Assembly: GCA_044892525.1 (NCBI GenBank)
Contig: CM097885.1
Coordinates: 232,314,001 to 232,378,000 of the forward strand
From: Schmidtea polychroa
Taxonomy: Eukaryota
DNA length: 64,000 bases
Reading direction: 5' to 3'
The notes under the pieces: model-generated
The model's database searches: none
What the model was told of the DNA's origin: nothing
Seen by the model: only the letters and a program-made list of their open reading frames with translations
Shown: piece by piece, positions 1-64,000 of the stretch
Numbering within the stretch: the stretch's first letter is position 1
Layout of the letters: each line of letters opens with the position of its first letter
Translations under genes and position numbers: made by a program

Positions 1-150
1 AAAAATGACAATTGGATAAAGAATCATTTTATTAAAACAATACAAACGAGAACAGATGATCCAAATTTCAGTGGACCTGGAAAAATCAGTTATTATATGT
101 CATTAGCGAAAGCCATTATGGATCATTCCTATGATATGTGGAATGGAACA
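1..150 (+). CDS. Internal exon (runs off window start) of a divergent cytosolic malate dehydrogenase family gene (MDH1/MDH1B-like)
   Basis: Frame 1 reads KNDNWIKNHFIKTIQTRTDDPNFSGPGKISYYMSLAKAIMDHSYDMWNGT, aligning by eye to MDH1 KDDSWLKGEFVTTVQQRG...SAAKAICDHVRDIWFGT; phase-0 donor GTAAGT at 151. Confidence 0.8.
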
Positions 151-3100
151 GTAAGTATATTGAAATATTTGAATTGTTTTTCAACAGTTTATACAAATTG
201 ATATGACTATTATTGAAGTGATGAAGTTGTTTGAATGTTCTTCTTCTTTTGTTGAAAGATGTTTTTATTTAACCTTTTTTAGTTTGACTTTTTTTGAACA
301 AATACGGTAAATATCTTTCTTATATGAAAATATCTTACTTAAACAGTCTTAAACAATGTATTTCACTTTTTGATCTGAGAACTTTCACGATTTATTGCCT
401 ACTGGGCAGCTTTCTTTGGTAGACTAACGCAAACGTTTATTTCACCAAATGAAACATGCCCTACATGTTCTAAAAAATTCATTTATCCACTAATTAGAAT
501 CATAATAAACATAGATAAGAGCAATTTCGATAGGCATAAAAGTTTTATTTAAAAATGGTTGAAGGAAAAATTTAATGTTAAAAATACATCAAATTCAGAA
601 AGCCTGGTTTATATTTATTATAATACTAATGCCAGTACGATCATATCTTGACTTCCATTGTGTTCGTTCTTGGTACAAAACACAAATTTATGAAAATGAT
701 ATATCCTCTCTATTTAATTCAGTGATACCCAACCTACGGTCTGTGGGCCACATTCAGTCCTCCGTGTCTTTCAGAATATCCGTCGACCAATTAAACGATA
801 CTTTTTAGTTTTTTCTTACTAAAATGTAATTAATCATAATAATAAAACAAAATGGTATAATATATTTTACAAATAAACAAAAAAATAAATTTCCCTTCGT
901 CAAAATTCCAGTTTATAAAGATTTTCCAACAAAATGATAATTTATATTGAAAGTCCGGGCATTGGTAGTTTACGTTTTTCAAAATGAGTTACATTAAAAA
1001 CAAATATTGAAATAATCTTAGTAATCATTTTTAATCACTTTTTCAACATAAAAGAAACCAGATTATACGGAATTATGTAAAATAACACAAATTCAAGGCT
1101 CGCATTAATTATTAATTTTAACTTTTTGAATAAAAGATTTTTATTATATTTTTAAAATATTTTTTATTTCGCACGCTTATTGTTTTTATTTGAGTATTAA
1201 ATCAATTATAAATTTATCCTGCTAATACTTAAAATGACAAGGCAGTTGACGAAGGTTGGACAGCATTGATCTAATTCATAAATTATAATTAATAAACCTT
1301 TTAAATTAACTAAATTAATATGCTTTATAATTATTGGCAGTGTGGTGGCCTAGAAAAATAATATTTATTGTTTTACTTAATGTGCAGCTTAAAGTCCATT
1401 TGAATCAACGAATTCCAAAATTTAATTAATTTTTCCTTGATTCATCTAAATAAAATAAATTAATTTAAAATAAATTTTCATTATACAATATGACGTAGTA
1501 GATTTGGAAAAATGTTTGATTAAATTAGCTGAATTATGAATTATAGCAACCCACCCAAAATTTAGAAGGTTTTGCAGATTATAGGAGAAACATAAACAAG
1601 CAGTTGAACAATTTAAATTATCATATCTTCTTTAATTCTTGTTAAGTACGCATTATGAATATTAATAAGTCTAGAACTTGGATTTTATTGTGCCTGGATC
1701 TCGTTTAACAATTTATTTGTTGTTAAATGTTACGGGAACATCTTCTAAATCGTTTCAATAGATAAAGTCACAATCCAAAAGTAATAATACAATATTGTTT
1801 AATTTTTAAACAAACTTTTCCGCATTGAAATAAATACTTTTAAAATAATTTATCAAACGAATTTATTATTTTAATATTTAAAATTTAAATTAAATGAAAA
1901 TCATCTTCTAATAATTGCTCAACTGAAAAATCAAAATTTGAAAAACATAATACATATTTATATGAATTTTAGATTATATTCAGTGTTAGACCAAGACATC
2001 TATAAAATTTATTAATGTATTTTAAATTTAAGCCTTTTCCATAAAACACTCAATTTTCTTGACCAAAAATGCTCTGACTTTCATCTTTGGGGATTCACGA
2101 CTTCAATTATTTTCAAAAAAATTAGCGATTCTCCTGAAAAATTCTTTTTTNNNNNNNNNNNNNNNNNNNNNNNNNNNNNNNNNNNNNNNNNNNNNNNNNN
2201 NNNNNNNNNNNNNNNNNNNNNNNNNNNNNNNNNNNNNNNNNNNNNNNNNNNNNNNNNNNNNNNNNNNNNNNNNNNNNNNNNNNNNNNNNNNNNNNNNNNN
2301 NNNNNNNNNNNNNNNNNNNNNNNNNNNNCATATACCGTCATTGAAATATCTATATATTATTTTCAGATTTTATACTTTTGAATAATAATGGGATTCTAGT
2401 CTTTTATTTTCTCGACATGTTTTGATCTCCAAAATACTGGTTCTTGATATTTGAATCCCATTTGTCGACAAAAAAACCTATTAGGAATTCCCAAAATTGC
2501 AAAACCTACTTTCTGCTCAGCCTTCTGGGATGCTAGATGGTTTCTCCCTAAACATAATTGACATAATTGAAATCGATTAGCTATACGACAAACTGAACGC
2601 CAAAACCTTAAAATATCACGAAACATCAACGGTGGAAGGTGACGCGATAAAATGTCTAAAATGATACCAACACCAAAACATGAGTTCAAGTTCAGTTCTT
2701 ATTACTAAAACGGAGGACAACCAGCTTCAATGCAGAATTTTCTCTACAACAGCACAACAAAATTAGAGAGAACATTGAACAGCAGATAAATTAATAATAG
2801 TATAAAAAGCATATTGTTCTTTGTAGGTTTTATCTTGTCAATACACCCTCGATCATATTTTCCTTAATTACCTCGTTTCGAATTAAAATTTTTTGCAGCT
2901 AATAACTCTTTCGTGAAAACATTCTCCTGCGCAACTTCATTTTGGATCCAACACGTCATTAGTAAACGACCTATTTTATCCAGATACAGAACTAAACCAT
3001 GAGCATCTAAAAACAGCACGAGACTGTTTAGAAAAACGTGATACTGTGCCAAAGTTTCAGGATAGGTTATAAGCAACGTTCCCTCTAATTTTTACTCGAC

Positions 3101-3508
3101 TGTGCGGCAGAAAATTCGTGTGGGCAATTATTTTTTAATAAAAGACGAACTGGGCAAACTTTTGGAAAAAATGTTTTTAATGAAAAAAAACAATATTCAT
3201 TANNNNNNNNNNNNNNNNNNNNNNNNNNNNNNNNNNNNNNNNNNNNNNNNNNNNNNNNNNNNNNNNNNNNNNNNNNNNNNNNNNNNNNNNNNNNNNNNNN
3301 NNNNNNNNNNNNNNNNNNNNNNNNNNNNNNNNNNNNNNNNNNNNNNNNNNNNNNNNNNNNNNNNNNNNNNNNNNNNNNNNNAAACTCAAAAAACTTAAAA
3401 ATTCATAATATTTTGATAATCAAAAATAATTTCAAAATTTTTATTTACATCTATTCACGTCTATCTTTATTATTGATCCAATAATCATGAACGTTATCTA
3501 ATTCAATA

Positions 3509-4360
3509 TTGCCGCGTCAATCAGTACAGAACACAAATTTATTGTTAGAAGCAAGAGATGTATCTTTGGACGTTGAGACCGAGAATATAGATGCACTAAT
3601 TAATTCAATAAAATTAATGCGATGGGAAAAGGTGATGAGTGATATGCTGAAAAATTCTCCATTCACGCATCATTTGAAATTAAAAGAAAGTTTATTGATG
3701 AAGCAGCTGTTGAGTTACATTATCAACAAATATTCAATAAGATCATTTCAGTTTTACAAAAAATCATTACAAACTCGCTTTCAAAGAATGATTCAAATTT
3801 ATGATAATTTTAAATTCCTGTGGACCTTCAATAGCATTGATGAAGACATATTGCAAAATCAGTGCGACAAGATTAAAATTAAATTTTCCGTTGACATTTC
3901 AACAGACCTGTATGATGAAATGATATTTTTTAAAAGCATTTACGCAATCAACTTCAAATCATCAAAGCCAAAAGAAGTGCTTAAATCTATTATTGAAATG
4001 AATTTGGAGTCAATTTTTCCAAATCTTGTAGTTGTATTAAGAATATTTTTGACAATCCCGGTTTCTGTAGCCGAGTCTGAACGTAGGTTTTCAGCTCAAA
4101 AACGTATTAAGGATTTCTTGAGATCTACAACGCCACAAGAGCGGCTAAATGGATTAGTAATGCTGCATATTAATGACGATATTGCAAGAAACCTAAATTT
4201 TAGTGAAATAATTGATAAATTTGCAATTTCAAAAATCATTAATGTAATAAAATTTGTTTTTATATTGTGTTGTCGCTAACTATATATATTTTTTAATTAT
4301 TAAAAAGGGGCCCCAAAAAAAATTTGGCCCCGGGCCCCGCACTCTCTCTCCTAGGCCCTG
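3509..4360 (+). mobile_element. hAT transposase 3' remnant (ZMYM1-like hATC dimerization domain) with 3' TIR
   Basis: IFPNLVVVLRIFLTIPVSVAESERRFSAQKRIKDFLRSTTPQERLNGLVMLHIN is the hATC motif; GC-rich terminus ...ggccccgggcccc...ggccctg ends at 4360. Confidence 0.85.
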
Positions 4361-4740
4361 CGCGTAATGAAATAAATGTCTTTATTCTCATTAAGTTATC
4401 CAAATTATCCACTTTTAGTCTGTTTCTAGATTTAGATTTTATTGAATTCATTAAACTAAACCCACGTATATTGTTGTAAAATTTGTAAAATTCTCATTGG
4501 TTGTAAATATAATATATAAATATAATATATGAATTTTTTTATTAAAAACTTTTAAAATTTTACTGAAAATTAAAGTTAAAAATGAAATAAAATAAATACC
4601 ATTTAAAATTCCAAAATGACACAAACTAAAATAATAAAAAAATTTATATATTATATTTACAACCAATGAGAATTAAGAGAAAGGAAATAAAAGAAAAATT
4701 GAAAGGTATTTTTGGGAAGAACATTGCTAAATTCCAGGAG

Positions 4741-4860
4741 ATTGACAAGGACTATCTTATAGTCGAAAATCTTTTCATTAAATACATTATTTGCACCAAA
4801 AGGCTTAAATTATCATTTTATTGTTTTAAATAATAAATGCTGCTACCAAGAAATCATCAC
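4741..4860. repeat. Half copy of foldback MITE family A (a second half copy lies at about 5590-5690)
   Basis: ttgacaaggactatcttatagtcgaaaa...aaaggcttaaattatcatttta...gctgctaccaagaaatcatcac is the same arm as in the 11540 palindrome. Confidence 0.8.
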
Positions 4861-5828
4861 TTAATACTTTCAAAAGGCCTGATCCGGGAAAAATACTTGG
4901 AAATACGGAATTTAGCTAGAATCAACTAGAAAATTGCGAAATTATACTGCCAAATAAATTTCCTTCGCCGATGTAAGGAAACAAAGATCTATCCTACAAC
5001 AATTCACAACATCCACTTACCTCAGATTCTTAACAAAGATCAAAACATCAAGAGAAATAAAAACATTTAATTAGAAGTATGTACGGAGAAACTCATCGGG
5101 AACAAAAGAATCAAGAAATCATTTTGAAAACGTATTTGAATAACCACCCAAAAGAATTGATCTTTGAGGTACAAAGACAATCTTTCATGACAGCAGAAGC
5201 ACATTAAAATAATATAGAAAAATTTTAAGAAATAGGATTTGAAAATCAGAATTGACACATTTATTGAAATATTTAAATAGCATATATAAGTAGTTATTGG
5301 AGGCTTTATTTAGAATATCTTGAAATATTTTATTAGGTTTCTAGAAACTAATTATAGAAGCTGTATAAAAAAATTTAAAAATTTTTAGTTTGTGTCATTT
5401 TGGAATTTTAAATGGTATTTATTTTATTTTATTTTTAATTTTAATTTTCAGTAAAATTTTAAAAGTTTTTAATATAAAAATTCATATAATATATTTATAT
5501 ATTATATTTACAACCAATGAGAATTAAGAGAAAGGAAATAAAAGAAAGATTGAAAGGTAATTTTGGGAAATTGCTAAATTCCATGAGAGTGACAAGGACT
5601 ATCTTATAGACGAAAATTTTTTCATTAAATACATTATTTGCACCAAAAGGCTTAAATTATCATTTTACTGTTTTAAATAATAATAAAAATGATAATAAAA
5701 TTAATAATAGCAATAATAATCATATGAATCCTCAGTCTTCAGTTTTCATTTTCCTTCTTAGATTCGGAAAAGTTATTCTTGCTATATTTCTAAGGTGTTG
5801 AATTTTATTATTTCAAAATCTTCAAGCT

Positions 5829-6198
5829 CAGTGGCGTAGCAATAGGTTGTGCAGATTGTGCACGGCACAAGGGCCCAGGACGAAAAATTAGTAAAATTTA
5901 TACGTTCGAGCATTATAAAGTCCCCGATTGTCATCAAACTAAGCATCGCTTTGGCGTTTGTTTTGTTTTTATTAAGACAGCAACCACAGTTTGGACGGTT
6001 TATACATTTAATATTATTAGGAATCTATATTGGATATAGTTGTAAACCACATATGTCACACCCATTCATCTATTAAATTATTTGCTTTACTTGACGTTGG
6101 TTTTTTTTTATGTGATGAGGACTTGTTTATTAATAAAACGTCAAATTCAACGTCCCAAAATCTGCACAAGGGCCCCAGAAATCCTTGGTACGCCACTG
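5829..6198. mobile_element. Non-autonomous hAT element (MITE)
   Basis: TIR CAGTGGCGTA / TACGCCACTG; exact 8-bp TSD TTCAAGCT on both sides. Confidence 0.92.
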
Positions 6199-6469
6199 TT
6201 CAAGCTACTTTTTTACCAGTGACTATAGCTAAATATTTTCTTCAGGCATAGACATAGACAAATATTTCCCCTTATTATTACAATACATTATCCAGGACTT
6301 CCAAACCGTCAGAACAATATTTCAGCATATATACAAAATTCTTCTGAAATATTTGTTATAAACCCTTATATGAAAGTATGTAAAGTGCTAAAATGGATAC
6401 TATTTTTATGGCCAATCTAATATAAAATATGAAAATATAATAATTGAAATTGAAACAGTTTCATTACAG

Positions 6470-6676
6470 ACTGATTGGATCAACATGATAGTTTACAGTA
6501 AGGGTCAATACGATGCTCCGCAAGATGTATTTTTCAGTTTTCCTGTAACGATTAGGAGAGGCAAATGGTATATTGTAGAAAATTTACATGTCGATGAATT
6601 TTCTAGATCAAAATTAGAAATTACAAGCAAACAAATAGAACAAGAAAAACGGTGGGCTTTGACTGAATGCGGATGA
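6470..6676 (+). CDS. Terminal exon of the same MDH1-family gene
   Basis: Acceptor TTACAG ends at 6469 (phase 0). TDWINMIVYSKGQYDAPQDVFFSFPVTIRRGKWYIVENLHVDEFSRSKLEITSKQIEQEK matches the MDH1 C-terminus (SMGVISDG.YGVP.DL.YSFPV.IK...W..VEGL.INDFSREK). Confidence 0.85.
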   Translation, partial: TDWINMIVYSKGQYDAPQDVFFSFPVTIRRGKWYIVENLHVDEFSRSKLEITSKQIEQEKRWALTECG

Positions 6677-8296
6677 AAATTAACCACTTACAATTGTCAA
6701 TGATATATTTGAGTTTAAAAATGACAATAAATATTTATTTAGATTTTCACATTTTAAAATGTTTTACAAAATAATTACAAAAATATTAAAAAAAATTATT
6801 GTTTTCATTTATTTCCAACCAACTTCTAATTTGAAGTTGTAAGTATTGCATTTACAAATTGGTCAAATATTTTTATGTCTTGCAATCATGGCTAAAATTG
6901 TCGCATCATGAATATTCATCACTTAGATGCCTAATGAAGCTGCAGACGCTCGTAGCCACTTTGCAGTTATATGATGTCTGACTATTTATAAGAAGATGGA
7001 AAATGGAAACCAGTAAAAATGTAGATCGTGTACCTTGAGTTCCACGATTTGATATCTTCTATGTTTCTCTGTATTCTAAAAATAAAACTCTCCGTTCTGT
7101 AAAAGGTTTTGGATCTTAAATTCTGAAGTATGTAATTTTCAAATCCCATCAAGTCAATCTTTGAAGTGTCTAGTGATATATTTTTGATGTAACTGAGTGA
7201 TGCGTTTCGAATGCCAGTGTTAAAACATAACATATTGTGCAAATCTTAAACACGGCTCGGGGAGAGCAGAATTTTGATCGAGTTCGACTGAAAGTTTTTA
7301 CTGTCTACCATTTCATCTGGTATTACCAGAAAATATTTTAGAGTTGAATTTTCGGAGGAATGTTAATTCCAAGGTAGACAGAAATTCATATATCTATTGG
7401 AAAAATCTTGAAAAATGATTAAACTTTAAATTAAAAAAGGCATTCGAGACTGACAAAAAATTTTGACATAAATTGAAAGCAGTGTTTTTATGGTGTCGCG
7501 AACATTACAATTATTACAGTTATCCGTAATTGAGTGTAAATTTAAAGTGAATAAAGTTTGTAATCTTTGTATATTATTTAGTCCAATATAAAATAATTGT
7601 GTTGTAAATTCGATATCCATAAATCTATATCTCGTTGGGAAGTTATTGATGTGATACCCAACACACCATGAGTGGACACATTCACAAGTTCAAATTCTCT
7701 CTAATTCTAATTTTTTATTTCTAAATTAATAAAATTTTCAATTAAAAAATATATTTCGTAAATTTTATTTCCATTTCACTAAAAACAATAGACTCATCAT
7801 ATAGGAAAGTATATGTATGCAAATGTTTAGATTACTTATTTGTTGTATAAATTATACAAATATCATAAATGTATGCGTATCATATAGCAAAAATACAATG
7901 TTGAATGAAAATCAGACAGAAATAAACAAATGCGAATAAATAATTAATAAATCTGAAAATACTATCAAGTAAAGACTGATCAGAAATATTAGTAAGAACA
8001 TGAACTCAAAGAAATTAGTAACATATGGCAGTTGTGAAATGTTATTTCTCCGTCGGTTAATTTTAACTGAAATCAATAAAAAGTGACATAAAAATAAAAA
8101 ATCAATCACCAATCGATTTATCACATGTGAAATGCGGGTGTACAAAGAATGTATTGATTGCATTAGGATTTTTGTAATTATTTTACATTCAAAAGAAAAT
8201 TTAAATGCAATAAATAAACAGATTGAAATACCATTTTGTTGAATATGCAAAAAGTTGTAAACCAAATCTGTTAAATAACAGAATCGGCAACTCGAT

Positions 8297-8641
8297 TTAA
8301 CACAATGATTCTTCAAATTTCACCAACCGTGACGACGGCTGGCCAGTCAAATTGCCATTGATAGCACCTTGAAGTTCTGGATTTAAAAAATCTTTTTTAT
8401 CGACGATTTCTGTGTCAGAATCAATGTCTTGGTCGAAAATCAATTGTTGCTGAAGATTCAGTAATTCATTCTCTAATTTAACATTTTTCTCAAGAAGCTT
8501 TTGATACTTTAAATTCAACTGTTTATGGTAGGAAATCACTTGTGCCTTTTCTTCGAGCCATTTTGCGCGTTCTTCGTTGAATTGTTGTTGCAATAAAGGA
8601 AAATCAACAGTTTGTAGATTTTCAGTTGTGTGAATTGATGT
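8297..8641 (-). CDS. LZTS: Terminal exon of LZTS/Fez1-family coiled-coil gene
   Basis: QQFNEERAKWLEEKAQVISYHKQLNLKYQKLLEKNVKLENELLNL matches the LZTS motif W.EEKEKVI.YQKQLQ..Y..MY.RN..LE; phase-0 acceptor TTTAG before 8641. Confidence 0.8.
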   Translation of the reverse strand, partial: TSIHTTENLQTVDFPLLQQQFNEERAKWLEEKAQVISYHKQLNLKYQKLLEKNVKLENELLNLQQQLIFDQDIDSDTEIVDKKDFLNPELQGAINGNLTGQPSSRLVKFEESLC

Positions 8642-8993
8642 CTAAATATCGATGAAAATTACTATTTGATGAATTTTCTTTCATTTATTTTTAATTATGA
8701 TTTTTAATTTAAAACTGAAATTATCAAAAATCCTATTACAAAATTTGTGAAATGAAATTTTAAATAAATAAATTAAGTATTTTGTGTTGAATGTTTGTAG
8801 AATGTTGAAATCCTCTTCCATTTTTATAACAATTTTGTTGGAATAGCGAAATATAATTTATTATAAGGAATTTAATAATTATAAATGATAATTTATTTAT
8901 TTAATAAAAATGTACAATTAGTTTAAGTGGTTGATATATTTTTTAAAACAAACTACAATAATAATATAATAATTAGATTTGCAATATAAAGTT

Positions 8994-8994
<1 letters not shown>

Positions 8995-9066
<72 letters not shown>
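8995..9066. repeat. (TAA)24 microsatellite
   Basis: Direct reading. Confidence 0.98.
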
Positions 9067-9067
<1 letters not shown>

Positions 9068-9544
9068 TAAAGAGAAATTGCATTTTTATGAATTTATATT
9101 TACCAAATATGTTTTCAAAGTATTTTATAAGTATTAAACGAACACACTAACTCCTGGGAGGTACTACTTGAAGAATACACTTTTCTATGATATTAATTTT
9201 GATCAAAAAATCCAGTAACATGCAAAATTGTCAGAAAATATAGAGCGTCCACAAATTAAACATATTTCACCATATGTATTTTAATATATTGAACCATTGA
9301 ATGGATATAAAAATATCCCTTCAGGGACCGGCAATGAATGACTCTTACAAATAAATCAAATTTAATTAATATGAATACAAATATTATGTTTTAAACAAGA
9401 AAAATTATCGTCCTAGTTGATAAATTTAGAATGCATATTGGTAATTTTTCTGTACAAATTCTAATTATAAACTGTTTTTTTATCAATTTTAAACATTAAC
9501 ACATTTAATATATAGAGAATTTTAGGTATTTATAAATAAAAAAA

Positions 9545-9603
9545 TGACTATGAATCAGTAAAGATATCAAAAAAACATCGATATCTTTACTGATTCATAG
9601 TCA
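9545..9603. repeat. Perfect 24-bp hairpin of foldback family B (relatives at 48977, about 62895 and 63582)
   Basis: tgactatgaatcagtaaagatatc - aaaaaaacatc - gatatctttactgattcatagtca; the downstream flank is shared with the 48977 copy. Confidence 0.9.
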
Positions 9604-10079
9604 ATGTTTTTAATAAATACAATGTCAATTGAAAAGAAATCAGTGGTGAAAATTAAAAAGTTCCTATTTAAAAATAATTTTACAAATTAATAATTTTAAA
9701 AAATGGAAATTGTATGAATCGGAATGCCCAAATTATTATACAATCCAAATTGTGAGGTGTTTTCAGCTAAGAGTTAGATATTTCAATGATTTATCAAAAT
9801 AATTTTAAATTGACTATTAAAATAACTTTTAAATAATTTTTAAATTGGATTTTTTAAGTTGAAATTTTTGAATTAAAAATTAAAATAGCTTTTTAAAAAA
9901 GAAGTTTTATTAATGAAAAATTTTTAAATAAATATATTTTAAATATTGAAATATTTTGATAAATGGTTTTAAAAATATTTTATTCAACGCTAAAAATTTG
10001 TTTAAAATTATACAATATGTCATATAATAAATACTTGGAATTATGTCGTTAACTTTTGAATCGGATTTAAAAAATAATT

Positions 10080-11210
10080 TAGAAGATGTTTTAGCAGCTT
10101 CTAATATGCCGACCACGTCTATGGATTTCTTCATAAAGAAGCTATTCCAAATGATTATCATATAGGAGATGATGTTGAAATATTCATTAAAGAATGCGAT
10201 AGATATTTTAAAATGGTACAAATGCCTACTGCAAGACAAGAAGTGATGATCGAATTACTGATCGACAAACAGATCAGAGAGATATATACAGGAGTTGACC
10301 AAAATATCAAATGTTATAAGGAAAGATTGCGAAAGGCATTCTTCAAAAAAACAAGTTTCGCAGAAGATTTACAATCTGCTATGTCTTATAGACAGACTAG
10401 TGAAGAGCCCGATAAATATTTTACTATCATAGATGAGTTAGTCGATAAAATATTGGGGCATGAGATTCATAAAAAAGGATTTTGCAGAAAGAGAAATAGA
10501 AAATATACAAATACTCACCTTAGATGAATGGAAAAATGATATTATTATTTATGATAAAATGCAAGGCCGACTAAGTGTAACTATTAGAAAACAAGACCAG
10601 AGGATGGAATGCTTGCTCGATACTGGAGCTACAGTAAATGTCATGAGTTGGAGCAAATTTAAGAAACTTAAAGATGTAGAACTAACAATAACGACTGATA
10701 CATTGAGATGTGCAAATAATAATGTTTTAGAAACGAAAGGTAAAGCAATATTAGAAATAGTAATAAATGGCAGGAAAAGAAGGGTAAAGTTTACGATAGT
10801 ACGATATATGACTCCAGAGGTAATTTGTGGTATAGAGTTCCAAAAACAATTTGGTACACAACTAAAATGGCCAGTAGAAGAGGTCGAGAAAACGAAGCAA
10901 GAGCACATATGCAGTATCGAAGCCAAATTTGGAAAGACAATAACGGAGATGGAACGATTTCAAAGAGCAAAAAATAATTTAAAGATAAATAATCCAATAC
11001 TATTGAACATTGTAAAAAAGAATCAAAATGTTTTTATGGCTGATAAATGGGACATTGGCTGCACAAAGCTGTTGAAGCATAAAATAGAAACTCAAGGAAA
11101 ACCGATAAATATTAAACCGTGGAGACAGCCAGTCAACTTGGAAGGTAAAATAGATGAAGTGATAAAAACTTGTGGGAAAACAATATTATCAAAAAGTGTA
11201 ATTCGCCATA
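10080..11210 (+). mobile_element. Decayed, internally deleted Ty3/gypsy gag-protease fragment, same family as the 15.5-18.7 kb copy
   Basis: Gag-like GDDVEIFIKECDRYF...AMSYRQ, then MQGRLSVT...CLLDTGATVNVM...LRCANN...FMADKWDIGCT, paralleling the 16258 pol. Confidence 0.85.
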
Positions 11211-11472
11211 ATTTTTCTCATTAATTATTCTGTTCTGTTGAGTCTCAAATGATTGATGAAGCCCAAAGACTTAAACTAAAAAATCGGAGATTTTTTATTA
11301 ACTAATTTAAATAAAATAAATAATTAACTTATTTTTTAATTATTCTCAGATGATTATTCTCTTTTTGTTCCTATGTTCAAATGCTTGCTAATTTCCTTTT
11401 TAAAACCATTTCAACATTGGAACATAGCTAAACTTTCTCAATTAATTTAAAATATATTTTACAACGAAGGTT

Positions 11473-11474
<2 letters not shown>

Positions 11475-11539
<65 letters not shown>
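11475..11539. repeat. (TAA)n microsatellite abutting foldback MITE A
   Basis: Direct reading. Confidence 0.97.
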
Positions 11540-11540
<1 letters not shown>

Positions 11541-11725
11541 AATAAAATGATAATTTAAGCCTTTTGCTGCAAATATTGTATTTAATGAAAGAATTTTCGA
11601 CTATAAGATAGTCCTTGTCAATCTTGACAAGGACTATCTTATAGTCGAAAATTCTTTCATTAAATACATTATTTGCAGCAAAAGGCTTAAATTATCATTT
11701 TATTGTTTTAAATAATAAATGCTGC
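11540..11725. mobile_element. Foldback MITE family A, near-perfect palindrome
   Basis: 82-bp arms 11540-11621 and 11624-11705 with one mismatch and a 2-nt loop (TC); runs into an N-gap. Confidence 0.9.
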
Positions 11726-12861
11726 NNNNNNNNNNNNNNNNNNNNNNNNNNNNNNNNNNNNNNNNNNNNNNNNNNNNNNNNNNNNNNNNNNNNNNNNNNN
11801 NNNNNNNNNNNNNNNNNNNNNNNNNNNNNNNNNNNNNNNNNNNNNNNNNNNNNNNNNNNNNNNNNNNNNNNNNNNTATTACAACACGAACAAAATAGCTA
11901 TGAAATTATATCTAAAATTTACCAAAAGCATAGTTCAAATATTTGCGATTTTAAATAATTCATTTTCTAGTTTTTGAAGCAGATCAAAGGTACTATCCGA
12001 AATATTTCTGGGACAGTGGAATTGAACATGGAATGTATAATGTAATATCAAATTTATTTCGTAAATACATGGTGTAAATGAATTATAATTTCTCAAATTA
12101 CGTGAAACATTTCTAACATAAACAATGAAATTTACAAAATGTAAAAACTGTTTTTTTCAGTGAAAAAGTGACATTATATAGCATAATATAGAAAATAAGT
12201 AATGTACTAAAATTTCGAATTTATAATAGAATTTGCATAGTATATTCAGAATTATTTATTTGTTTTACCGATACCTAATGCAATGTTGAAATAGTAACTA
12301 TTTTTGGTTTTATGCTATTCGTTTGAAACATTTGTATAACAATAACTAAAATAGTGTTTGATCACTTTAATCATTTGCAAGTTTTTTTTTCTATTACAAC
12401 TTATGATTTTTATTACTATATCACTATTTTGAAATTATAATTTTTATACTCAAATATCCTTTTTATTCAAAAAATTATTTATTATATTAAAATCATATTT
12501 TTATATAATTTAAATTTTGCTTATTTTTCCCATTTCAAAATGTTATCAGGCAAAGCTGCAAAATCCGATTTTGAAATGAAATGTATTTTGACGGATTCAC
12601 TGTCGAAATATATTAAGTTGTTAAGTTAAAATTTCGTTTTTTATGAAAATAATAGACGATTTTCTTATAGTGAATATTAGGATTCTCATCCGTGATAACA
12701 TTAATATCCGTTTTTAAATCACTAAATAATTCTTATTTTTGTTATTTAAACAAATTTCAGTTTTTCTTAAAATATTTTTTGATAAAAATATATTTTAAAT
12801 TTGACAAAATTTCTAATTAATCTTTAAGAATCTTTCAACTTCCTCATAGTGAATAAATATT

Positions 12862-13530
12862 TTATTGAATTACTTATCGTCCATTCTGGTCCAATAACGT
12901 TTGCCATTTTTCTGGCAGCAGCTTGATTCCTCGCATATAAAATATTTATTATTTGATGGCAAAAAACTGGTCCAGATGTTTTATGACCTCCTTTGAATTA
13001 AATTTTACAGTCTAAAAGATTTTGAGATCGAAACAAGGATGAAGTTTCGCATTATGAACACTACACCTTTTCTATTGATCATCTCTGGTCTCTTCTCTTT
13101 AAGCGAAATTTCAATTTGTCTAGCGAATCACAGTACATTTCAGAATTGATCGTTGTGTTGCCCCGTAGAATAACGTATGATACAGTGACGTATCTTTATA
13201 TCTTAAGAATATCTTTTGAATTGACTCTTCTGTATGTAAACTTTTTAGACAATATTCCAAATAAATTTCGAATTACTTAATCTTGAAAATAAATTTCGCT
13301 TCTTTATCCAAAAAAAAGTTTCACCAAATGTCATTTCGCAATAACTGTTAACATCAATTTATGTTTTTAAAGTTTACAGTGGTCAAGCCGTTTCTTTGGA
13401 AAGACATGTACAAATTGAACGAATAATCGCATTATTAAAAAAAATAGAACTCCAAAAAATTGATTTAACAAAGCTAAGGCAGATAAAACTTTATAAAAAT
13501 CAGAAATATCTATGAATGAGTATCACTTAA
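12862..13530 (-). mobile_element. Decayed mariner transposase, C-terminal half
   Basis: Minus-strand frames give RGNTTINSEMYCDSLDKL, MINRKGVVF and HLDQFFA...FYMRGIKLLPEKWQTLLDQNG; many stops and indels. Confidence 0.8.
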
Positions 13531-13865
13531 CCTCGGAAACTAAATATTTCCTGGTGCGATTGACGGCCCAGTGATAAATCTATCATTAAATATACGGTAG
13601 TCTTTCTTAAACTTTACTAATACTCTTTACTTTACATAAACAGCATTTACAAACTTACTGGAATATATATATATATATATACAATTTTCTATATAACAAT
13701 GTGTAGCTGTAACGAATTTAAAGGTTTAAAATGAATACTAATTAATTAATAGTTATTGATTTGTTATATAAATGTTTCCACAAATTTTATATAAAAACTT
13801 TGAATATAAAATAGCTTCTTAGAAGATAATTATGTGTTTTGATTTATACACTTCTATAGCTAATT

Positions 13866-14665
13866 AGTAGGTAGATGTTAGCCCTCTGTAACGCACCCCA
13901 GATGCAGATGGCCATACGGTGCAGAGGGCTAAATGGGTTTTTGGCTAAAATGTTTTCAGGTCAAAATAAATTAGATTTAGCCTAGAAATAATTTCTCGCT
14001 AAAAAGCCTGTGCTTCAGTGGGCTATAATGGTTAAGTGATTATCACAAAATAGTAAGGGGTTATTTTAGGTCTCTCTGTTTTTTGTATTATATTTATTCT
14101 CTCGCTAAAAAGTCTGTGCTCCACCTATCAAGTTGTCATCAGTTTTAATAGATTTTTTAAATGATGGTTTAGAAATATAGGTCATGAGTTTTTTTATCTA
14201 TGATACAAAGCCGAAGATTCATTCTCCTCTTTAAATTTTCGGTTAATTGACAACTTGTAGTAATTTTTATCTAGTGTGTTTGTCGATTTAACTCTGAGTT
14301 TGATGTTGGTATCTGTATATATTTTTAAAAATGGGAGATTGTATAAATTTCAACGCTCTATTTATATTTGTGACTTTAACACCACGAATCAAGTATAACT
14401 TCATTACTTTAGCTTTTTTCATTGTAAACTAATTTTTAGGCATTTTAACGAGAAAAATTAGTTATGGTTTTTAGCGAGAGAATAAATCTAGTACAAAAAT
14501 TACAGAAACCTAAAATACTCCCATATTATTTAGGCTTTTTAAACGAAAGACAAAATTTAGTTCATTTTGGCCTGTAAAATATTTAGCCAAAAAAACCATT
14601 AGCCCTCTGCACCGTATGGCCATCTGCATCAGGGGTACGGTGCAGAGGGCTAATATCTACCTACT
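13866..14665. mobile_element. About 800-bp non-autonomous TIR element with long, internally palindromic TIRs
   Basis: About 100-bp TIRs agtaggtagat(g/a)ttagccctctg...tacggtgcagagggctaa; a TA TSD is possible if the ends are 13870/14661. Superfamily not determined. Confidence 0.85.
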
Positions 14666-15508
14666 CCTATTATTTTAAGCTAAAGTTTAAACATTAAATA
14701 TGCCGTCATTTTATTAAGAATTTATTAGTTAAAGTTAAAATTAATTTAATTTATTTGTATTATATCTATTTTTATAAGTTTATAATTATTAAATAAGAAC
14801 GAATCAATATATTTTTAATAAAACATAAAAATGGAAGTTACTTTTTAATGTTATGCAAAATACATATGATAAGTTCACAAATAATTACTTTTAAATTCCC
14901 ATTATTTTATTTGTTTAAATTGGTAGAAATAATAAATTTGTGAATTAATTTTGAAAAACCCACAGCTGAAATATGAAAATGTTATTTTGATAATAAAAAT
15001 AGTAGCATAGTCAGTCAAATTAAAACAAATTACCTCATTTATATATTAAAATAATTTCTACATATAAATCCCACTAGCAACCATTAATTAAATATAAAAT
15101 TTATCCATTATGACGACCAATATTTACACTATATATTAAAAAAGTCAACTGAGATATACAAAGTGTTTACTTAAAATCGGTTATCTTTAATCATCGATAA
15201 AAGTGAGGTTTTCGTTGCATAGCCAATGTAAAAATTCAAAAATTCTAGAGGAAAATTTAAATATCCTAAAATTCTTTTAATATTTCTATAAGCACAATTC
15301 AAAGACCATAATTGTTTAAACTGTTGCTCGAAAAATGGAAAGTTTTTAAAAGAAATTTCAAAAATTGTCAAAGAAATTAACCTATGATCAATTTTAAATT
15401 TGGAACGGGTCTTGTATCCACTGCATCAATGCTATAGTCCATAGAAATACCACTATTTCCTTATGGTTCCGAATTTGAATCCCATAAACATTTTCACGAA
15501 GATTTAAA

Positions 15509-16234
15509 ATGTTAAATGTATTTTCCTCAATATTATCACATTGTGTAAAAGATAAAGAAGTCAGGAAAGAAATCGAAATGAAAGATCTCAAAACGGCGGA
15601 ACAAATTAAAGAAACTATAAAGAAGATAGAAAAAGTTAACAAGGTTATTGAACAAGTAAACACGGTGAGATCAATACGACCTACAACTGGGGGAAGAACT
15701 TATAGAGATGTAGTACAAGTTGGAGCCACGAAGAGAAAAATCAACGAATGGAAACCAGAGACAAGAATTAAAGTGATAGAATGCTGGACGTGTCATAAAC
15801 CGGGACACAGTAGCAGAGAATGTAATATAAAAAGAAGATTTCAATGTTATGCATGTGGTGTTGAAGGTCACATACGAAGAGAATGCCCAACAATCAAATG
15901 TCATAGATGCAATGCACGAGGACACAAAGAAAGAGAGTGCTACACAAATATGGAAAGACGAAATCAAGGAAGAGATCGAGACCAAAGGAAGATGTCAGGA
16001 GGAAGATTTCAAAGAAATACCTATCAACAAAGGGAAGATATGTATCAATCAAGGAACGTACATCAAAGACAATGGGGAAACCAACAATATAACAGAAAAG
16101 ATATTGCAGCTATCGAGTCTGATGATGAGATGATGAATACAAAACAGTCAAGCCAGCCAGACGAGTATAACAGGGAGAATGACCCAAACGAGCACGCTCC
16201 GTCAAACGGGACATTGATCGGAGCAATTTACTAA
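15509..16234 (+). CDS. gag: Ty3/gypsy Gag C-terminal part (5' truncated) with three CCHC zinc knuckles
   Basis: CWTCHKPGHSSREC, CYACGVEGHIRREC, CHRCNARGHKEREC. Homology seems to start near 15535; the ORF's first codons may be flank. Confidence 0.92.
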   Translation: MLNVFSSILSHCVKDKEVRKEIEMKDLKTAEQIKETIKKIEKVNKVIEQVNTVRSIRPTTGGRTYRDVVQVGATKRKINEWKPETRIKVIECWTCHKPGHSSRECNIKRRFQCYACGVEGHIRRECPTIKCHRCNARGHKERECYTNMERRNQGRDRDQRKMSGGRFQRNTYQQREDMYQSRNVHQRQWGNQQYNRKDIAAIESDDEMMNTKQSSQPDEYNRENDPNEHAPSNGTLIGAIY

Positions 16235-16257
16235 GTAAGATTGATTTCAACCAAAGA

Positions 16258-18414
16258 ATGAATGCTAACGGTATGTGTAATTTAAGTATGTATGATGATT
16301 GTATGATTGATAAAGATTGTAGTGTTTTTGAACGTGATATTAATAATAATAGTAGTGTAGAAATCAAAAAGTCGAATGATAAGGAAATTCAGAAAAAATT
16401 TAAAGAGGAGTGTAAAGTAAATGAATTAGTAAAACACGAGGAAAGAACTATAGAGAAAATTTACAAATTCCTCAAGAAAAATGGAGACGTGTGTATTAAT
16501 GAAATTGTAGAAGATACTAGAGAGCAGAATATTTTGTCAGTAGAAGAACAAAAAAGTCCAGTAATAACATATAATATAATGCAAGGTAGACCGAGTACAA
16601 CACTGGATATCCAAGGGCGGAAAGTAGATTGTTTATTGGATACAGGAGCGCGAATTAATGTGATGGCTAAATCTGTAATTGATAGATTAGAAAATATCGA
16701 AATATTAGAAACAAGGGAATCGCTAAGATGTGCAAACAACAGTAGATTAGAAACTATGGGTAAAATAAACATCAATGTTAAAATGGGCAGTATTGAAAGA
16801 AATGTAACATTCATTATAGTAAAGAATTTAATACCAGAAATTATTGGAGGAGTAGAACTACAAAGGTTATTTGGTATAGAATTGAAATGTATACTAGAAG
16901 AACATGAAAAACGTAGTGATTTCATTTGCGAAATAGAAGCTAGATTTGGGCGGATTATAACAGATGAAGAAAGATTATGTCATGCCATCGACGTTTTAAA
17001 GGTTACCGGAAATAAGAGACTGTTAGAAATATTTCAGGCAAACAAGAATGTTTTTATGGCAGATAAATGGGACATTGGGTGTACCAATCTGATAAAACAT
17101 AAGATCATCACGAAAGGAGAGCCAATAATGATTAAACCGAGACGCCAGCCAATAAATTTGGAAGACAAGATTGAGGAAGCAATAAAAAATCTAGAAAACA
17201 ACGGAATAATTAGGAAGTGTAATTCACCGTGGAACACACCTTTAGTTTGTGTATGGAAGAAAGAGAAAAAAGACATCAGGCTTTGTCTAGACTTCAGACA
17301 ATTAAACAAGATAACAGAAAGACAAGCATTTCCAATGCCAAATGTAGATGAAATTTTAGACATCCTACACGGATCCAGATATTTTAGCTCAATCGACTTG
17401 GGAAATGCTTATTACCAAGTGAAGTTAGATAAAGAATCTCAAGAGAAAACATCATTCTCAACAAAAGAAGGACAGTTCTGTTTTAACAGGATGCCGTTCG
17501 GTATTGCAGCGGCACCAGGAACATTTCAAGAATTAATGACGAAAGTATTGAAAGATTTGTGGAAAGATGGAGTGATGGTATATTTAGACGACATCCTAAT
17601 ATTCACAAAGACAGAAGAAGACCATTATAACATATTTGAAAAAGTCCTAGGGAAGATCGCAACAGCAGGACTAAGATTGAACCCCGAAAAATGTCAAATA
17701 TTTAGAAAAGAAGTGAAGTTTCTGGGACACATAATAAATAAAGACGGCATACAAACAGATAATACTAAGATAGAAGCAATACAATCATTTCAAAAGCCAA
17801 AATGTGTAAAGAATCTGAGGAGCTTTCTGGGTATCTGTAACTATTATCGACGGTTCATAAAAGACTATGCAAAGAAGGCAAGAGCACTAGAAAGCATATG
17901 CGGAAAAAACAATGAGAAAATAAGATGGACAGAGATGTGTGAAAAGGCTTTCGGGGAAATGAAAGAAGCATTGATAACCGCCCCAGTATTGGTATTTCCA
18001 GATTTCAGAAAAGAATTTATATTAGACACAGACGCGAGCTTCGATACTATTGGAGCAGTTCTTTCGCAAAAGGATGAAAAAGGACATGAACATGTCATTG
18101 CATATGGTTCACATGCGATGAGCAGCCACGAAAAAGGATACTGCATTACCAGAAAAGAATTATTGGCAATATACTATTTTTGTAAACATTTCAACCATTA
18201 CTTATATGGTAAGAGATTCGTACTGAGAACGGACCATAAAGCTATTACGTTTATGGTAACAACGAAGAAACCAATAACTGCTCAATTCCAGACATGGATC
18301 AACTATTTAAGCAGCCTGGATATTAAAATGGAATACAGGAAAGGAACAAGCCATACAAACGCGGATATGCTATCCAGGAAAACATGCGGAACATGTGTAC
18401 AGTGTATGATGTAA
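16258..18414 (+). CDS. pol: Ty3/gypsy Pol: protease, reverse transcriptase, RNase H; premature TAA at 18412-18414
   Basis: LLDTGA protease; RLCLDFRQLN, RMPFG and YLDD RT motifs; TDAS, KELLA, RTDH and NADMLSR RNase H motifs. Confidence 0.97.
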   Translation: MNANGMCNLSMYDDCMIDKDCSVFERDINNNSSVEIKKSNDKEIQKKFKEECKVNELVKHEERTIEKIYKFLKKNGDVCINEIVEDTREQNILSVEEQKSPVITYNIMQGRPSTTLDIQGRKVDCLLDTGARINVMAKSVIDRLENIEILETRESLRCANNSRLETMGKININVKMGSIERNVTFIIVKNLIPEIIGGVELQRLFGIELKCILEEHEKRSDFICEIEARFGRIITDEERLCHAIDVLKVTGNKRLLEIFQANKNVFMADKWDIGCTNLIKHKIITKGEPIMIKPRRQPINLEDKIEEAIKNLENNGIIRKCNSPWNTPLVCVWKKEKKDIRLCLDFRQLNKITERQAFPMPNVDEILDILHGSRYFSSIDLGNAYYQVKLDKESQEKTSFSTKEGQFCFNRMPFGIAAAPGTFQELMTKVLKDLWKDGVMVYLDDILIFTKTEEDHYNIFEKVLGKIATAGLRLNPEKCQIFRKEVKFLGHIINKDGIQTDNTKIEAIQSFQKPKCVKNLRSFLGICNYYRRFIKDYAKKARALESICGKNNEKIRWTEMCEKAFGEMKEALITAPVLVFPDFRKEFILDTDASFDTIGAVLSQKDEKGHEHVIAYGSHAMSSHEKGYCITRKELLAIYYFCKHFNHYLYGKRFVLRTDHKAITFMVTTKKPITAQFQTWINYLSSLDIKMEYRKGTSHTNADMLSRKTCGTCVQCMM

Positions 18415-18753
18415 CACGAAGACCCAAAAACCGGCAAAATTAAAACCAGAATATTAACAGTAACAGCAGAAGGCGGATATAACAAGTGGCAAAATGACAA
18501 TATGGAGGTCCAAGAAATAAAGAATAAGTTAGAAAATAAAGATTGTAAGTTCATAATGAAAAACAACACGGTACTAACTAAGCAAGGTAAAATATGGATA
18601 CCGTCAGATAATAGACAGAGGATGATAAAAGAAGTACACGTATTGCTGTGCCATGCAGGTGCACAGAAAGTAACGAAATATATCCAGAATAACTGCGACA
18701 TGGAAAATTTAGCAACGGAAGTAAAAAAGGTAATTGAGAACTGCGAAAGATGT
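18415..18753 (+). pseudogene. Gypsy integrase HHCC zinc finger only; DDE core absent
   Basis: In frame after the stop: EVHVLLCHAG...VIENCERC; unrelated sequence follows from 18754. Confidence 0.85.
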
Positions 18754-18775
18754 TCGTTGCATGCCTTTTTTTATA

Positions 18776-18836
18776 TCGCGTCTGTGTGCGCGGTCTGGTT
18801 AGACCGAATATTGTTGGTGTGCGCACACAGATGCGA
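18776..18836 (+). promoter_or_regulatory. GC-rich inverted motif pair / hairpin upstream of an orphan ORF
   Basis: tcgcgtctgtgtgcgc (18776-18791) and gcgcacacagatgcga (18821-18836) are 15/16 complementary; inner hairpin cggtct-ggtt-agaccg. Followed by a 48-nt intron-like segment GTGAGT (18861) ... TTTTAG (18908). Function is inferred. Confidence 0.5.
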
Positions 18837-18897
18837 GCAATGGAAGCTCGGTTGTTTTTGGTGAGTAAGTTTTTGATTGTGAATTTTTATTTTGATT

Positions 18898-19227
18898 TGA
18901 TGTTTTAGAAATTATTGATTCGATGGATTGTTAGAATTAAATTGTGATTTGTTTAAAATTGGTAAAGTTTTGAAATGTATTTTGGAAGACATATGGAATT
19001 GTTTGAAATGTTTTTTGAAAGAATGGCGGTCGAAATGAATTTGCGATGTGATGTAGGTTGTGATGTTTTAGAAATTATTGATTCGATGGATTGTTAGAAT
19101 TAAATTGTGATTTGTTTAAAATTGGTAAAGTTTTGAAATGTATTTTGGAAGACATATGGAATTGTTTGAAATGTTTTTTGAAAGTATGGCGGTCGAAATG
19201 AATTTGCGATGTGATGTAGGTTGTGAT
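18898..19227 (+). repeat. Near-identical tandem duplication with a 163-bp unit
   Basis: tgttttagaaattattgattcg at 18901 and 19064; one substitution noticed (gaaagaatgg vs gaaagtatgg). Confidence 0.92.
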
Positions 19228-19826
19228 CAGAAATTTTGTCCTACATCTTTTCGAAACATTAACTTTGTGAAAGGCGATCTCATTTATACTGGTTTCAAAG
19301 GAAAAATTCTCGATAAATTAATCGTATCGATTGTCACGGAACTTTCACAGTTGTTGCCAGCATTTTTTATGATTATGCATGGGATCGAGTCTTCTAAATT
19401 CACAGATAAGTTCGTCAATAAAAGCAACGATATTGTATTATGTATTCGTGAGGAAATAATATTGAATCATGCTATGTCGGATCTTTCAAATCGATTTTTT
19501 TGCAACACGGAAATCAGAAATTATTTAATTGAAGAATTATCCAACAGATTTTCTCAGTTGTCCGAATTAAAACATTTGGGTAAGTCGAAGTTTGAAATCG
19601 CGCGTGTGCTTCGACGGAAACAGCTACTGGATAAAATGGCGTTTGTCTATGTCTATGTTTATATTGATCAATTCAATTCCCAATCGGAAGAGAGGCGACC
19701 ATTAGGATGTTCAATGATGGCATTATCTGATGATATCGAACTGGACAAAATGACATTATTCAAAATTGATCCACTGTCCTCTTTGGAGAAAAATAAAATT
19801 CTTATTCGTTCGTTTGATCTGAATCA

Positions 19827-19909
<83 letters not shown>

Positions 19910-19929
19910 CATTATTTATAAAGTCATGA
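19138..19929 (+). CDS. Orphan ORF, 230 unique codons followed by a (TTA)n-derived poly-Leu tail
   Basis: Long stop-free frame in AT-rich DNA with protein-like composition and CDxGCDxKFC near the N-terminus; no family recognised. Confidence 0.55.
19828..19909. repeat. (TTA)n microsatellite abutting foldback MITE A
   Basis: Direct reading. Confidence 0.97.
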
Positions 19930-20150
19930 TTTCTTGGTAGCAGCATTAATTCAATGTTAAACAATTAAATGATTATATAAGCATTTTGCTGCAAAGTATA
20001 TATTCAATAAAATGGAAGAATTTTCAACTATAAGATATCAACCATAAAAAACAATCTATCTTAGCAAGGACTATCTTATAGTCGAAATTTTTTCATTAAA
20101 TACATTATTCGCAGAAAAAAGGCTTAAATTATCACTTTATTGTTTTAATA
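19927..20150. mobile_element. Foldback MITE family A, diverged two-armed copy
   Basis: tgatttcttggtagcagcatt ... caaggactatcttatagtcgaaa ... ggcttaaattatcactttattgtttta. Confidence 0.8.
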
Positions 20151-20404
20151 TTACTATTACTTTTATTATTATTTTGAGATTTTTCGTTATTATTTTCAAA
20201 ATTAAAATTTTTAATTATCCAATCATAGAATTGAAACTGGTGACAAACCATTATTGGTTCTTTCGAGGTCATATTTTAAGTCAACAAGAAATATTCAATA
20301 AAGAAATAATATGAAACAGCTATAAGAAAATCGAAGTGGAAAGATTTAATTTAGAGGGACTAAAACTGTTAAAAAAGAGAACTCCTATCTGAAGATTTCG
20401 TTCT

Positions 20405-20872
20405 TTACTGAGCACTACTCAAAGTACTCGCTCTTCTTCCTTTCAATCCGAATAAAACACAGGTGTCGAACTCAGGGGGAATTTAGAAGTTTTTCGTCGA
20501 GGTACGTATGAGGTAAAAATGATTCTTGGTTGAATTTGTATCTGCTCAACGCCCGTACAAACTCTGCAATTACAAGTCCATAAATAGATTGTTTATATCT
20601 ATAATATTCTAATCCGAAGTTTAGACAGTTTTTCAAAAAAACAAAATGAACTTAGGCCAATTGTTCTCATTTTGTTTGAATGATTGGGACTTCCAAAACG
20701 AAAAATCTGATTTGAACCGTCATTATTGAGGTGTGCATAAAGGAGAGAGATCTAAATATTTCAAATAGATTCGTTTAATCGAGAATAAACTAGGAAATTC
20801 CTGCGAAGTAACATGCTCAAACCATTCAAAAATCTGACACAACACTAAAGGCTTCAAAAAACCAATATTCAT
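20405..20872 (-). pseudogene. Possible frameshifted orphan ORF (about 155 codons if repaired)
   Basis: MNIGFLKPLVLCQIFEWFEH... / LYAHLNNDGSNQIFRFG... / LKNCLNFGLEYYRYKQSIYGLVIAEFVRALSRYKF...; the frame switches fall at a (CT)n run, T7 and C5. Confidence 0.3.
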
Positions 20873-22536
20873 TTAGAACTCATTTTTACCTCTCAATTCC
20901 CCAAATTCGACTCACGGTAATCAATTCAACCCTATTTCCAATTTCTCGACAAACCTAAAACAAACATCTTAGTAATACCGGCAATCTCAATAAAGGGTAA
21001 TGAGAAGCCTGAACAATTTCTGCTGTTGTGTGGTCATTCGCGTCTGTGTGTGTTTGCTTTTTGAGTTGATAGTGAATGTAAGATTATTGATTTTTTTCTT
21101 ATTTTATAGGAAACGGTTCTCAGTGGTGTTTGATGTATCATATCGCGTCCGTGTGTGCGTTTGTTTTTTGGAATTAATTATTCGATTATTGTTGGAATTA
21201 TTCATTTATTTATGCAAATCAATTGAGTTTTTTGTAATTTTTCCAGTTTGTTTTATGACATTAAATTAATAAAATCCTTTGTGGAGTATTTATATTGTTT
21301 TCGTTGTGTAGATTTTTTGAAAATAAATTATATTATGTTGGTTTGAAAAATGATAAACCATAAGAATATGAAGCGAATTTCAAAGGTCTTAATAAATAAA
21401 TTATGGCCACCACAGGCGGATATCCCCATAAACCTGCATTAAAAAAGAATATATTCAACATAATGAACTGTCACATTTCGAAATTTTGTGAAACCAACAT
21501 GATGTCAAAAAAATAAGGGAAATATATATTTGTATTTGCTAACGAATTTATTAATAACAGACAGTATCCACAAAATATGCAATGGAATAATAATACCGGG
21601 TTTGATAATTGGGTTTGTTGATCAGTGAATGTTTAGAAAATCAAAGTCCAGTTTACTCTTTTAAATCAAAATGTTAAACAGAGTGGTCTTTATCATTGAA
21701 TACTCGTCATTCACTTTCACATGTTTCAAAGTTAAATTTATTCATTGGTATTTTTATCAATGCATCTTTCTTTTACCTTATCTCTGAATTTTTCTAACAA
21801 ATGACTATAAATTCACAAAGTTATGCAAAAAGACATTAGGACAATAAAAAGAAACCAATAGTCAGGAAAAGATAAATTTGTATGAACTAGAACGAAAGTA
21901 AAATTCAAAGAAAAAAATCACAAATAATTCTAAAATTAATGAGTTGCAGTATAATCAGGCACATTCGTACAAACAATTCTCAAAGATTGAGACCCAGAAG
22001 TCTAGGTTTAACTATTTCAGTATCTCAATGGTCTATTANNNNNNNNNNNNNNNNNNNNNNNNNNNNNNNNNNNNNNNNNNNNNNNNNNNNNNNNNNNNNN
22101 NNNNNNNNNNNNNNNNNNNNNNNNNNNNNNNNNNNNNNNNNNNNNNNNNNNNNNNNNNNNNNNNNNNNNNNNNNNNNNNNNNNNNNNNNNNNNNNNNNNN
22201 NNNNNNNNNNNNNNNNNNNNNNNNNNNNNNNNNNNNNNNNNNNNNNNNNNNNNNNNNNNNNNNNNNNNNNNNNNNNNNNNNNNNNNNNNNNNNNNNNNNN
22301 NNNNNNNNNNNNNNNAATAATACATAAAAACCATGACATATTTGTACAAATTTGGCAAGTATATAATTATATCTACACGGAAATTTTAATTATATTAAAA
22401 ATTTCATCATTTTCAAAAATATATTTTATCTAACTGTCAAATTTTCTAATAAAATTCATTTTATTTATTTGGCCAAAACTTTTCATTAAAAATATCGATT
22501 TAGAGAAAAAACTAACAAGAAAAAAAAATTATTTAC

Positions 22537-22686
22537 CTGCGTTGAAACTTCTTTGGAATGATTCCCATTGGCATTAGAGACCGCTTGAGTATTTATCAAA
22601 TGACAAGACTGCTGTAGATGTAGTTCCAATTGTTGACAATGTATTTCTTTGATCTTCAACTTTTCTGAGTGTTCTTTTAAGCGATT
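22537..22686 (-). CDS. LZTS: 150-nt internal exon of the LZTS-like gene
   Basis: AAACAG| NRLKEHSEKLKIKEIHCQQLELHLQQSCHLINTQAVSNANGNHSKEVSTQ |GTAAAT; phase 0/0, compatible with both neighbouring exons. Confidence 0.72.
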
Positions 22687-25600
22687 CTGTTTAAATTTAC
22701 ATATTAGTTTAATCGGAATAAATTTATAAAAATAAAATAATCAGCTTTGAATATTAAATAATTAAATAGTCTAAAATTGTTATTAAAAAGTATGAAACTA
22801 ATTGGAATTAGATTCTGTTGACACAATCAAAGTACCAAAATGTTGCTGAAAAGTTGCTCAAATTATCAATGGTAGAAAAAAATGAACTATTTGTAACAAA
22901 CAAGAGTTTTTAATTCCTCTTTTATTAAAATTTTATGCTTTTTATGTCCAGAAATCTAAATGTGAAATTGAAGATGAACAAGCCAGATTACAATATTATA
23001 AGAAATTATGTTGTTTTAATAGTCATTTGTGGAATTTCGGAGTTTTTGAAAAGTGTTTTAATTACATCTAAAATTTTCTTTTCTAGTTTGAAAAATAGGA
23101 TTTCTTTTTTTACTCATGTAAATACACCCAAAACATATAAATAGCATTAAAACAAAATTTTGTGTAAAACAATTTGTAAACAAGATGATTTTTATTTGTA
23201 ATTTTTGTTATATAAAGTTTTAACCACTAGTTACTCTTATTTATAAAAAATACCTTAGTTTGATAAAGTTAAAACTCAACATATTTAAGAAAACATTGAA
23301 AACATCACATTAATTAAATAGGAACACAAATTTTCAGTTTCTTTTATGTCAATTATGGGTTTTATATATCTTCACAGAATGTTTTTTAAAGCTGGAGCTA
23401 TATGAAATTCAATGTTTTTATTATTATAACGTTTTCTTGTGGTTTGTATTGAAGATAATGTGGGTAATACAGTTTGATATAATTATGCAGTGATATTGGT
23501 ACAAGATTTATTATTGTCAAATGTAAAATAATGAGGATATTATAGCTTAATTCAAAGCCTAAAATCATTTTTAATGTTTAATGGAAATATCAGTCCCTTT
23601 CTGTTTACCAAACCATAATTAAATTTCATTTCAAAATTTTACTTTTTCTGATAATTATTTTTGTAATACAATTTTAATTTTTAACTTTTCATCTACTCTA
23701 AATTTAATAATCCCTTGAATTTCTTAGAAAGCAGAATTTTTATTATATTAATATTTTAGACTTTAATTAGAAAAATAAATAGTGAAAGATTATCTATCAA
23801 TTTTGTTGAAGTCATTTTCAGATTATTTCTTTTATTTCCTTTAATGATTTGAATTAAGAAATTGAAATCTTTTAAAATATATATTATTGAAATAAAAATT
23901 TTAAAGTCTCAGATTTTATATGAAATAGAACTTCAATTCCCTGTAGAATTATTAACAGCAGGCAATAAATGTGGGGACAGAAAATTTATAATAAATTTTA
24001 TTGGACATTTAATATTAAAATTTGCCCAAATGTCTGCGTGAATTTTTTAATTATTAATTAAAATTATAATTAACAATTAAAAATAAAAATGAAATGTGTC
24101 ACTCAAGCAAACATTTGACTAATATAAAATATATTATTAATAATTGGGCGCAAACTAAATATTTTATTTTAAACTGCTCAACTACTTCAGTAAAAAATAA
24201 AAGTAAATTAATATATTACTAATTAAATTAAGTGAAATTGAGAAAAAATAATGTTGATTTTTAGAATGTCAAATTTTGTTTTCATTCTATGATTTTCAAC
24301 TATTATTTTTTATTTTCTATTGCATATTTTTATTTTTTAAATTGGTAAAAAAAAAATTGTGTAATAATTATATCTTTTAAAGCAACTAAAAATCTAACTC
24401 GTATTTCAATTACTGCTATTGTTATGTAATGTTAATGGAAACCTAGATTTGGTCTGACTACAGTCTATTTGTGATCCGCATCATTATCGAGCTGTACCCG
24501 TCCTTATAAATGTTTTCGCAACAGCGCGGCGGGCCACATCCATCGCTAAAACAGCCTGACTATATTTGGGTAAGCCACACTTGCCGTCACAGCCAGTCCC
24601 TTTTTCCAGAATTTAGTTAGCAGTGGGAGGTGGTTTTCTGCGGCCTCACTTTTCACAATTCACTGCAGTCACGTGACAGAAACAATATATTTATGCTTGT
24701 ATTGTGATTCAAGATCAAAATTAAAGCCTATCAGATAACTATCAACATTTTAATAATATCACCCATTACAAATTTCTAGTCAAGATGAAATGTTTAAAAT
24801 TTTTAAACATAAAATTTGATGAAAGTTTAATACATTTTAATGATTATTTCAGTAATGTTTAATATATGAATTTAATATTGCCACCTAACTACGCTAGTAC
24901 GAACTCCTAAGAGTCAATCTTTAAGTTTTTCTTAGAAATAATTTGTTTAACTACTTGAATAATATTTTGCAAACCACAGCTTTTATTAGCACCCTACAGT
25001 TTCTTGTGCTTCAAAGGATTCATAATTCAAGCTAAAACAAAAAAAACTATTTTCAAAGAATCCATTGACTCAAAAATTACATAATCTAACTTAATGAAAT
25101 AAATTCGCGTTAAGAAATGTATTAATTCCGGCGGTGCTATTTCGATCAGTTAAGTCTAATATACTAACTGAATTATAATTTTTTGAAATTTACAGTTTAA
25201 ATTAGAAAATTTATTTTGTATTAATTTATTTTTTATATTTAGATATTTAAATTTTTTCACAATTTATTACATAAAATATTCAAAATTTTTACAAAATATT
25301 TTCATTAAAATTNNNNNNNNNNNNNNNNNNNNNNNNNNNNNNNNNNNNNNNNNNNNNNNNNNNNNNNNNNNNNNNNNNNNNNNNNNNNNNNNNNNNNNNN
25401 NNNNNNNNNNNNNNNNNNNNNNNNNNNNNNNNNNNNNNNNNNNNNNNNNNNNNNNNNNNNNNNNNNNNNNNNNNNNNNNNNNNTGCAAACCACTCTCTTA
25501 ATTGTATAAACAGCATCAGAAGTTCGGATTCCGAACTATATAAATAATCCTCAAATTCAAATAATTAATTAATTATAATTTAATATAATAATATAATATA

Positions 25601-26799
25601 ATTTTAATATGATATTTACTGATTATATAAAAATAAATTTCAAAAAAAGAGCGGCTTCTAAAAAATTATCTAAACGCTTTACTTTATATATCTATTTTAA
25701 TTTAAATTTAATAAATTGAAATTTTGTGATGACTTCAAATTGGAATTTCTAATTATAAAAGTCGAATAGAAAACTAATTTTATTTCTTTTCAGTTGAATT
25801 ATATTTTTTAGTTAAATTCAAATTTTAAATTGGAAAATTGTTTTCCTAATTTTCATATTGTAATTTAAAATAGAAATTGTTTAAATATTCAAAAGAATTT
25901 TTAAAAAGGAATTAAAATTATTCGAGTACAAATAATAACAATAAGTTTTATTTATTGTTATATTACAATCTTCAATTTTAAGAAGAGTCTTACTCCTCTT
26001 TCATAACTGAACTTTGAAAGATAAAAATTTTGTGATGCATTTGATAAATTCGTATAAATATGTTATACTAATGGAGTGCGTTTTACGACTAAAATGAGAT
26101 GAGGGAGGTCGAACAATTGTTTGAAAAAATTATAATTGGTGAGTGACTCTGTCATTAACTTTCTGGCAATAATACCTTTCGAAATACAACAGATCATCTA
26201 AATGCATTATTCCAGAAGAGAATCTAAGACGTTGATCTTATCCACAAATTTTTAATGTTGAGTGTTGATATTATTTTCCCCGTTGAACATAAGAAGTAAT
26301 TGTAAGATTTGCAAATAAGCCTTCAACATTATAGATCAAACCATACTATGAATTTATAAATACCGATCTGTAAGATTAAAAAAAAATGAATTAACGGGGA
26401 ATTTAAAGAAACATAACACTTATAGATTAAGTAAGTCAATGTGTACAAGACAGAGTAGAGACATTTTCGGAGTGAAACCGTTGAACATTTGAAAGAATAT
26501 TAGATAATAGACAATGTAAAAGTGACTTTTGCTAGGATGTTCTAGCGAAAATATTTGTTGGTTTATTATATATAGATTTTAAAGGGTTTGATACATTGAC
26601 CTAATTTGCCATTTCCCCCGAAACAACTAGTTAAAATTATTTTAGAAATATTTGTATTTAATTCTGAATAAAATAATCCATAATAGAATAATACATTATC
26701 GATAATAAATTTACTACAGTTATCGATTATGGAAATAATTAGCTTGTTTAAATATTCGACATTTGTCATTGTTTAATAAATATAATTTTAAAAGAAACG

Positions 26800-28400
26800 T
26801 AATGAAGATCGAAGTTATAACTGTAAAAGCCAAGAAGTGGTTTCTAAACACCTTTAAAATTGCCAAATCAATAAACGATAAATATTAAAAAATTGGAAGT
26901 TTTAGAACAAAAAATGGTACATGAGTAAAAGTGATTAGCAGAAACTTGTGGGAGAAAATTGGAAAAATAAAACTTAAACGTAGTGGAGAACTGTCAATGG
27001 GATATAGGCCGATACAAGCCACATGAAACTAGAATACAAGAAGGATTGTGCTAATAATTGCAAGAACATTAAAACCGAATTTATTAGCGGTTTTGATGCA
27101 AAGAAGGAATTTGAATTAAAGTTATTAGAGATTAATATAGACATAGAACCAATTAACAATAAACAAGATTCATACTAATGAATAAGGAAAACACTGATGA
27201 CGCTCAAAGGTCAAAAGAACAAAATCATGGCTGTGAACTTTAGAAGGGTTAATAATGAAACATCAACGCTGAAAACCATTGCATATAAAAATGGAAACTG
27301 AAGAACTGATAAAAGAATTAGAAAACCTAACATGATTCCATAAGAATGTGAGTGAATTACCGTGGATTGAATGTCAAGGGAGAAAAAAAGAGGCAAATAT
27401 TACTGGGCAAATCTCTGATCTTTTAGAATATGTTGTTATGGATACAGTCCCGCCGAGAAGAGGGGTCAAGGGATGCAATTGTCCAGGGCCCGGGTTCGAT
27501 TTGTTATGTATTTAAATATAATATTACTGAAACTTAAGTTCACTTAACTACAATCAGTTTAAAGTTCAAGCATCTGAATTACATCAGAATAAGTTAAGCG
27601 AACATCAACAAAAATAAACTAAATAAAGTTTTGAGTTTTTAATGCTGGAATTAAAAACTGTTATATTTAATAACCATGATTACTGGAACTGAAACCATGC
27701 GTATCATTTGTGTACTATAGAGCACACCCACGGGCCACAGGGCACTACGTCAAATAAAACCTCATTTTCTATTTTATGCGTTTTACGATTAACAATTGTT
27801 TAGGGACCCATGAAATGCTCTGCCTAGGACCTCAGAATTGTTGTAGGCGGGCCTGTATGGATGCAGCTTATATGGAAAAAAATAAAATGAAAATAAAATC
27901 GTAGTAATGTTAGATTAGTTAATTAAATTACTCGGTTTGATTGAAATCACGAAACAAGATGAAAGAACAATTTTAAAGGCAATACCTAACAATTAGAGCA
28001 TACTAACACACAAATGTCAGGATTTCAAAGGAAATTCAGTTCACTTTAACAGTACTAATCAGGCTAGTTAGATAAGAAGAAGTTAGATAAGAGATCCCAC
28101 AACAGTAACATTGGTAGATGAGTGTAAAGAAAAAAACTGTGATGAACTGTTACTTATAATATAATTCAGCACAAATGGCATTTGTAAATTTATAATTTAT
28201 GAAAGGAAAGTTAATTTACATTTTAACTTACTGCAGGCAGATTTTAGATACAAGATATAAGTCGGATAAAGTAACAAACAAGATGAGAGTTATGGGCAAT
28301 AGAAAGACAGAATCATGCTACATTGAGCCACAAAAGACAGAACAATGGAGTATTATGCAAAGCCCAATATAAAAAGATCAAAAAATAAATAATGTGGCAA
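26800..28400 (+). mobile_element. Heavily decayed gypsy-like remnant interrupted by a hAT MITE
   Basis: Fragments such as EFISGFDAKKEFELK and QWDIG resemble PEIIGGVELQRLFGIELK and DKWDIG of the 16258 pol; boundaries approximate. Confidence 0.4.
27445..27855. mobile_element. Non-autonomous hAT element
   Basis: TIR CAGTCCCGCC / GGCGGGCCTG; TSD TATGGATA / TATGGATG (7/8). Confidence 0.85.
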
Positions 28401-30559
28401 GGATTTTAAGCAATGAAGAGTTATGGCGATTATTTAAAAAATTAGTTTGCTTAAACATTCGACAGTCATCATTGTTTTATTCAAGTTCATTTATGGATAT
28501 TAAAAGTTCTTCAAGGAATAAGTTTGACTTTATTTTTACAATTATCCTTAAGGAGTTTTATTCATTTATTGCCACATACTAACCAGATTAATATAAACTC
28601 AAGAGTTTATTTAATGGTAATTGGAAGCAGTGGTGAGCTATAGGAGGCTCGCGGGGGCTCGCCCGAGCCCCTTGTTCTTTTTGGTAATTATTTTTTCAAA
28701 AAGAAAATATAATACCTTGAAATCATTTTCATTACATGCATTTGCAAAGCGACGATTTTTGTGTAAAATAAACCATTTAATTAACATTATTTTGTTTTTT
28801 TATATGTCAGTCGCAGTGACACATTACTAGGGTACTAGTTCATACGATTCTCGAGGGAAAAAAGAGTAATCCCCTTGTTAAAAATATCATAGCTTACTTC
28901 TGATTGGAAGGGAAAATGGAAATGTTGGTAATGGAATGAAAACAGAATGGAAAATTCGTCCATTTAATTAGACTATATTATTTGACACTACAGTTAAAAT
29001 TATTATCAACACAAATTGATAGTTAATGTTTATATAATATACATGGTCATAACAATTACATTGCTTTTGTTTAAAATATCTTTGTTTTTTCTTAAACTTT
29101 TCCCATCTAATGACTTTACTAAAGTACAATTTTTCAATGAATTCTATTATTAGTTGACATCAATAAAATAAAACAAATTCAAATAACCCAATAACAATAA
29201 ACATGTTTATTATTGTTCTTTTTTATTGTAAAAATAAGTATTTAAAAATTGGATGTTGTTACAAATAAAAAAAAACTGACATTTTAAAAATAAATTTCAA
29301 AAATATATCCAGTGAGAGTAAATATTCATTTAAAAATTATATTAATGCAAAATTTATAAATAATATTTTTAATAATAATATTATTGTTTTATTTTTTTGG
29401 AATTGCATGTCAATTCTGTCACTTAAATTTGAGAATGTTTTTTTTAATTTTATATTATAATCAGTATATATTATACATTTCTTTGAATCAGCAATGTATA
29501 TCAATAAAACGTTTTAGTAATTATTCCTGGAGTGATATCTATCTTTGTCGGAGCAGTTTGGCTGGACGAGTTAACTCGGAGCAAACGGAAAGGGAGTTAA
29601 AAAGATATACTAATAAATAGCATGAATATTAAGAGTTTATAAACTGTTATTAGCATCAGAACCTTTATATTTAGAATTTTTATGGTATTTATTTTTAGAA
29701 TTAATTATTTATTTATTTAAAACAACTAAATGTCTAATGGACTATTTAAACACTGAATAATTTTTAATATTAAAATTAATTAATATTTAATTATTAGTCA
29801 TAAATATTATAAATTGATTTTAATATATAAATAATACTTAAATAGTTATTTTAATTAACTGATCACAATTTAAACATAGTCAATTTGTTATTCTATATTT
29901 GCTAAATATTATTACTATAGTTTCTAAACTTTGTACATTAAGGCAAGTGTAATAGGTATAAATGCACAGGGCCCAGAGATCAGAGGAGGCCCTAAAATGG
30001 AACTTTGAATTGAATTTATTTTACATTATAATCTCACAAACTATAAACCTAAAAACATTACACAAAGCACTGGAAAAGTTATTTAAAGATCTGTATTAAA
30101 ACAATTTATGTTTTTGTTTAAAGTTTGAATGTTGGAGTAAAATAATTTCATGTAATCATTTTTTTGGCAATTAGTTAATTTTGATATTTCATTTATTTTC
30201 ATTTGATAAATGATCAAATATTAATTTCATGCTACAGAAATTTTCGGCTTTGACTTTATCAAGTGTTACGTATAGTAAGTTTATCGATATTAATCTTTAA
30301 AATGAGAGACTTGAGCGACCTAAGATCTAGGTAGACAACAGTGACCTGAAAGCTGTATGGAAGGTGGATACATCTCAAATTGCATATCAATTGGCAGGGA
30401 AGTTGGGCTTTAATTTTCAATAATATTGAACAATGTGAAACCAATAACAAAGATAAAATACTTGGATAAATGTGTTCCACTCGAATTAAAAGAGAAATAG
30501 TCTCTAAATAAGCTTTTATTTTATTTACTGGCATAAAGGCGAATCCTTTCTACGTTATA

Positions 30560-30980
30560 TATTGTTACATGTAATGAAAAATGAATTTTTTACAATAATC
30601 GCAAACGTTTGTCACAATGGGTGATGAAAGTTGAAGTGCTGGAACACAATCCGAAACTTAATTTTCACCAGGAGAAAGCTAATTATACTTGCTTAGTGGT
30701 CTAAAACCACATTATTCACTACAGCTTCATGAAACCTGGTCAATCAATTATAGTCAACGTATATTGTAATTAACTGGATCAAATGATGAGCTAGCTTGTA
30801 ATTAAATAGTCCAGATTCATCAATAGAAAGAGACTAATCGTCTTTCAAGACAGCTTTAACCATAATTCACTCACAATGACTCTTAGACTACAAGACCTGA
30901 ACTTGAAACCCTTATGACACCCATCGTATATACATTAACTTGTACTGACTATCACTTATATAGTTTTTAGAACATAAAAC
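30560..30980 (+). mobile_element. Decayed mariner transposase catalytic-domain fragment
   Basis: IVTCNEK*IFYNNRKRLSQW, IIHYSFMKPGQSI, RFINRKRLIVFQD and HPSY...TDYHLY. Confidence 0.8.
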
Positions 30981-33900
30981 TGATAAAATTGAATATTTTT
31001 CTAAATATTTAGGTTAGAATTTTCTACTAATTTAGTTATTAAACTTTGTTAATTAAAGAAATGTAAATTAAAATTTCGATGCTCTCAATTTAAATTTTTT
31101 TCCTAATTAATTCAAACGGGCCTGCAAGACATTATTTTCTAAAATTAAATTTATCATAAACAACCATCGAAGGTCACTTGAATGAAAACCTCGAAAATCA
31201 ACTGAAACGCATTATGGCAAAAATGTTTGTTTAAATAAACTGACTTCTTTGAAGAAAAAGTAAATCCATTCTATTTTAGCAAAATTTAATTAATAATTAA
31301 ATATTTTTCATTGATGTCTGACTACCGAAAATTTCAGATAATCTTTAAGAATTTTACAATTTTATTGAATTACGAAATTGATTTTTAATTATTTATTTTA
31401 TAATTTATCACCATCAAAGCATTATTTGTGAAATTTTGTGAAAAACTTATTTATTATCACCTTCAAAAATAGCACGAACAAATCTATTCGTGGAACAAAA
31501 ATTGGAAATCGCAGGAACTTGAGAAAGTTTCCCTGGAGAATCGTATAATGAAATTGAGAAATTTTAAAAAACATTAAAGATATATTTTGTACTTCAGTGT
31601 CAAATATTTAAGTAAGATTTGATTCCTTATATAAAAAATAAACAACCATAGGCAACCTTAATTAGTGCCTTGTTATTCACAACTGTGTTATACAAAACTT
31701 GGAATTGTTTAAAAGAATTAAATATTTACAAAAAAGGAATTTGAATTTGTAAAATAAAAAATAGAGTACCACGTTATATGAGAACTGTCTGTTTCATCCA
31801 TTTTATTAATATCAGAATTTAAAATTATGCATATAAAGAATTGTTTGGAAATAATTTCATTTTAATACATCAGCAAGTGTTATAATTTGTATCTCTATTT
31901 TATATCTCCATGTACTCAAGGGTCGAATGTTAAGGAAGTTTAAAAATTCGTATGTTATAGTGGCTGATTATTAGCTCATTTTCCATGATTATTAAAATAT
32001 AATAAATAATATAAAAGACTAAATCTTGACTTGACTGTTTGCTTTGAGTTTATATTGTTTATTAAATTCTTTGTGGAGTTCTAATTATATCGTTGTTTAT
32101 AGGGGAATTTAGAATAAATCATATTTTTGCCTTCTGTATTTGAAAATTTTTAATTTAATTTCTTTTTTTATCCATGCTGAAATTTAAAACCAGTAGTGAT
32201 AGAATCCAAGCCACGTGTTCATTTATTTTCATATAATTTCATAAAAATTCTCTAGGTCTCATTTTTAACAGCTGTTTCAAATGGGAAATCATTATTTTCT
32301 AGTAAAAGATTATAGATATTAAAATATTATTTATATACTTTATAAGAATAAAAACATGAATGGAAATAGTTTAAAAACAATACTTTAATATTTCCTTATA
32401 TCGTATAAGTCACATTTTACTAAGTTCTTGTAATTTAAAAATTATTAACATATTTGTTTTAAAGTATTCATATTGATTTTCAAGTTATTGATAAGTTATT
32501 TTAGTGCCATTATAACGGTAAACATTTTTAAATGAAAAATTTGTACTATCAGTAAAATCTTTTATTTTTGTCACCATCGATCGTTTTCAATTTTTTTTAA
32601 ACTAACAAAAAATATTTATGATTAAATAAATAACGAAAGTTTCTAGCACTGTCTATTTTCAAAAATGAAAATGAAAATCACAAAACCGAAAATTCTAGTT
32701 AAATAAAAAATAAATTATGAATCGATAATCTAAATAAGAAATAAAGATAATTAAAAATTTGTGAAAATATTTAGTGTTTCATTATTCTAATGACGAAATC
32801 AAATAAAAATTCAAATAATATAATTTAATTGTTAAAAAAACCTCCAAAATTAATATAATATTGTAAATTTATAAAATTGGAAATTAAATTAAATATGAAA
32901 ATCCATTGAAATGTAATTTTTATGCATTAACCATTTAGATGCTATAAGCGTGTTAACACGCTCTGTATTTCCGTGCACGCCACGCCACTCATACAAATTC
33001 AGCGTTTAAACTCGCTATACTTTGCATTTTTTTACTAGCCAAGGTCAAATATTTTACATGTAATATAAAATCAATTTTATTTTTGCCCGAAAATTCCCGG
33101 CCTGTAGCGCACGACCATACTCTAACATAAAAATTACTATAACTAAAATGAAGTAATTCTTATGTTGATCCCTTTACTATCTATCAATTGTATAATGTAA
33201 AATTGTATAATTGTAAAATGTATTTGATTTTAGTAGAGGAAAATTTCAAATTTTATATGTAAAATGAAATAAATTTTTTTCATTAACAATTAAATTAATT
33301 GTTGATTTATGATCATTTGTTGAGTTCAGTGTAATAAACAAGTTACTACTTGATTTAGTATGAATCTTTTCGGTATTATATGAATCTATATTTTATTTTA
33401 AATACACCCACACCATTTAATTCTCATTTGATGAAACATAATAAAAAGAAACATAATATATACAGAAAATGTTACAAAATACATTTATACTATATCGATA
33501 TGAAAATATGTATAAGACAAATTTGATTAATTTTTTATCATACTATTAATCAATATTTTTTTAAAAACAATAAATTATCTACAATATTCATGTTAAATAA
33601 ATAAAAATAATGATCTACATTCTGAAATGAAGCTTATAGAAATTAATGAAGATAAGAATAGATCAATGGTAAAAATAATAAATTAAATTTGTTTAAATTT
33701 TTAAGCGAGTAGTTTGTTATTAGAATGTTATTGTAATAAGGATTGTCGATATGAATTTTAATATAATTGTTATAAACAAAACTAATTGTTTAAATTTATT
33801 AAAATTAATTTTACAAAATTTAGAATAAATTTTTCAAAATACATTTAAATATCATTTTACATCAATAAAATTTCTGTCTTTGGGCTTTGCCTTGATGTAC

Positions 33901-34363
33901 AATTTTCCTCTCTACAATCTAAATTACATTCAGATTTTAAATGAAATCGTTAATTAATAATGTCAAAATTAATTTGTGTTAATCATTCCATAATAGGACA
34001 AGATAGTTATCGTTTTATTTATATATTTTTTCAAATATTAATTGAAGACCTCATCGATTAAAAGGTAAAAAAAATTAGAAAATGTTTCAATTAAACTTTC
34101 AATAATTTTTCTATAATAAAAAAATCTTATTTTTTAGTTACATAGGCCCATAATAAATATGATATTTCATAATCAATGAAGCATGCAATCTTAAAGAAGG
34201 ATTAGAAAAAAATTTTTGTCATTTAAAACTGTTGATTATCACAAAATATGTATTTATTCACGCTCTGGGAAATAGTTTTTACTGGTCCGACAGGCCTTGC
34301 CGTATTTTTGAATAATTTGGTACGGAACCGTTGATATTCTAATGTTAATCTGATATGATAAGT

Positions 34364-34733
34364 CAGTAGTTCTCAACCCGGGGTCCAGCGATTACGCTTC
34401 CAGTGTTCCGCGAAAAAAATGACATTTTATCTTTAAATTTGCATTTAAGATACATATCATCAAAAACCCTCAATTAATCTTTTTATAACGTGATTCAATA
34501 AGAAAGCCGCTACACAGATATATAAACATACAAATATAAGTGTTTTTATTGCTTGTTATTGTTGCACGTGGTATTTTCTTTGCTTATAAGAAGGCATTGT
34601 TTACGTTTACGACAGATTTATAGTAATTTGTGATTGGTCACTCATTGTGGGCAAGTATTTTTTTGTCAGTGTTCCGCGTAAAAAAATTCATGTGAATGTT
34701 GTTTCGCGGTTTTATATTAATTGAGAACCACTG
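34364..34733. mobile_element. hAT (Charlie-type) MITE
   Basis: TIR CAGTAGTTCTCAA / TTGAGAACCACTG; exact TSD TGATAAGT; inverted sister copy at 59819-60171. Confidence 0.93.
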
Positions 34734-36156
34734 TGATAAGTTATCAAATTTAAAATGTTAATGCTGGCCAAAAATTAATAAAATCCTAGACATCAATAAT
34801 AAAGTGATTGAAGTAGAATTATAAAAATATTAAGTTTGCAAAGAATTGAATGGAAACAACACTCCGCTTTTGATAATCGCGATCAGTAATCCACCAATAA
34901 TCGAACAATTAGATCAAAATCTTTATTTGAAAGGGAAATTTCATTACGATTTTGATCCAAACCAAATCGTTGATATTTTGGGCATCTGTCTTGCAGACAA
35001 AAAATATAATGATTACAATTTCCTAACTGAGCTTTAATTGCATCAGTTTGATTAAATTTTTGTAATAATGTATAAACGACGAATAGTATTTTTATTAAAA
35101 TGAAATAATTTATACTTTTGATCATGGCATTTCTACAGAACAAGTCAATGGATAAATTATAAGTTGGATATAAATTTTATCAATTAGAATTTTCACTTTT
35201 GTTAATAAATTTCTTCATCACCGTACTTTTTTAACTTAACTTATTAAGCGCATATGACGGATATATTCGGATAGTCATGGTCATTACTCGGTGTTTATGA
35301 CGGATATATCCGCAATGTTGAGATTTAAATGAATCTCTATTGACTGAAATTATATATCCGCCTGATGTGTTTCTATCGTTAGTTGACGCCAGGAGAGGTC
35401 ATTTCAATCAACTTATATTCTACTTTTTTTTTGGTATTCAGTGTAAAGGCAAAATTGATAATAATATCAGTGTATCAGTAAATACTCGCTCACTGTGATG
35501 TACATTACTCACCCCACTCAAGGGGTTAATAAAATTAACAAATGAATTAGTTATTAATTTATATATTAGTATAACGTTTTGTTTTAATTATACCATGCAA
35601 GAAGTCACCCCAATACGTGAGTTACGATTTACCGCATTTTTAGTATGCTTGTTTTCGGTTATCTAGACCTGTCATTATTTAAAAAGTATTGTGATATAAA
35701 TATTAAATATAAACTCATTTCATTTAAATGAATAAATATAATTTCAAACGCTATTTATAACTTGAGATATTTTATATATGATTTTATTGATTTGATATTT
35801 AACAGTCAATTGCGTTTCATTTAATGCAACTATTCAAAATAAACAAATCGTACAATCAATTTAAACAAATCGTACAATCAATTTAAACAACAAACTATGA
35901 GAAAATTCAGAAATATATTATTCAGTTATAGAAAAAATCTCTTTTGTATAATCAATATTTTCGCAATTTTCTCGGGTTTCTCAGAGAAATTCTGTCAATT
36001 TAATGGAAATCTTTTGGTTTATAATTTTTTCTCACATATTTTCTAGGACCTTGAATTTGTGATTTACGTAAAAAATTTCAACAATAAAGTTTCTTAATAA
36101 TAAAATGATTTTAAAGCAGTTTTAAAACATTACAATAATTTCCATATTAACTTTTT

Positions 36157-36300
36157 TAAGACTAGATCAAAAGATTATATAAGGTACACGATATTTCGGC
36201 ACAGCCTTTATCACGTGTGTATTTCAATTGTTATATACAAAATTGATAAAGGCTATGCGGAAATATTATGTACATTACATATTATTTTGATCTAGTCTTA
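36157..36300. repeat. Foldback element with perfect 16-bp terminal arms
   Basis: taagactagatcaaaa / ttttgatctagtctta; inner arms atatttcggcacagcctttatca / tgataaaggctatgcggaaatat resemble the core of the 63582 element. Confidence 0.8.
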
Positions 36301-37379
36301 CAAACATTAAAATGAAAATTATTGAATTAGAAAAAAAGATCAAAGGTGAGACCAAAAGATAAATATGATAGTTTAAAACAATGTATTCGATGTTCGTGTA
36401 TTATTTAGGATAGCAATTTATTTCATAAGTAAATTCATTTTAGAATAAAATGATTATGACCTTTTTAATTTATTTATTAATCTGTATATTTAATAATCTC
36501 CTGTATTTTTAGTTCAACTTTGATCTGGTTTCGTTTTCTTTAAACATTTAATTTATTTTCATTACTAGATCAAATTTTTTACTTTTATTTGGTATTTTAT
36601 AATACATTTATAGTAACAATCAATGAAATAGTGCTGAAGTTTGTGTTACATAGGGAATAAAATGGTTTCCTATCGCTGCTATTTTTTAACAAATATAATG
36701 CTAATACGCAACTATAAACCTGTATATCAATTTTTGCGTGTACTTGCCTTGTTAAAAGGACAATAGGAAGGAATTATTATAGTTCTACTCAAAATGTAAT
36801 TTAAAACATATTTAAATTAAGTTTTTTCCCAATGAATCATTACGATTCAATAAATTTATAAATATTTTATTACCTTCATTATATTTAATTAATTTCTGGA
36901 TCAAGAACACGCAAATTAATTTTGAAAAAGTTTAAGCCATTTGTAAAGCTACTTAGCATTATTATTACTCTGTATTTTGACAATGGAATTTCACATAATA
37001 AATTAAATAAGTTCGTTTTTACTCAATTTCACCCTTTGAAATGACAAAAATGCAATTACAAAAATCAAAAATTTAAATTATAAAAAAGATGGGAAAATAT
37101 TATAGAATTTTTATTGGATAATTTTAATATTCCTTATTGTAAAATTTTCGCTTTTATGCATTAGTTGTTGGAGAATATTTTATGTCTGAATGAAAATTAT
37201 GTTTGTGAAATATTGATTATTTTTCAAATTTTCAAGCTTTACAATTCGTGTAAAAATACTTTTAAAAAAATCAATTTTATTTTACTATAAAACATTTAAA
37301 CTTTCAATAGTCAAAACATTTACAAAAAATTTTTTCGATAAATTTTTACAGATTTTTATTTAAAATTTGTTTAGTAATA

Positions 37380-38583
37380 TTAGGTTGGTAAAAAAGGAAT
37401 ACCGTTTTCTGCATAGTTGAACTTTAACGTATAATATTTGTTTAAATGCTTCATTATTTAATGCTATATTGCATTTCTGAATCGTTGAATCCAGATCAGT
37501 AAATTGATAACAATTTTTATGTTTATATTATTTAAGGTAATTAATCAATGATGAAAATTAACGAAATCCGAACAATTTACCTTTATGAATATAAAAGAGG
37601 TCTGAAAGCATCAGATACAACTCACAATATGAACGAGGCATTTGGCCCGAATACAGCAAACGAACGATGGTTCACAAGGTTTAGAAATGAAAAAAAAGTC
37701 TTGAAGGTGAAGTGCATGGTAACCGACCATCAGTCATTGACAACGACAAATTAAAGGCATTAGTTGAAGCCTATCCAAGTACAACATCCAGAGAAGAATT
37801 GGTTTTAACAGATCCAACAGTTTTAAAACATCTCAAAGCAATGGGGAAAAAGAAAAAAATAGGCAATAGAATTGCAAGAAAAAGAAACAAATTGCCGTTA
37901 TGAAGTGTTGTCAGTGCTGCTTATTCGTAACAGAAGCGACCTGTTTCTCAACCGCATTATAATGTGTGATGAGAAACAGATCTTGTAAGATAACTTAAGA
38001 CGATCGGCTCAGTGTTTGGATCACAATGAAGCGCTAAAACATTTTTTCCAAAACAGAAATTAGATCAAACAGGGTAATGTTGACCATTTGGTGGTCTCAA
38101 TTTTGGTAATTCATCACAGTTTCTTGAAATCGGGCAAGACGATTCCGGTGGATATATACGTTAGTGAATTTGATGAAAGGAATAATAAACTTCAGCATAT
38201 GTGACCAGCTTTAGTCTTTAGAAAGGGCCCAATACTTCTAGATGACAATGCTCACCTACACGTTTCAAAAGTGACTCTGCAAAAATTGAACGACCTTGGA
38301 TACGAAACTTTGCCTCATCCGCCTTATGCGCCAACGGATTCCTATTTCTTTAAACATCTCAAAAACTTCCTACGAGTTCGTGGACTCCAGAACTCCTGAT
38401 TTTTATTTTGCTGGAAATAGCAAACTTGCTTCTAGATGCCAAGTGTGTAGATTTTACTTAAAATAATTTAGGTTTTTAAGTATTTTACTTTAAATACTGA
38501 GGCATATTAATAAGGGATTTTATTTTTATTAATATACTTTATTATGAAATGAGTTATTTTCTTTTATTTACTTACCAACCTAA
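37380..38583 (+). mobile_element. Near full-length decayed mariner (cecropia subfamily, Hsmar1-like)
   Basis: TA-flanked TIRs TTAGGTTGGTA / TACCAACCTAA. Translations MMKINEIRTIYLYEYKRG...NEAFGPNTANER, RPSVIDNDKLKALVEA, KGPILLDDNA and LQKLNDLGYETLPHPPY. Confidence 0.95.
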
Positions 38584-39666
38584 TAATTTTATAAAGATAA
38601 TTTGTAAACAATTTGACATAAACCAATAAAAAATTTTATAAATATCAATAATAAAAATTGCTTTAATACAACAATTACATATAATTTATAATCTTGGATA
38701 AATGTCATAAAAATAAGCAATTCTATTGAAACTTTTATTACTTCTAGTTAGTATTAAGAATCGTAAACAATTTTATAAATCAATAATTATTAATTTTATA
38801 TTTTCTTATTTCATTTATTTACCTATTTTTAGAATATAGAATCTATTAGAATCTATATTATAGATCAATGTTTTTTTTCTATTCAACACGACTTATAAGT
38901 GGTTTTTTCGATATTTTTTTAAAATTTTACATTTGTTTGAAATCAATCTTTTCTGGAAAAAATATAACCACTGGATATACACATTTCAAATTCATTTACT
39001 CTCTTTGAAATATGGATTACATGTCAAAAAAAAAATTTGAAATCTTTGCTCTAATTTCAGTTAAATGTTTTAAAATTTTAAATGATTTAGATTTTAAATA
39101 TGATTAAAAAATTCAAAATTGGCCTTACAACTCGTTTCAACCGATGGTACATTGTAATCATCCATCAGCTTACAAAAAGATGGAACAATAACGTAAAAAA
39201 CAAGACTACTCTCGACAGAAATTTGAAAGATTTCGTTCGATCAACAGACGAGTAGTCTGTTCACGAACATAAAGCCTTTGAAAAGAATTATTTTATTTTA
39301 AAGTTTTGCCTTTTTTCGAGTACTAAAAATAATATAACACCTGAACATATTAAAATATTTTAAGGGTTTGATCAAGGTGATGGATCAAGGTAACTATTCC
39401 GCTTCCATTATAGCTATATTGCAACTTTTCCCTCTGGAAATGATATGAACAGAAATTCACACAAACATTTAATAAAAACTTGAATAAAATAAGTAAAATT
39501 TCTGATGTTAAATTTATAGTCTAAATCATTAATTGCTGTTCCAATTTTCCTTTTGTGTAATACAGTCAATTTCAAAATTACTTGATCACTTTTCGTGCTT
39601 TATCAGATTTTCTTCAAATTCATCAAGGATTTCTGTTATATCAGAATTACCTTTTAAAAGTATAAA

Positions 39667-39790
39667 GTGATGATTTCTTGGTAGCAACATTCATTATTTA
39701 AAACAATAAAGTGATAATTTAAGCCTTTTGCTGCGAATAATGTTTTTAATGAACAGATTTTTGACTGCAAGATAGTCCTTGTTAATCTCC
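39667..39790. repeat. Half copy of foldback MITE family A
   Basis: gtgatgatttcttggtagcaacatt...aagccttttgctgcg...agatagtccttgttaatctcc. Confidence 0.8.
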
Positions 39791-40429
39791 TTTTAAAAGA
39801 TTAATCACTCGCACATAATTATCTATAAAGTTCTTTTGTAATAATGCTTTGTCTTTTAATCTTTGTATGCATGCAAAATAACTTGTAGATGCATTTTTAA
39901 GCCAAAACATTCATTAAGGCCTCCAGTGTCTTCGAAATAATTTAATTCCTCTGATAAGGAAGTTCATCATAAATAAAAATATTTGGGATAATTTCTTGTA
40001 ATTTACTATGTAAATTAGTTTAAGTGTATTTTAGATGAGCTTTTACTGTGTTATATTACAATAAATGTATGTTTCTGTTGTTAAAATTATTAAATTATTT
40101 AAAAATGGCTTGTTACAAAAGAGATTCAATAAGGGAAATATCAAATAAATTTTGCTTAGGAATTATCGAGGCAACAGATTATAAAGAATTTCAAATCAAA
40201 ATAAAACCAAACGTTTAAGACTTAAAGTTTCTGAAAGAATATTGAGCATTTCACTTACGTACTTATGTTACCTTCGCTTTCATGGCACTTGCGCTTACAA
40301 AATAATAAATGTAACCTCGAAAAACATAAATTCGATATTATATTTGTTTAATACATTGAATTAATTATTTCATTCTTCATATTTCTTGATGAATTGTTGG
40401 TCAAGTAAAGGTAAATAGCGTCAATATAA

Positions 40430-40620
40430 ATCGGATACAGTCAGAATCACACTTTACCATTATTGACAACTGCCGTCGAAACCGTATTTGGATTAAAGTC
40501 TTTTGATATTTAGGGTAATAGACTTATTTTCCGTCTCATTTGTGACTGTATTGTTGTCGTTGAATGTAATCGAATATTGTCTTATGTAATGTAACGTCAT
40601 GTTGACTTCCATTCTCAATG
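40430..40620 (-). mobile_element. Possible Transib transposase remnant
   Basis: Minus frame ...ITLNIKRL*SKYGFDGS resembles the Transib first catalytic-Asp motif K[WY]G[CF]DGS; little other support. Confidence 0.3.
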
Positions 40621-43115
40621 TTTAAATTTAATTTCAAATTTATCCATCAGCTTGTTCCAAAGATTCATTTCGGTAACATATTACGAGCAACATTAGCATA
40701 TAAAGTTGCACTTAACAATATTCTTTTGTCAAAAATTTAATATAGTTCCTTACATTTGATTTTTGTTATTACACTTTCAGATTCAGTTACATTTTCGTCG
40801 ACACGGATTAATGAAATGAAATTTATTTCAAATTTTTATATTATTGTAAACTAAAGGATTTTGTGCAAAATGGCACAATTATAACGATATCTACAACGCC
40901 TTAGAGTTAGTCTGCATCCATTTTTAAGAATGAAGTTAGATTAAAATATATGATATTACACCATTATTAAATTGAATCGGCTAAAAGTAGGTAATTGTAC
41001 ATCATATTCACTTGTCATTTTTGTGGCTTATAGAAAACACACTAAAGCCCAACTAACTCAAAATTATGGGATTATTTGTCTTTTTTTATATGTGGATAGA
41101 ACCGGATGTATTTTGCATTTGTTCCGTAGTGCATTCATCGGATAGTGTACGCATTTGTCTACTTACACCAGATTAAATATGGAAATGTTCTATTTGAAAG
41201 ATTATTTGCACATTTTATCACGAATAAATTCCTATTCGTCTCATAATATTAATTCACTTTCAATTTTTAATTTTTTTAGAAAGCGGTTTTACGTTGGTTG
41301 CTTATAAATGAACTTCATTGTATTAAAAATTTTCTAGGCATATATGAGTTAGGGTTATTAGTTACATAATGTTTGTGAATAATCCCAATTTCACAGAAAT
41401 GTTCCTCATACTATTTAGTAGTTCGATGCATTTCAAAATTATTTAATTATATTATGTAATAATAATATTAATGAATATATAAACACACGTGACCAAAGCA
41501 AATAAATTCCCACAGATTAACGCACACAAATTGATTAATATAGTATAATTTAAATAAAATTATCTTTTAAAAAGTATTAGTAAAAATTAAAAAAAAATTA
41601 TGAATTCATTTAAAAGTGTTAGACAACAATTCAAACAATTGAGAGATATTTATCAAATTATTTCAATAAAAGTATCAATAGAATAAATCGAGATTTTTTT
41701 CCATTTATTGCGGTAATCTATTGGAAGTGAAAAATTGACATGCGTGATAAGCGACGACAAAATTCATGAGTAGAAAATTGGGGAGTTATCAATAATTTAT
41801 ATTATAAAATCGCTACTTTTTATTTATTATTAAAAGTACAAAAAATATTTATTTTATTGAATGATAAATTAACTGGATACTCGTAAAAATAGAAACATCT
41901 AAAAATATTATTAATATTTATATTAAAATTTATATATTTACACTTCAAATATATTTATATACTTTTTTTAAGTTTTGTACTTTTTATTTGTTTTCGGACG
42001 ATTTCTTCAGGAGAATATTATTTAATTAACAATATATAAAATATATATTTAAAATGAGCTTTTTGACCATCACCTGTATTTTTATTAAGAGGTGTCAGAG
42101 CCTCTTATTTTTTCATCAAGTAGGCAGCAAAAAATAGTTTGTAAACCATTTTGTAAGGAATACTCAGAAAATTCAATGTTTTTAAAGATTTTAAAAAACT
42201 TAAGTCCGATATTTTTGTTTTCGTTTTATTATAGACCAATCAGTCTGTTACTAAGAATTGTAGAAATGAAATATAATGCCAAATTAAATTTCTAAATTAA
42301 ATGTAAAAAATGTTTATTAATAAATGAAATTTTTCGATCAATGGTGAAAAATGGTAGCTTTATTTATAACTTTGGACACTATAAAATCATCTATCATCGG
42401 CTGAGTCTGAAGTACTGATATGCTTATATCTGTGGAGGGTGATAATGGGATTGGCATGGTATTTGAGTGCCAAGATACCGGAAAATGTTCAGAAATTTTC
42501 TAAGGTTGGTTAAAAATCCTTGAAACTAGTACGAGAATTTTAAGTGAGAAAAGTTTACCTGTTCAAACCCTTTTTATGTACGAAATCTACATTGTTTTAT
42601 TTACTTTCAGTGCATTATAAATATAAATACATAATAAATAAATGACCAAAATGGTGAAAATATAATAGAAAACCACATTAGCCAGCTCTCAAACACAAAA
42701 TTTTGGCACAGCCTTATTTAAAGAAACTTTTAAAGCTATGTTTGGATTTTATTTGAATTTACTGATAAATTATCATCTGAAAAAAATAAAAGAAAATTTT
42801 TATTTGATTACTGGTAAAAACATGTAAAATTACTTTTGCTACCTTATTCTCTTTGCAATCTGTATTATACACATGGTGTAAATTTTGAAACAANNNNNNN
42901 NNNNNNNNNNNNNNNNNNNNNNNNNNNNNNNNNNNNNNNNNNNNNNNNNNNNNNNNNNNNNNNNNNNNNNNNNNNNNNNNNNNNNNNNNNNNNNNNNNNN
43001 NNNNNNNNNNNNNNNNNNNNNNNNNNNNNNNNNNNNNNNNNNNNNNNNNNTATTTATTTTTATTATTAATAGTTATTTTATTCTTATTAATTTTTATTAA
43101 TCATTATTGTTTTAC

Positions 43116-43874
43116 CTGAAGTTGAATTATTTCGAAATTTTTGCTTTTTAATTTCTGTCTCAATTTTTCAATAAAATGAGTGGCTTTGTTGATAAGATTT
43201 TGGTTGTTGATTTCATTCATTGATAATTTATTGTTGACGACTTGTAGAATTTTCAGTTGGTCCATGTGGCCATTGGGTTTTGTGGCATCTAAATACTTAT
43301 ATATATCGTATTCTCGTTTTTTCATTTTCTGATCGAGATCATTTGGAGTTAATCTGACTCCCGAATCACCACTGGGACTTTGCTGAGATTCAAAATTATG
43401 TTTATTGAAAGAGTTTTTGCTTGGAATCGGAGATGTTGGCCGTAAACTTTTCGGGCGAACGCAATTTTCAGAAATCGTTGCGCGTGACATTTCATCAATC
43501 AATTTTGGTGGATCGCTTTCTGAATATTGGGAAAACGAATCTTCGCAGGACTCTTTTCCAATAGTTGAGTCATTATAAAATGATCGATCATTTGAGGCAG
43601 AATATGTGGAGAAACTCCTTATTAAACCGTTTGAATACAGTTTTGATGTATACTCGTCATAAGGTGGAGGTTTGGGTCTGGATATTAATCCGTTATGACC
43701 CGAGGAATTTGATGAATGAACTGAACCAGCATCCAGATAATTAATGTGATCATGAAACGATCTTGAAATATTATTTTTTGAAGAGTTGTTTCCATTGAAA
43801 TTTCTTAGTCTTTCATGTTTTTCACTTCTAACCGTTGGAAAACAGAGCATATAATTATTTTTCTTTTTGCTCAT
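43116..43874 (-). CDS. LZTS: First (or first visible) coding exon of the LZTS-like gene
   Basis: 253 open Ser/Pro-rich codons (SPSGDSG) ending CAG|GTAAAA. The spliced join KSKNFEIIQLQ|NRLKEHSEKLKIK resembles LZTS QKSGEISLLKQQLKESQ. Confidence 0.7.
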
Positions 43875-46518
43875 TAAATTTAAGAAAAAAATTTGAAATT
43901 AAATAGAAACGAAAATTTAATTTTGAATTAGTAACAAATAAATTTTTACTAATATTAGAAATATTTTTCTTAAATTCTAAATTCAAAATTCAACATTTTC
44001 ATAGTTTATAGAGTTTAGCAATTGAACTATTAAAACAAATTCCTTAAAAGTTCGTGAATAATTTTTATTTAAAATAATTTACATTTTTTATAAAATATTA
44101 ATTTAATTGTTAATTGTTAAGATTTTTATGTATATAAAACTTTTTAAATATTTTTAGAAAAATGTAAATATTTTAATGTGAAAGTTGATTTTAAACTTTT
44201 AAAATTATTAGACAATGTTCGTTCACGACACTATTTTTAATAAATCCTTAATAAATAATTATTTTAACCACAAGAATACATGAATTAACTGTGATATAAA
44301 GTTAAAAACTTGATGACTTCTAAATGTGTCATCCGTGAATGACCGTCCGTTGATGACTCCTAAATGTGTAATCCTTGTCATCCGTGGTGAAAAGGTAATA
44401 TTAGGAACGAGGATGTTAGTTTATTTAAATATATTCACATGTAGAGATGACATCACTATCCTTCTGCTTATTTTCAAATTAATTTTAATAATTAATATTT
44501 AATATGCAATTTTTTATTTGTAAATGAAAAATTTTTGGATAATATTTTTAAAATTTAAATATCTTAAATATTTATGTGTTCATATAGGTTTTTAACTATC
44601 ATATCTTTGATTGGTAGTCATGAACATCTAAGTGAAAATGCAATGGAAATTAGTTTTGGAAACTGAGCTTATCCTTCAATTGATTTGCAGCCATTTTAAG
44701 CAGTTGCAACATTGTTCTTAATGGCAGTAACCGTGGAAATAGATATGACTAGAAAGCTAGATCATTTGGTGTTTTTGGTCAACACTGAAGCTATGGAAAC
44801 GAAACAATATGTCAATGAAGAACACTAACAAGACGAATAAAGCAAAAAGTACTTTCATAAGCTTCACTCTTAAAAACTTTAAACATTAACAAACATTGCT
44901 CCAAAACATGAGATGCTTTGAACCGGTGAAAAAGTTTATTGTTTTGACACCTACGATATTGTAATTTTGCACTTTTCCACAATATTCTAATAATCATTTT
45001 CCAGTTAATTTTAAATCACTAGTTTAACTTTTAATGACTTAAAGAATTTAAAAATAAATTTTCCAAAATAAGAATTTCAAAAAAATATTTTGTGTTTAAA
45101 CATAAATTATTTTTTAAAAATTTTGAGAAAAAAAAGTATGGTAAAATATACTATGAAACTTTTTCAATAAGAGTATGATTCATCAATGTTTTTGTTAAAT
45201 GGACAGCCGAATTATTTGAAAAGTATGTATCAAAATACTAGGGGAGGAGGGTTAGAAAAAAAATATTTTGAAAAATTATAGTCATAATGTAATAAGTCTT
45301 ACCCTTCCTGTCGGGTTTGTTAATACTTGGAAAAATTGTTAAAACAAATTATGACTCTTATTTTCATCTGACATGACTTCTTTGAACACCTAAATGAGTC
45401 ATACCATGAATCACATTCCGAATGACATGTGCCAGAGGGCTCACATCGACCTACTAACATTTGATTATAGATTGATCTTTAACAGCATTTGATCGATATA
45501 TAAGGTTTAAATTTGAATACAATGATTCGGGAGTAGCAAAAATTAAGAACGAACTTGGAAGGGACAATGTTTTGCATATACCTTGTTATTTAAGTTTTGA
45601 AAAGGCCGTCAGACATTCGATAATACATCGTTACCTTCAAAATGAAATATTGATTCCACCTAACTGGTGCTATCATACATTGAAATCCAGAAACTCTCTG
45701 ACATTTAACAGATATCTACTTGTCCACAGTTAAATATTCCTTTTCAGACGTAATTTTATGCCAAATTGACCAAAGATTTTGAATGGAAGAAATCTTTTAA
45801 AATTTCACGACAGATAACGTTGTGGTCAAGTCGATATCCGATTTCCCATATAAATATATGACTTGACTACTTGATACATATTAACCACTATAAAACTGCC
45901 TTCTACATTCATTTTGGGTGGAAATTTGGGTTCGTTTTACTTATTTTGAACCAAAGTTTTGAGTTTCTAAAATAAAATGAAAGTTAACATGTAATACAAG
46001 TTTCATCTAATATGTGTTTTCAGATTGGCGAGAAACCCAGCATGGGAAATTTATATTATATTCTACGAAGAATAGTTAATGTTTTTTTTTTAATTTTCGA
46101 AATGGCATACAGCCATTTACGACGGCAGCGGTTTTGACGAATACAATGACATTTTTCTGAAAAAAGACTAACACTTTTGAAAAAAGAGGAAAGATTTTTA
46201 TCAATCACATATGAAAGGACGTTAAAATATTAGAAAATATCTTAATGTCTATCTTGGTTTCAATATCATCAGCAATATGTCGAATTGCAAATATTTTCAT
46301 ATCATCTTATGTTAGATTGTGACAAACTACATTTTTGCTAGCTTTTCGATTTTCTTCAGAAATTTCACTATTGAATAACTTTATCTTCGAGTTGACAGAA
46401 AAATATTAGGATCACTTGATAAATTTTGATAAATTTTTATGATATAATTCGGCATCGATTTTATCAAATTTTCGAGTTGCTTATATTAAAAAAGTGCCAT
46501 CAAAAAGTGACGTCGCTA

Positions 46519-48180
46519 TGAACGCTTCGCCGCCACAAGCGGGGGGCAAATCAAAAAATCGTCCCACGACGGGGGACAGATACTTAAAGAAGCCTCGCCT
46601 GGAAAATGAATTACCTGCAACCAAATTTATTATGCAATCAATTGAAGAAATTGCAAAAGAAAAAGAATAGAACTCAAGACCAGTGTTCATCAAACCAAAC
46701 CTGGAAAAAACTACCAACATTGATGTCACTAAAGAAAACTTCAGCATAATGAGGAAATTCTTCATTATTAACAGCATATACAAGCACCAATCGCCTGAAG
46801 ATCAGAAGAAATCAATAATAATATCAAAAGATATTATTAACTCTATAGATGGATACAATGAAATAACTATCAACTGGCAGAAAGTAAAAAATGAATTAAG
46901 AATCCCAGACAAAGAAAATATGGACAAAGAAAATAAAACCAACTCCGAAATTCCCGGAATTTAGAGATGAAAAAATAATAAGCATAATAGAACAAAAGCT
47001 CCTAAAGATAAAATTCGATAATGAAGATTTTGTGGCATTTTGTGAACGTTGCGTGGTGGAAGAAGCAGAAATCACTGAAATGATTGCTCCGATTGAGATG
47101 GAGACTATTACTTATAACAAAGACGGTCTGTACTTACCAAAAAACAATGAAATACTTCAATTTTATGATCAGGAGATCATTTATTGCAGTACCTAGAGGT
47201 CTCAACTTAAAGAAATATATACCATTCCATCAAAATAAGGAGGATAATAATACGCAAATAGTAAACCAAAAAGAAGAAAATGAAGCTAATCAAGAAATAG
47301 AGACAAATGAAAATGATCAAACAAAAACCCAAGCAGAAACTGTTCAAGAAGAAAATGATCAAACAGAAATTGCCAAAATCAATTGCCAAATAGAAGACAA
47401 ACACAAGGAAGATCTATTCCAATTAAAAGATGGACCAAATATAGACTGGTTGCAACCAAAGGAAGAAATAATACCAGAAAATGAAGATACAAAGAATGAG
47501 ACTAAAATCTCTATAAAAGAACTAGCAAACAAAACCCAAAATGAAAATGAGGACTCAAATGCCAAAAATAAAATGAAAAGAAAAAAGAAAAGAACAACAA
47601 TAAAAAGAAAAAAGAAAGAAAACAAATAAGAGCAGCCTTGATCAATGAACTTAAAGGCCCGTTAAGAGCCGGTTATGACATAGAATATCATCAAATGGAC
47701 GAAGAAATAAATATGAATAAAGAAATATTCAAAACACTAGAAGAAATAACAAAAGTAGTGTGCAATTACTCCATTGAAGATTTACGGAACTATTTTATAG
47801 AATCTATCAAAGAAGAATATGGAAATAATCAAAATGAAATAGATATTAATGGAAAGATCATTAGATATATGATAGAAATTGCCGAAAAGGACATCAAACC
47901 AATGAAACGTATAGTAAATGTGATTAGAAAAGAAGATCAAGAAATTAAATTATTAAAAGAAACTCAAAAGGAGAAATGAACCCCTCCAAATCACAACCCA
48001 AGAAACAATGAAAAGAAACTTACAAAATGAAAATTACCGATGAATTGTGGATTCATCTAAATGGTCACTTTGAAAACCCTTATGCCTACCTATTCAAGTT
48101 GCTGAATTTAAATATAAGGCACCTGGTAGGTTTAACCTTCACAATGGGGATACAATACAATGTATACCTAAAGTGACTTG
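46519..48180 (+). pseudogene. Decayed long ORF of unknown family (possibly a non-LTR retroelement ORF1 or N-terminal region)
   Basis: ATG at 46519 (MNASPPQAGGKSKNRPTTGDRYLKKPRLENE), then successive open stretches (46683, 47084 and 47638 ORFs) joined by isolated stops and frameshifts; E/N/K/Q-rich, A-rich strand. Confidence 0.5.
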
Positions 48181-48223
48181 AAGATAAAGCAATAGTAAAG
48201 ATATCTAAAAAATATCAATTAGT

Positions 48224-48540
48224 CTTTCTGACACCTCTTGCTACAAACTCTGTAAAAATCAAAAGGATCGATAGACCGCGCTTTCACGGTCTGTATTCGT
48301 ACTGAAAATCAAGATGAAGGAAGCTTTTCTCTTTTTAGTCAACACCAGGTTTCTGTCCTAGCTGAGATTCCCTTGGGACATCTGTGTTACCATTTGACAG
48401 ATGTACCGCCCCAGTCAAACTCCCCACCTGACACTGTCCTCAAAACAGTTCAATTGCATCTGAAGATCGCTATTTTTTCACTAAAAAAATTAACAAAAGT
48501 TAATTATACTTCATCATTGAGTAAGTAGAGAAATAATCTA
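48224..48540 (-). rRNA. Isolated, diverged 28S (LSU) rRNA fragment (pseudogenic)
   Basis: The reverse complement carries conserved LSU blocks GACAGTGTCAGGTGGGGAGTTTGACTGGGGCGGTACATCTGTCAAA, TTTTCAGTACGAATACAGACCGTGAAAGCG, TATCGATCCTTT and GCAAGAGGTGTCAGAAA; no other rDNA nearby. Confidence 0.93.
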
Positions 48541-48976
48541 AATACTGTACTATAATGTCATCATTCAATTTTAACATACCACAAATATTCAAACTTCTTT
48601 ATGTTAATTTTATGTACATTTATTAAAATAAATGTTATAACAATGTTATTTGTATATATCAACAAAATTATAAACTATTTCAAGGAAGAAGATATTAAAT
48701 TTGTTTATGTATTTATTTATTATAAAAATAAATCTAACATTGTATTATTGCAGACAAAAGTACAAAGTATTTAGGACGGATGTAATTTACATGAAATAAT
48801 TATGTTTTAAACATTTTACATCTACCTTTATTAAAGAAATGAAACTTTATATATTGTAATAGACTGGTAAAATAAATATTGCAGCAAGAGAAAATATAAT
48901 AAAACTGCGTTAAGATAAAGTGCCATAAATGTATAACTAGACGTGGAAATTTCATTTATTAAAAATCTTCACTATG

Positions 48977-49019
48977 AATCAGTAAATATATCAAAAAAAC
49001 ATCGATATATTTACTGATT
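48977..49019. repeat. Foldback family B hairpin copy
   Basis: aatcagtaaatatatc - aaaaaaacatc - gatatatttactgatt. Confidence 0.88.
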
Positions 49020-50267
49020 GATAATCAAGCTTTTTAATAAATACAATGTCATTCGAAAAGAAACCAGTTGTGAAATTTGAAAAAAGTTCTTATAAGACGT
49101 GGAAAGCCCATAAATGTGACATAGGTGAGTCAATAACTTATTAATCACTCGGAATAAATTTGACAATAGATATAATCGGTGATGTAAAGTCACATTATAA
49201 AAATTGATTTATCAGAAAAGGTTGAAAGGGCTCCAAGAGAAAAAATATGTTTGGAAAAACAAAATTTGTAATTTGTTTATTGTAACCAAAGTCAAAACCA
49301 ATGGGTTTCGGGCATCCATATTATGACAAAATAATTAATGGTACACCAGGGAAAATATTTATTAATTTGATTATTTTTTTAAATGATTGTTAAAATTAAA
49401 TTATTATTTACATTATTCGAGAATTTGAAAAACTTATAAAATTTATATTTTTACCGAGTATAGACTTAAACTTATTGACGGAAATATGTAATAGTAATAA
49501 AAAGTAACTTAGGTCATTTTTTTCCAAATTTATGACTAAATACTCTAATATTACAATAATAGCTTTTTATTATTAAATTTACTATTTTACACTAAATATT
49601 TCAATTTCGAAAACCAATATCATAATATGAATTATATTACTCTTTTCAATCAAAATAAATTAAATGTGAAATAATATTTGAAATAATATTCAAATACAAT
49701 TAAATTCTTTAATTTAAAAATGTAAATTTTATAAGTAAATGCAAATAAGAAATTATTTTTTTATCAGATATAGACTTTTTAAGCTTATTGATTAGGTAAT
49801 AGAAATAAAAAGTAACTTTTTTTCAAAAAGTCCTTTAATATTGTATTCTATTCATTATTAAATTTACTATTTTACACTAAATTTTTCGAAAGCAATTATC
49901 ATAAAAATAAAAAAAAACAATAATCAACCAAAATAATTTAAATGTAATACTCAAATATTTGTCTTAAAAATTATATCAAAATTAAATTAAATACTTCACT
50001 AATTTTAAGTAAAGTTTTTTAAAATTCTCAAATAAATGCTAACAAGATATTAATTTATTAATCATTATAGACTTTTTAAACTTATTATTGGAATAAAACA
50101 ATAGAATGATATTCAAAATATATACAATTTAAAAATATAATTAAAATTAAATTACATACTTTAAAAATTTGGTAAAATGTTGGTAAAATACCATTCACAG
50201 CTTGTTATGTAATAAAATAGTCACGGCTTGTTATGTAATAAACTAGTTTAAATTATATATCCTCCTC

Positions 50268-50465
50268 ACTTATATTTCCCCGATTCTCTATTTTCCACTA
50301 ATTATTATCACTTATATCCCCCGATTTTAAATTAATTATTCACTTATAACCCTCACCCCCGATATTTAATCAATTATATTCCTACGATTTTGATTAATTA
50401 TTCACTTATAACCCCGATATTTAATCAATTATATTCCGCCGATTTTGATTAATTATTCACTTAAA
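50268..50465. repeat. Degenerate minisatellite (cacttata...ccgat...aattatt units)
   Basis: Direct reading of repeated cacttata and cccgatatttaatcaattatattcc blocks. Confidence 0.8.
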
Positions 50466-51044
50466 ACATCCCCACAAATATTTCTTTTAAAAGTTTTTTT
50501 TATTAAATTTATGATTTTTATGAAATAATTTTAAATAAATTCAATTAATATATTTCCATTCTTATCAACCTTCATCTTATCTATGCCCCTTCTCAGTATT
50601 TACCTCCCATGATCCATAATGAATTATTCTACGAATTATTTTCACCCATTTGAATTTATCATCGAGTAATGAATAATTTCCTCACTTTAATGAAGATTCT
50701 TACCGCATTCATTGTTAATTTTATCAAAGTTTAAAGAATATTTCTCTTTCCATTTTACATTGCTTACCATTTTAGAATTTTTATCGAAATTTATGATAAT
50801 TTTACTGATTCAATGATAAATTTGAAAGAGTTAATTCGTTTTATTATATATATATATATATATACTCTGAGTTTATCCGACAAAATATTCTGTCACAAGG
50901 GTACTACTCACATTCAACATGTCGCAAGGGTACTGATCATAAAGGTATTTAATACTTTTATTTGAATGATTATTTAGGCAAATTTGTTGTTTAAGGCATT
51001 CATTGATAATTTTTAGAGTTGATGGTTTTAGTAAATATTCAAGT

Positions 51045-51190
51045 AAATTTCTATCATTTTTGTGAATTTTTACCGTTTTTTTGTGAATTTCTATTATTTT
51101 CATGAATTTCCGTAATTTTTAGTGAATATCTGTAATTTTTGTGGATATCTATCATTTTCGTGAATTTCTATCATTTTTGTGAATTTCATG
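51045..51190. repeat. Degenerate minisatellite of about 19-20 bp (ttttgtgaatttctatcat)
   Basis: Direct reading. Confidence 0.8.
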
Positions 51191-52369
51191 TTTATTGAAT
51201 GAATATTTAAAAATTTAATGCTAATTCTAAGGTAAATTTAATTAATTTCTTGATAATTGAATGTATTTTTATTGACTTGTTTTTAAATTTTAAATAAAAA
51301 TTTATTTTTAATGAAGTTAATAATTAGAGTTTGTACAACAATAGGATAAATTTTGATGAGGATATTGAATAATTTTCTAAGAATTTCATGTTGACTGATT
51401 AAAAATTTAAAGTTTTAATGGTGATAAATTTAATTGATAAATTTAATTAATTTCTTGATAATTAGGTTAATAATTAAGTGATAGAATAAATTTTCGATGA
51501 TAACTTTGTAATATATTTGACTAAATAATTTTTTCAATAATTTTCTAAGAATATTTACAAATTGATGAACTTTAAAAAACATAAGCTAAGAAACCAGTTA
51601 ACTTTATCAAGGACTTTAAATTTACTTGATAATTATTGTAGGATATACAGAAATTTAGTTTGCTGTTACTGCTTGAAAATGGTTGGTTGAATAGCTGAAG
51701 AATTATATATCATCTCCAGTTAGGTATTTGATGGTAAATATTTGTAGAAACTTTTAGTGAAGTTTGATCTTTTAGCGGGCTCTTATTATTTAGCTTCTAA
51801 ATTATTTCAATGGAAGAATGTCTGGTGTCTATAACAATTAATTAAAAGTCATATTTTTGAAGGGAAACAATTTATTTAAAACAGAAAATTATTAAGGGTG
51901 ATTATTATTTCTGAATACGCACTTTTGATACCTAACACCGAAATTGACCAGCCTAATTGAATAATTTAATGTGTTTATTGGTAATATTTCATCAAAACGC
52001 ACATTTTAACCCAGTAATGCAAAAAGAAAACTACGCGTAAAAATTACTTTTTAATCGTTATTTATTATGACATATTGTGTAATTTATTGTCAATGTACTT
52101 TGTGATCTTGTTATTTATTTGAAATTAACGAATATGATGAGTCAGTAGCCAACAGACAATAATTATTAATTAAAATAACAATATTTTTAACTTAATTTTT
52201 ATATAATTTTAATATAAATAAATTTCTGTATGGTAATTGTATTGTGGCCTTTGATGTTTCTGATCCCAAAACAATATCATGTTATCCATTATAGATATTG
52301 TGTATGAATGCCTGTAGTTGGTTTGATAAATGTTTGGGTTACATCAGTATTTATTATTTATTCAAGAAG

Positions 52370-53281
52370 TTTATTGTACATTTTTTCTCTATTAATTCTT
52401 TTTCACTCTCCTCACTGATTTGTCTTTCATGTAATAATTCGTTGTGTCTTTGCTTACATCCGGTAACCTTGCAGAAAGATTCTTTACGACATTCCTTGGC
52501 CATGTGATTTCTTTTGAAGCAATTCCTGCACAGTTTCTTTTCTTCGATGACTTTCTTCCTTTTTGAACTTGTGAGTAGCTTGAACCTAATCCAACAAATA
52601 TGTCAAAATCCTTCAAATCTCCTTCTCGAATTGGCCTGAATTTGTTTATCTCCTTTAACATTGATAAATATATCCTTTCATCCCCACCATATCGCCTATC
52701 CAACTTTTCTTTAGCCATTTGATAGGCCTCTGCCGAATATCCTAGGTTTTCAATTAACTTTAATGGCTCTCCGTGAAGGTACTTGTGCAGGTGAAACATC
52801 TTTTCAACCTCATCACCTTCCGCTTCGTTAACACACGCCGTAAAAGCTGCTTTCCATGGTTCGTACTTTTTTATCTTGCCTTCAAAGACAGGTATTGTAA
52901 TTTTTTGTAGACTTTTCAGTTTTCTTTTATGCACTGAATTATTTTTCTTGATTGTATCATCATTAACATTTTCTTTCTCTTCCATAAAAGATTGATTTGC
53001 TTTTCTTTCCATCAGTGCCCCAATTATTTCATGTTTTCCCTCGATCTCTTGCAGGTCTTTATCTAAGATTGCAGTGATGTCTAATCTTTGCAATTTTTTA
53101 CTGATCGTCCTCAGATCCCCTAATTCTTCATCTAGACTCTCCTTTTGATCTTCATATTCCTCCAACCATTCGCTAACTTCTTCCCATTTATATCATTGAG
53201 AATCTTGTTTCTCAATCTCGTTAATTTTCTTTTTTTCATTCTCTTTTTCGACAGTCCTTCTTCTAAAATCTCTTCGTCATT
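52370..53281 (-). mobile_element. gag: BEL/Pao Gag, internally deleted: N-terminal coil, DUF1759-like core and Cys/His knuckles
   Basis: KITIPVFEGKIKKYEPWKAAF...EKMFHLHKYLHGEPLKLIENLGYSAEAYQMAKEKLDRRYG; in another frame LCRNCFKRNHMAKECRKESFCKVTGCKQRHNELLH (about 52530-52429), typical of BEL/Pao. Confidence 0.92.
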
Positions 53282-53539
53282 GCCACTGCACAGCCTGAGT
53301 GACAAATGAAGTGTCGAACATACTTGTATTCTATAATCGTTCAATATTCTTTTATTTTCTAATTGCTTTCCTGCGTTTACTAACATTTGATAATTTACCG
53401 GAATTCCTTCTTTGTCTTGAATTTTTCCTTTTACCTTTTCAATCGTGTCATTCAATTCAACGTCAATAGTAATTGTCTTACCAGTCAGAGTTTTGATAAA
53501 TATTTGCTTCCTACTTTTCCATCGAAACTCAAAACCCAT
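53282..53539 (-). CDS. Divergent ubiquitin domain running into the Gag N-terminus
   Basis: [18 protein letters not shown]...[12 protein letters not shown]; 52/76 identical to canonical ubiquitin by manual count. An in-frame ATG lies at 53539; the Ub Met1 position reads AAG. Confidence 0.95.
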
Positions 53540-53574
53540 TACCCCGCTGGCCCTCACCCTTGACTTAGCTCGCA

Positions 53575-53702
53575 AAAACGCTGAGCTTTTTATTTTCTTT
53601 TTTTTACACTGTTCCCCTGGCTACCCGCTTTAACAAGTGCTGGAGCTTATAGCAGCACTTTTTCACGCTCGATAGGGAAGGGAGGATGGTTAATTTTACA
53701 GA
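53575..53702 (-). promoter_or_regulatory. GC-enriched spacer with LTR-like order TGT...TATAA...AATAAA...CA
   Basis: Minus strand: TATAA (53651-53647) inside the loop of an 8-bp inverted repeat (53635-53660), AATAAA (53594-53589). No second LTR copy seen. Confidence 0.35.
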
Positions 53703-53749
53703 AATGCAAATGAAATTTAAATGAATGCAAAATAGAATGTTTAAATCAC

Positions 53750-53945
53750 CCTTGATCAGCCAGGGCTGTCTCCACTGAAACATTGGTGTGTAGCCCCCTG
53801 AAGGGAACCACGCTCTGCTACCATGTTTTCGTCTAAGACACATAAGAAGAATTTCTTTGTAATTAATCGCATCACACGCTTTATTTGTACAAAACCATTG
53901 TTTGTTAAACCATTTAACGTGTCCAATAACTTGAGATTGAGCCAT
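53750..53945 (-). pseudogene. Frameshifted cold-shock domain (Y-box/Lin28-like)
   Basis: MAQSQVIGHVKWFNK, then shifted NGFVQI, and later TNVS; resembles GTVKWFNVRNGYGFI...ANVTG. Confidence 0.55.
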
Positions 53946-53948
53946 GAT

Positions 53949-54431
53949 TCAATTTGAAACATTGGATAATTGTTCAACACTTTGGCTAATAAACATTTGA
54001 ATTGTGTTGATCCTTTTAAGAGCTCCATTAAATAGAATATCATATTCATAAGTTAGCAAGTTTATCTTTTTATCGCTAATTTCAGAAATGGTTTCAGATA
54101 ATTTACGAATATCTTTAAATTTTTTGGGAAATTTCATAAACATATCTTGGAGTTCCTCTTCTGTCATTTCATGATATACAGAAATTAAATCGTTGATTTC
54201 CAATCGTTTTGATAAACTTTGAAAAATTGAATTAATGTCAATTAGAAATTTTGAAATATAAACGAATTCATAAAAATCTTGATTATCTATGACATTTACA
54301 TTACTTCCATTAATAATTTGCAACGATCTTGTTGAGCCACGATCACATGGACAAATTTCACTGCTGAAAAGACATCTCTTCGCTATATTGCTCATTGAAA
54401 TACGACATATCAAACATTCATTATCTTCCAT
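53949..54431 (-). CDS. Orphan 160-aa ORF with N-terminal Cys cluster (CLIC...C...CPC)
   Basis: Intact ATG-to-TGA frame whose stop lies 3 nt before the CSD ATG; no family recognised. Confidence 0.55.
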   Translation of the reverse strand: MEDNECLICRISMSNIAKRCLFSSEICPCDRGSTRSLQIINGSNVNVIDNQDFYEFVYISKFLIDINSIFQSLSKRLEINDLISVYHEMTEEELQDMFMKFPKKFKDIRKLSETISEISDKKINLLTYEYDILFNGALKRINTIQMFISQSVEQLSNVSN

Positions 54432-54562
54432 ATTTCACTAAGGCCGAAAATTCAAAAACAACCCTAATTACCAAAATTATAAATCAATTCTAAAAAACTT
54501 CCAGAATTCGAATCATATTTACAAAATCGATAGAAAAACCCAAATACAAAAAAAAGTAAAAA

Positions 54563-54578
54563 GCGCACACAGACGCGA
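54563..54578 (-). promoter_or_regulatory. 16-mer TCGCGTCTGTGTGCGC, identical to the 18776 motif
   Basis: Plus strand gcgcacacagacgcga, about 130 nt upstream of the 54431 ATG. Confidence 0.5.
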
Positions 54579-54842
54579 AACCCGATAATTAACCAGTACA
54601 TACATAATATAAATTTTTAAAGTGATAATAATATGTATAAAACTTAAATATTAACCGATTATAATTAAGCAGATATAAATTCCCATGAGGTCAAAATTAA
54701 CCATTTTCGGAAAAGAAATTTATTTAGAAACCGTGTAAGATCGAAAACGTGTTAAACGAATACCGTCCTAAACGGGGACAGGTGTAATTTTCAATTTAAA
54801 TTCGAATACTTTTAATTTTTCAAGATATGTAATGGTTTCAAT

Positions 54843-55250
54843 TATGGCGTCCGCAGGAATTTTTCCAAAGGGGGGGGGGGCAAAAATATTTTTTTTACCA
54901 AGTAGACAATTTTTCTAGGGGGGAAGAGAGTTGAAAAAAAATGCATGGGTATAATAAATATTTGGGGCATTATACAAAATAGAACACTTTTTTTAAAACC
55001 AGAAAGTCAGTTAATATTGAAAGTTTTGATACAAATAAGATGATTTGAAATCATTGATTTCCAGATATAATTAATAGCATTAAAAAAAATAGGAAGCCTC
55101 TTTAACTTAAATTTTTTTATTAATTTTTTTTGTCTTGAGTTTTCCAACATTGTTTGAGCGCATCTATTAAAATGTGTTTAAATTAATCGAAAAATAGAAT
55201 CGTTTGAGAAATTCATGGACCCCCACTTGGCCCCCTTGCGAACGCCCATG
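54843..55250. mobile_element. Non-autonomous hAT element
   Basis: TIR TATGGCGTCCGCA / TGCGAACGCCCATG; exact 8-bp TSD GTTTCAAT. Confidence 0.88.
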
Positions 55251-55962
55251 GTTTCAATCGTCTTACAATAATGGTTGTTTTAAGTTCCCAGACCAGATTT
55301 GTCTAGAGTTCGGTTTATAATAGTTTACTGATATTTCTCTAGAATACGATAGATGACGAAGTTTCTTTGTTTTATCGAGATTGGTACAGGTCCGGTTATT
55401 TCTGTAATAATTTTGTTTTAAAAAGCACAGAAAATATCTTTATTGGTTTCTGTTCTAATAGTTTTAGGATTTATATAGATTTTATTCGACCTATGATAGT
55501 CTGGGAAATTTTGGGTCTAAAATCGAATTTTCTTCTCAGAATTGTTTATTTTTTAATGTTTTTCTGATTTTTCTTGTTGTTAATACCGATGGATGAATTT
55601 CTTTGTTCTAATCTGATTTTATCTATGGGCTGGTATCTCTTTTGATTGTTTATTCATCAGGTTTATCATTTTTTAATTTAAATAGTTTTTTATTAATTTA
55701 TCAATAATTCTTTAGCGAAAATTTACCACAGTAGTTTTTCGATCAGGGATTCAAAATCTTATAAATCGTAACAAAAAAACACTGCAGGTAACAAAACTTA
55801 ATTACAATTAAAAAGAAAAATAGAAAGGCACAACAATACATTTTAATATATATGTATTGTAAAAAATTTAATAAAAATTAAAACACGAAATTTATTTAAA
55901 AAAACAATGAAATAGAGCACTTGGATTCGATAGGAAAGAATAATTATTTTAATGCTGGATAA

Positions 55963-57462
55963 TTATGTCTTGATAATATGTGATATAAAATTACTTGAAA
56001 CACAAAATGTTAATGCACATATAAGGGAAATCAAAATGTATCCTTCAATACCAATTAAATAACTACTTGGGATCAAATGTTCTAAATATTTTCCGTGAAG
56101 AAATATTTCAGCAGAATTGCATTTAATTATCATATAGACAAGAATCGGCACCAATTCATCAGCTCCAATTTCTAATGATGCATTCTGATTTTGTATTTTA
56201 GACATTAAGTCAGTTATAATTTGGCACAAGCTTTCCAGCTTTACAAGAGGGTTGTAAATATTGCGCAATTTTGAAAATTGTGAAGTTTGATCATCTAAAA
56301 TCATAATCACTTCGGGTTGAGTAAGAAATTTATCTGGAAGTAAATTTTCATATTTATTATTCTCTTCAATAAACTTTAGATTTCGATCATATTGTTTTAA
56401 CTCCTCATCATATGCAATAAACAAAAATTGGTAAATAAATGGACAAATTTTAATATTCTTGAAAATATATTCTAGTAAAACATTTTGCAATTTCGGATAG
56501 ATGGTTGAAATTTGATCACTCGAATTGGCATTAATTACCAAACAACATAATTTTGACAAATCTTCAATTGTGTCATTCCAAACTTTCAATTCATCCATAA
56601 AAGCGTTTTGATTTTCTTTATTAAAAGAAAAATTAAGGAGTTTTTCAACTAATTTACTAATAAAATCAACGACCGGATGGACATTGTTCATTTTTAAAAT
56701 AAAAGACAAACATGAGACTTCTGGGGAATGAGTTGATTTTACAAATGAATAGGTTCGACTATCCTTTAAAATATGATAGTAAAACAATTGACTACTGCGA
56801 TATAATATTGGAAAATCTGGATTGTTTTTAAAAAATCCAAAGCGGTTAATATCTTCGGAAATTTTTGTCAGTAATATTTCCAAATTATTTACATTTGTTT
56901 GATACATTTGGTTTTCGTGCTTCCTAGCTATACTAAGATTATGTTCGATTTCTCGACTTATCCGTAATTGCAATGACGCTTTTTCGCTCACAGACAATCT
57001 TCCAGATTCTAACAATTTATTAGTAGATTTGATTAATTTCTGAATATTAGATTTAGCTGAATCTATAGGATTCACGGGTCTTTCTGTTAGTAGACTTTCA
57101 ATAGATGACATAGGTGACATAGATCTGGATAAGCTGGGATTTCTTTTTTTGTCCAGGGAGTTGGAAATTTGTGATTTTAATTTATTTTCATCCTCATCTG
57201 CAATTTGTTCTGTTACTCGACGACAACAATGCTGCGCGGTTGTTAAAATGCTCAAATGATTATTTCGTATATGTTTCATTGTTTCCACTTTATTTTCAAA
57301 GGAATGTGTATTCAAATCTTCGTCCAAAATCGTAAAAATATCTTTAATGCTTTTGACATATTTTTGATAAATTAACAATCTGATTTCTATGGAATTATTA
57401 TTATTTTGATCAAGTTGCATTGCTTGATAAATAAAGTTTTTAACTTCATTAAGAGAATTCAT
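55963..57462 (-). CDS. VPS9D1: VPS9 domain-containing protein 1-like (Rab5-family GEF domain, N-terminal MIT-like helix); single coding exon, 499 aa
   Basis: C-terminal PLVKLESL...GADELVPILVYMIIKCN...GIEGYILISL is a VPS9 domain; AMQLD near the N-terminus. ATG at 57462 follows a 45-nt GTAAGT...ATTAG intron (57515-57471). Confidence 0.85.
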   Translation of the reverse strand: MNSLNEVKNFIYQAMQLDQNNNNSIEIRLLIYQKYVKSIKDIFTILDEDLNTHSFENKVETMKHIRNNHLSILTTAQHCCRRVTEQIADEDENKLKSQISNSLDKKRNPSLSRSMSPMSSIESLLTERPVNPIDSAKSNIQKLIKSTNKLLESGRLSVSEKASLQLRISREIEHNLSIARKHENQMYQTNVNNLEILLTKISEDINRFGFFKNNPDFPILYRSSQLFYYHILKDSRTYSFVKSTHSPEVSCLSFILKMNNVHPVVDFISKLVEKLLNFSFNKENQNAFMDELKVWNDTIEDLSKLCCLVINANSSDQISTIYPKLQNVLLEYIFKNIKICPFIYQFLFIAYDEELKQYDRNLKFIEENNKYENLLPDKFLTQPEVIMILDDQTSQFSKLRNIYNPLVKLESLCQIITDLMSKIQNQNASLEIGADELVPILVYMIIKCNSAEIFLHGKYLEHLIPSSYLIGIEGYILISLICALTFCVSSNFISHIIKT

Positions 57463-57802
57463 GTTATATTCTAATTTAATTTCAATTAATTTACGAGAAA
57501 TATAAATCAACTTACTTCACTGTTTGTAAACACTGGTTTATGTGAAAATCGAAATAATAATGGACACACATTAAATTCTAATTTTAAATGGACTTAGAAC
57601 TTTTATAATATAATAATCAATAATAATATAAGAATAAAATATAAGAATAAATTAAAATATTTTTATATTAAATGAAAAAATAAAATTTTAAACATAAATT
57701 TCATAATAAATGTAATTTTATAAAGAAATAAAATTTAATATAAAACTGTCAGTTTGTTTAGTTGCGTTTCTTTTAACCAATCAATTTAACGAACTTTTAA
57801 TT

Positions 57803-58246
57803 ATGGTATTTTTTGTTGTAATTATAATTTGGTTGTTCATAATAGAATATTTTCATATTTTCTTTAAAATATCTTAAATCTTGACTTCGATTTTAAAATT
57901 TATAGTTTTAATCCCTTTAAATACTTATTAATGCTTTATGGCCATTAATTAATTATATGTTTTAGTCTGTGGTTAAAGTGTTTACATCTGAACAATTTCG
58001 AAATTTTTCCAAACGTTTAGAAGACGTTGTTACGAATATTGTTAGAAATGAAAATTATGATGCAAAATTTCAAAAGATTTTTATTGACCTCAACAATTGT
58101 CTCTATGAAATTTTTGTCACTGGTGAATACAACCAAAATCTTATTTATTGCATACTATTTTTTTTCGAAGAAAAATTGGATAAATTGATGACATTAATTA
58201 ATATTCCAGAAGAATTTTCAAATTTTTGTATTCAATTTGCTTTTAT
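57803..58246 (+). CDS. CBL: Cbl-TKB-like gene, first exons: putative ATG-only exon 57803-57805 and exon 57966-58246 (four-helix bundle)
   Basis: ATG|GTATTT...TTTAG|SVVKVFTSEQFRNFSKRLEDVV...EEFSNFCIQFAF(I)|GTGAGT, paralleling Cbl KCWKLMDKVV...NLTKLSLIFSHM. Confidence 0.65.
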
Positions 58247-58932
58247 GTGAGTTATTCTTTATTTGAATAGAATATTTGATAGATATTTTTGTTGAGCAGT
58301 TATTAGATGTAATTATCTGAAAAATACTAAATTTAATTCACACTTAATTCTGCTGCTTTTCTCACATTAAAATTTTGAATTTTTTAATAAAATTATCACT
58401 AATTTTATTAAAAAACTCTATTATTTTCGATCAATGGCGAAAATGGAAATGATTTCAATGGTTTTATTTTAACTGCTTTATAATGTATTAGTTATTTCAG
58501 ACTTCCTCAAATAGGAAATAACATATTGATTTAAAGTCTGATAAAATAAATATTAAAAAAAGCTAAATATAATAAGAATATTAATTAGATATGTCCGGTA
58601 CTATTAATGAAATTAATTGACTAGTTTTATGAATATTTTAAATTCACAATGCGTAATTGTGCTTGTGACAATGCATACATTTTAATTACTTAGCTGAATT
58701 ATTAATTTCAAATTCTTAGCAATAATCATTCAATGACAAACGCGTTGCTTTCTGAATATTTAAAATTTGCGTGGTTAAAATTTTACCGCTGTAAATCGTA
58801 TTTATACAGTCGACGTTAAATGGTAGGTTTAGTGCATTGATGAACCCTTAATTGGTTGGGACATCTTTCTAACAAATTCGGCTGACAAGTGTCCAATGGA
58901 TTCATATTTATTGAAAAAATATTCTACTACTA

Positions 58933-59591
58933 TCTAATATATAATCGTGGATGTGTGTCTGTCTGTACGTTCACTATAAAAATCCAAATTTCTGAAGATT
59001 TCTTAACCACATTTTGCACAGCTTCCTCTTTTACCCAGGCCGAAATTATAGGCTACTTTCTAATCAAAAATTCTTACTCGATGGGTACCTTAATTACTGA
59101 TCCTGTTTTCTGGTTACTTAACAAAGTACCGGTAAACAGTATAATTCAGAAAATTATCAGGAACAAGAAGTGTTCCTCGGGGTAATTTTGAATAACAAAA
59201 TGTTCATGCTTTTTAGACAGCCTCTACCCGAACCAGTTAGGTTAGACCCCGATAACACGCCTTGCTTTTACCATCCCCATTAATTAAGCACAGGGACAGT
59301 GACTGAAAGTCACAGGAATTAACCTGGATGAGCCCTGTTTTTCACATGGTAAACTTTATGTTGCTTTCTTCAGAGTTGGTTCAGTCAAAAACCTCTTCAT
59401 CTTTACATCATATGGCAGAACAAAAATCATTGTTTATCAAAAAGCATTTTCTTAAAATGTCAGGTTGACAGGATTATTTTAAAATGTATTAATATTATGT
59501 TTTCTTTTGTATTTTTGAGATTTTTATAACATGTGATAGATTTTAAATCACAAATTATATTGCCCCGGGCAACGCCGGGTACCCAAGCTAG
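58933..59591 (+). mobile_element. Non-autonomous Helitron with a Pif1 helicase C-terminal remnant
   Basis: 5' A|TC (58923 is an alternative start); AQGQ*LKVTGINLDEPCFSHGKLYVA..RVGS.KNL...IVYQKA; 3' hairpin CCCGG-GCAACG-CCGGG then CTAG|T. Confidence 0.9.
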
Positions 59592-59640
59592 TAAAATATA
59601 TTTTAATATAGACAAACAGCCATAACGGAATGATATTTAA

Positions 59641-60222
59641 CCCTTTCAATACTGTAGGGACATATTGTCCCAGATAATTTCTAATAATTACGAAAATAAT
59701 TTAAATGCTTAAAAATGCATTGGAATCTGGGATTTTAGTACTGTATGGTCATAGGCTCGTAAACAAGTCCAAACCTGTCTACTTTTTTTCTTTTCTTTAA
59801 AATTTTGTCAGCCTAGATCAGTGGTTCTCAAATAATATAAAAGCGCGGAACACCATTCACATGATTTTTTTTACGCGGAACACTGACAAAAAAATACTTG
59901 CCCACAATGAGTGACCAATCACAAATTACTATAAATCTGTCGTAAACGTAAACAATGCCTTCTTATAAGCAAAGAAAATACCACGCGCAACAATAACAAG
60001 CAATAAAAACACTTTTATATTTGTATATTTATATATTATATCTGTGTAACGGCTTTCTTATTGAATCATCTTATAAAAAAATTAATTGAGGTTTTTGAGG
60101 ATATATATCTTAAATGCAAATTTAAAGATAAAATGTCATTTTTTTCGCGGAACACGGGTTGAGAACCACTGGTCTAAATGTTGCTATTAATTATTAAAAT
60201 AAAAAAAATTGTATTGAAAGGG
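59641..60222. mobile_element. piggyBac-type MITE containing a nested hAT MITE
   Basis: TTAA|CCCTTTCAATAC ... GTATTGAAAGGG|TTAA. Confidence 0.88.
59819..60171. mobile_element. hAT (Charlie-type) MITE, inverted sister of 34364-34733
   Basis: TIR CAGTGGTTCTCAA at both ends; TSD GCCTAGAT / GTCTAAAT (6/8). Confidence 0.9.
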
Positions 60223-60440
60223 TTAAGCTGAAATATGTCGTTGGGCATACCTCGATTGTTTGAAGTCTATGGAAAAACGTCTGGGGTACTGATTCATTCA
60301 TATTACCTAAAAAATAATAAAAAATTGTATATGCACCATTTTAATATTAATATATTTTGAATGAATGTTTATTTTTGAAGTTAAATAAATAATCCAACTT
60401 GTCAATATAATAAAAGTGTACATTAGGGGTCATAAAATTA

Positions 60441-60795
60441 GGGGTCATTGCCTAATTACCTCACGCTCGACTTCCTTGAAAACGTGACGTGGGTGGGTGG
60501 ATGAGTTGAGCTGAATTTAACGTCACGCTAGTTGTATTTTATGGACCACAAGAATTATTATTGCAACAATCTTCCTCTGTTACTATGCTACAGTGATGCT
60601 AATACTTTGACTAGACATCGATGACCAACAATTATTACTGCTACAGCAAGTTCCCAAACAATGTTGAGTTATAATATTTGGATTATGGTACCTCTAGGAT
60701 ACTCTCATTTCGTGAACAATAAAATGATGTCACTATGGGGGGTGAGTGGGTCAAAAATTGTCATTTTTGGCGTTACGTAATTATGTAATGACCCC
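60441..60795. mobile_element. PIF/Harbinger (Tourist-like) MITE
   Basis: TTA|GGGGTCATTGCCTAATTAC ... GTAATTATGTAATGACCCC|TTA; an extra partial TIR lies at 60426. Confidence 0.82.
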
Positions 60796-60823
60796 TTAGC
60801 TAGAGTGCTTTCTTTTAAGGTAT

Positions 60824-61200
60824 TGATTCCCAAATCGGTTCCGCGGATTAATGAGCTCTGACACTAGATAATGCCATTTTTAATGTTTTCCAACCGACAT
60901 ATTCGTATGTAATTCAAATTTTTAGTCCATTCGTCAAGTTTCGTCAATTCTTATTTATGTGAATTAGGATTCTCAGTGTTGACCGAAATTAAATCTAAGA
61001 GCGAACGATTACTGATGGTTGACCAATAAATGAGAATTTGATTGTCGTAAATTGAGGCTCGAAAAACTCTCTAACTCTAATAGTTTTAAAACAAATTTAT
61101 TTCCAATCTTTAAATTTTGAGCTTTTTAATTGTTGGGGATCCGCAAAAGTAAAAATGGCATTTTAGGGTTCCTAGAAGCGAAATAGTTTTTGGAAACACT
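60824..61200 (+). mobile_element. Deleted hAT (Buster/ZBED5-like) derivative
   Basis: SYLCELGFSVLTEIKSK remnant; 3' TIR TTTGGAAACACTG; its 5' end recurs inverted at about 62800-62880. Confidence 0.75.
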
Positions 61201-62268
61201 GTCTTATGGGTTGATAAAGTATATTCCTTATTTCTTTATACTATTACTGTTGTTAATTAGTAATAACGTACTATTTAGTAAATGATTTTATGCAAATTAA
61301 TCTGTTCTGTGTTCTGGTCTTAGAATATATCGGAATAAATTGTAATCAGAAGTAAATTGAAATTTATAATTATTTATTGCAATATATAATAATACTAATT
61401 ATTAGTTTTACTATTATCATGGTTATTTTAATTGCAATGCTGAGACTGGTAGTAATAACGAGAATGAAAACAATATAACTTCTTTGCTAATTATATCATT
61501 ACTATCTTAATTCACAAAATAAAAACCAAAATTTACTCTCATAATGTAACAGCCTTTTCAACACGTTACGCAACGTTTGAAATGAGTATTTTGGGATTTT
61601 ATCTTTTATTGAAACATTTTGAATAAAGTTTGATGGAACAACAAGTTAATATTTTGCCTTAATGTAATGTGACCCTCTTTACGGAGAAAACGACCAATGT
61701 TAATCCAGCATAGACATTACATCCTTTTTTGTTGTTAAAGATTGGATTTTAAGAACGAAATTTCAAAATTAATCTTCAATCCTTTACTTGACATAAAGAG
61801 TTTCCAACGAAAAATAATTGGCCAATTTTAAGTAACATCAATTATTAGCAACATTATATACATCAACTCATTAATCCTGAAAATTGAAAGACAAAGAACT
61901 TTGGACTCAAACTTTCCAAACAATACATTAAATCAATCATTCGAGTAGTACCGTAACTTGAAAATTATTATAAAATTGTAGTTCAAATATTGTTCATATC
62001 AGATTAACAAAAAATAACCCGACACAACAATCAACATTAATAACAATTAATAAACTCTTACAACTTGCAAATATGAATAAATATCTCTGTTGCACCCTGT
62101 CAAATAAAATCATTGTTGAAAAACGTTCAAGAATTGTGGAACAGATCGGTTTATGAAAGAAATTGATCTAAAGCCTATTTAGTTTATCAAAAAGAGTTTG
62201 CTAGCAAATGCAGAAAATAATTTTTTATTTATTGAGCAATTTTAAATACTCACAAATCTTATTTTCAG

Positions 62269-62769
62269 TAACTATGATCTAAAGGCATTATTTCAAAATG
62301 GGTCTATTTTAAATTCATTTAAATTAGATGAAATATCTGCTGAAAATTGGTGGAGACAGAATTTTCAAGACTCGTTAGTCATTTTCTTTTCTGTAAAATG
62401 TTTTTAAATATCGATAGTTTATTTGTGGATGCTGACAAGTTTGGTAAAGAAATAACTAAAAGATTCACAGAATCCCCAGATATTCAATGTTTATTAAAAT
62501 CTGTTTCATTTACTATGTTTGATTGGTATGGTAATATCAATAAAAGCAGTTTTAACAATTTTTTAAAGTGAACAAATCAGAATTTAATTATTTTTTGTTA
62601 TTTTTATCTATTTTTTTAGATATTATGGGAGATGGGACAATTTCCCAATTTATTGGAATGAAATCTATTACAATAAAGGCAATTTGCACATGACGACATT
62701 AGAAAACGCAAAACAGAAACTAATGAATGTCAAATGTCAATTGGGAAGTATTAGAAGCATTGAAAAATC
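62269..62769 (+). CDS. CBL: Cbl-TKB-like gene exons 62269-62373, 62418-62567 and 62620-62769 (EF-hand and start of SH2-like region); gene appears incomplete
   Basis: Spliced: NYDLKALFQNG...SAENWWRQNFQDSLFV...INKSSFNNFLKYYGRWDNFPIYWNEIYYNKGNLHMTTLENAKQKL, versus Cbl LAELKGIFPSG...AAEFWRKAF...[43 protein letters not shown]; 44- and 52-nt GT-AG introns. Confidence 0.75.
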
Positions 62770-63581
62770 GTACGTATTTTAAAGTTTCCAACCGTGAAGT
62801 TTATGGAGGGTTTTTTAAAAATGGCAATATTTAGTGTCACAGAGCTCATTATCCCGCGGAACCAATTTGAGAATCACTGGTTTATCAATGTTTCACCGAT
62901 ATATCAAAAAACATCGATATCTTTACTGATTCATAAACTTCCCGTCATCTCTGCACCAGAGTTCTTGAGTATTGCCAACGGAATGGATTGACACACATTA
63001 GTGATCATTTTAGGAAGTGTACAGTAAAAAAATAAGTATTGCTGATTATAAGATCATGTCGAAGAGTTTGAGTAATTACTGGGAACGAGTAGCGTGCGAG
63101 GCGTTGTTAATTACATCCTTAAATCCTATAATTAACAAAGTGCCCAGTCTACAGGGATTTTAAATGTTTTTAAATAATTTAACTTGTATATTTAATATTT
63201 GGGATGATGTTGTTGTTTGTTAAATTTTTTGTATAAAAACATTTTTTAAATTTAAATTTATTTTTAACATTAATTTTAAAAAAGATTTTTTGTATGAGAA
63301 TGTTAACGATTTTGTGCTTTTTGTCAAAATTATAATGATTTTTATATGAAATATCTTTTATAAATAAACCAACATTTTATAAAAATATCTTTTATTTTGA
63401 TACAATTTGATTACAATTATTAATTGTTAAATTGTTTGAATATTATTATTATCATTTAGTTGTTAGTAATACGATTCTTAGCCCGAAGAAGACTGTTAAA
63501 CGGTCGAAATATATAGCAATGTTATATTTTAATCTACTTAATTGGCGATTGTCTGTTATACAAACTTTGCCTTCGTTATAT

Positions 63582-63696
63582 AGTAATATATCGATGTTTT
63601 TTTGATACTCGCGAATTTTCGGCACTGCCTTTTTCAATTTACTTGAAAAAGGCGTGCCGAAAATTTGTGAGTATCAACAAACATTGATATATTACT
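63582..63696. repeat. Long-stem member of foldback family B
   Basis: agtaatatatcgatgttttttgatactcgcgaattttcggcactgcctttttcaa - tttac - ttgaaaaaggcgtgccgaaaatttgtgagtatcaacaaacattgatatattact. Confidence 0.85.
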
Positions 63697-64000
63697 GATT
63701 TATAGTCTTCAAGCTCTCTTTAATAAATTCAATGTAAAAATAATCAATGGTGAAATTGGAAAAAAAAGTTCTTATAATATATATACACCTAATTCTGTTT
63801 TTACACGATAGATACGTTCCTAAAAAAGTCGTGTAAAAAAGATATTGGCTCAATGGTAAAATAGTAGATTGGTGTTCCATACCTAAAAAAGCAACAAAGG
63901 TACAATAAACAAACAAAAGTATAATAATAAATATAAAAAAATACTTGTTAGAGTTCACAAAAGAATTTATTTTTCGTGCTTACACATTTTAATTCATTAA

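Follow-up and report, generated by a model that had tools for sequence, protein, structure and literature searches.

Two exact copies of a short, GC-rich 16-mer lie on opposite strands of the 64-kb window (the whole stretch of DNA analysed), each upstream of an open reading frame. What is this sequence for? The earlier note proposed a shared promoter or terminal signal of one element family, driving accessory ORFs near 19 kb (locus 1) and 54 kb (locus 2). The reading that we prefer, at a probability of about 0.5, sees in the 16-mer a conserved signal (promoter or 5' RNA) of LTRs with captured mRNA scraps as cargo. It is most likely a control signal shared by such repeats, not the promoter of ordinary genes, and locus 2 is the site at which this can be tested.

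The 16-mer and its surroundings

A mismatch scan of the window places all five copies where the earlier note had put them: the two exact ones, two variants (Table 1) and a copy with one mismatch (18821-18836, minus strand) that is inverted relative to the one at 18776. Five matches at three or fewer mismatches compare with 0.02 expected by chance and none of 100 shuffles attains five, which bears out the view that the recurrence is very unlikely to be accidental. The broken LTR retroelements adjoining loci 1 and 2 are both real, and each lies on the same strand as its motif. TG dinucleotides are found 14-24 nt 5' of each motif, with no LTR boundary defined there. Viral contigs contain the 16-mer at nine loci, taken as chance given the size of the collection.

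The T/G-rich leader and the gtttt(tt)agaa string reported for the two loci are present at both. T+G amounts to 0.65-0.70 over the 200 nt 3' of every sense copy (four in all), which ranks these stretches in the top 0.3-1.4% of 200-nt windows. GT4-6AGAA, which occurs six times in the window, lies at +126 at locus 1 and at +80 at locus 2. ATGs do lie 184 and 131 nt past the end of the motif, but the leaders of both loci contain earlier ones. At locus 1 a 163-bp tandem duplication (18898-19060 and 19061-19223, 99%) limits the frame opening at 18975 to 40 codons; the long ORF1 begins at 19138. Its donor- and acceptor-like strings suggest that this leader may be spliced.

Beyond the 16-mer the two exact copies share no flanking sequence (300 nt upstream, p 0.86; downstream, p 0.11 against shuffles), and the earlier note had itself said that flanks without homology would count against its proposal, as in part they do. 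A 37-nt stretch 3' of the 21143 copy weakly resembles the leader of locus 1 (p 0.027, one of 10 comparisons), and a near-repeat of pre-motif sequence at ~15210, compared with the region upstream at locus 2, gives p 0.066. ORF1 and ORF2 are mutually unrelated, as had been claimed (BLASTP E 1.3). What survives of the one-family proposal is a motif that at locus 2 lies in a high-copy element, an ORF downstream of it, and an inverted-arm layout that recurs in a relative; a common flank does not.

Table 1. Features of the two loci, with positions in the window
Feature	Position	Strand	Remarks
Ty3/Gypsy gag-pol fragment	15488..18753	+	zinc knuckles, protease, RT, RNase H, integrase zinc finger (Pfam)
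16-mer, arm 1 of hairpin, locus 1	18776..18791	+	seven-T run and ATA directly 5'
Branched hairpin	18776..18836	+	16-bp stem, one G-U pair (sense strand), two small inner hairpins
T/G-rich leader, locus 1	18837..19137	+	donor-like GTGAGT at 18861, acceptor-like TTTTAG, first unit of 163-bp duplication
ORF1, ~230 codons	19138..19830	+	then broken by (ATT)n run and common inverted-repeat element
Candidate captured island in ORF1	19663..19773	+	25/37 residues (68%) identical to proteasome subunit alpha-6, tblastn E 1e-10
Motif variant, 2 mismatches	21038..21053	+	single arm, T-rich tract downstream
Motif variant, 2 mismatches	21143..21158	+	single arm, 105 nt beyond 21038 copy
BEL/Pao leader, ubiquitin-like domain, DUF1759 Gag, zinc knuckle	52357..53805	-	frameshifted, truncated
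Primer binding site, 18 nt	53806..53823	-	presumably complementary to initiator Met tRNA 3' end
In-frame continuation of ORF2	53824..53948	-	short scrap taken as cold-shock-domain-like, presumed partial RanBP2-type zinc finger, ends in CA (candidate LTR 3' end)
ORF2, 160 codons	53949..54431	-	core of high-copy repeat
T/G-rich leader of ORF2	54432..54562	-	
16-mer, locus 2	54563..54578	-	no second arm here; second arm in a contig of a second species (organism B)
Upstream repeated DNA	54579..54842	-	tied to motif in a subset of copies (candidate U3)
Secondary insertion, miniature element	54843..55250		8-bp target duplication; depth ~1e6, loose ends 54846 and 55215

The repeat at locus 2

Four runs were compared, by their contigs only: X1, X7 and X9 (the last two guessed to be RNA) and X11, which is organism B. 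Summed contig depth, which is not a copy number, reaches 150,668 in X1 for the bin that holds the motif and ranges from 317,000 to 930,000 across 53823-54527; at the neighbouring VPS9 it is 0-278. The same stretch from motif to ORF2 is covered in X11, and two near-identical X1 contigs have depths of 304 and 392. By contig depth the motif and ORF2 thus belong to a dispersed, high-copy repeat. Motif, leader and ORF2 form a single, very abundant unit, and in a subset of copies a CA lies directly on a tRNA primer site that is followed by a BEL/Pao leader.

ORF2 does not end in other copies where it ends at locus 2. The middle base of its stop codon is another letter in 919,783 of 921,234 of X1 depth and in all X7, X9 and X11 depth, so that the stop is peculiar to the locus 2 copy and the frame continues past it. 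In this continuation two scraps look, by eye, like parts of a cold-shock domain and of a RanBP2-type zinc finger; Pfam and PDB searches found no domain for them. One X9 contig matches the window over 53852-53899 alone; read by hand, what follows stays in frame and makes up a complete RanBP2-type finger, as it should had a 48-nt piece been captured by the repeat. Depth declines along the tail from 921,000 (at 53950) through 400,000 (53892) and 276,000 (53868) to 163,000 (53844), so that less than one-fifth of the core depth extends to the primer site; other copies diverge from the window sequence at 53947 (X7, X9) and 53904 (X11).

The CA at 53824 directly abuts the primer site at 53823, as the 3' end of an LTR should; the tRNA is presumably initiator Met tRNA, and the window contains no tRNA genes. 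From the primer site BEL/Pao sequence runs into gag (DUF1759 match, Pfam E 9e-10), pol being missing from this truncated copy. An X11 contig of depth 4161 spans 53804-53947 across the junction; its two gaps, of 15 and 3 nt, keep the frame. One X1 contig, distinguished from the window by another letter at 53789, aligns over at least 60 nt on either side, so that this joining to the Pao leader is not confined to locus 2. The Pao leader is, however, preceded by a different LTR end in X11 (20 contigs) and in one X7 contig, and locus 2 may therefore have arisen by recombination at a shared primer site. The window yielded no second LTR, polypurine tract or defined TG start, both retroelements being truncated.

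On the other side of the motif, X1 contigs tie it to upstream DNA in other copies, which makes a strictly terminal signal, the second half of the earlier proposal, doubtful. The insertion farther upstream is probably of hAT type, to judge from its 8-bp duplication. Loose ends at 54547 lead to a second arm in one X11 contig and to an arm-like mixed consensus in two X7 contigs (agreement 0.73); the second arm of the locus 2 relative is preceded by the same GTGT as at locus 1. Skips of 54 and 87 nt from the GT at 54304 are present in all four runs; their acceptor ends are not AG in the locus 2 copy, and they may be microhomology deletions.

The hairpin and reading frame at locus 1

The copies at 18776 and 18821 are the two arms of one hairpin, 29 nt apart (~23 in X11), whose second arm runs inside a 12-nt self-complementary palindrome (18817-18828). 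Its folding z is -5.1 as DNA, -4.5 as RNA and -6.8 for the antisense strand. Within the window only one of the four sense copies has a second arm, and the hairpin is therefore not obligatory. Hairpin patterns found no match in metagenome and viral contigs. Rfam gave none at gathering score over the whole window and, at E up to 1, none at 53.5-55 kb and a single chance-level match, away from the motif, at 18.6-21.6 kb. A known ribozyme or small RNA was rejected on these searches, a parvovirus-like T-shaped terminus on the lack of inner hairpins in the X11 version, and a Pol III terminator on the missing upstream arm at locus 2.

The neighbouring Gypsy gag-pol is cut within its integrase zinc finger at ~18753, ~22 nt 5' of the motif; a scan of short frames within 19.9-22 kb and 26-28.7 kb found no integrase continuation. 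Both reading frames had been described as orphans, which for ORF1 holds only outside its proteasome alpha-6 island. Near-length protein searches matched none of 283 candidates for ORF1 and none of 24 for ORF2 (none of 504 among longer proteins), leads from the ESM Atlas were all below 0.9, and single-sequence AlphaFold models of the ORF proteins have pLDDT of 38 and 32. These blanks say little, because exact look-up in the collection recovered none of four window proteins, VPS9 among them; the organism may be poorly covered. DNA patterns for relatives of ORF1 and ORF2 gave 261, 13 and 8 matches, none confirmed. A likeness of ORF1 to stem cell factor (E 0.01) was taken as chance, and a CARD-like look of ORF2, noticed by eye, found no support in searches.

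Readings of the 16-mer

The alternative that survives best, unlikely as it is, makes the 16-mer a site for a host transcription factor, used independently by a repeat (locus 2) and, at locus 1, by a retro-chimera or an orphan gene of the host, with no common family and with the inverted copy as a local duplication. Loci that lack flank and protein homology, splice-like leaders 3' of the motif, and its occurrence singly, directly and inverted are what such a site would produce, but none of the five matches falls at the host-like genes of the window (the VPS9 ORF, the ORF at 43.1-43.9 kb, the LDH and Fez1 exons), an exact 16 nt is long for a single factor, and the recurrence of a second arm with its GTGT in the locus 2 relative is not accounted for.

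Somewhat less credible are non-autonomous rolling-circle elements of the Helentron/DINE-1 type, in which the 16-mer would be a 5' subterminal repeat with a short inverted repeat, common to unlike families that capture gene fragments or adjacent DNA and have variable 3' ends. PMC4067079 describes near-identical subTIRs between divergent families and a 5' end (T run, 3 nt, repeat, inverted copy nearby) that locus 1 matches, and variable 3' continuations and very high depth are also in keeping. That layout does not, however, fit locus 2, 21038 or 21143 (the last two lack the T run); the arm spacing exceeds the 3-22 bp given there for DINE-1; and no locus with any of the five matches has a 3' subTIR and terminal palindrome. 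At locus 2 the motif is not terminal, with upstream homology extending past it; the exact junction of CA and primer site and the GT-anchored skips suggest an RNA intermediate; and the frames scanned include no Rep/helicase.

Improbable, and a shade more so, is an origin as long-LTR or accessory-region pieces of the Burro-type giant Gypsy elements known from planarians, scrambled beside other retroelements. PMC6431247 reports that Burro/GYPSM1 elements number in the thousands and bear host-like cargo as well as accessory ORFs, but there the cargo consists of whole domains in a giant polyprotein, and no domain that it names (Gag, MATH, BIR, BCL2-like, Env-like or Pol) is matched in ORF1 or ORF2, a comparison made by domains; the adjoining internal region, moreover, is BEL/Pao. 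That the exact copies bound a single 36-kb DNA transposon as its inverted ends, with promoters that face inward, as their mutual inversion and inward-directed ORFs might suggest, is very improbable indeed: the match ends at 16-17 nt, the outer flanks lack target duplication or homology, repeated DNA extends outside the motif at locus 2, and what lies between the two copies is a mixture of unrelated fragments.

The LTR reading has precedents. R-region stem-loops, T/GT-rich tracts and LTR-borne ORFs are known (PMC2664473); the order of stem-loop and tract resembles HIV TAR, and the ORF in an LTR resembles MMTV sag, but here primary sequence is conserved beyond structure, the hairpin is optional and retroviral genes are absent. 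Short GC-rich, hairpin-capable, palindromic motifs near the promoter are conserved between divergent Sirevirus LTRs (PMC2829016, PMC4728375); those are Copia elements of plants, whose LTRs contain the motif many times over and lack a cargo ORF, whereas here there are one or two copies. LTR-mediated capture of mRNA (PMC5131818) likewise joins pieces from at least one gene in frame beside discontinuous LTR-element sequence, but between LTR-element parts and mostly in low-copy young retrocopies, in contrast to pieces of 40-110 nt that apparently lie in the terminal repeat of a very abundant element. BEL/Pao Flow families are reported from Schmidtea mediterranea (PMC3118150), and locus 2 shares with BEL/Pao its DUF1759 Gag, its zinc knuckle and a CA followed by a tRNA primer site; it differs in a 200-codon cargo frame before the primer site, several times deeper than the Pao leader, and in a ubiquitin-like domain 5' of Gag ('ubiquitin' is absent from the main text of that paper). 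A literature search, with Repbase, subscription papers and supplements outside its scope, found no description of such an element; a 12-nt core of the motif turned up in one paper, on human oesophageal cancer.

According to the LTR reading, the 16-mer would sit near the 5' end of the transcript inside the LTRs of planarian-type retroelements with cargo ORFs, as a core-promoter element recognised by a host factor. Where an inverted duplicate exists it could fold the 5' end of the RNA into a TAR-like hairpin, whose self-complementary palindrome could help dimerisation or packaging. The ORFs would lengthen when reverse transcription switches template to host mRNAs packaged alongside, leaving in-frame scraps such as the proteasome alpha-6 piece in ORF1 and the cold-shock-like and zinc-finger-like pieces in the tail of ORF2; locus 1 and the 21 kb copies may derive from the LTRs of a diverged sister family, in which only the motif has been kept. 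In its widest form, which is tentative and on balance unlikely, there is a planarian set of cargo LTRs having in common only the 16-nt promoter/hairpin signal, relying on the machinery of BEL/Pao and Gypsy elements by way of a common tRNA primer site, making orphan ORFs from in-frame 40-110 nt scraps of host mRNA and spread to hundreds or thousands of copies.

Were the motif only a host factor site, it would still be an undescribed candidate promoter element, of modest interest. Should the LTR reading hold, an abundant animal LTR repeat would be a self-contained gene cassette that shuffles bits of host mRNA into new frames; one short signal would mark families that have no other sequence in common, and so provide a handle for finding them all; and the orphan genes of flatworms would have a testable origin.

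The 16-mer, its leaders and its two loci

Five copies of the motif, the 16-mer that the earlier note singled out, lie in the window (27% GC, 1,112 N), all of them already listed in that note, against an expectation of 0.02. Two are exact, at 18776-18791 on the forward strand (locus 1) and at 54563-54578 on the reverse strand (locus 2); the variants are at 18821 (reverse), 21038 and 21143 (forward). The copies at 18776 and 18821 pair into a branched hairpin whose stem is 16 bp long (z of -5.1 as DNA and -4.5 as RNA); the remaining three sense copies fold no more strongly than shuffles. The T/G-rich leader is real: in T+G content, the 200 nt that follow each of the four sense copies rank among the top 1.4% of windows. 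The ATG 184 nt past the locus 1 motif is also present, but a 163-bp tandem duplication limits its frame to 40 codons, and the long ORF begins at 19138. That duplication (18898-19223, 99% identity) spans the leader and the start of ORF1 and is either a recent event or an assembly artefact. At ~21000-21040 (within 20760-21250) the strand skew flips from A/C-rich to T/G-rich in the manner of a two-way promoter; a 26-nt inverted pair lies at 20510 and 20867.

Both loci do adjoin broken retroelements, with motif, ORF and retroelement on one strand in each case. At locus 1 a Gypsy gag-pol fragment, stopping in the integrase zinc finger, lies upstream; at locus 2 the downstream neighbour is a BEL/Pao fragment that encodes a ubiquitin-like domain and a DUF1759 Gag. 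A 13-14 nt near-repeat (15210-15224 and 18753-18767) flanks the Gypsy fragment, by chance or possibly as an insertion scar. The domain scan covered 73 frames and 50 short frames, and none of the five motif sites is at the window's host-like sequences (the VPS9 ORF, an ORF at 43.1-43.9 kb, the LDH exons and the Fez1 exons). Of the alternatives, the likeliest, which we nevertheless doubt, is that the two loci make independent use of a site for a host factor.

ORF1 and ORF2 (53949-54431, reverse strand) are unrelated to each other. ORF2 is indeed an orphan in searches of protein and DNA collections. ORF1 is one except for a 37-residue island, 68% identical to a single match among 1.84 billion representatives. 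ORF1 is interrupted by one of the five copies of a common family of palindromic repeats associated with (ATT)n runs (4489-4877, 5383-5724, 11458-11725, 19917-20226, 39650-39791). Elsewhere, an isolated 28S rRNA fragment (48226-48569, reverse strand; RF02543, E 1.5e-59) lies beside A-rich ORF remnants (46500-48200), possibly those of a non-LTR element. ORF2 is followed by ~40 in-frame codons ending in CA right before an 18-nt primer binding site (junction 53824/53823), which presumably matches initiator Met tRNA. By eye, we take these codons to start like a cold-shock domain and then to resemble a RanBP2-type zinc finger over its first half, a likeness undetected by Pfam and PDB searches.

Other copies of the locus 2 repeat

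Contigs assembled from four sequencing runs (X1, X7, X9 and X11, the last from a second species, organism B) were compared with 53400-57600 at 80% likeness, taking in 40 of 221 variant rows, 15 of 55 joints, 24 of 637 loose ends and 32 of 13,070 pieces.

Features of the window near and away from the motif; depths and contigs refer to the four runs
Feature	Position	Strand	Remark
Captured island in ORF1, 37 residues	19663-19773	+	matched cluster has proteasome alpha-6 as full-length member
Ubiquitin-like domain (PF00240, E 3e-20) immediately before DUF1759 Gag, BEL/Pao element	53135-53620	-	region very deep in organism B
VPS9-domain gene, single frame, ending ~1.4 kb before locus 2 motif	55963-57462	-	covered by one X7 contig, 3 differences
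Miniature inverted-repeat element, 8-bp target duplication, inserted upstream of locus 2 motif	54843-55250		X1 depth ~1e6
hAT transposase tail	3491-4279		without motif
Second Gypsy fragment, 51% to first	10105-11224		without motif
Mariner HTH fragment	37545-37751		without motif

Clearly, the locus 2 stretch is a repeat of very high abundance. Summed X1 depth, which is not copy number, is 150,668 in the motif bin and 317,000-930,000 across 53823-54527, compared with 0-278 for VPS9; two near-identical X1 contigs have depths of 304 and 392, and the stretch is also found in X11. The ORF2 stop is confined to the window copy: among the matches listed, 919,783 of 921,234 X1 depth and all depth of the other runs have a different letter in this codon. 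Deepest is 53947-54047, the 100-nt ORF2 core, which is all that a 1069-nt X9 contig shares with the window (86%); the open sequence to either side of it differs. In an X9 contig with only 53852-53899 in common, in-frame zinc-finger sequence extends to either side (read by hand), as if the repeat had acquired a 48-nt piece of zinc-finger transcript.

At least one X11 contig has, 23 nt beyond the motif, an inverted second arm that follows a GTGT, as it does at locus 1, and thus the hairpin connects the loci in addition to the 16-mer itself; at least two X7 contigs have a mixed, arm-like consensus at that place. The CA/primer-site junction is spanned by an X11 contig (depth 4161) in which gaps of 15 and 3 nt preserve the frame. 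It is also spanned by an X1 contig that has a non-window letter and aligns over at least 60 nt on either side of 53789.

Departures from a simple LTR

CA followed by a primer site, in a dispersed high-copy repeat, are LTR features of locus 2. X1 depth declines toward the primer site (400,000 at 53892, 276,000 at 53868, 163,000 at 53844) and, among the matches listed, other copies diverge from the window at 53947 and 53904; most relatives may therefore not end at this primer site. The Pao leader is preceded by a different LTR end in at least 20 X11 contigs and at least one X7 contig. Skips beginning at GT 54304, of 54 nt (X1, X7, X11) and 87 nt (X1, X7, X9) among the matches listed, have acceptors that are not AG in the window copy. 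X1 contigs join the motif to upstream DNA (depth 4,798), and X11 contigs that carry this DNA stop at 54595. For the motif repeats, the window yielded no second LTR, polypurine tract or target duplication.

A single family with shared flanks is not supported: the 300 nt upstream (p 0.86) and downstream (p 0.11) of loci 1 and 2 match no better than shuffles, and locus 1 against 21143, downstream, gave p 0.027, the sole one of ten comparisons to do so. Of the proposed promoter or terminal signal of an element family, what stands is that the motif lies in an abundant repeat at locus 2; flank homology between the loci does not. A Helentron-type end is unlikely, the 3' subTIR and terminal palindrome being absent among the window's motif sites (criteria from the available part of PMC4067079). 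Pieces of Burro are a little less likely still, judged on domains (as in PMC6431247), which failed to match; one 36-kb transposon is very improbable.

A probable cis-signal in cargo-bearing repeats

What is observed at locus 2 is an abundant repeat with the motif near its 5' part and an open cargo frame, and a primer-site junction in a subset of the copies; in ORF1 there is one firm captured host piece. Most likely, with a probability of about 0.5, the motif is a conserved cis-signal in cargo-bearing, LTR-like repeats and the loci are diverged sisters. It would act like the conserved palindromic motifs described from divergent Sirevirus LTRs (excerpts of PMC2829016 and PMC4728375) and like the R stem-loops plus ORFs of retroviral LTRs (excerpt of PMC2664473). 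The motif is undescribed in the available portions of PMC3118150, PMC4558846, PMC8532177, PMC11410931 and PMC12660999; a literature search with its 12-nt core returned one unrelated paper, and the repeat may well sit in Repbase or in supplements under a plain name.

The motif would serve as a core-promoter element where U3 meets R, and its inverted duplicate would give a 5' hairpin whose 12-nt palindrome may aid RNA dimerisation, much as cis-signals at the RNA 5' end assist dimerisation in Ty1 (PMC5454406, in part). The ORFs might be assembled by template switching onto co-packaged mRNAs (compare the accessible part of PMC5131818), and a common tRNA primer could allow recombination of these LTRs with the internal regions of Pao or Gypsy elements, the locus 1 and 21 kb copies being putative diverged sisters of the locus 2 repeat. 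The boldest reading, which we think improbable, is that these would be cargo-LTR elements that share only a 16-nt signal and build their ORFs from captured scraps of host mRNA.

Follow-up and report, generated by a model that had tools for sequence, protein, structure and literature searches.

In a clade of BEL/Pao retrotransposons, a captured ubiquitin-like domain (Ubl) ending in di-glycine (GG) stands directly ahead of Gag, and in the young copies of the Schmidtea polychroa genome this Ubl lies inside one long reading frame that opens within the 5′ LTR, in pieces of host genes, and continues through the primer binding site and a leader into Gag-Pol. According to the explanation favoured here, to which we assign a probability of about 0.55, translation would begin in the LTR, captured pieces would be selected for being in frame, and a host deubiquitinase (DUB) would release Gag from this cargo by cutting after the GG, the ubiquitin thereby acting as a cleavage cassette. 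The original prediction, made on a single copy, had proposed a lineage that expressed ubiquitin-Gag and matured it with host DUBs; a fixed, selected Ubl with its di-glycine kept is what the genome contains, but the RGG-tailed, Met1-bearing ancestor proposed for this family found no support.

The copy in the window

The window, that is, the whole 64,000-nucleotide stretch of DNA analysed (27% GC, within a genome assembly of 781 Mb), contains an element on its minus strand, with the following features in the 5′ to 3′ order of the element:

53824..54595, minus strand: 5′ LTR of 772 bp, TG...CA, matching both LTRs of locus L036
53826..54431, minus strand: LTR-borne reading frame (MEDNECL...), in the primer-site frame, with one stop at 53951-53949
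53806..53823, minus strand: primer binding site TGGTAGCAGAGCGTGGTT, complementary to the 3′ end of host tRNA-Met(CAT)
53510..53805, minus strand: leader, from the primer site to the Ubl, whose frame it does not share in this copy
53282..53509, minus strand: Ubl with tail LRLCSG, without Met1, 52/76 identical to host ubiquitin
53190..53281, minus strand: Gag N-terminus in the Ubl frame, ending at a frame change near 53190
52587..53189, minus strand: BEL/Pao Gag core (DUF1759, E 7.3e-10)
52398..52585, minus strand: part of Gag with the zinc knuckles, following a 434-nt deletion; truncated element, with no Pol and no 3′ LTR

The Ubl (Q2-G76, 53506-53282) is recognized as ubiquitin by Pfam (E 1.3e-20), and its identity is counted against the host polyubiquitin unit; K6, K11, K27, K29, K33 and K48 are present and K63 is replaced by V, recomputation giving the same values as first reported. 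The Met1 position reads AAG (53509-53507), and the junction codons TGC AGT GGC (LRLCSG) read in frame into Gag. The predicted passage from ubiquitin into Gag, the frame change, the Gag core and the knuckles following an internal deletion were likewise borne out, the deletion lying at 52587/52585 when compared with the natural copies L111, L036 and L043. Homology to natural copies stops at 52398, and the window copy is a decayed, dead member of a young BEL/Pao family. A single-sequence AlphaFold model of the Ubl and the Gag N-terminus reaches a pLDDT of 49 and is not used as evidence.

The 5′ LTR displays the family hairpin motif CGCGTCTGTGTGCG at 54577 and AATAAA at 53885-53880; a genome query with this LTR type returned 657 candidates, the 40 scored being 96-100% identical. 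The primer site translates as (H)GSRAWF in the LTR frame, and its tRNA-Met(CAT) is presumably the initiator tRNA. Host tRNA-Met genes form a 454-bp tandem array at C1:79.32-79.39 Mb (L269), and the 3′ word has 1226 matches genome-wide. The leader contains an ATG in the Ubl frame at 53539-53537. As for the source of the LTR-borne frame, the searches gave no Pfam match and only weak Atlas leads; its start and end also flank the proteasome-alpha cargo in solo LTRs L170-L174. The stretch at 53949-53900 (minus strand) contains QVIGHVKWFN, which we take to resemble the start of a cold-shock domain.

Besides this element, the window comprises (i) two related gypsy-type Gag/Pol remnants (10105-11224 and 15488-18750, plus strand), the second with a 743-aa open frame and RT/RNase H-like motifs; (ii) a 517-aa frame with a VPS9 domain (55963-57516, minus strand; Pfam E 4.8e-16), 1.4 kb from the LTR and probably a host gene; (iii) a 262-aa frame (3491-4279, plus strand), which we take to be the C-terminal part of a hAT-type transposase; (iv) inverted copies of a repeat of about 335 nt (34403-34733 and 59819-60155, 94%); and (v) a palindromic, MITE-like family of about 90 nt, at 4739, 5586, 11535-11725, 19958 and 39684.

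An abundant and recently active family

The BEL/Pao family of the window copy in the host genome, hereafter family A, is abundant and recently active. A Gag query of the genome returned 1179 candidates, the 97 scored being all 92-100% identical with open frames of up to 2238 aa, and a Ubl query returned 914, these being candidate numbers and not copy numbers. The Ubl is located directly upstream of Gag in 30/30 loci selected by Gag, and it lies upstream of Gag in all 20 loci picked for long frames. The LTR pairs of these 20 loci are 98.5-100% identical, several loci display 5-bp target duplications, and frames of 1866-2238 aa stay open between near-identical LTRs. The young copies include a non-autonomous subfamily, in which the frame is 1153 aa long and Pol is degenerate.

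The natural copy L111 encodes in a single frame DUF1759 (563-702), RVT_1 (1240-1343), Peptidase_A17 (1411-1570) and DUF5641 (2075-2166), together with weak matches to a protease-like domain (902-1020, E 0.02-0.04) and to Integrase_H2C2 (1802-1853), in the order Gag-PR-RT-RNaseH-IN; Pol is absent from the window copy. The Gag combines DUF1759 with a triple zinc knuckle, presumably the rule for BEL-type Gags, and its nearest Atlas clusters are DUF1759, while the ends comprise TG..CA LTRs, a tRNA primer site, a polypurine tract and a short target duplication. By domains and ends, the element is a member of BEL/Pao.

The original prediction had derived the CSG junction of the window copy from RGG, and the AAG at position 1 from ATG. 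Both were read correctly, but neither derivation is supported for the family. Among 83 distinct family-A copies, the junction is LRLCGGN in 73, LRLRGGN in 1 and LRLCSGN in 1, the last being the window copy, so that Cys74 is the family state and Ser75 occurs, among these copies, only in this one; a GG tail is present in 75/83, the window copy having SG. An exact-pattern search gave 101 matches to the junction, which is thus not unique in the genome; Cys is encoded in 96/100 listed matches and Arg in 1/101. Met occupies ubiquitin position 1 in 0/62 family-A copies, the residue before Q2 being N, S, K, E, Y or I. The anticipated uninterrupted Ub-Gag-Pol frame between LTRs does exist, at up to 2238 aa, but with the tail LRLCGG in place of RGG; with V44 and S70, family A lacks both the full LRLRGG tail and an intact Ile44 patch.

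Across 11 copies, compared in 55 pairs that are not independent, pairwise pN/pS amounts to 0.39 in the Ubl and to 0.32 and 0.30 in Gag, with 0.38 in Pol (6 copies) and 0.87 in the last 60 leader codons. The Ubl value is not neutral and, together with fixation at 30/30 loci, upholds the earlier view that ubiquitin evolved as part of the element and not as a fresh retrocopy. A processed ubiquitin pseudogene, which would be a single locus in neutral decay between unrelated flanks, fails on the family-wide Ubl and its pN/pS.

Copies of the element also form tandem arrays, at C2:21.64-21.71 Mb (L004-L014, L019 and L021; period of about 4.6 kb, 13 copies listed) and at C54:133-145 kb (period of about 4.5 kb, 3 copies listed). 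Insertions or solo LTRs L031, L111, L119, L124, L125, L273 and L274 lie in or beside TAA/TAT microsatellites, hinting at either a target preference or the abundance of the repeat. Assembled contigs of presumed RNA runs cover the element, such contigs carrying no information on start, strand or level.

A single frame from the LTR into Gag-Pol

In young copies the frame opens inside the 5′ LTR, at 200-400 nt, continues through the primer site, read as HGSRAWF, and passes through the leader into Ubl-Gag-Pol, giving in the DNA the order LTR cargo, primer site, leader, Ubl-GG and Gag-PR-RT-RH-IN. The earlier placement of ubiquitin at the N-terminus of a Gag fusion falls with this architecture: the Ubl is internal to the frame, the first part of which lies in the LTR and consists of captured host pieces.

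A census of 69 distinct copies, biased to good matches and restricted to loci with at least 900 nt upstream of the primer site, discloses how far this frame is kept. The leader length is a multiple of 3 in 45/69 (family-B lengths, see below, include the first ubiquitin unit, Ub1, from which 228 is to be subtracted); 38/69 leaders lack stops in the primer-site frame, compared to 0/69 and 0/69 in the other two sense frames; and the LTR is open for at least 100 aa before the primer site in 41/69 in that frame, compared to 0 and 1 in the others. The in-frame leaders come in 20 different lengths, the 5′ parts of several being barely alignable, and 12 of 13 representative leaders are stop-free, against 0-20 per 1000 shuffles of each.

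The alignable 3′ part of the leader displays shared large indels of 6, 12, 21, 27, 33, 81 and 87 nt, some variants being 1-2 nt off, and some 1-nt indels are common to 2-4 copies. In the variable part, large events are multiples of 3 in 21/59 (family A) and 3/10 (family B); because the 5′ parts barely align, an indel-by-indel frame count is uninformative. The leader is out of frame in 24/69 copies; L122 has such a leader, yet its Ubl-Gag-Pol is open over 1834 codons, and L119 has a frameshift at the LTR end. In most family-A copies an in-frame ATG lies about 8-11 codons upstream of the Ubl, and GT...AG signals flank the T-rich part of the leader; a search for an intron-less leader found 0 DNA matches to a form lacking the T-rich part, and the contig joints listed include none of this kind. 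A hydrophobic stretch of 19 residues, scoring up to 2.5 on the Kyte-Doolittle scale, is encoded by several leaders.

AATAAA is located 30-69 nt before the LTR end in 55/69 LTRs, and hairpins at the 5′ end are common to the LTRs. Since AATAAA lies near the LTR end, U5 is probably short and the cargo would be in U3 or R, the continuity of the frame with Gag arguing for R.

Host gene pieces in the LTRs

The LTR frame is an in-frame, sense-strand mosaic of host gene pieces, present in both LTRs and variable between subfamilies, with proteasome alpha, SNF8, DUSP, ClpP and myotubularin among the identities. A Pfam scan covered 158 stop-free segments of at least 45 aa from the six frames of 22 LTR regions (142, plus 16 of the primer-site frame). 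Proteasome alpha, EAP30 (SNF8) or a zinc ribbon was found at E ≤ 0.001 in 11/21 LTR frames, and cargo matches in 3/5 family-B frames, in each case in the primer-site frame, and other LTR frames match DSPc, ClpP and myotubularin. Outside the primer-site frame, the matches comprise only a tandem-repeat artefact, flanking integrase and one frameshifted DSPc copy. We take Rab1, RNF126/115 and DUSP12 to be gene names of cargo pieces.

The cargo donors in the host are 89-96% identical, with one intron cleanly lost. The SNF8 piece is an internal sense fragment of 278 nt, 95.7% identical to the single host gene, from which it differs by 5 synonymous changes over 60 sites and 7 non-synonymous changes over 213 sites, and in L064 it bears an in-frame 45-nt deletion; the host SNF8 gene has no intron, so this piece is uninformative on a spliced-mRNA origin. 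Such an origin is shown for one cargo, ClpP, whose piece, found in solo LTRs of the same LTR system, is without the 86-nt GT-AG intron of the host gene. The ClpP piece sits within the myotubularin piece, the two meeting at a short word that they have in common, as expected of a template switch from one RNA to another. The proteasome-alpha LTR word has 570 occurrences in the genome, in which the host proteasome alpha-6 gene was sought and not located.

The window contains a further LTR of this kind:

18751..19826, plus strand: solo LTR of the same LTR system, with the hairpin motif; its open frame ends in a proteasome-alpha piece

This solo LTR is 90-94% identical to the LTRs of family-B loci L182 and L184. 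It comprises a 163-nt tandem duplication, is followed by a TAT microsatellite and lies within a gypsy element (15.4-18.8 kb), whose integrase region it interrupts.

A second family with two ubiquitin units

A polyubiquitin query (804 candidates, 80 scored) exposed a second BEL family, family B, whose Gag is 30% identical to that of family A and which has LTR cargo and read-through in common with it, the leaders being in frame and stop-free in 7/7 copies. Two units are present: Ub1, 71/76 identical to host ubiquitin, Met-less and with the full tail LRLRGG as well as an intact Ile44 patch, and Ub2, 62/76 identical, with the tail LGLAGG and without Arg72. Ub1 and the first half of Ub2 share 92-94% DNA identity with one host polyubiquitin gene, whereas the second half of Ub2 shares 67-69%, a split indicating recombination of an older Ubl with a fresh ubiquitin mRNA. 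Two of the seven copies, L182 and L185, have no Met between the primer site and Ub2, and in these Ub1 could therefore be made only from a start in the LTR.

The leaders of L180-L186 contain, just upstream of Ub1, a second GG-like word, NPIRGG, which may be the end of one more ubiquitin unit. Similar degenerate Pol tails (QQGKV...GRLVEYG...SRKVRGAAAY) are found in non-autonomous members of the two families (L188 and L189 compared to L123), suggesting that families A and B may have recombined beyond their LTRs.

Relatives outside the genome and conservation of the Ubl

A Gag-only search of 1.84 billion representatives provided 168 Gag relatives that were scanned for ubiquitin. Six of them (P0142, P0143, P0186, P0238, P0242 and P0250) have a ubiquitin sequence directly before Gag, and P0181, which starts with a KLKGG tail only, is the seventh outside protein of this type; the eight outside relatives looked up are ENA, JGI or MetaClust records. 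P0186, from an unrelated assembly, comprises at the protein level, in this order, the peptide GSRAG, which resembles a translated primer site, a piece of HSP90 (E 1.1e-11), a Met-less Ubl-GG and Gag. In P0181, CCCH zinc fingers replace the knuckles, and a CFAP58 piece after the protease represents either a host capture or a gene-calling chimera.

The Gags of these lineages are 27-46% identical, and GG is present in 8/9 lineages. Across the nine Gag-proximal Ubls the core residues are conserved, with G76 in 9/9, G75 in 8/9 and L73 in 9/9 (P0181 being counted for its GG tail; without it, G76 is found in 8/8 and G75 in 7/8). The other positions give I44 in 1/6, V70 in 2/9, R74 in 3/9, Arg72 in 5/9 and K48 in 5/6, position 74 being Cys, Ala, Tyr or Lys in 6/9 lineages. 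The distant relatives retain the di-glycine, and several of their tails are LRLRGG or LRLKGG: P0250 combines the full LRLRGG with I44 and P0238 has the full tail only, while P0143 reads EG.

In a careful 32-row Gag tree (midpoint root, Gag core only, 115 rows left out), the nine Ub-linked Gags and three N-terminally incomplete rows fall on one side of a 100/99 branch, and forcing them together without P0208 gives a p-AU of 0.046. A quick 147-row tree has the Ub-bearing Gags clustered but split (5 changes). On these trees, a single origin of the Ub-Gag arrangement appears likely. Other searches were less productive: P0250 matched 79 loci in metagenome contigs, none with Gag or Pol similarity; the Atlas, in which only clusters of at least 50 were searched, has no Ub+DUF1759 cluster among the rows listed; length- and word-limited searches gave 16 and 6 long BEL proteins, none with a ubiquitin domain listed, a weak negative given these limits; and a combined Ub+Gag query brought up mainly polyubiquitins (120 of its 202 matches being listed).

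Proposed release of Gag by host deubiquitinases

The RNA of these elements would start near the 5′ hairpins of the LTR, placing the cargo in a long R region, where reverse transcriptase may pick up host mRNA pieces by template switching. Ribosomes starting at a cargo AUG would have to read through to Gag-Pol, so that only in-frame captures and leaders would keep spreading. A host DUB cutting after the GG would then produce the same Gag N-terminus whatever stands upstream, predicted to read N-D-E-E in family A and S-P-V-S in family B; where Arg74 is missing, cutting would probably be slower or restricted to few DUBs, as for FUBI.

GG and Leu73 are the features that DUBs thread, and the Ile44/Val70 patch is read by ubiquitin receptors. 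The former are kept and the latter is not, which favours cleavage over sorting, and the di-glycine retained by distant relatives, several with LRLRGG or LRLKGG, makes processing by DUBs the best reading. The Ub-dependent sorting once suggested for this lineage is weakened by the same counts (Ile44 in 1/6, Val70 in 2/9). As a counterpoint to cleavage, family A combines a nonpolar residue ahead of GG with an altered Ile44 patch, both traits of FUBI, and Ub2 of family B is also without Arg72.

Unlikely, though the best placed of the alternatives, is a Gag-proximal Ubl that is retained or poorly cut and acts as a folded module at the N-terminus, whether by limiting Gag levels as a degron, by aiding solubility or by offering a handle to ESCRT or receptors, with only the fresh Ub1 being cut in family B. 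The counts of Arg74 (3/9), Arg72 (5/9) and K48 (5/6) would suit such a module; a near-perfect ubiquitin ahead of a diverged one is sensible in family B if the old unit is no longer cut; ubiquitin that cannot be cleaved from an N-terminus serves as a UFD degron; and HIV-1 release was restored by a Ub-Gag fusion resistant to cleavage (PMC9703124). A module needs no GG, however, and GG and Leu73 are near-invariant across Gags 27-46% identical where the Ile44/Val70 patch is not; moreover, arbitrary cargo would stay on the family-A Gag.

More doubtful still is a scheme in which the Ubl-GG is cut and Gag-Pol is for the most part translated from an ATG immediately upstream of the Ubl, or else off a spliced RNA, with the Ubl aiding expression or folding as in ribosomal ubiquitin fusions, the open LTR frame merely avoiding upstream stops or nonsense-mediated decay, and the cargo a passenger. 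An in-frame ATG, present in most family-A copies and at 53539 in the window, is compatible with a local start, as are the intact L122 with its out-of-frame leader and the GT...AG signals around a T-rich leader whose codons have a pN/pS of 0.87. On the other hand, L182 and L185 of family B have no Met before Ub2, the spliced form was found neither in DNA (0 copies) nor among the listed contig joints, and ribosomes must still start in the LTR, hence an overlap with LTR-initiated translation and DUB release.

It is improbable that the element benefits directly from the released cargo-Ubl protein or from the RNA of the cargo, as dominant-negative proteasome, ESCRT-II or E3 pieces or as camouflage against small-RNA silencing. 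The 570 proteasome-alpha words, the presence of SNF8 and of an RNF126/115-like zinc ribbon among the cargoes and the synonymous and non-synonymous changes in SNF8 (5 over 60 and 7 over 213 sites) lean towards such a use, but subfamilies of equal youth carry different cargo, unrelated genes are represented (ClpP, myotubularin, DUSP, HSP90), the pieces are partial domains and the counts are small. Finally, a neutral one-off insertion or an assembly chimera, to which the decay of the window copy alone would point, is refuted for the family by the 101 exact junction matches, the 1866-2238 aa frames between near-identical LTRs, the pN/pS of 0.39 and the layout shared with a second family and seven outside proteins.

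Comparison with known systems

Compared to BEL/Pao elements (Belpaoviridae), the present ones share the single Gag-PR-RT-RH-IN frame, the DUF1759 Gag, the three knuckles, Peptidase_A17 and DUF5641, as well as the TG..CA LTRs, tRNA primer site, polypurine tract and 5-bp target duplication, and differ by the Ubl-GG before Gag and the in-frame LTR cargo.

Pestiviruses (BVDV CP Rit, Osloss and CP1) likewise comprise a captured host piece and a Met-less ubiquitin in frame before a viral protein; in BVDV CP Rit, an S27a piece plus a truncated ubiquitin is a DUB-cut processing signal, host hydrolases setting the NS3 N-terminus (accessible part of PMC8310069). As in these viruses, the ubiquitin fold of the retrotransposon reads in frame into the downstream protein. 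The viral cases, as far as that part of the source goes, are sporadic RNA-virus recombinants, whereas the Ubl described here is fixed across an old clade of retrotransposons that have cargo in the LTRs, a diverged ubiquitin tail and a predicted cleavage.

Maize Bs1 and other gene-capturing LTR elements also assemble several host gene pieces in one chimeric frame (PMC13317346 and PMC7264820, in the text available), and sense-strand pieces of spliced mRNA are found here as well, the ClpP intron being absent. The extra ORFs described in the available text are internal, whereas here they lie in both LTRs, vary between subfamilies and run through the primer site into an intact Gag-Pol. In the host genome the cargo is located inside the LTRs; the HSP90 piece of P0186 follows the primer-site-like peptide, at the level of protein only. 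The word ubiquitin has 0 occurrences in the available text of both papers.

The planarian giant gypsy elements Burro/GYPSM1 display a retroelement polyprotein with a Ubi2/SUMO-like and other captured domains; they are gypsy elements of 30 kb, with the Ub-like domain internal, after Gag, and with no LTR cargo described in the accessible part of PMC6431247. FUBI-eS30 and other ribosomal ubiquitin fusions share a diverged Ubl with GG and no preceding Arg, which is cut by USP16/USP36, and differ in that they are host genes with the Ubl at the true N-terminus. In FUBI, according to the portion of PMC10611586 at hand, the nonpolar residue before GG and the altered Ile44 patch keep most DUBs off, cleavage being restricted and not abolished.

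The published Ub-Gag precedent found is an engineered and not a natural fusion (PMC9703124, accessible part), and the main text available for PMC11410931 has 0 occurrences of both ubiquitin and Pao. By title and opening of the abstract, the literature search returned no Ub-Gag BEL/Pao element and no in-frame LTR mosaic, repeat databases (Repbase, Dfam, GyDB), supplements and subscription journals being outside its scope.

Implications

Retrotransposon Gag is normally processed by the protease of the element itself. A natural, clade-wide ubiquitin-GG before Gag points to host DUBs in retroelement maturation, suggests why LTRs can be loaded with arbitrary host coding pieces in elements that remain active, and provides a testable case of in-frame mRNA capture by template switching. 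In practical terms, the hundreds of proteasome-alpha, SNF8, DUSP and ubiquitin pieces in LTRs can confound annotation, read mapping and RNAi design in this genome.

A broader and more tentative proposal, which we hold as possible, is that the LTR is a self-copying exon-shuffling device: it would sample host mRNAs, template-switched into one frame ahead of Gag-Pol, with a periodically refreshed ubiquitin as the release tag, and would thereby make free chimeric host-domain-Ub proteins and leave promoter-bearing solo LTRs with open chimeric frames genome-wide. If this is true, the hundreds of solo LTRs would represent raw material for new genes or act as proteasome/ESCRT decoys.

What the first reader, a model, noticed from the sequence alone, without database searches (positions are those of the whole stretch)
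53750..54431. Tightly packed accessory cassette upstream of Ub-Gag: Cys-rich orphan ORF then cold-shock domain, 3 nt apart
Seen: an intact 160-aa orphan ORF ends TGA-ATC-ATG into a cold-shock-domain start (GHVKWFN..NGF). Both are on the same strand as Ub-Gag and show no introns. This packing is unlike the intron-split host genes here and resembles virus or giant-retroelement cargo. Established: CSD proteins (Y-box, Lin28) are RNA chaperones, and giant planarian Ty3/gypsy (Burro) elements carry accessory ORFs. Inference: a cargo-bearing element combining an RNA chaperone, ubiquitin and a possible Zn-binding protein. Alternatively this cassette is a separate element lying next to the BEL copy.
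Basis: partly seen in the sequence, partly recalled or inferred. Interest (0 to 1): 0.72.

Follow-up and report, generated by a model that had tools for sequence, protein, structure and literature searches.

The report
Host mRNA scraps inside retrotransposon LTR
The supposed two-gene cassette is really scraps of two host genes (a RING-finger gene and a spliced Y-box message) lodged inside the terminal repeat of a BEL/Pao jumping gene, where they likely serve as a disposable, swappable front end of the element's own protein that a built-in ubiquitin would let the cell clip off.

Summary
The letters are there, but the reading is wrong. Both 'genes' lie inside the 772-nt 5' LTR (54595-53824) of a decayed BEL/Pao retrotransposon, directly before its primer-binding site. 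The 160-aa 'orphan' is the 5' third of a host RING-finger gene with the central zinc ligands deleted. The 'CSD' is about 60 nt of a spliced host Y-box mRNA; no domain follows. The TGA of TGA-ATC-ATG occurs in 1 of 91 copies; 86 read TCA, one continuous frame. Across the family the LTR frame runs through the PBS into leader-ubiquitin-Gag-Pol (longest upstream frame in 30 of 30 PBS sites), while LTR cargo differs (proteasome alpha, EAP30, DUSP, Adaptin, HSP70 pieces). Widespread deletions in this LTR frame are multiples of three (6 of 6), yet its amino acids drift, unlike Ub and Gag. Best model: translation likely starts at a captured host AUG in the LTR, and ubiquitin would free Gag. The scan reported this family architecture before on other DNA of this genome (four notes); new here are the donors, junctions, capture order and the frame-versus-residue test. 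Not Burro, not a cargo operon.

The parts
53824..54595 (-). 5' LTR of a BEL/Pao element, 772 nt, TG...CA
   Evidence: Matches in other places stop exactly at 53824; solo copies carry 5-bp target duplications, 3' copies follow a polypurine tract
54435..54595 (-). LTR 5' part: CGCGTCTGTGTGCGC-type motif shared by all LTR subtypes seen, then a T-rich stretch; presumed promoter/5' UTR (inferred)
53949..54431 (-). The 160-codon frame; its stop is private to this copy
54028..54434 (-). 5' fragment of an intronless host RING-finger gene (L087:4488-5792, G000:C3:47.646 Mb, 435 aa), with 48-nt and 45-nt in-frame deletions; RING core removed
53957..54044 (-). Remnant of an older LTR cargo ('X' subfamily, L266, L366-L395) into which RING and Y-box pieces were swapped; donor not found
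53895..53956 (-). About 60 nt of spliced host Y-box (CSD) mRNA: end of 5' UTR, ATG, exon junction after 53939, GHVKWFN
53880..53885 (-). AATAAA, 62 nt from the LTR end; putative poly(A) signal (inferred)
   Evidence: family spacing
53806..53823 (-). Primer-binding site TGGTAGCAGAGCGTGGTT (initiator-Met tRNA type, assignment recalled)
   Evidence: 351 exact sites of the CA+PBS pattern in the genome
53510..53805 (-). Leader between PBS and ubiquitin, in frame with LTR ORF and Ub in intact relatives; frameshifted in this copy
53282..53509 (-). Ubiquitin-like domain, ending LRLCSG in this copy (LRLCGG in 37 of 42 copies)
   Evidence: (PF00240 E=3e-20)
52398..53281 (-). Broken BEL Gag (DUF1759, zinc knuckle), frameshifted, internally deleted and truncated; no pol and no 3' LTR found in the window

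Best explanation
This is the 5' LTR of a decayed BEL/Pao retrotransposon whose repeat contains pieces of host mRNAs, likely picked up by reverse-transcriptase template switching and likely translated as a disposable leader in frame with ubiquitin-Gag-Pol, with host deubiquitinases predicted to cut after the ubiquitin and free Gag. Shown: LTR identity, donors, intron loss, short shared sequences at three junctions, one frame from the LTR through the PBS into Ub-Gag-Pol in intact relatives, frame-preserving deletions, no residue-level selection on the LTR frame but selection on Ub and Gag. Inferred: transcription starts upstream of the captured AUG (long R region), the leader is translated, ubiquitin is cleaved. 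Because the leader would be thrown away, any host fragment is tolerated provided it keeps the frame, which explains the rapid cargo turnover. The likely order here: an older 'X' cargo, then the Y-box piece (L191 has X plus Y-box without RING), then the RING piece replacing the 5' part of X, then loss of the RING core.
For: LTR. Donors: RING gene single 100% hit, member of a divergent family with 31 matches; Y-box exon-exon junction. Junction microsimilarity of 9, 14 and 8 nt (window has one private change in the last). Frame: in 16 of 20 young copies the longest ORF (up to 2238 aa) is the frame entering the PBS from the LTR; in the first 30 of 351 PBS sites that frame is the longest upstream in 30 of 30 (median 182 codons against at most 38; 15 distinct LTR ends); AATAAA lies 35, 41, 44, 53 or 59 nt from the LTR end in 26 of 30, always the same phase. 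Indels among 91 RING/Y-box LTRs: 6 of 6 found in four or more copies are 3n, 7 of 10 in two or more, 19 of 53 private. Substitutions in the LTR frame: N/S/stop 289/80/28 singletons, 42/16/0 in four or more copies; Gag 150/59/11 against 18/26/0 (p=7e-5), Ub 52/15/1 against 13/11/0 (p=0.036), leader 23/15/5 against 9/2/0 (p=0.47). Gly-Gly kept in 37 of 42. Internal regions 97.7-99.7% alike with no shared LTR cargo in 6 of 10 pairs.
Against: No transcription start, ribosome or protein data. In-frame Met codons exist in the leader after the PBS, so Gag could start there. Short upstream ATGs precede the cargo ATG in the window LTR and in L292. The shared-versus-private indel contrast at the two-copy threshold is not significant (Fisher p=0.077; binomial against one third p=0.02) and the four-copy threshold was chosen after seeing the data. 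Most of the 91 copies came from a protein search that favours open frames, and the 20 young copies were picked for long ORFs. The element ubiquitin ends LRLCGG rather than LRLRGG, so cleavage is not guaranteed. Only one of the RING/Y-box 5' LTR copies examined (L096) keeps the LTR-to-Ub phase, with one stop; six others are out of phase through small indels.
Confidence: 0.75

Rival explanations
1. Passive junk: host pieces are copied into the LTR by template switching but are not translated; Gag starts at a Met in the leader after the PBS.
For: In-frame Met codons in the leader; no residue-level selection on cargo; upstream short ATG frames.
Against: Does not explain 30 of 30 PBS sites (15 LTR ends) with the long frame in phase, constant phase of AATAAA, or 6 of 6 widespread 3n deletions.
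Confidence: 0.12
2. The captured peptides are functional accessory proteins (RING E3 or decoy, RNA chaperone) released from Gag by ubiquitin cleavage to manipulate the host ubiquitin system.
For: Several cargos touch the ubiquitin-proteasome/ESCRT system (RING, zinc-ribbon E3-like, proteasome alpha, EAP30); 13 of 91 copies keep the RING core DNA and 8 of these 13 the ligand pattern.
Against: The RING-breaking deletion spread to 71 of 91 copies; no purifying selection on residues; Y-box piece is under 20 codons; cargo also includes actin, DUSP, Adaptin_N and HSP70 pieces.
Confidence: 0.07
3. The leader is translated but ubiquitin stays on and marks the fusion for degradation, acting as a brake on Gag level, with the element's own protease releasing Gag.
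For: Ubiquitin is diverged (LRLCGG; 5 of 42 copies altered at the Gly-Gly); uncleaved N-terminal ubiquitin fusions are degradation signals (listing abstract of PMC3564756).
Against: Gly-Gly followed by a non-proline residue is kept in 37 of 42 and a sister family has LRLRGG-MQI then LAGG.
Confidence: 0.04
4. One reading: a polycistronic cargo cassette (orphan Zn protein, CSD, ubiquitin) of a giant element, or a separate element beside the BEL copy.
For: Order ORF-CSD-Ub-Gag recurs elsewhere.
Against: It recurs because it is the LTR; stop codon private to this copy; no CSD; elements are about 7.5 kb BEL/Pao.
Confidence: 0.02

Closest known systems
BEL/Pao LTR retrotransposons (PMC3118150, passages read; planarian 'Flow' families mentioned there)
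   Same: TG...CA LTRs, 5-bp target duplication, tRNA PBS, PPT, single ORF with DUF1759, DUF1758 protease, RT, Peptidase_A17, integrase, DUF5641
   Different: ORF opens about 150-230 codons inside the LTR, LTR filled with host mRNA mosaics, ubiquitin before Gag; 'ubiquitin' has 0 occurrences in that paper's main text
LTR-mediated retroposition (Tan et al. 2016, PMC5131818, passages read; also maize Bs1 as cited there)
   Same: Partial, intron-less host mRNA pieces, several donors per chimera, microsimilarity at junctions
   Different: There the retrocopy replaces part of the internal ORF, giving non-autonomous chimeras; here it sits in the LTR of elements with intact ORFs, is copied to both ends and stays in frame with Gag-Pol
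Cellular ubiquitin insertions in cytopathic pestiviruses (PMC8310069, passages read)
   Same: Captured ubiquitin placed in a polyprotein so that host hydrolases create the authentic N-terminus of the downstream protein, with a scrap of host protein upstream
   Different: RNA virus, cleavage shown experimentally; here a retrotransposon, fixed family-wide, cleavage only predicted
Burro giant Ty3/gypsy elements of planarians (PMC6431247, passages read)
   Same: Planarian LTR elements with extra host-like domains
   Different: Burro exceeds 30 kb with domains inside a 4,873-aa polyprotein; these are about 7.5-kb BEL/Pao elements with drifting fragments in the LTR
Yeast Ty1, whose GAG frame starts inside the 5' LTR (recalled; not confirmed by the passages of PMC4974528 that I saw)
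   Same: Gag frame crossing the LTR end and PBS
   Different: Ty1's LTR part is short, its own sequence and part of Gag

Membership tests
BEL/Pao LTR retrotransposon | LTRs with TG...CA ends and 5-bp target-site duplication | tested here: met
   20 of 93 rows with exact 5-bp TSD by the first motif (18 independent), four more by eye for the second LTR start type; window copy has only the 5' LTR
BEL/Pao LTR retrotransposon | PBS after 5' LTR and polypurine tract before 3' LTR | tested here: met
   tRNA identity of the PBS is recalled
BEL/Pao LTR retrotransposon | Gag (DUF1759, CCHC)-protease-RT-Peptidase_A17-integrase-DUF5641 order | tested here: met
   L292 ORF; the window copy keeps only Ub-Gag, 90-97% alike to L292
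BEL/Pao LTR retrotransposon | Placement of RT in a named BEL/Pao superfamily by phylogeny | not tested
   no tree built
Cold-shock domain (Y-box) protein | Whole ~66-residue domain (PF00313) | tested here: not met
   only the first 12-20 profile positions
C3HC4 RING finger | Eight zinc ligands | tested here: not met
   central C-H-C-C deleted in the window copy; donor scores zf-C3HC4_3 E=3e-4, below the curated cut-off, its tandem paralogue zf-RING_2 E=4e-11
Burro giant Ty3/gypsy | Over 25 kb, gypsy-type pol, accessory domains in internal ORFs | tested here: not met
   about 7.5 kb, Pao-type domains
LTR-mediated retrocopy (Tan 2016) | Intron loss and microsimilarity at junctions | tested here: met
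   RING donor is intronless so gives no intron test; microsimilarity not compared with a simulated null
LTR-mediated retrocopy (Tan 2016) | Retrocopy replaces internal ORF between the LTRs | tested here: not met
   capture is inside the LTR
Ubiquitin processing signal | C-terminal Gly-Gly followed by a non-proline residue | tested here: met
   37 of 42 copies; altered in the window copy
Ubiquitin processing signal | Cleavage by host hydrolases | not testable with these tools
   needs biochemistry

The most novel reading that the evidence does not exclude
A retrotransposon clade that uses its LTR as a rapidly re-shuffled disguise: it keeps replacing most of its repeat with translated pieces of host housekeeping mRNAs, so that its RNA looks like a well-translated self message to the piRNA system, and pays no protein cost because a captured ubiquitin sheds the leader. 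Planarian SMEDWI-1 is reported to turn poorly translated transcripts into piRNAs (abstract of PMC10954484), which would select for exactly an open frame with indifferent residues.
Probability: 0.25. Interest if true: 0.88.

Novelty: new variant of a known kind. Interest (0 to 1): 0.66.

Why it matters
LTRs are normally treated as non-coding control regions. Here a whole active clade appears to translate its LTR, to swap that coding content among near-identical elements, and to decouple it from Gag with ubiquitin. It offers a natural test of whether transposons evade small-RNA surveillance by being translated and by resembling host mRNAs. It also scatters hundreds of pseudo-fragments of Y-box, proteasome, RING and other genes over the genome (82 CSD and at least 151 proteasome-family matches), which can mislead annotation, RNA-seq mapping and RNAi design.

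Tried and rejected
Database homologue search with the 160-aa frame: no hit; with donor residues 60-435: no hit; with the Ub-Gag region: the 120 listed of 356 hits were dominated by ubiquitin-repeat proteins, uninformative on Ub-Gag elsewhere. The HMMER representative search was queued and never returned (ticket). I first read the gaps against L087 as introns; they are in-frame deletions in the LTR of an intronless gene. I considered a SINE-like origin for copies flanked by (AAT)n; they are LTRs of a second start type sitting in microsatellite on both sides. Donor of the 'X' cargo not found: 30 of 30 loci examined lacked RING and Y-box pieces and looked like further repeat copies (the LTR-end motif mostly failed, so no phase count). 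Expression: no run on record as RNA was listed; contigs of runs guessed to be RNA cover the LTR, including the LTR-specific 87-nt deletion and the TCA allele, but none spans the stretch and contigs show no start, strand or level, so I do not count this as evidence. The ubiquitin census was not deduplicated and is replaced. No tRNA in the window. No structure prediction was run because the donors settled the identity. Literature searches listed no paper describing this architecture; subscription papers, Grohme 2018 and the Repbase report on planarian BEL elements cited in PMC3118150 were not seen, nor any supplements.

Full report
Observation. On the minus strand a 160-codon frame runs from 54431 to a TGA at 53951-53949, followed by ATC and ATG GCT CAA ... 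GGA CAC GTT AAA TGG TTT AAC; ubiquitin (PF00240, E=3e-20) and DUF1759 Gag follow. Pfam finds nothing in the 160-aa frame or in the two frames tested after the second ATG.

It is an LTR. A DNA search of the genome (781 Mb, four large contigs; an AT-rich animal, probably a planarian, inferred and not tested) gave one class of matches that continue into Ub-Gag and another that stops exactly at 53824. The base after 53824 begins TGGTAGCAGAGCGTGGTT, a tRNA primer-binding site. Copies that stop there are solo LTRs with 5-bp target duplications (20 of 93 rows by one start motif, more by a second) or 3' LTRs behind a polypurine tract. The window LTR is 54595-53824. A 30-nt pattern from its end has 159 matches. 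The window copy is dead: frameshifts between LTR frame, Ub and Gag, a changed Gly-Gly, Gag truncated at 52398, no pol or 3' LTR.

The 'CSD'. PF00313 gave 82 matches in the genome. Host genes L064, L066 and L067 match the LTR at DNA level; the LTR joins their exon 1 to exon 2 without the 51-52-nt intron. Similarity ends by 53895. A profile of ten host CSDs covers only its first 12-20 of 72 positions in any frame or X-at-break reading. So this is about 60 nt from the 5' end of a spliced mRNA.

The 'orphan'. A protein search returned 224 matches, nearly all LTR copies, and one 435-aa intronless frame at C3:47.646 Mb. It begins with a RING motif, has one exact copy and 30 divergent relatives, and matches the LTR at about 94% (91 copies: median 93%). 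The LTR lacks 45 nt of it in all copies aligned to the long form and, in 71 of 91, a further 48 nt between two GCGAAG repeats that held the central zinc ligands. Thirteen of 91 copies keep that core. The 90 nt between RING and Y-box pieces belong to another LTR subfamily (L266; 30 of 30 loci without RING or Y-box). Junctions show shared runs of 9, 14 and 8 nt; L191 carries that older cargo plus Y-box but no RING, which suggests the order of captures.

The stop is private. At the TGA site 86 of 91 copies read TCA and only the window reads TGA. The 91 copies are 93 rows minus 7 duplicates and 7 truncated or redundant rows, plus 12 new of the 30 loci.

The frame runs on. A protease query found young relatives with open frames up to 2238 codons. 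In 20 fetched (chosen for long frames), 18 have paired LTRs 98.8-100% alike, and in 16 the longest ORF is the frame that enters the PBS from the LTR. One such ORF has Ub, DUF1759, protease, RT, Peptidase_A17, integrase and DUF5641. Their LTR cargo is not RING/Y-box but other pieces; internal regions of five subtypes are 97.7-99.7% alike while 6 of 10 pairs share no cargo. In the first 30 of 351 PBS sites, chosen without regard to LTR content, that frame is the longest upstream frame in 30 of 30, at least 100 codons in 24, across 15 distinct LTR ends. Cargo scores as proteasome, EAP30, DSPc, Adaptin_N and HSP70, a zinc-ribbon piece that I recognise from memory as RNF126/115-like, a Rab1-like piece (recalled), and, in an older group sharing the LTR start motif, CSD plus actin (their 3' ends were not defined). 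A sister family has two ubiquitin units.

Frame kept, residues not. Indels found in four or more copies are all 3n (48, 87, 54, 93, 15, 3 nt), against 19 of 53 private ones; at two or more copies it is 7 of 10 (Fisher p=0.077). The pattern-selected sample shows the same shared deletions. Shared substitutions in the LTR frame are not enriched for silent changes (42 N, 16 S, 0 stops, against 289, 80, 28 singletons), whereas the same test on 48 loci detects selection in Gag (p=7e-5) and Ub (p=0.036) but not in the leader. Recurrent mutation blurs the low-count classes.

Mechanism. Shown: capture from mRNA, in-frame fusion, frame constraint, conserved Ub. Inferred: transcription from the LTR 5' part, translation from the captured AUG, cleavage after Gly-Gly as shown for ubiquitin insertions in pestiviruses (PMC8310069, passages), capture by template switching as in Tan et al. 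(PMC5131818, passages). Why cargo turns over so fast is open: tolerated drift, or escape from piRNA surveillance of poorly translated RNA (PMC10954484, abstract). Against the model: leader Met codons, upstream short ATG frames, no expression data, and most RING/Y-box 5' copies are now out of phase.

Known and new. It is a BEL/Pao element, not Burro (PMC6431247, passages). Six library searches listed no description of this layout; Repbase and subscription papers were not seen. Four earlier notes of this scan reached the same family-level reading on other DNA of this genome; I had formed mine before that look-up. Verdict: first reading partly supported, real feature a new variant of a known kind, interest 0.66.

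Noticed in passing
window 48226-48569 (-): Isolated 340-nt fragment of eukaryotic LSU rRNA (RF02543, 227 bits) beside decayed coding-like sequence at 46500-48000; a shorter rRNA-looking piece near 46500 was not confirmed.
   Followed up: partly
window 55963-57516 (-): 517-codon uninterrupted frame with a VPS9 domain, a host gene just upstream of the element.
   Followed up: no
G000:C2:21.64-21.71 Mb (L002-L016); C54:132-145 kb; C2:9.58-9.62 Mb (L091): Tandem arrays of truncated copies: about 15 units of 4.6 kb, a 4.5-kb array, and a 995-nt LTR array.
   Followed up: no
L073-L080: Older repeats with the same LTR start motif carrying a longer Y-box piece fused to actin pieces; about 60 weak CSD matches may be of this kind.
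   Followed up: partly
L045, L095, L126, L129, L136, L138, L154, L158 and others: LTRs of the TGTTTCGAC start type often sit inside (AAT)n microsatellite on both sides, suggesting a target preference.
   Followed up: no
G000:C3:47.63-47.69 Mb and C2:111-125 Mb: Expanded family of intronless 420-490-aa RING proteins with no database homologue for the part after the RING.
   Followed up: partly
L089:342-4474: Polinton-like or virus-like gene cluster (capsid-like, integrase, ATPase-like frames; labels recalled, not tested) next to an element copy.
   Followed up: no
window 17347-17676: Weak (27%) match to the element's RT region, another retroelement.
   Followed up: no
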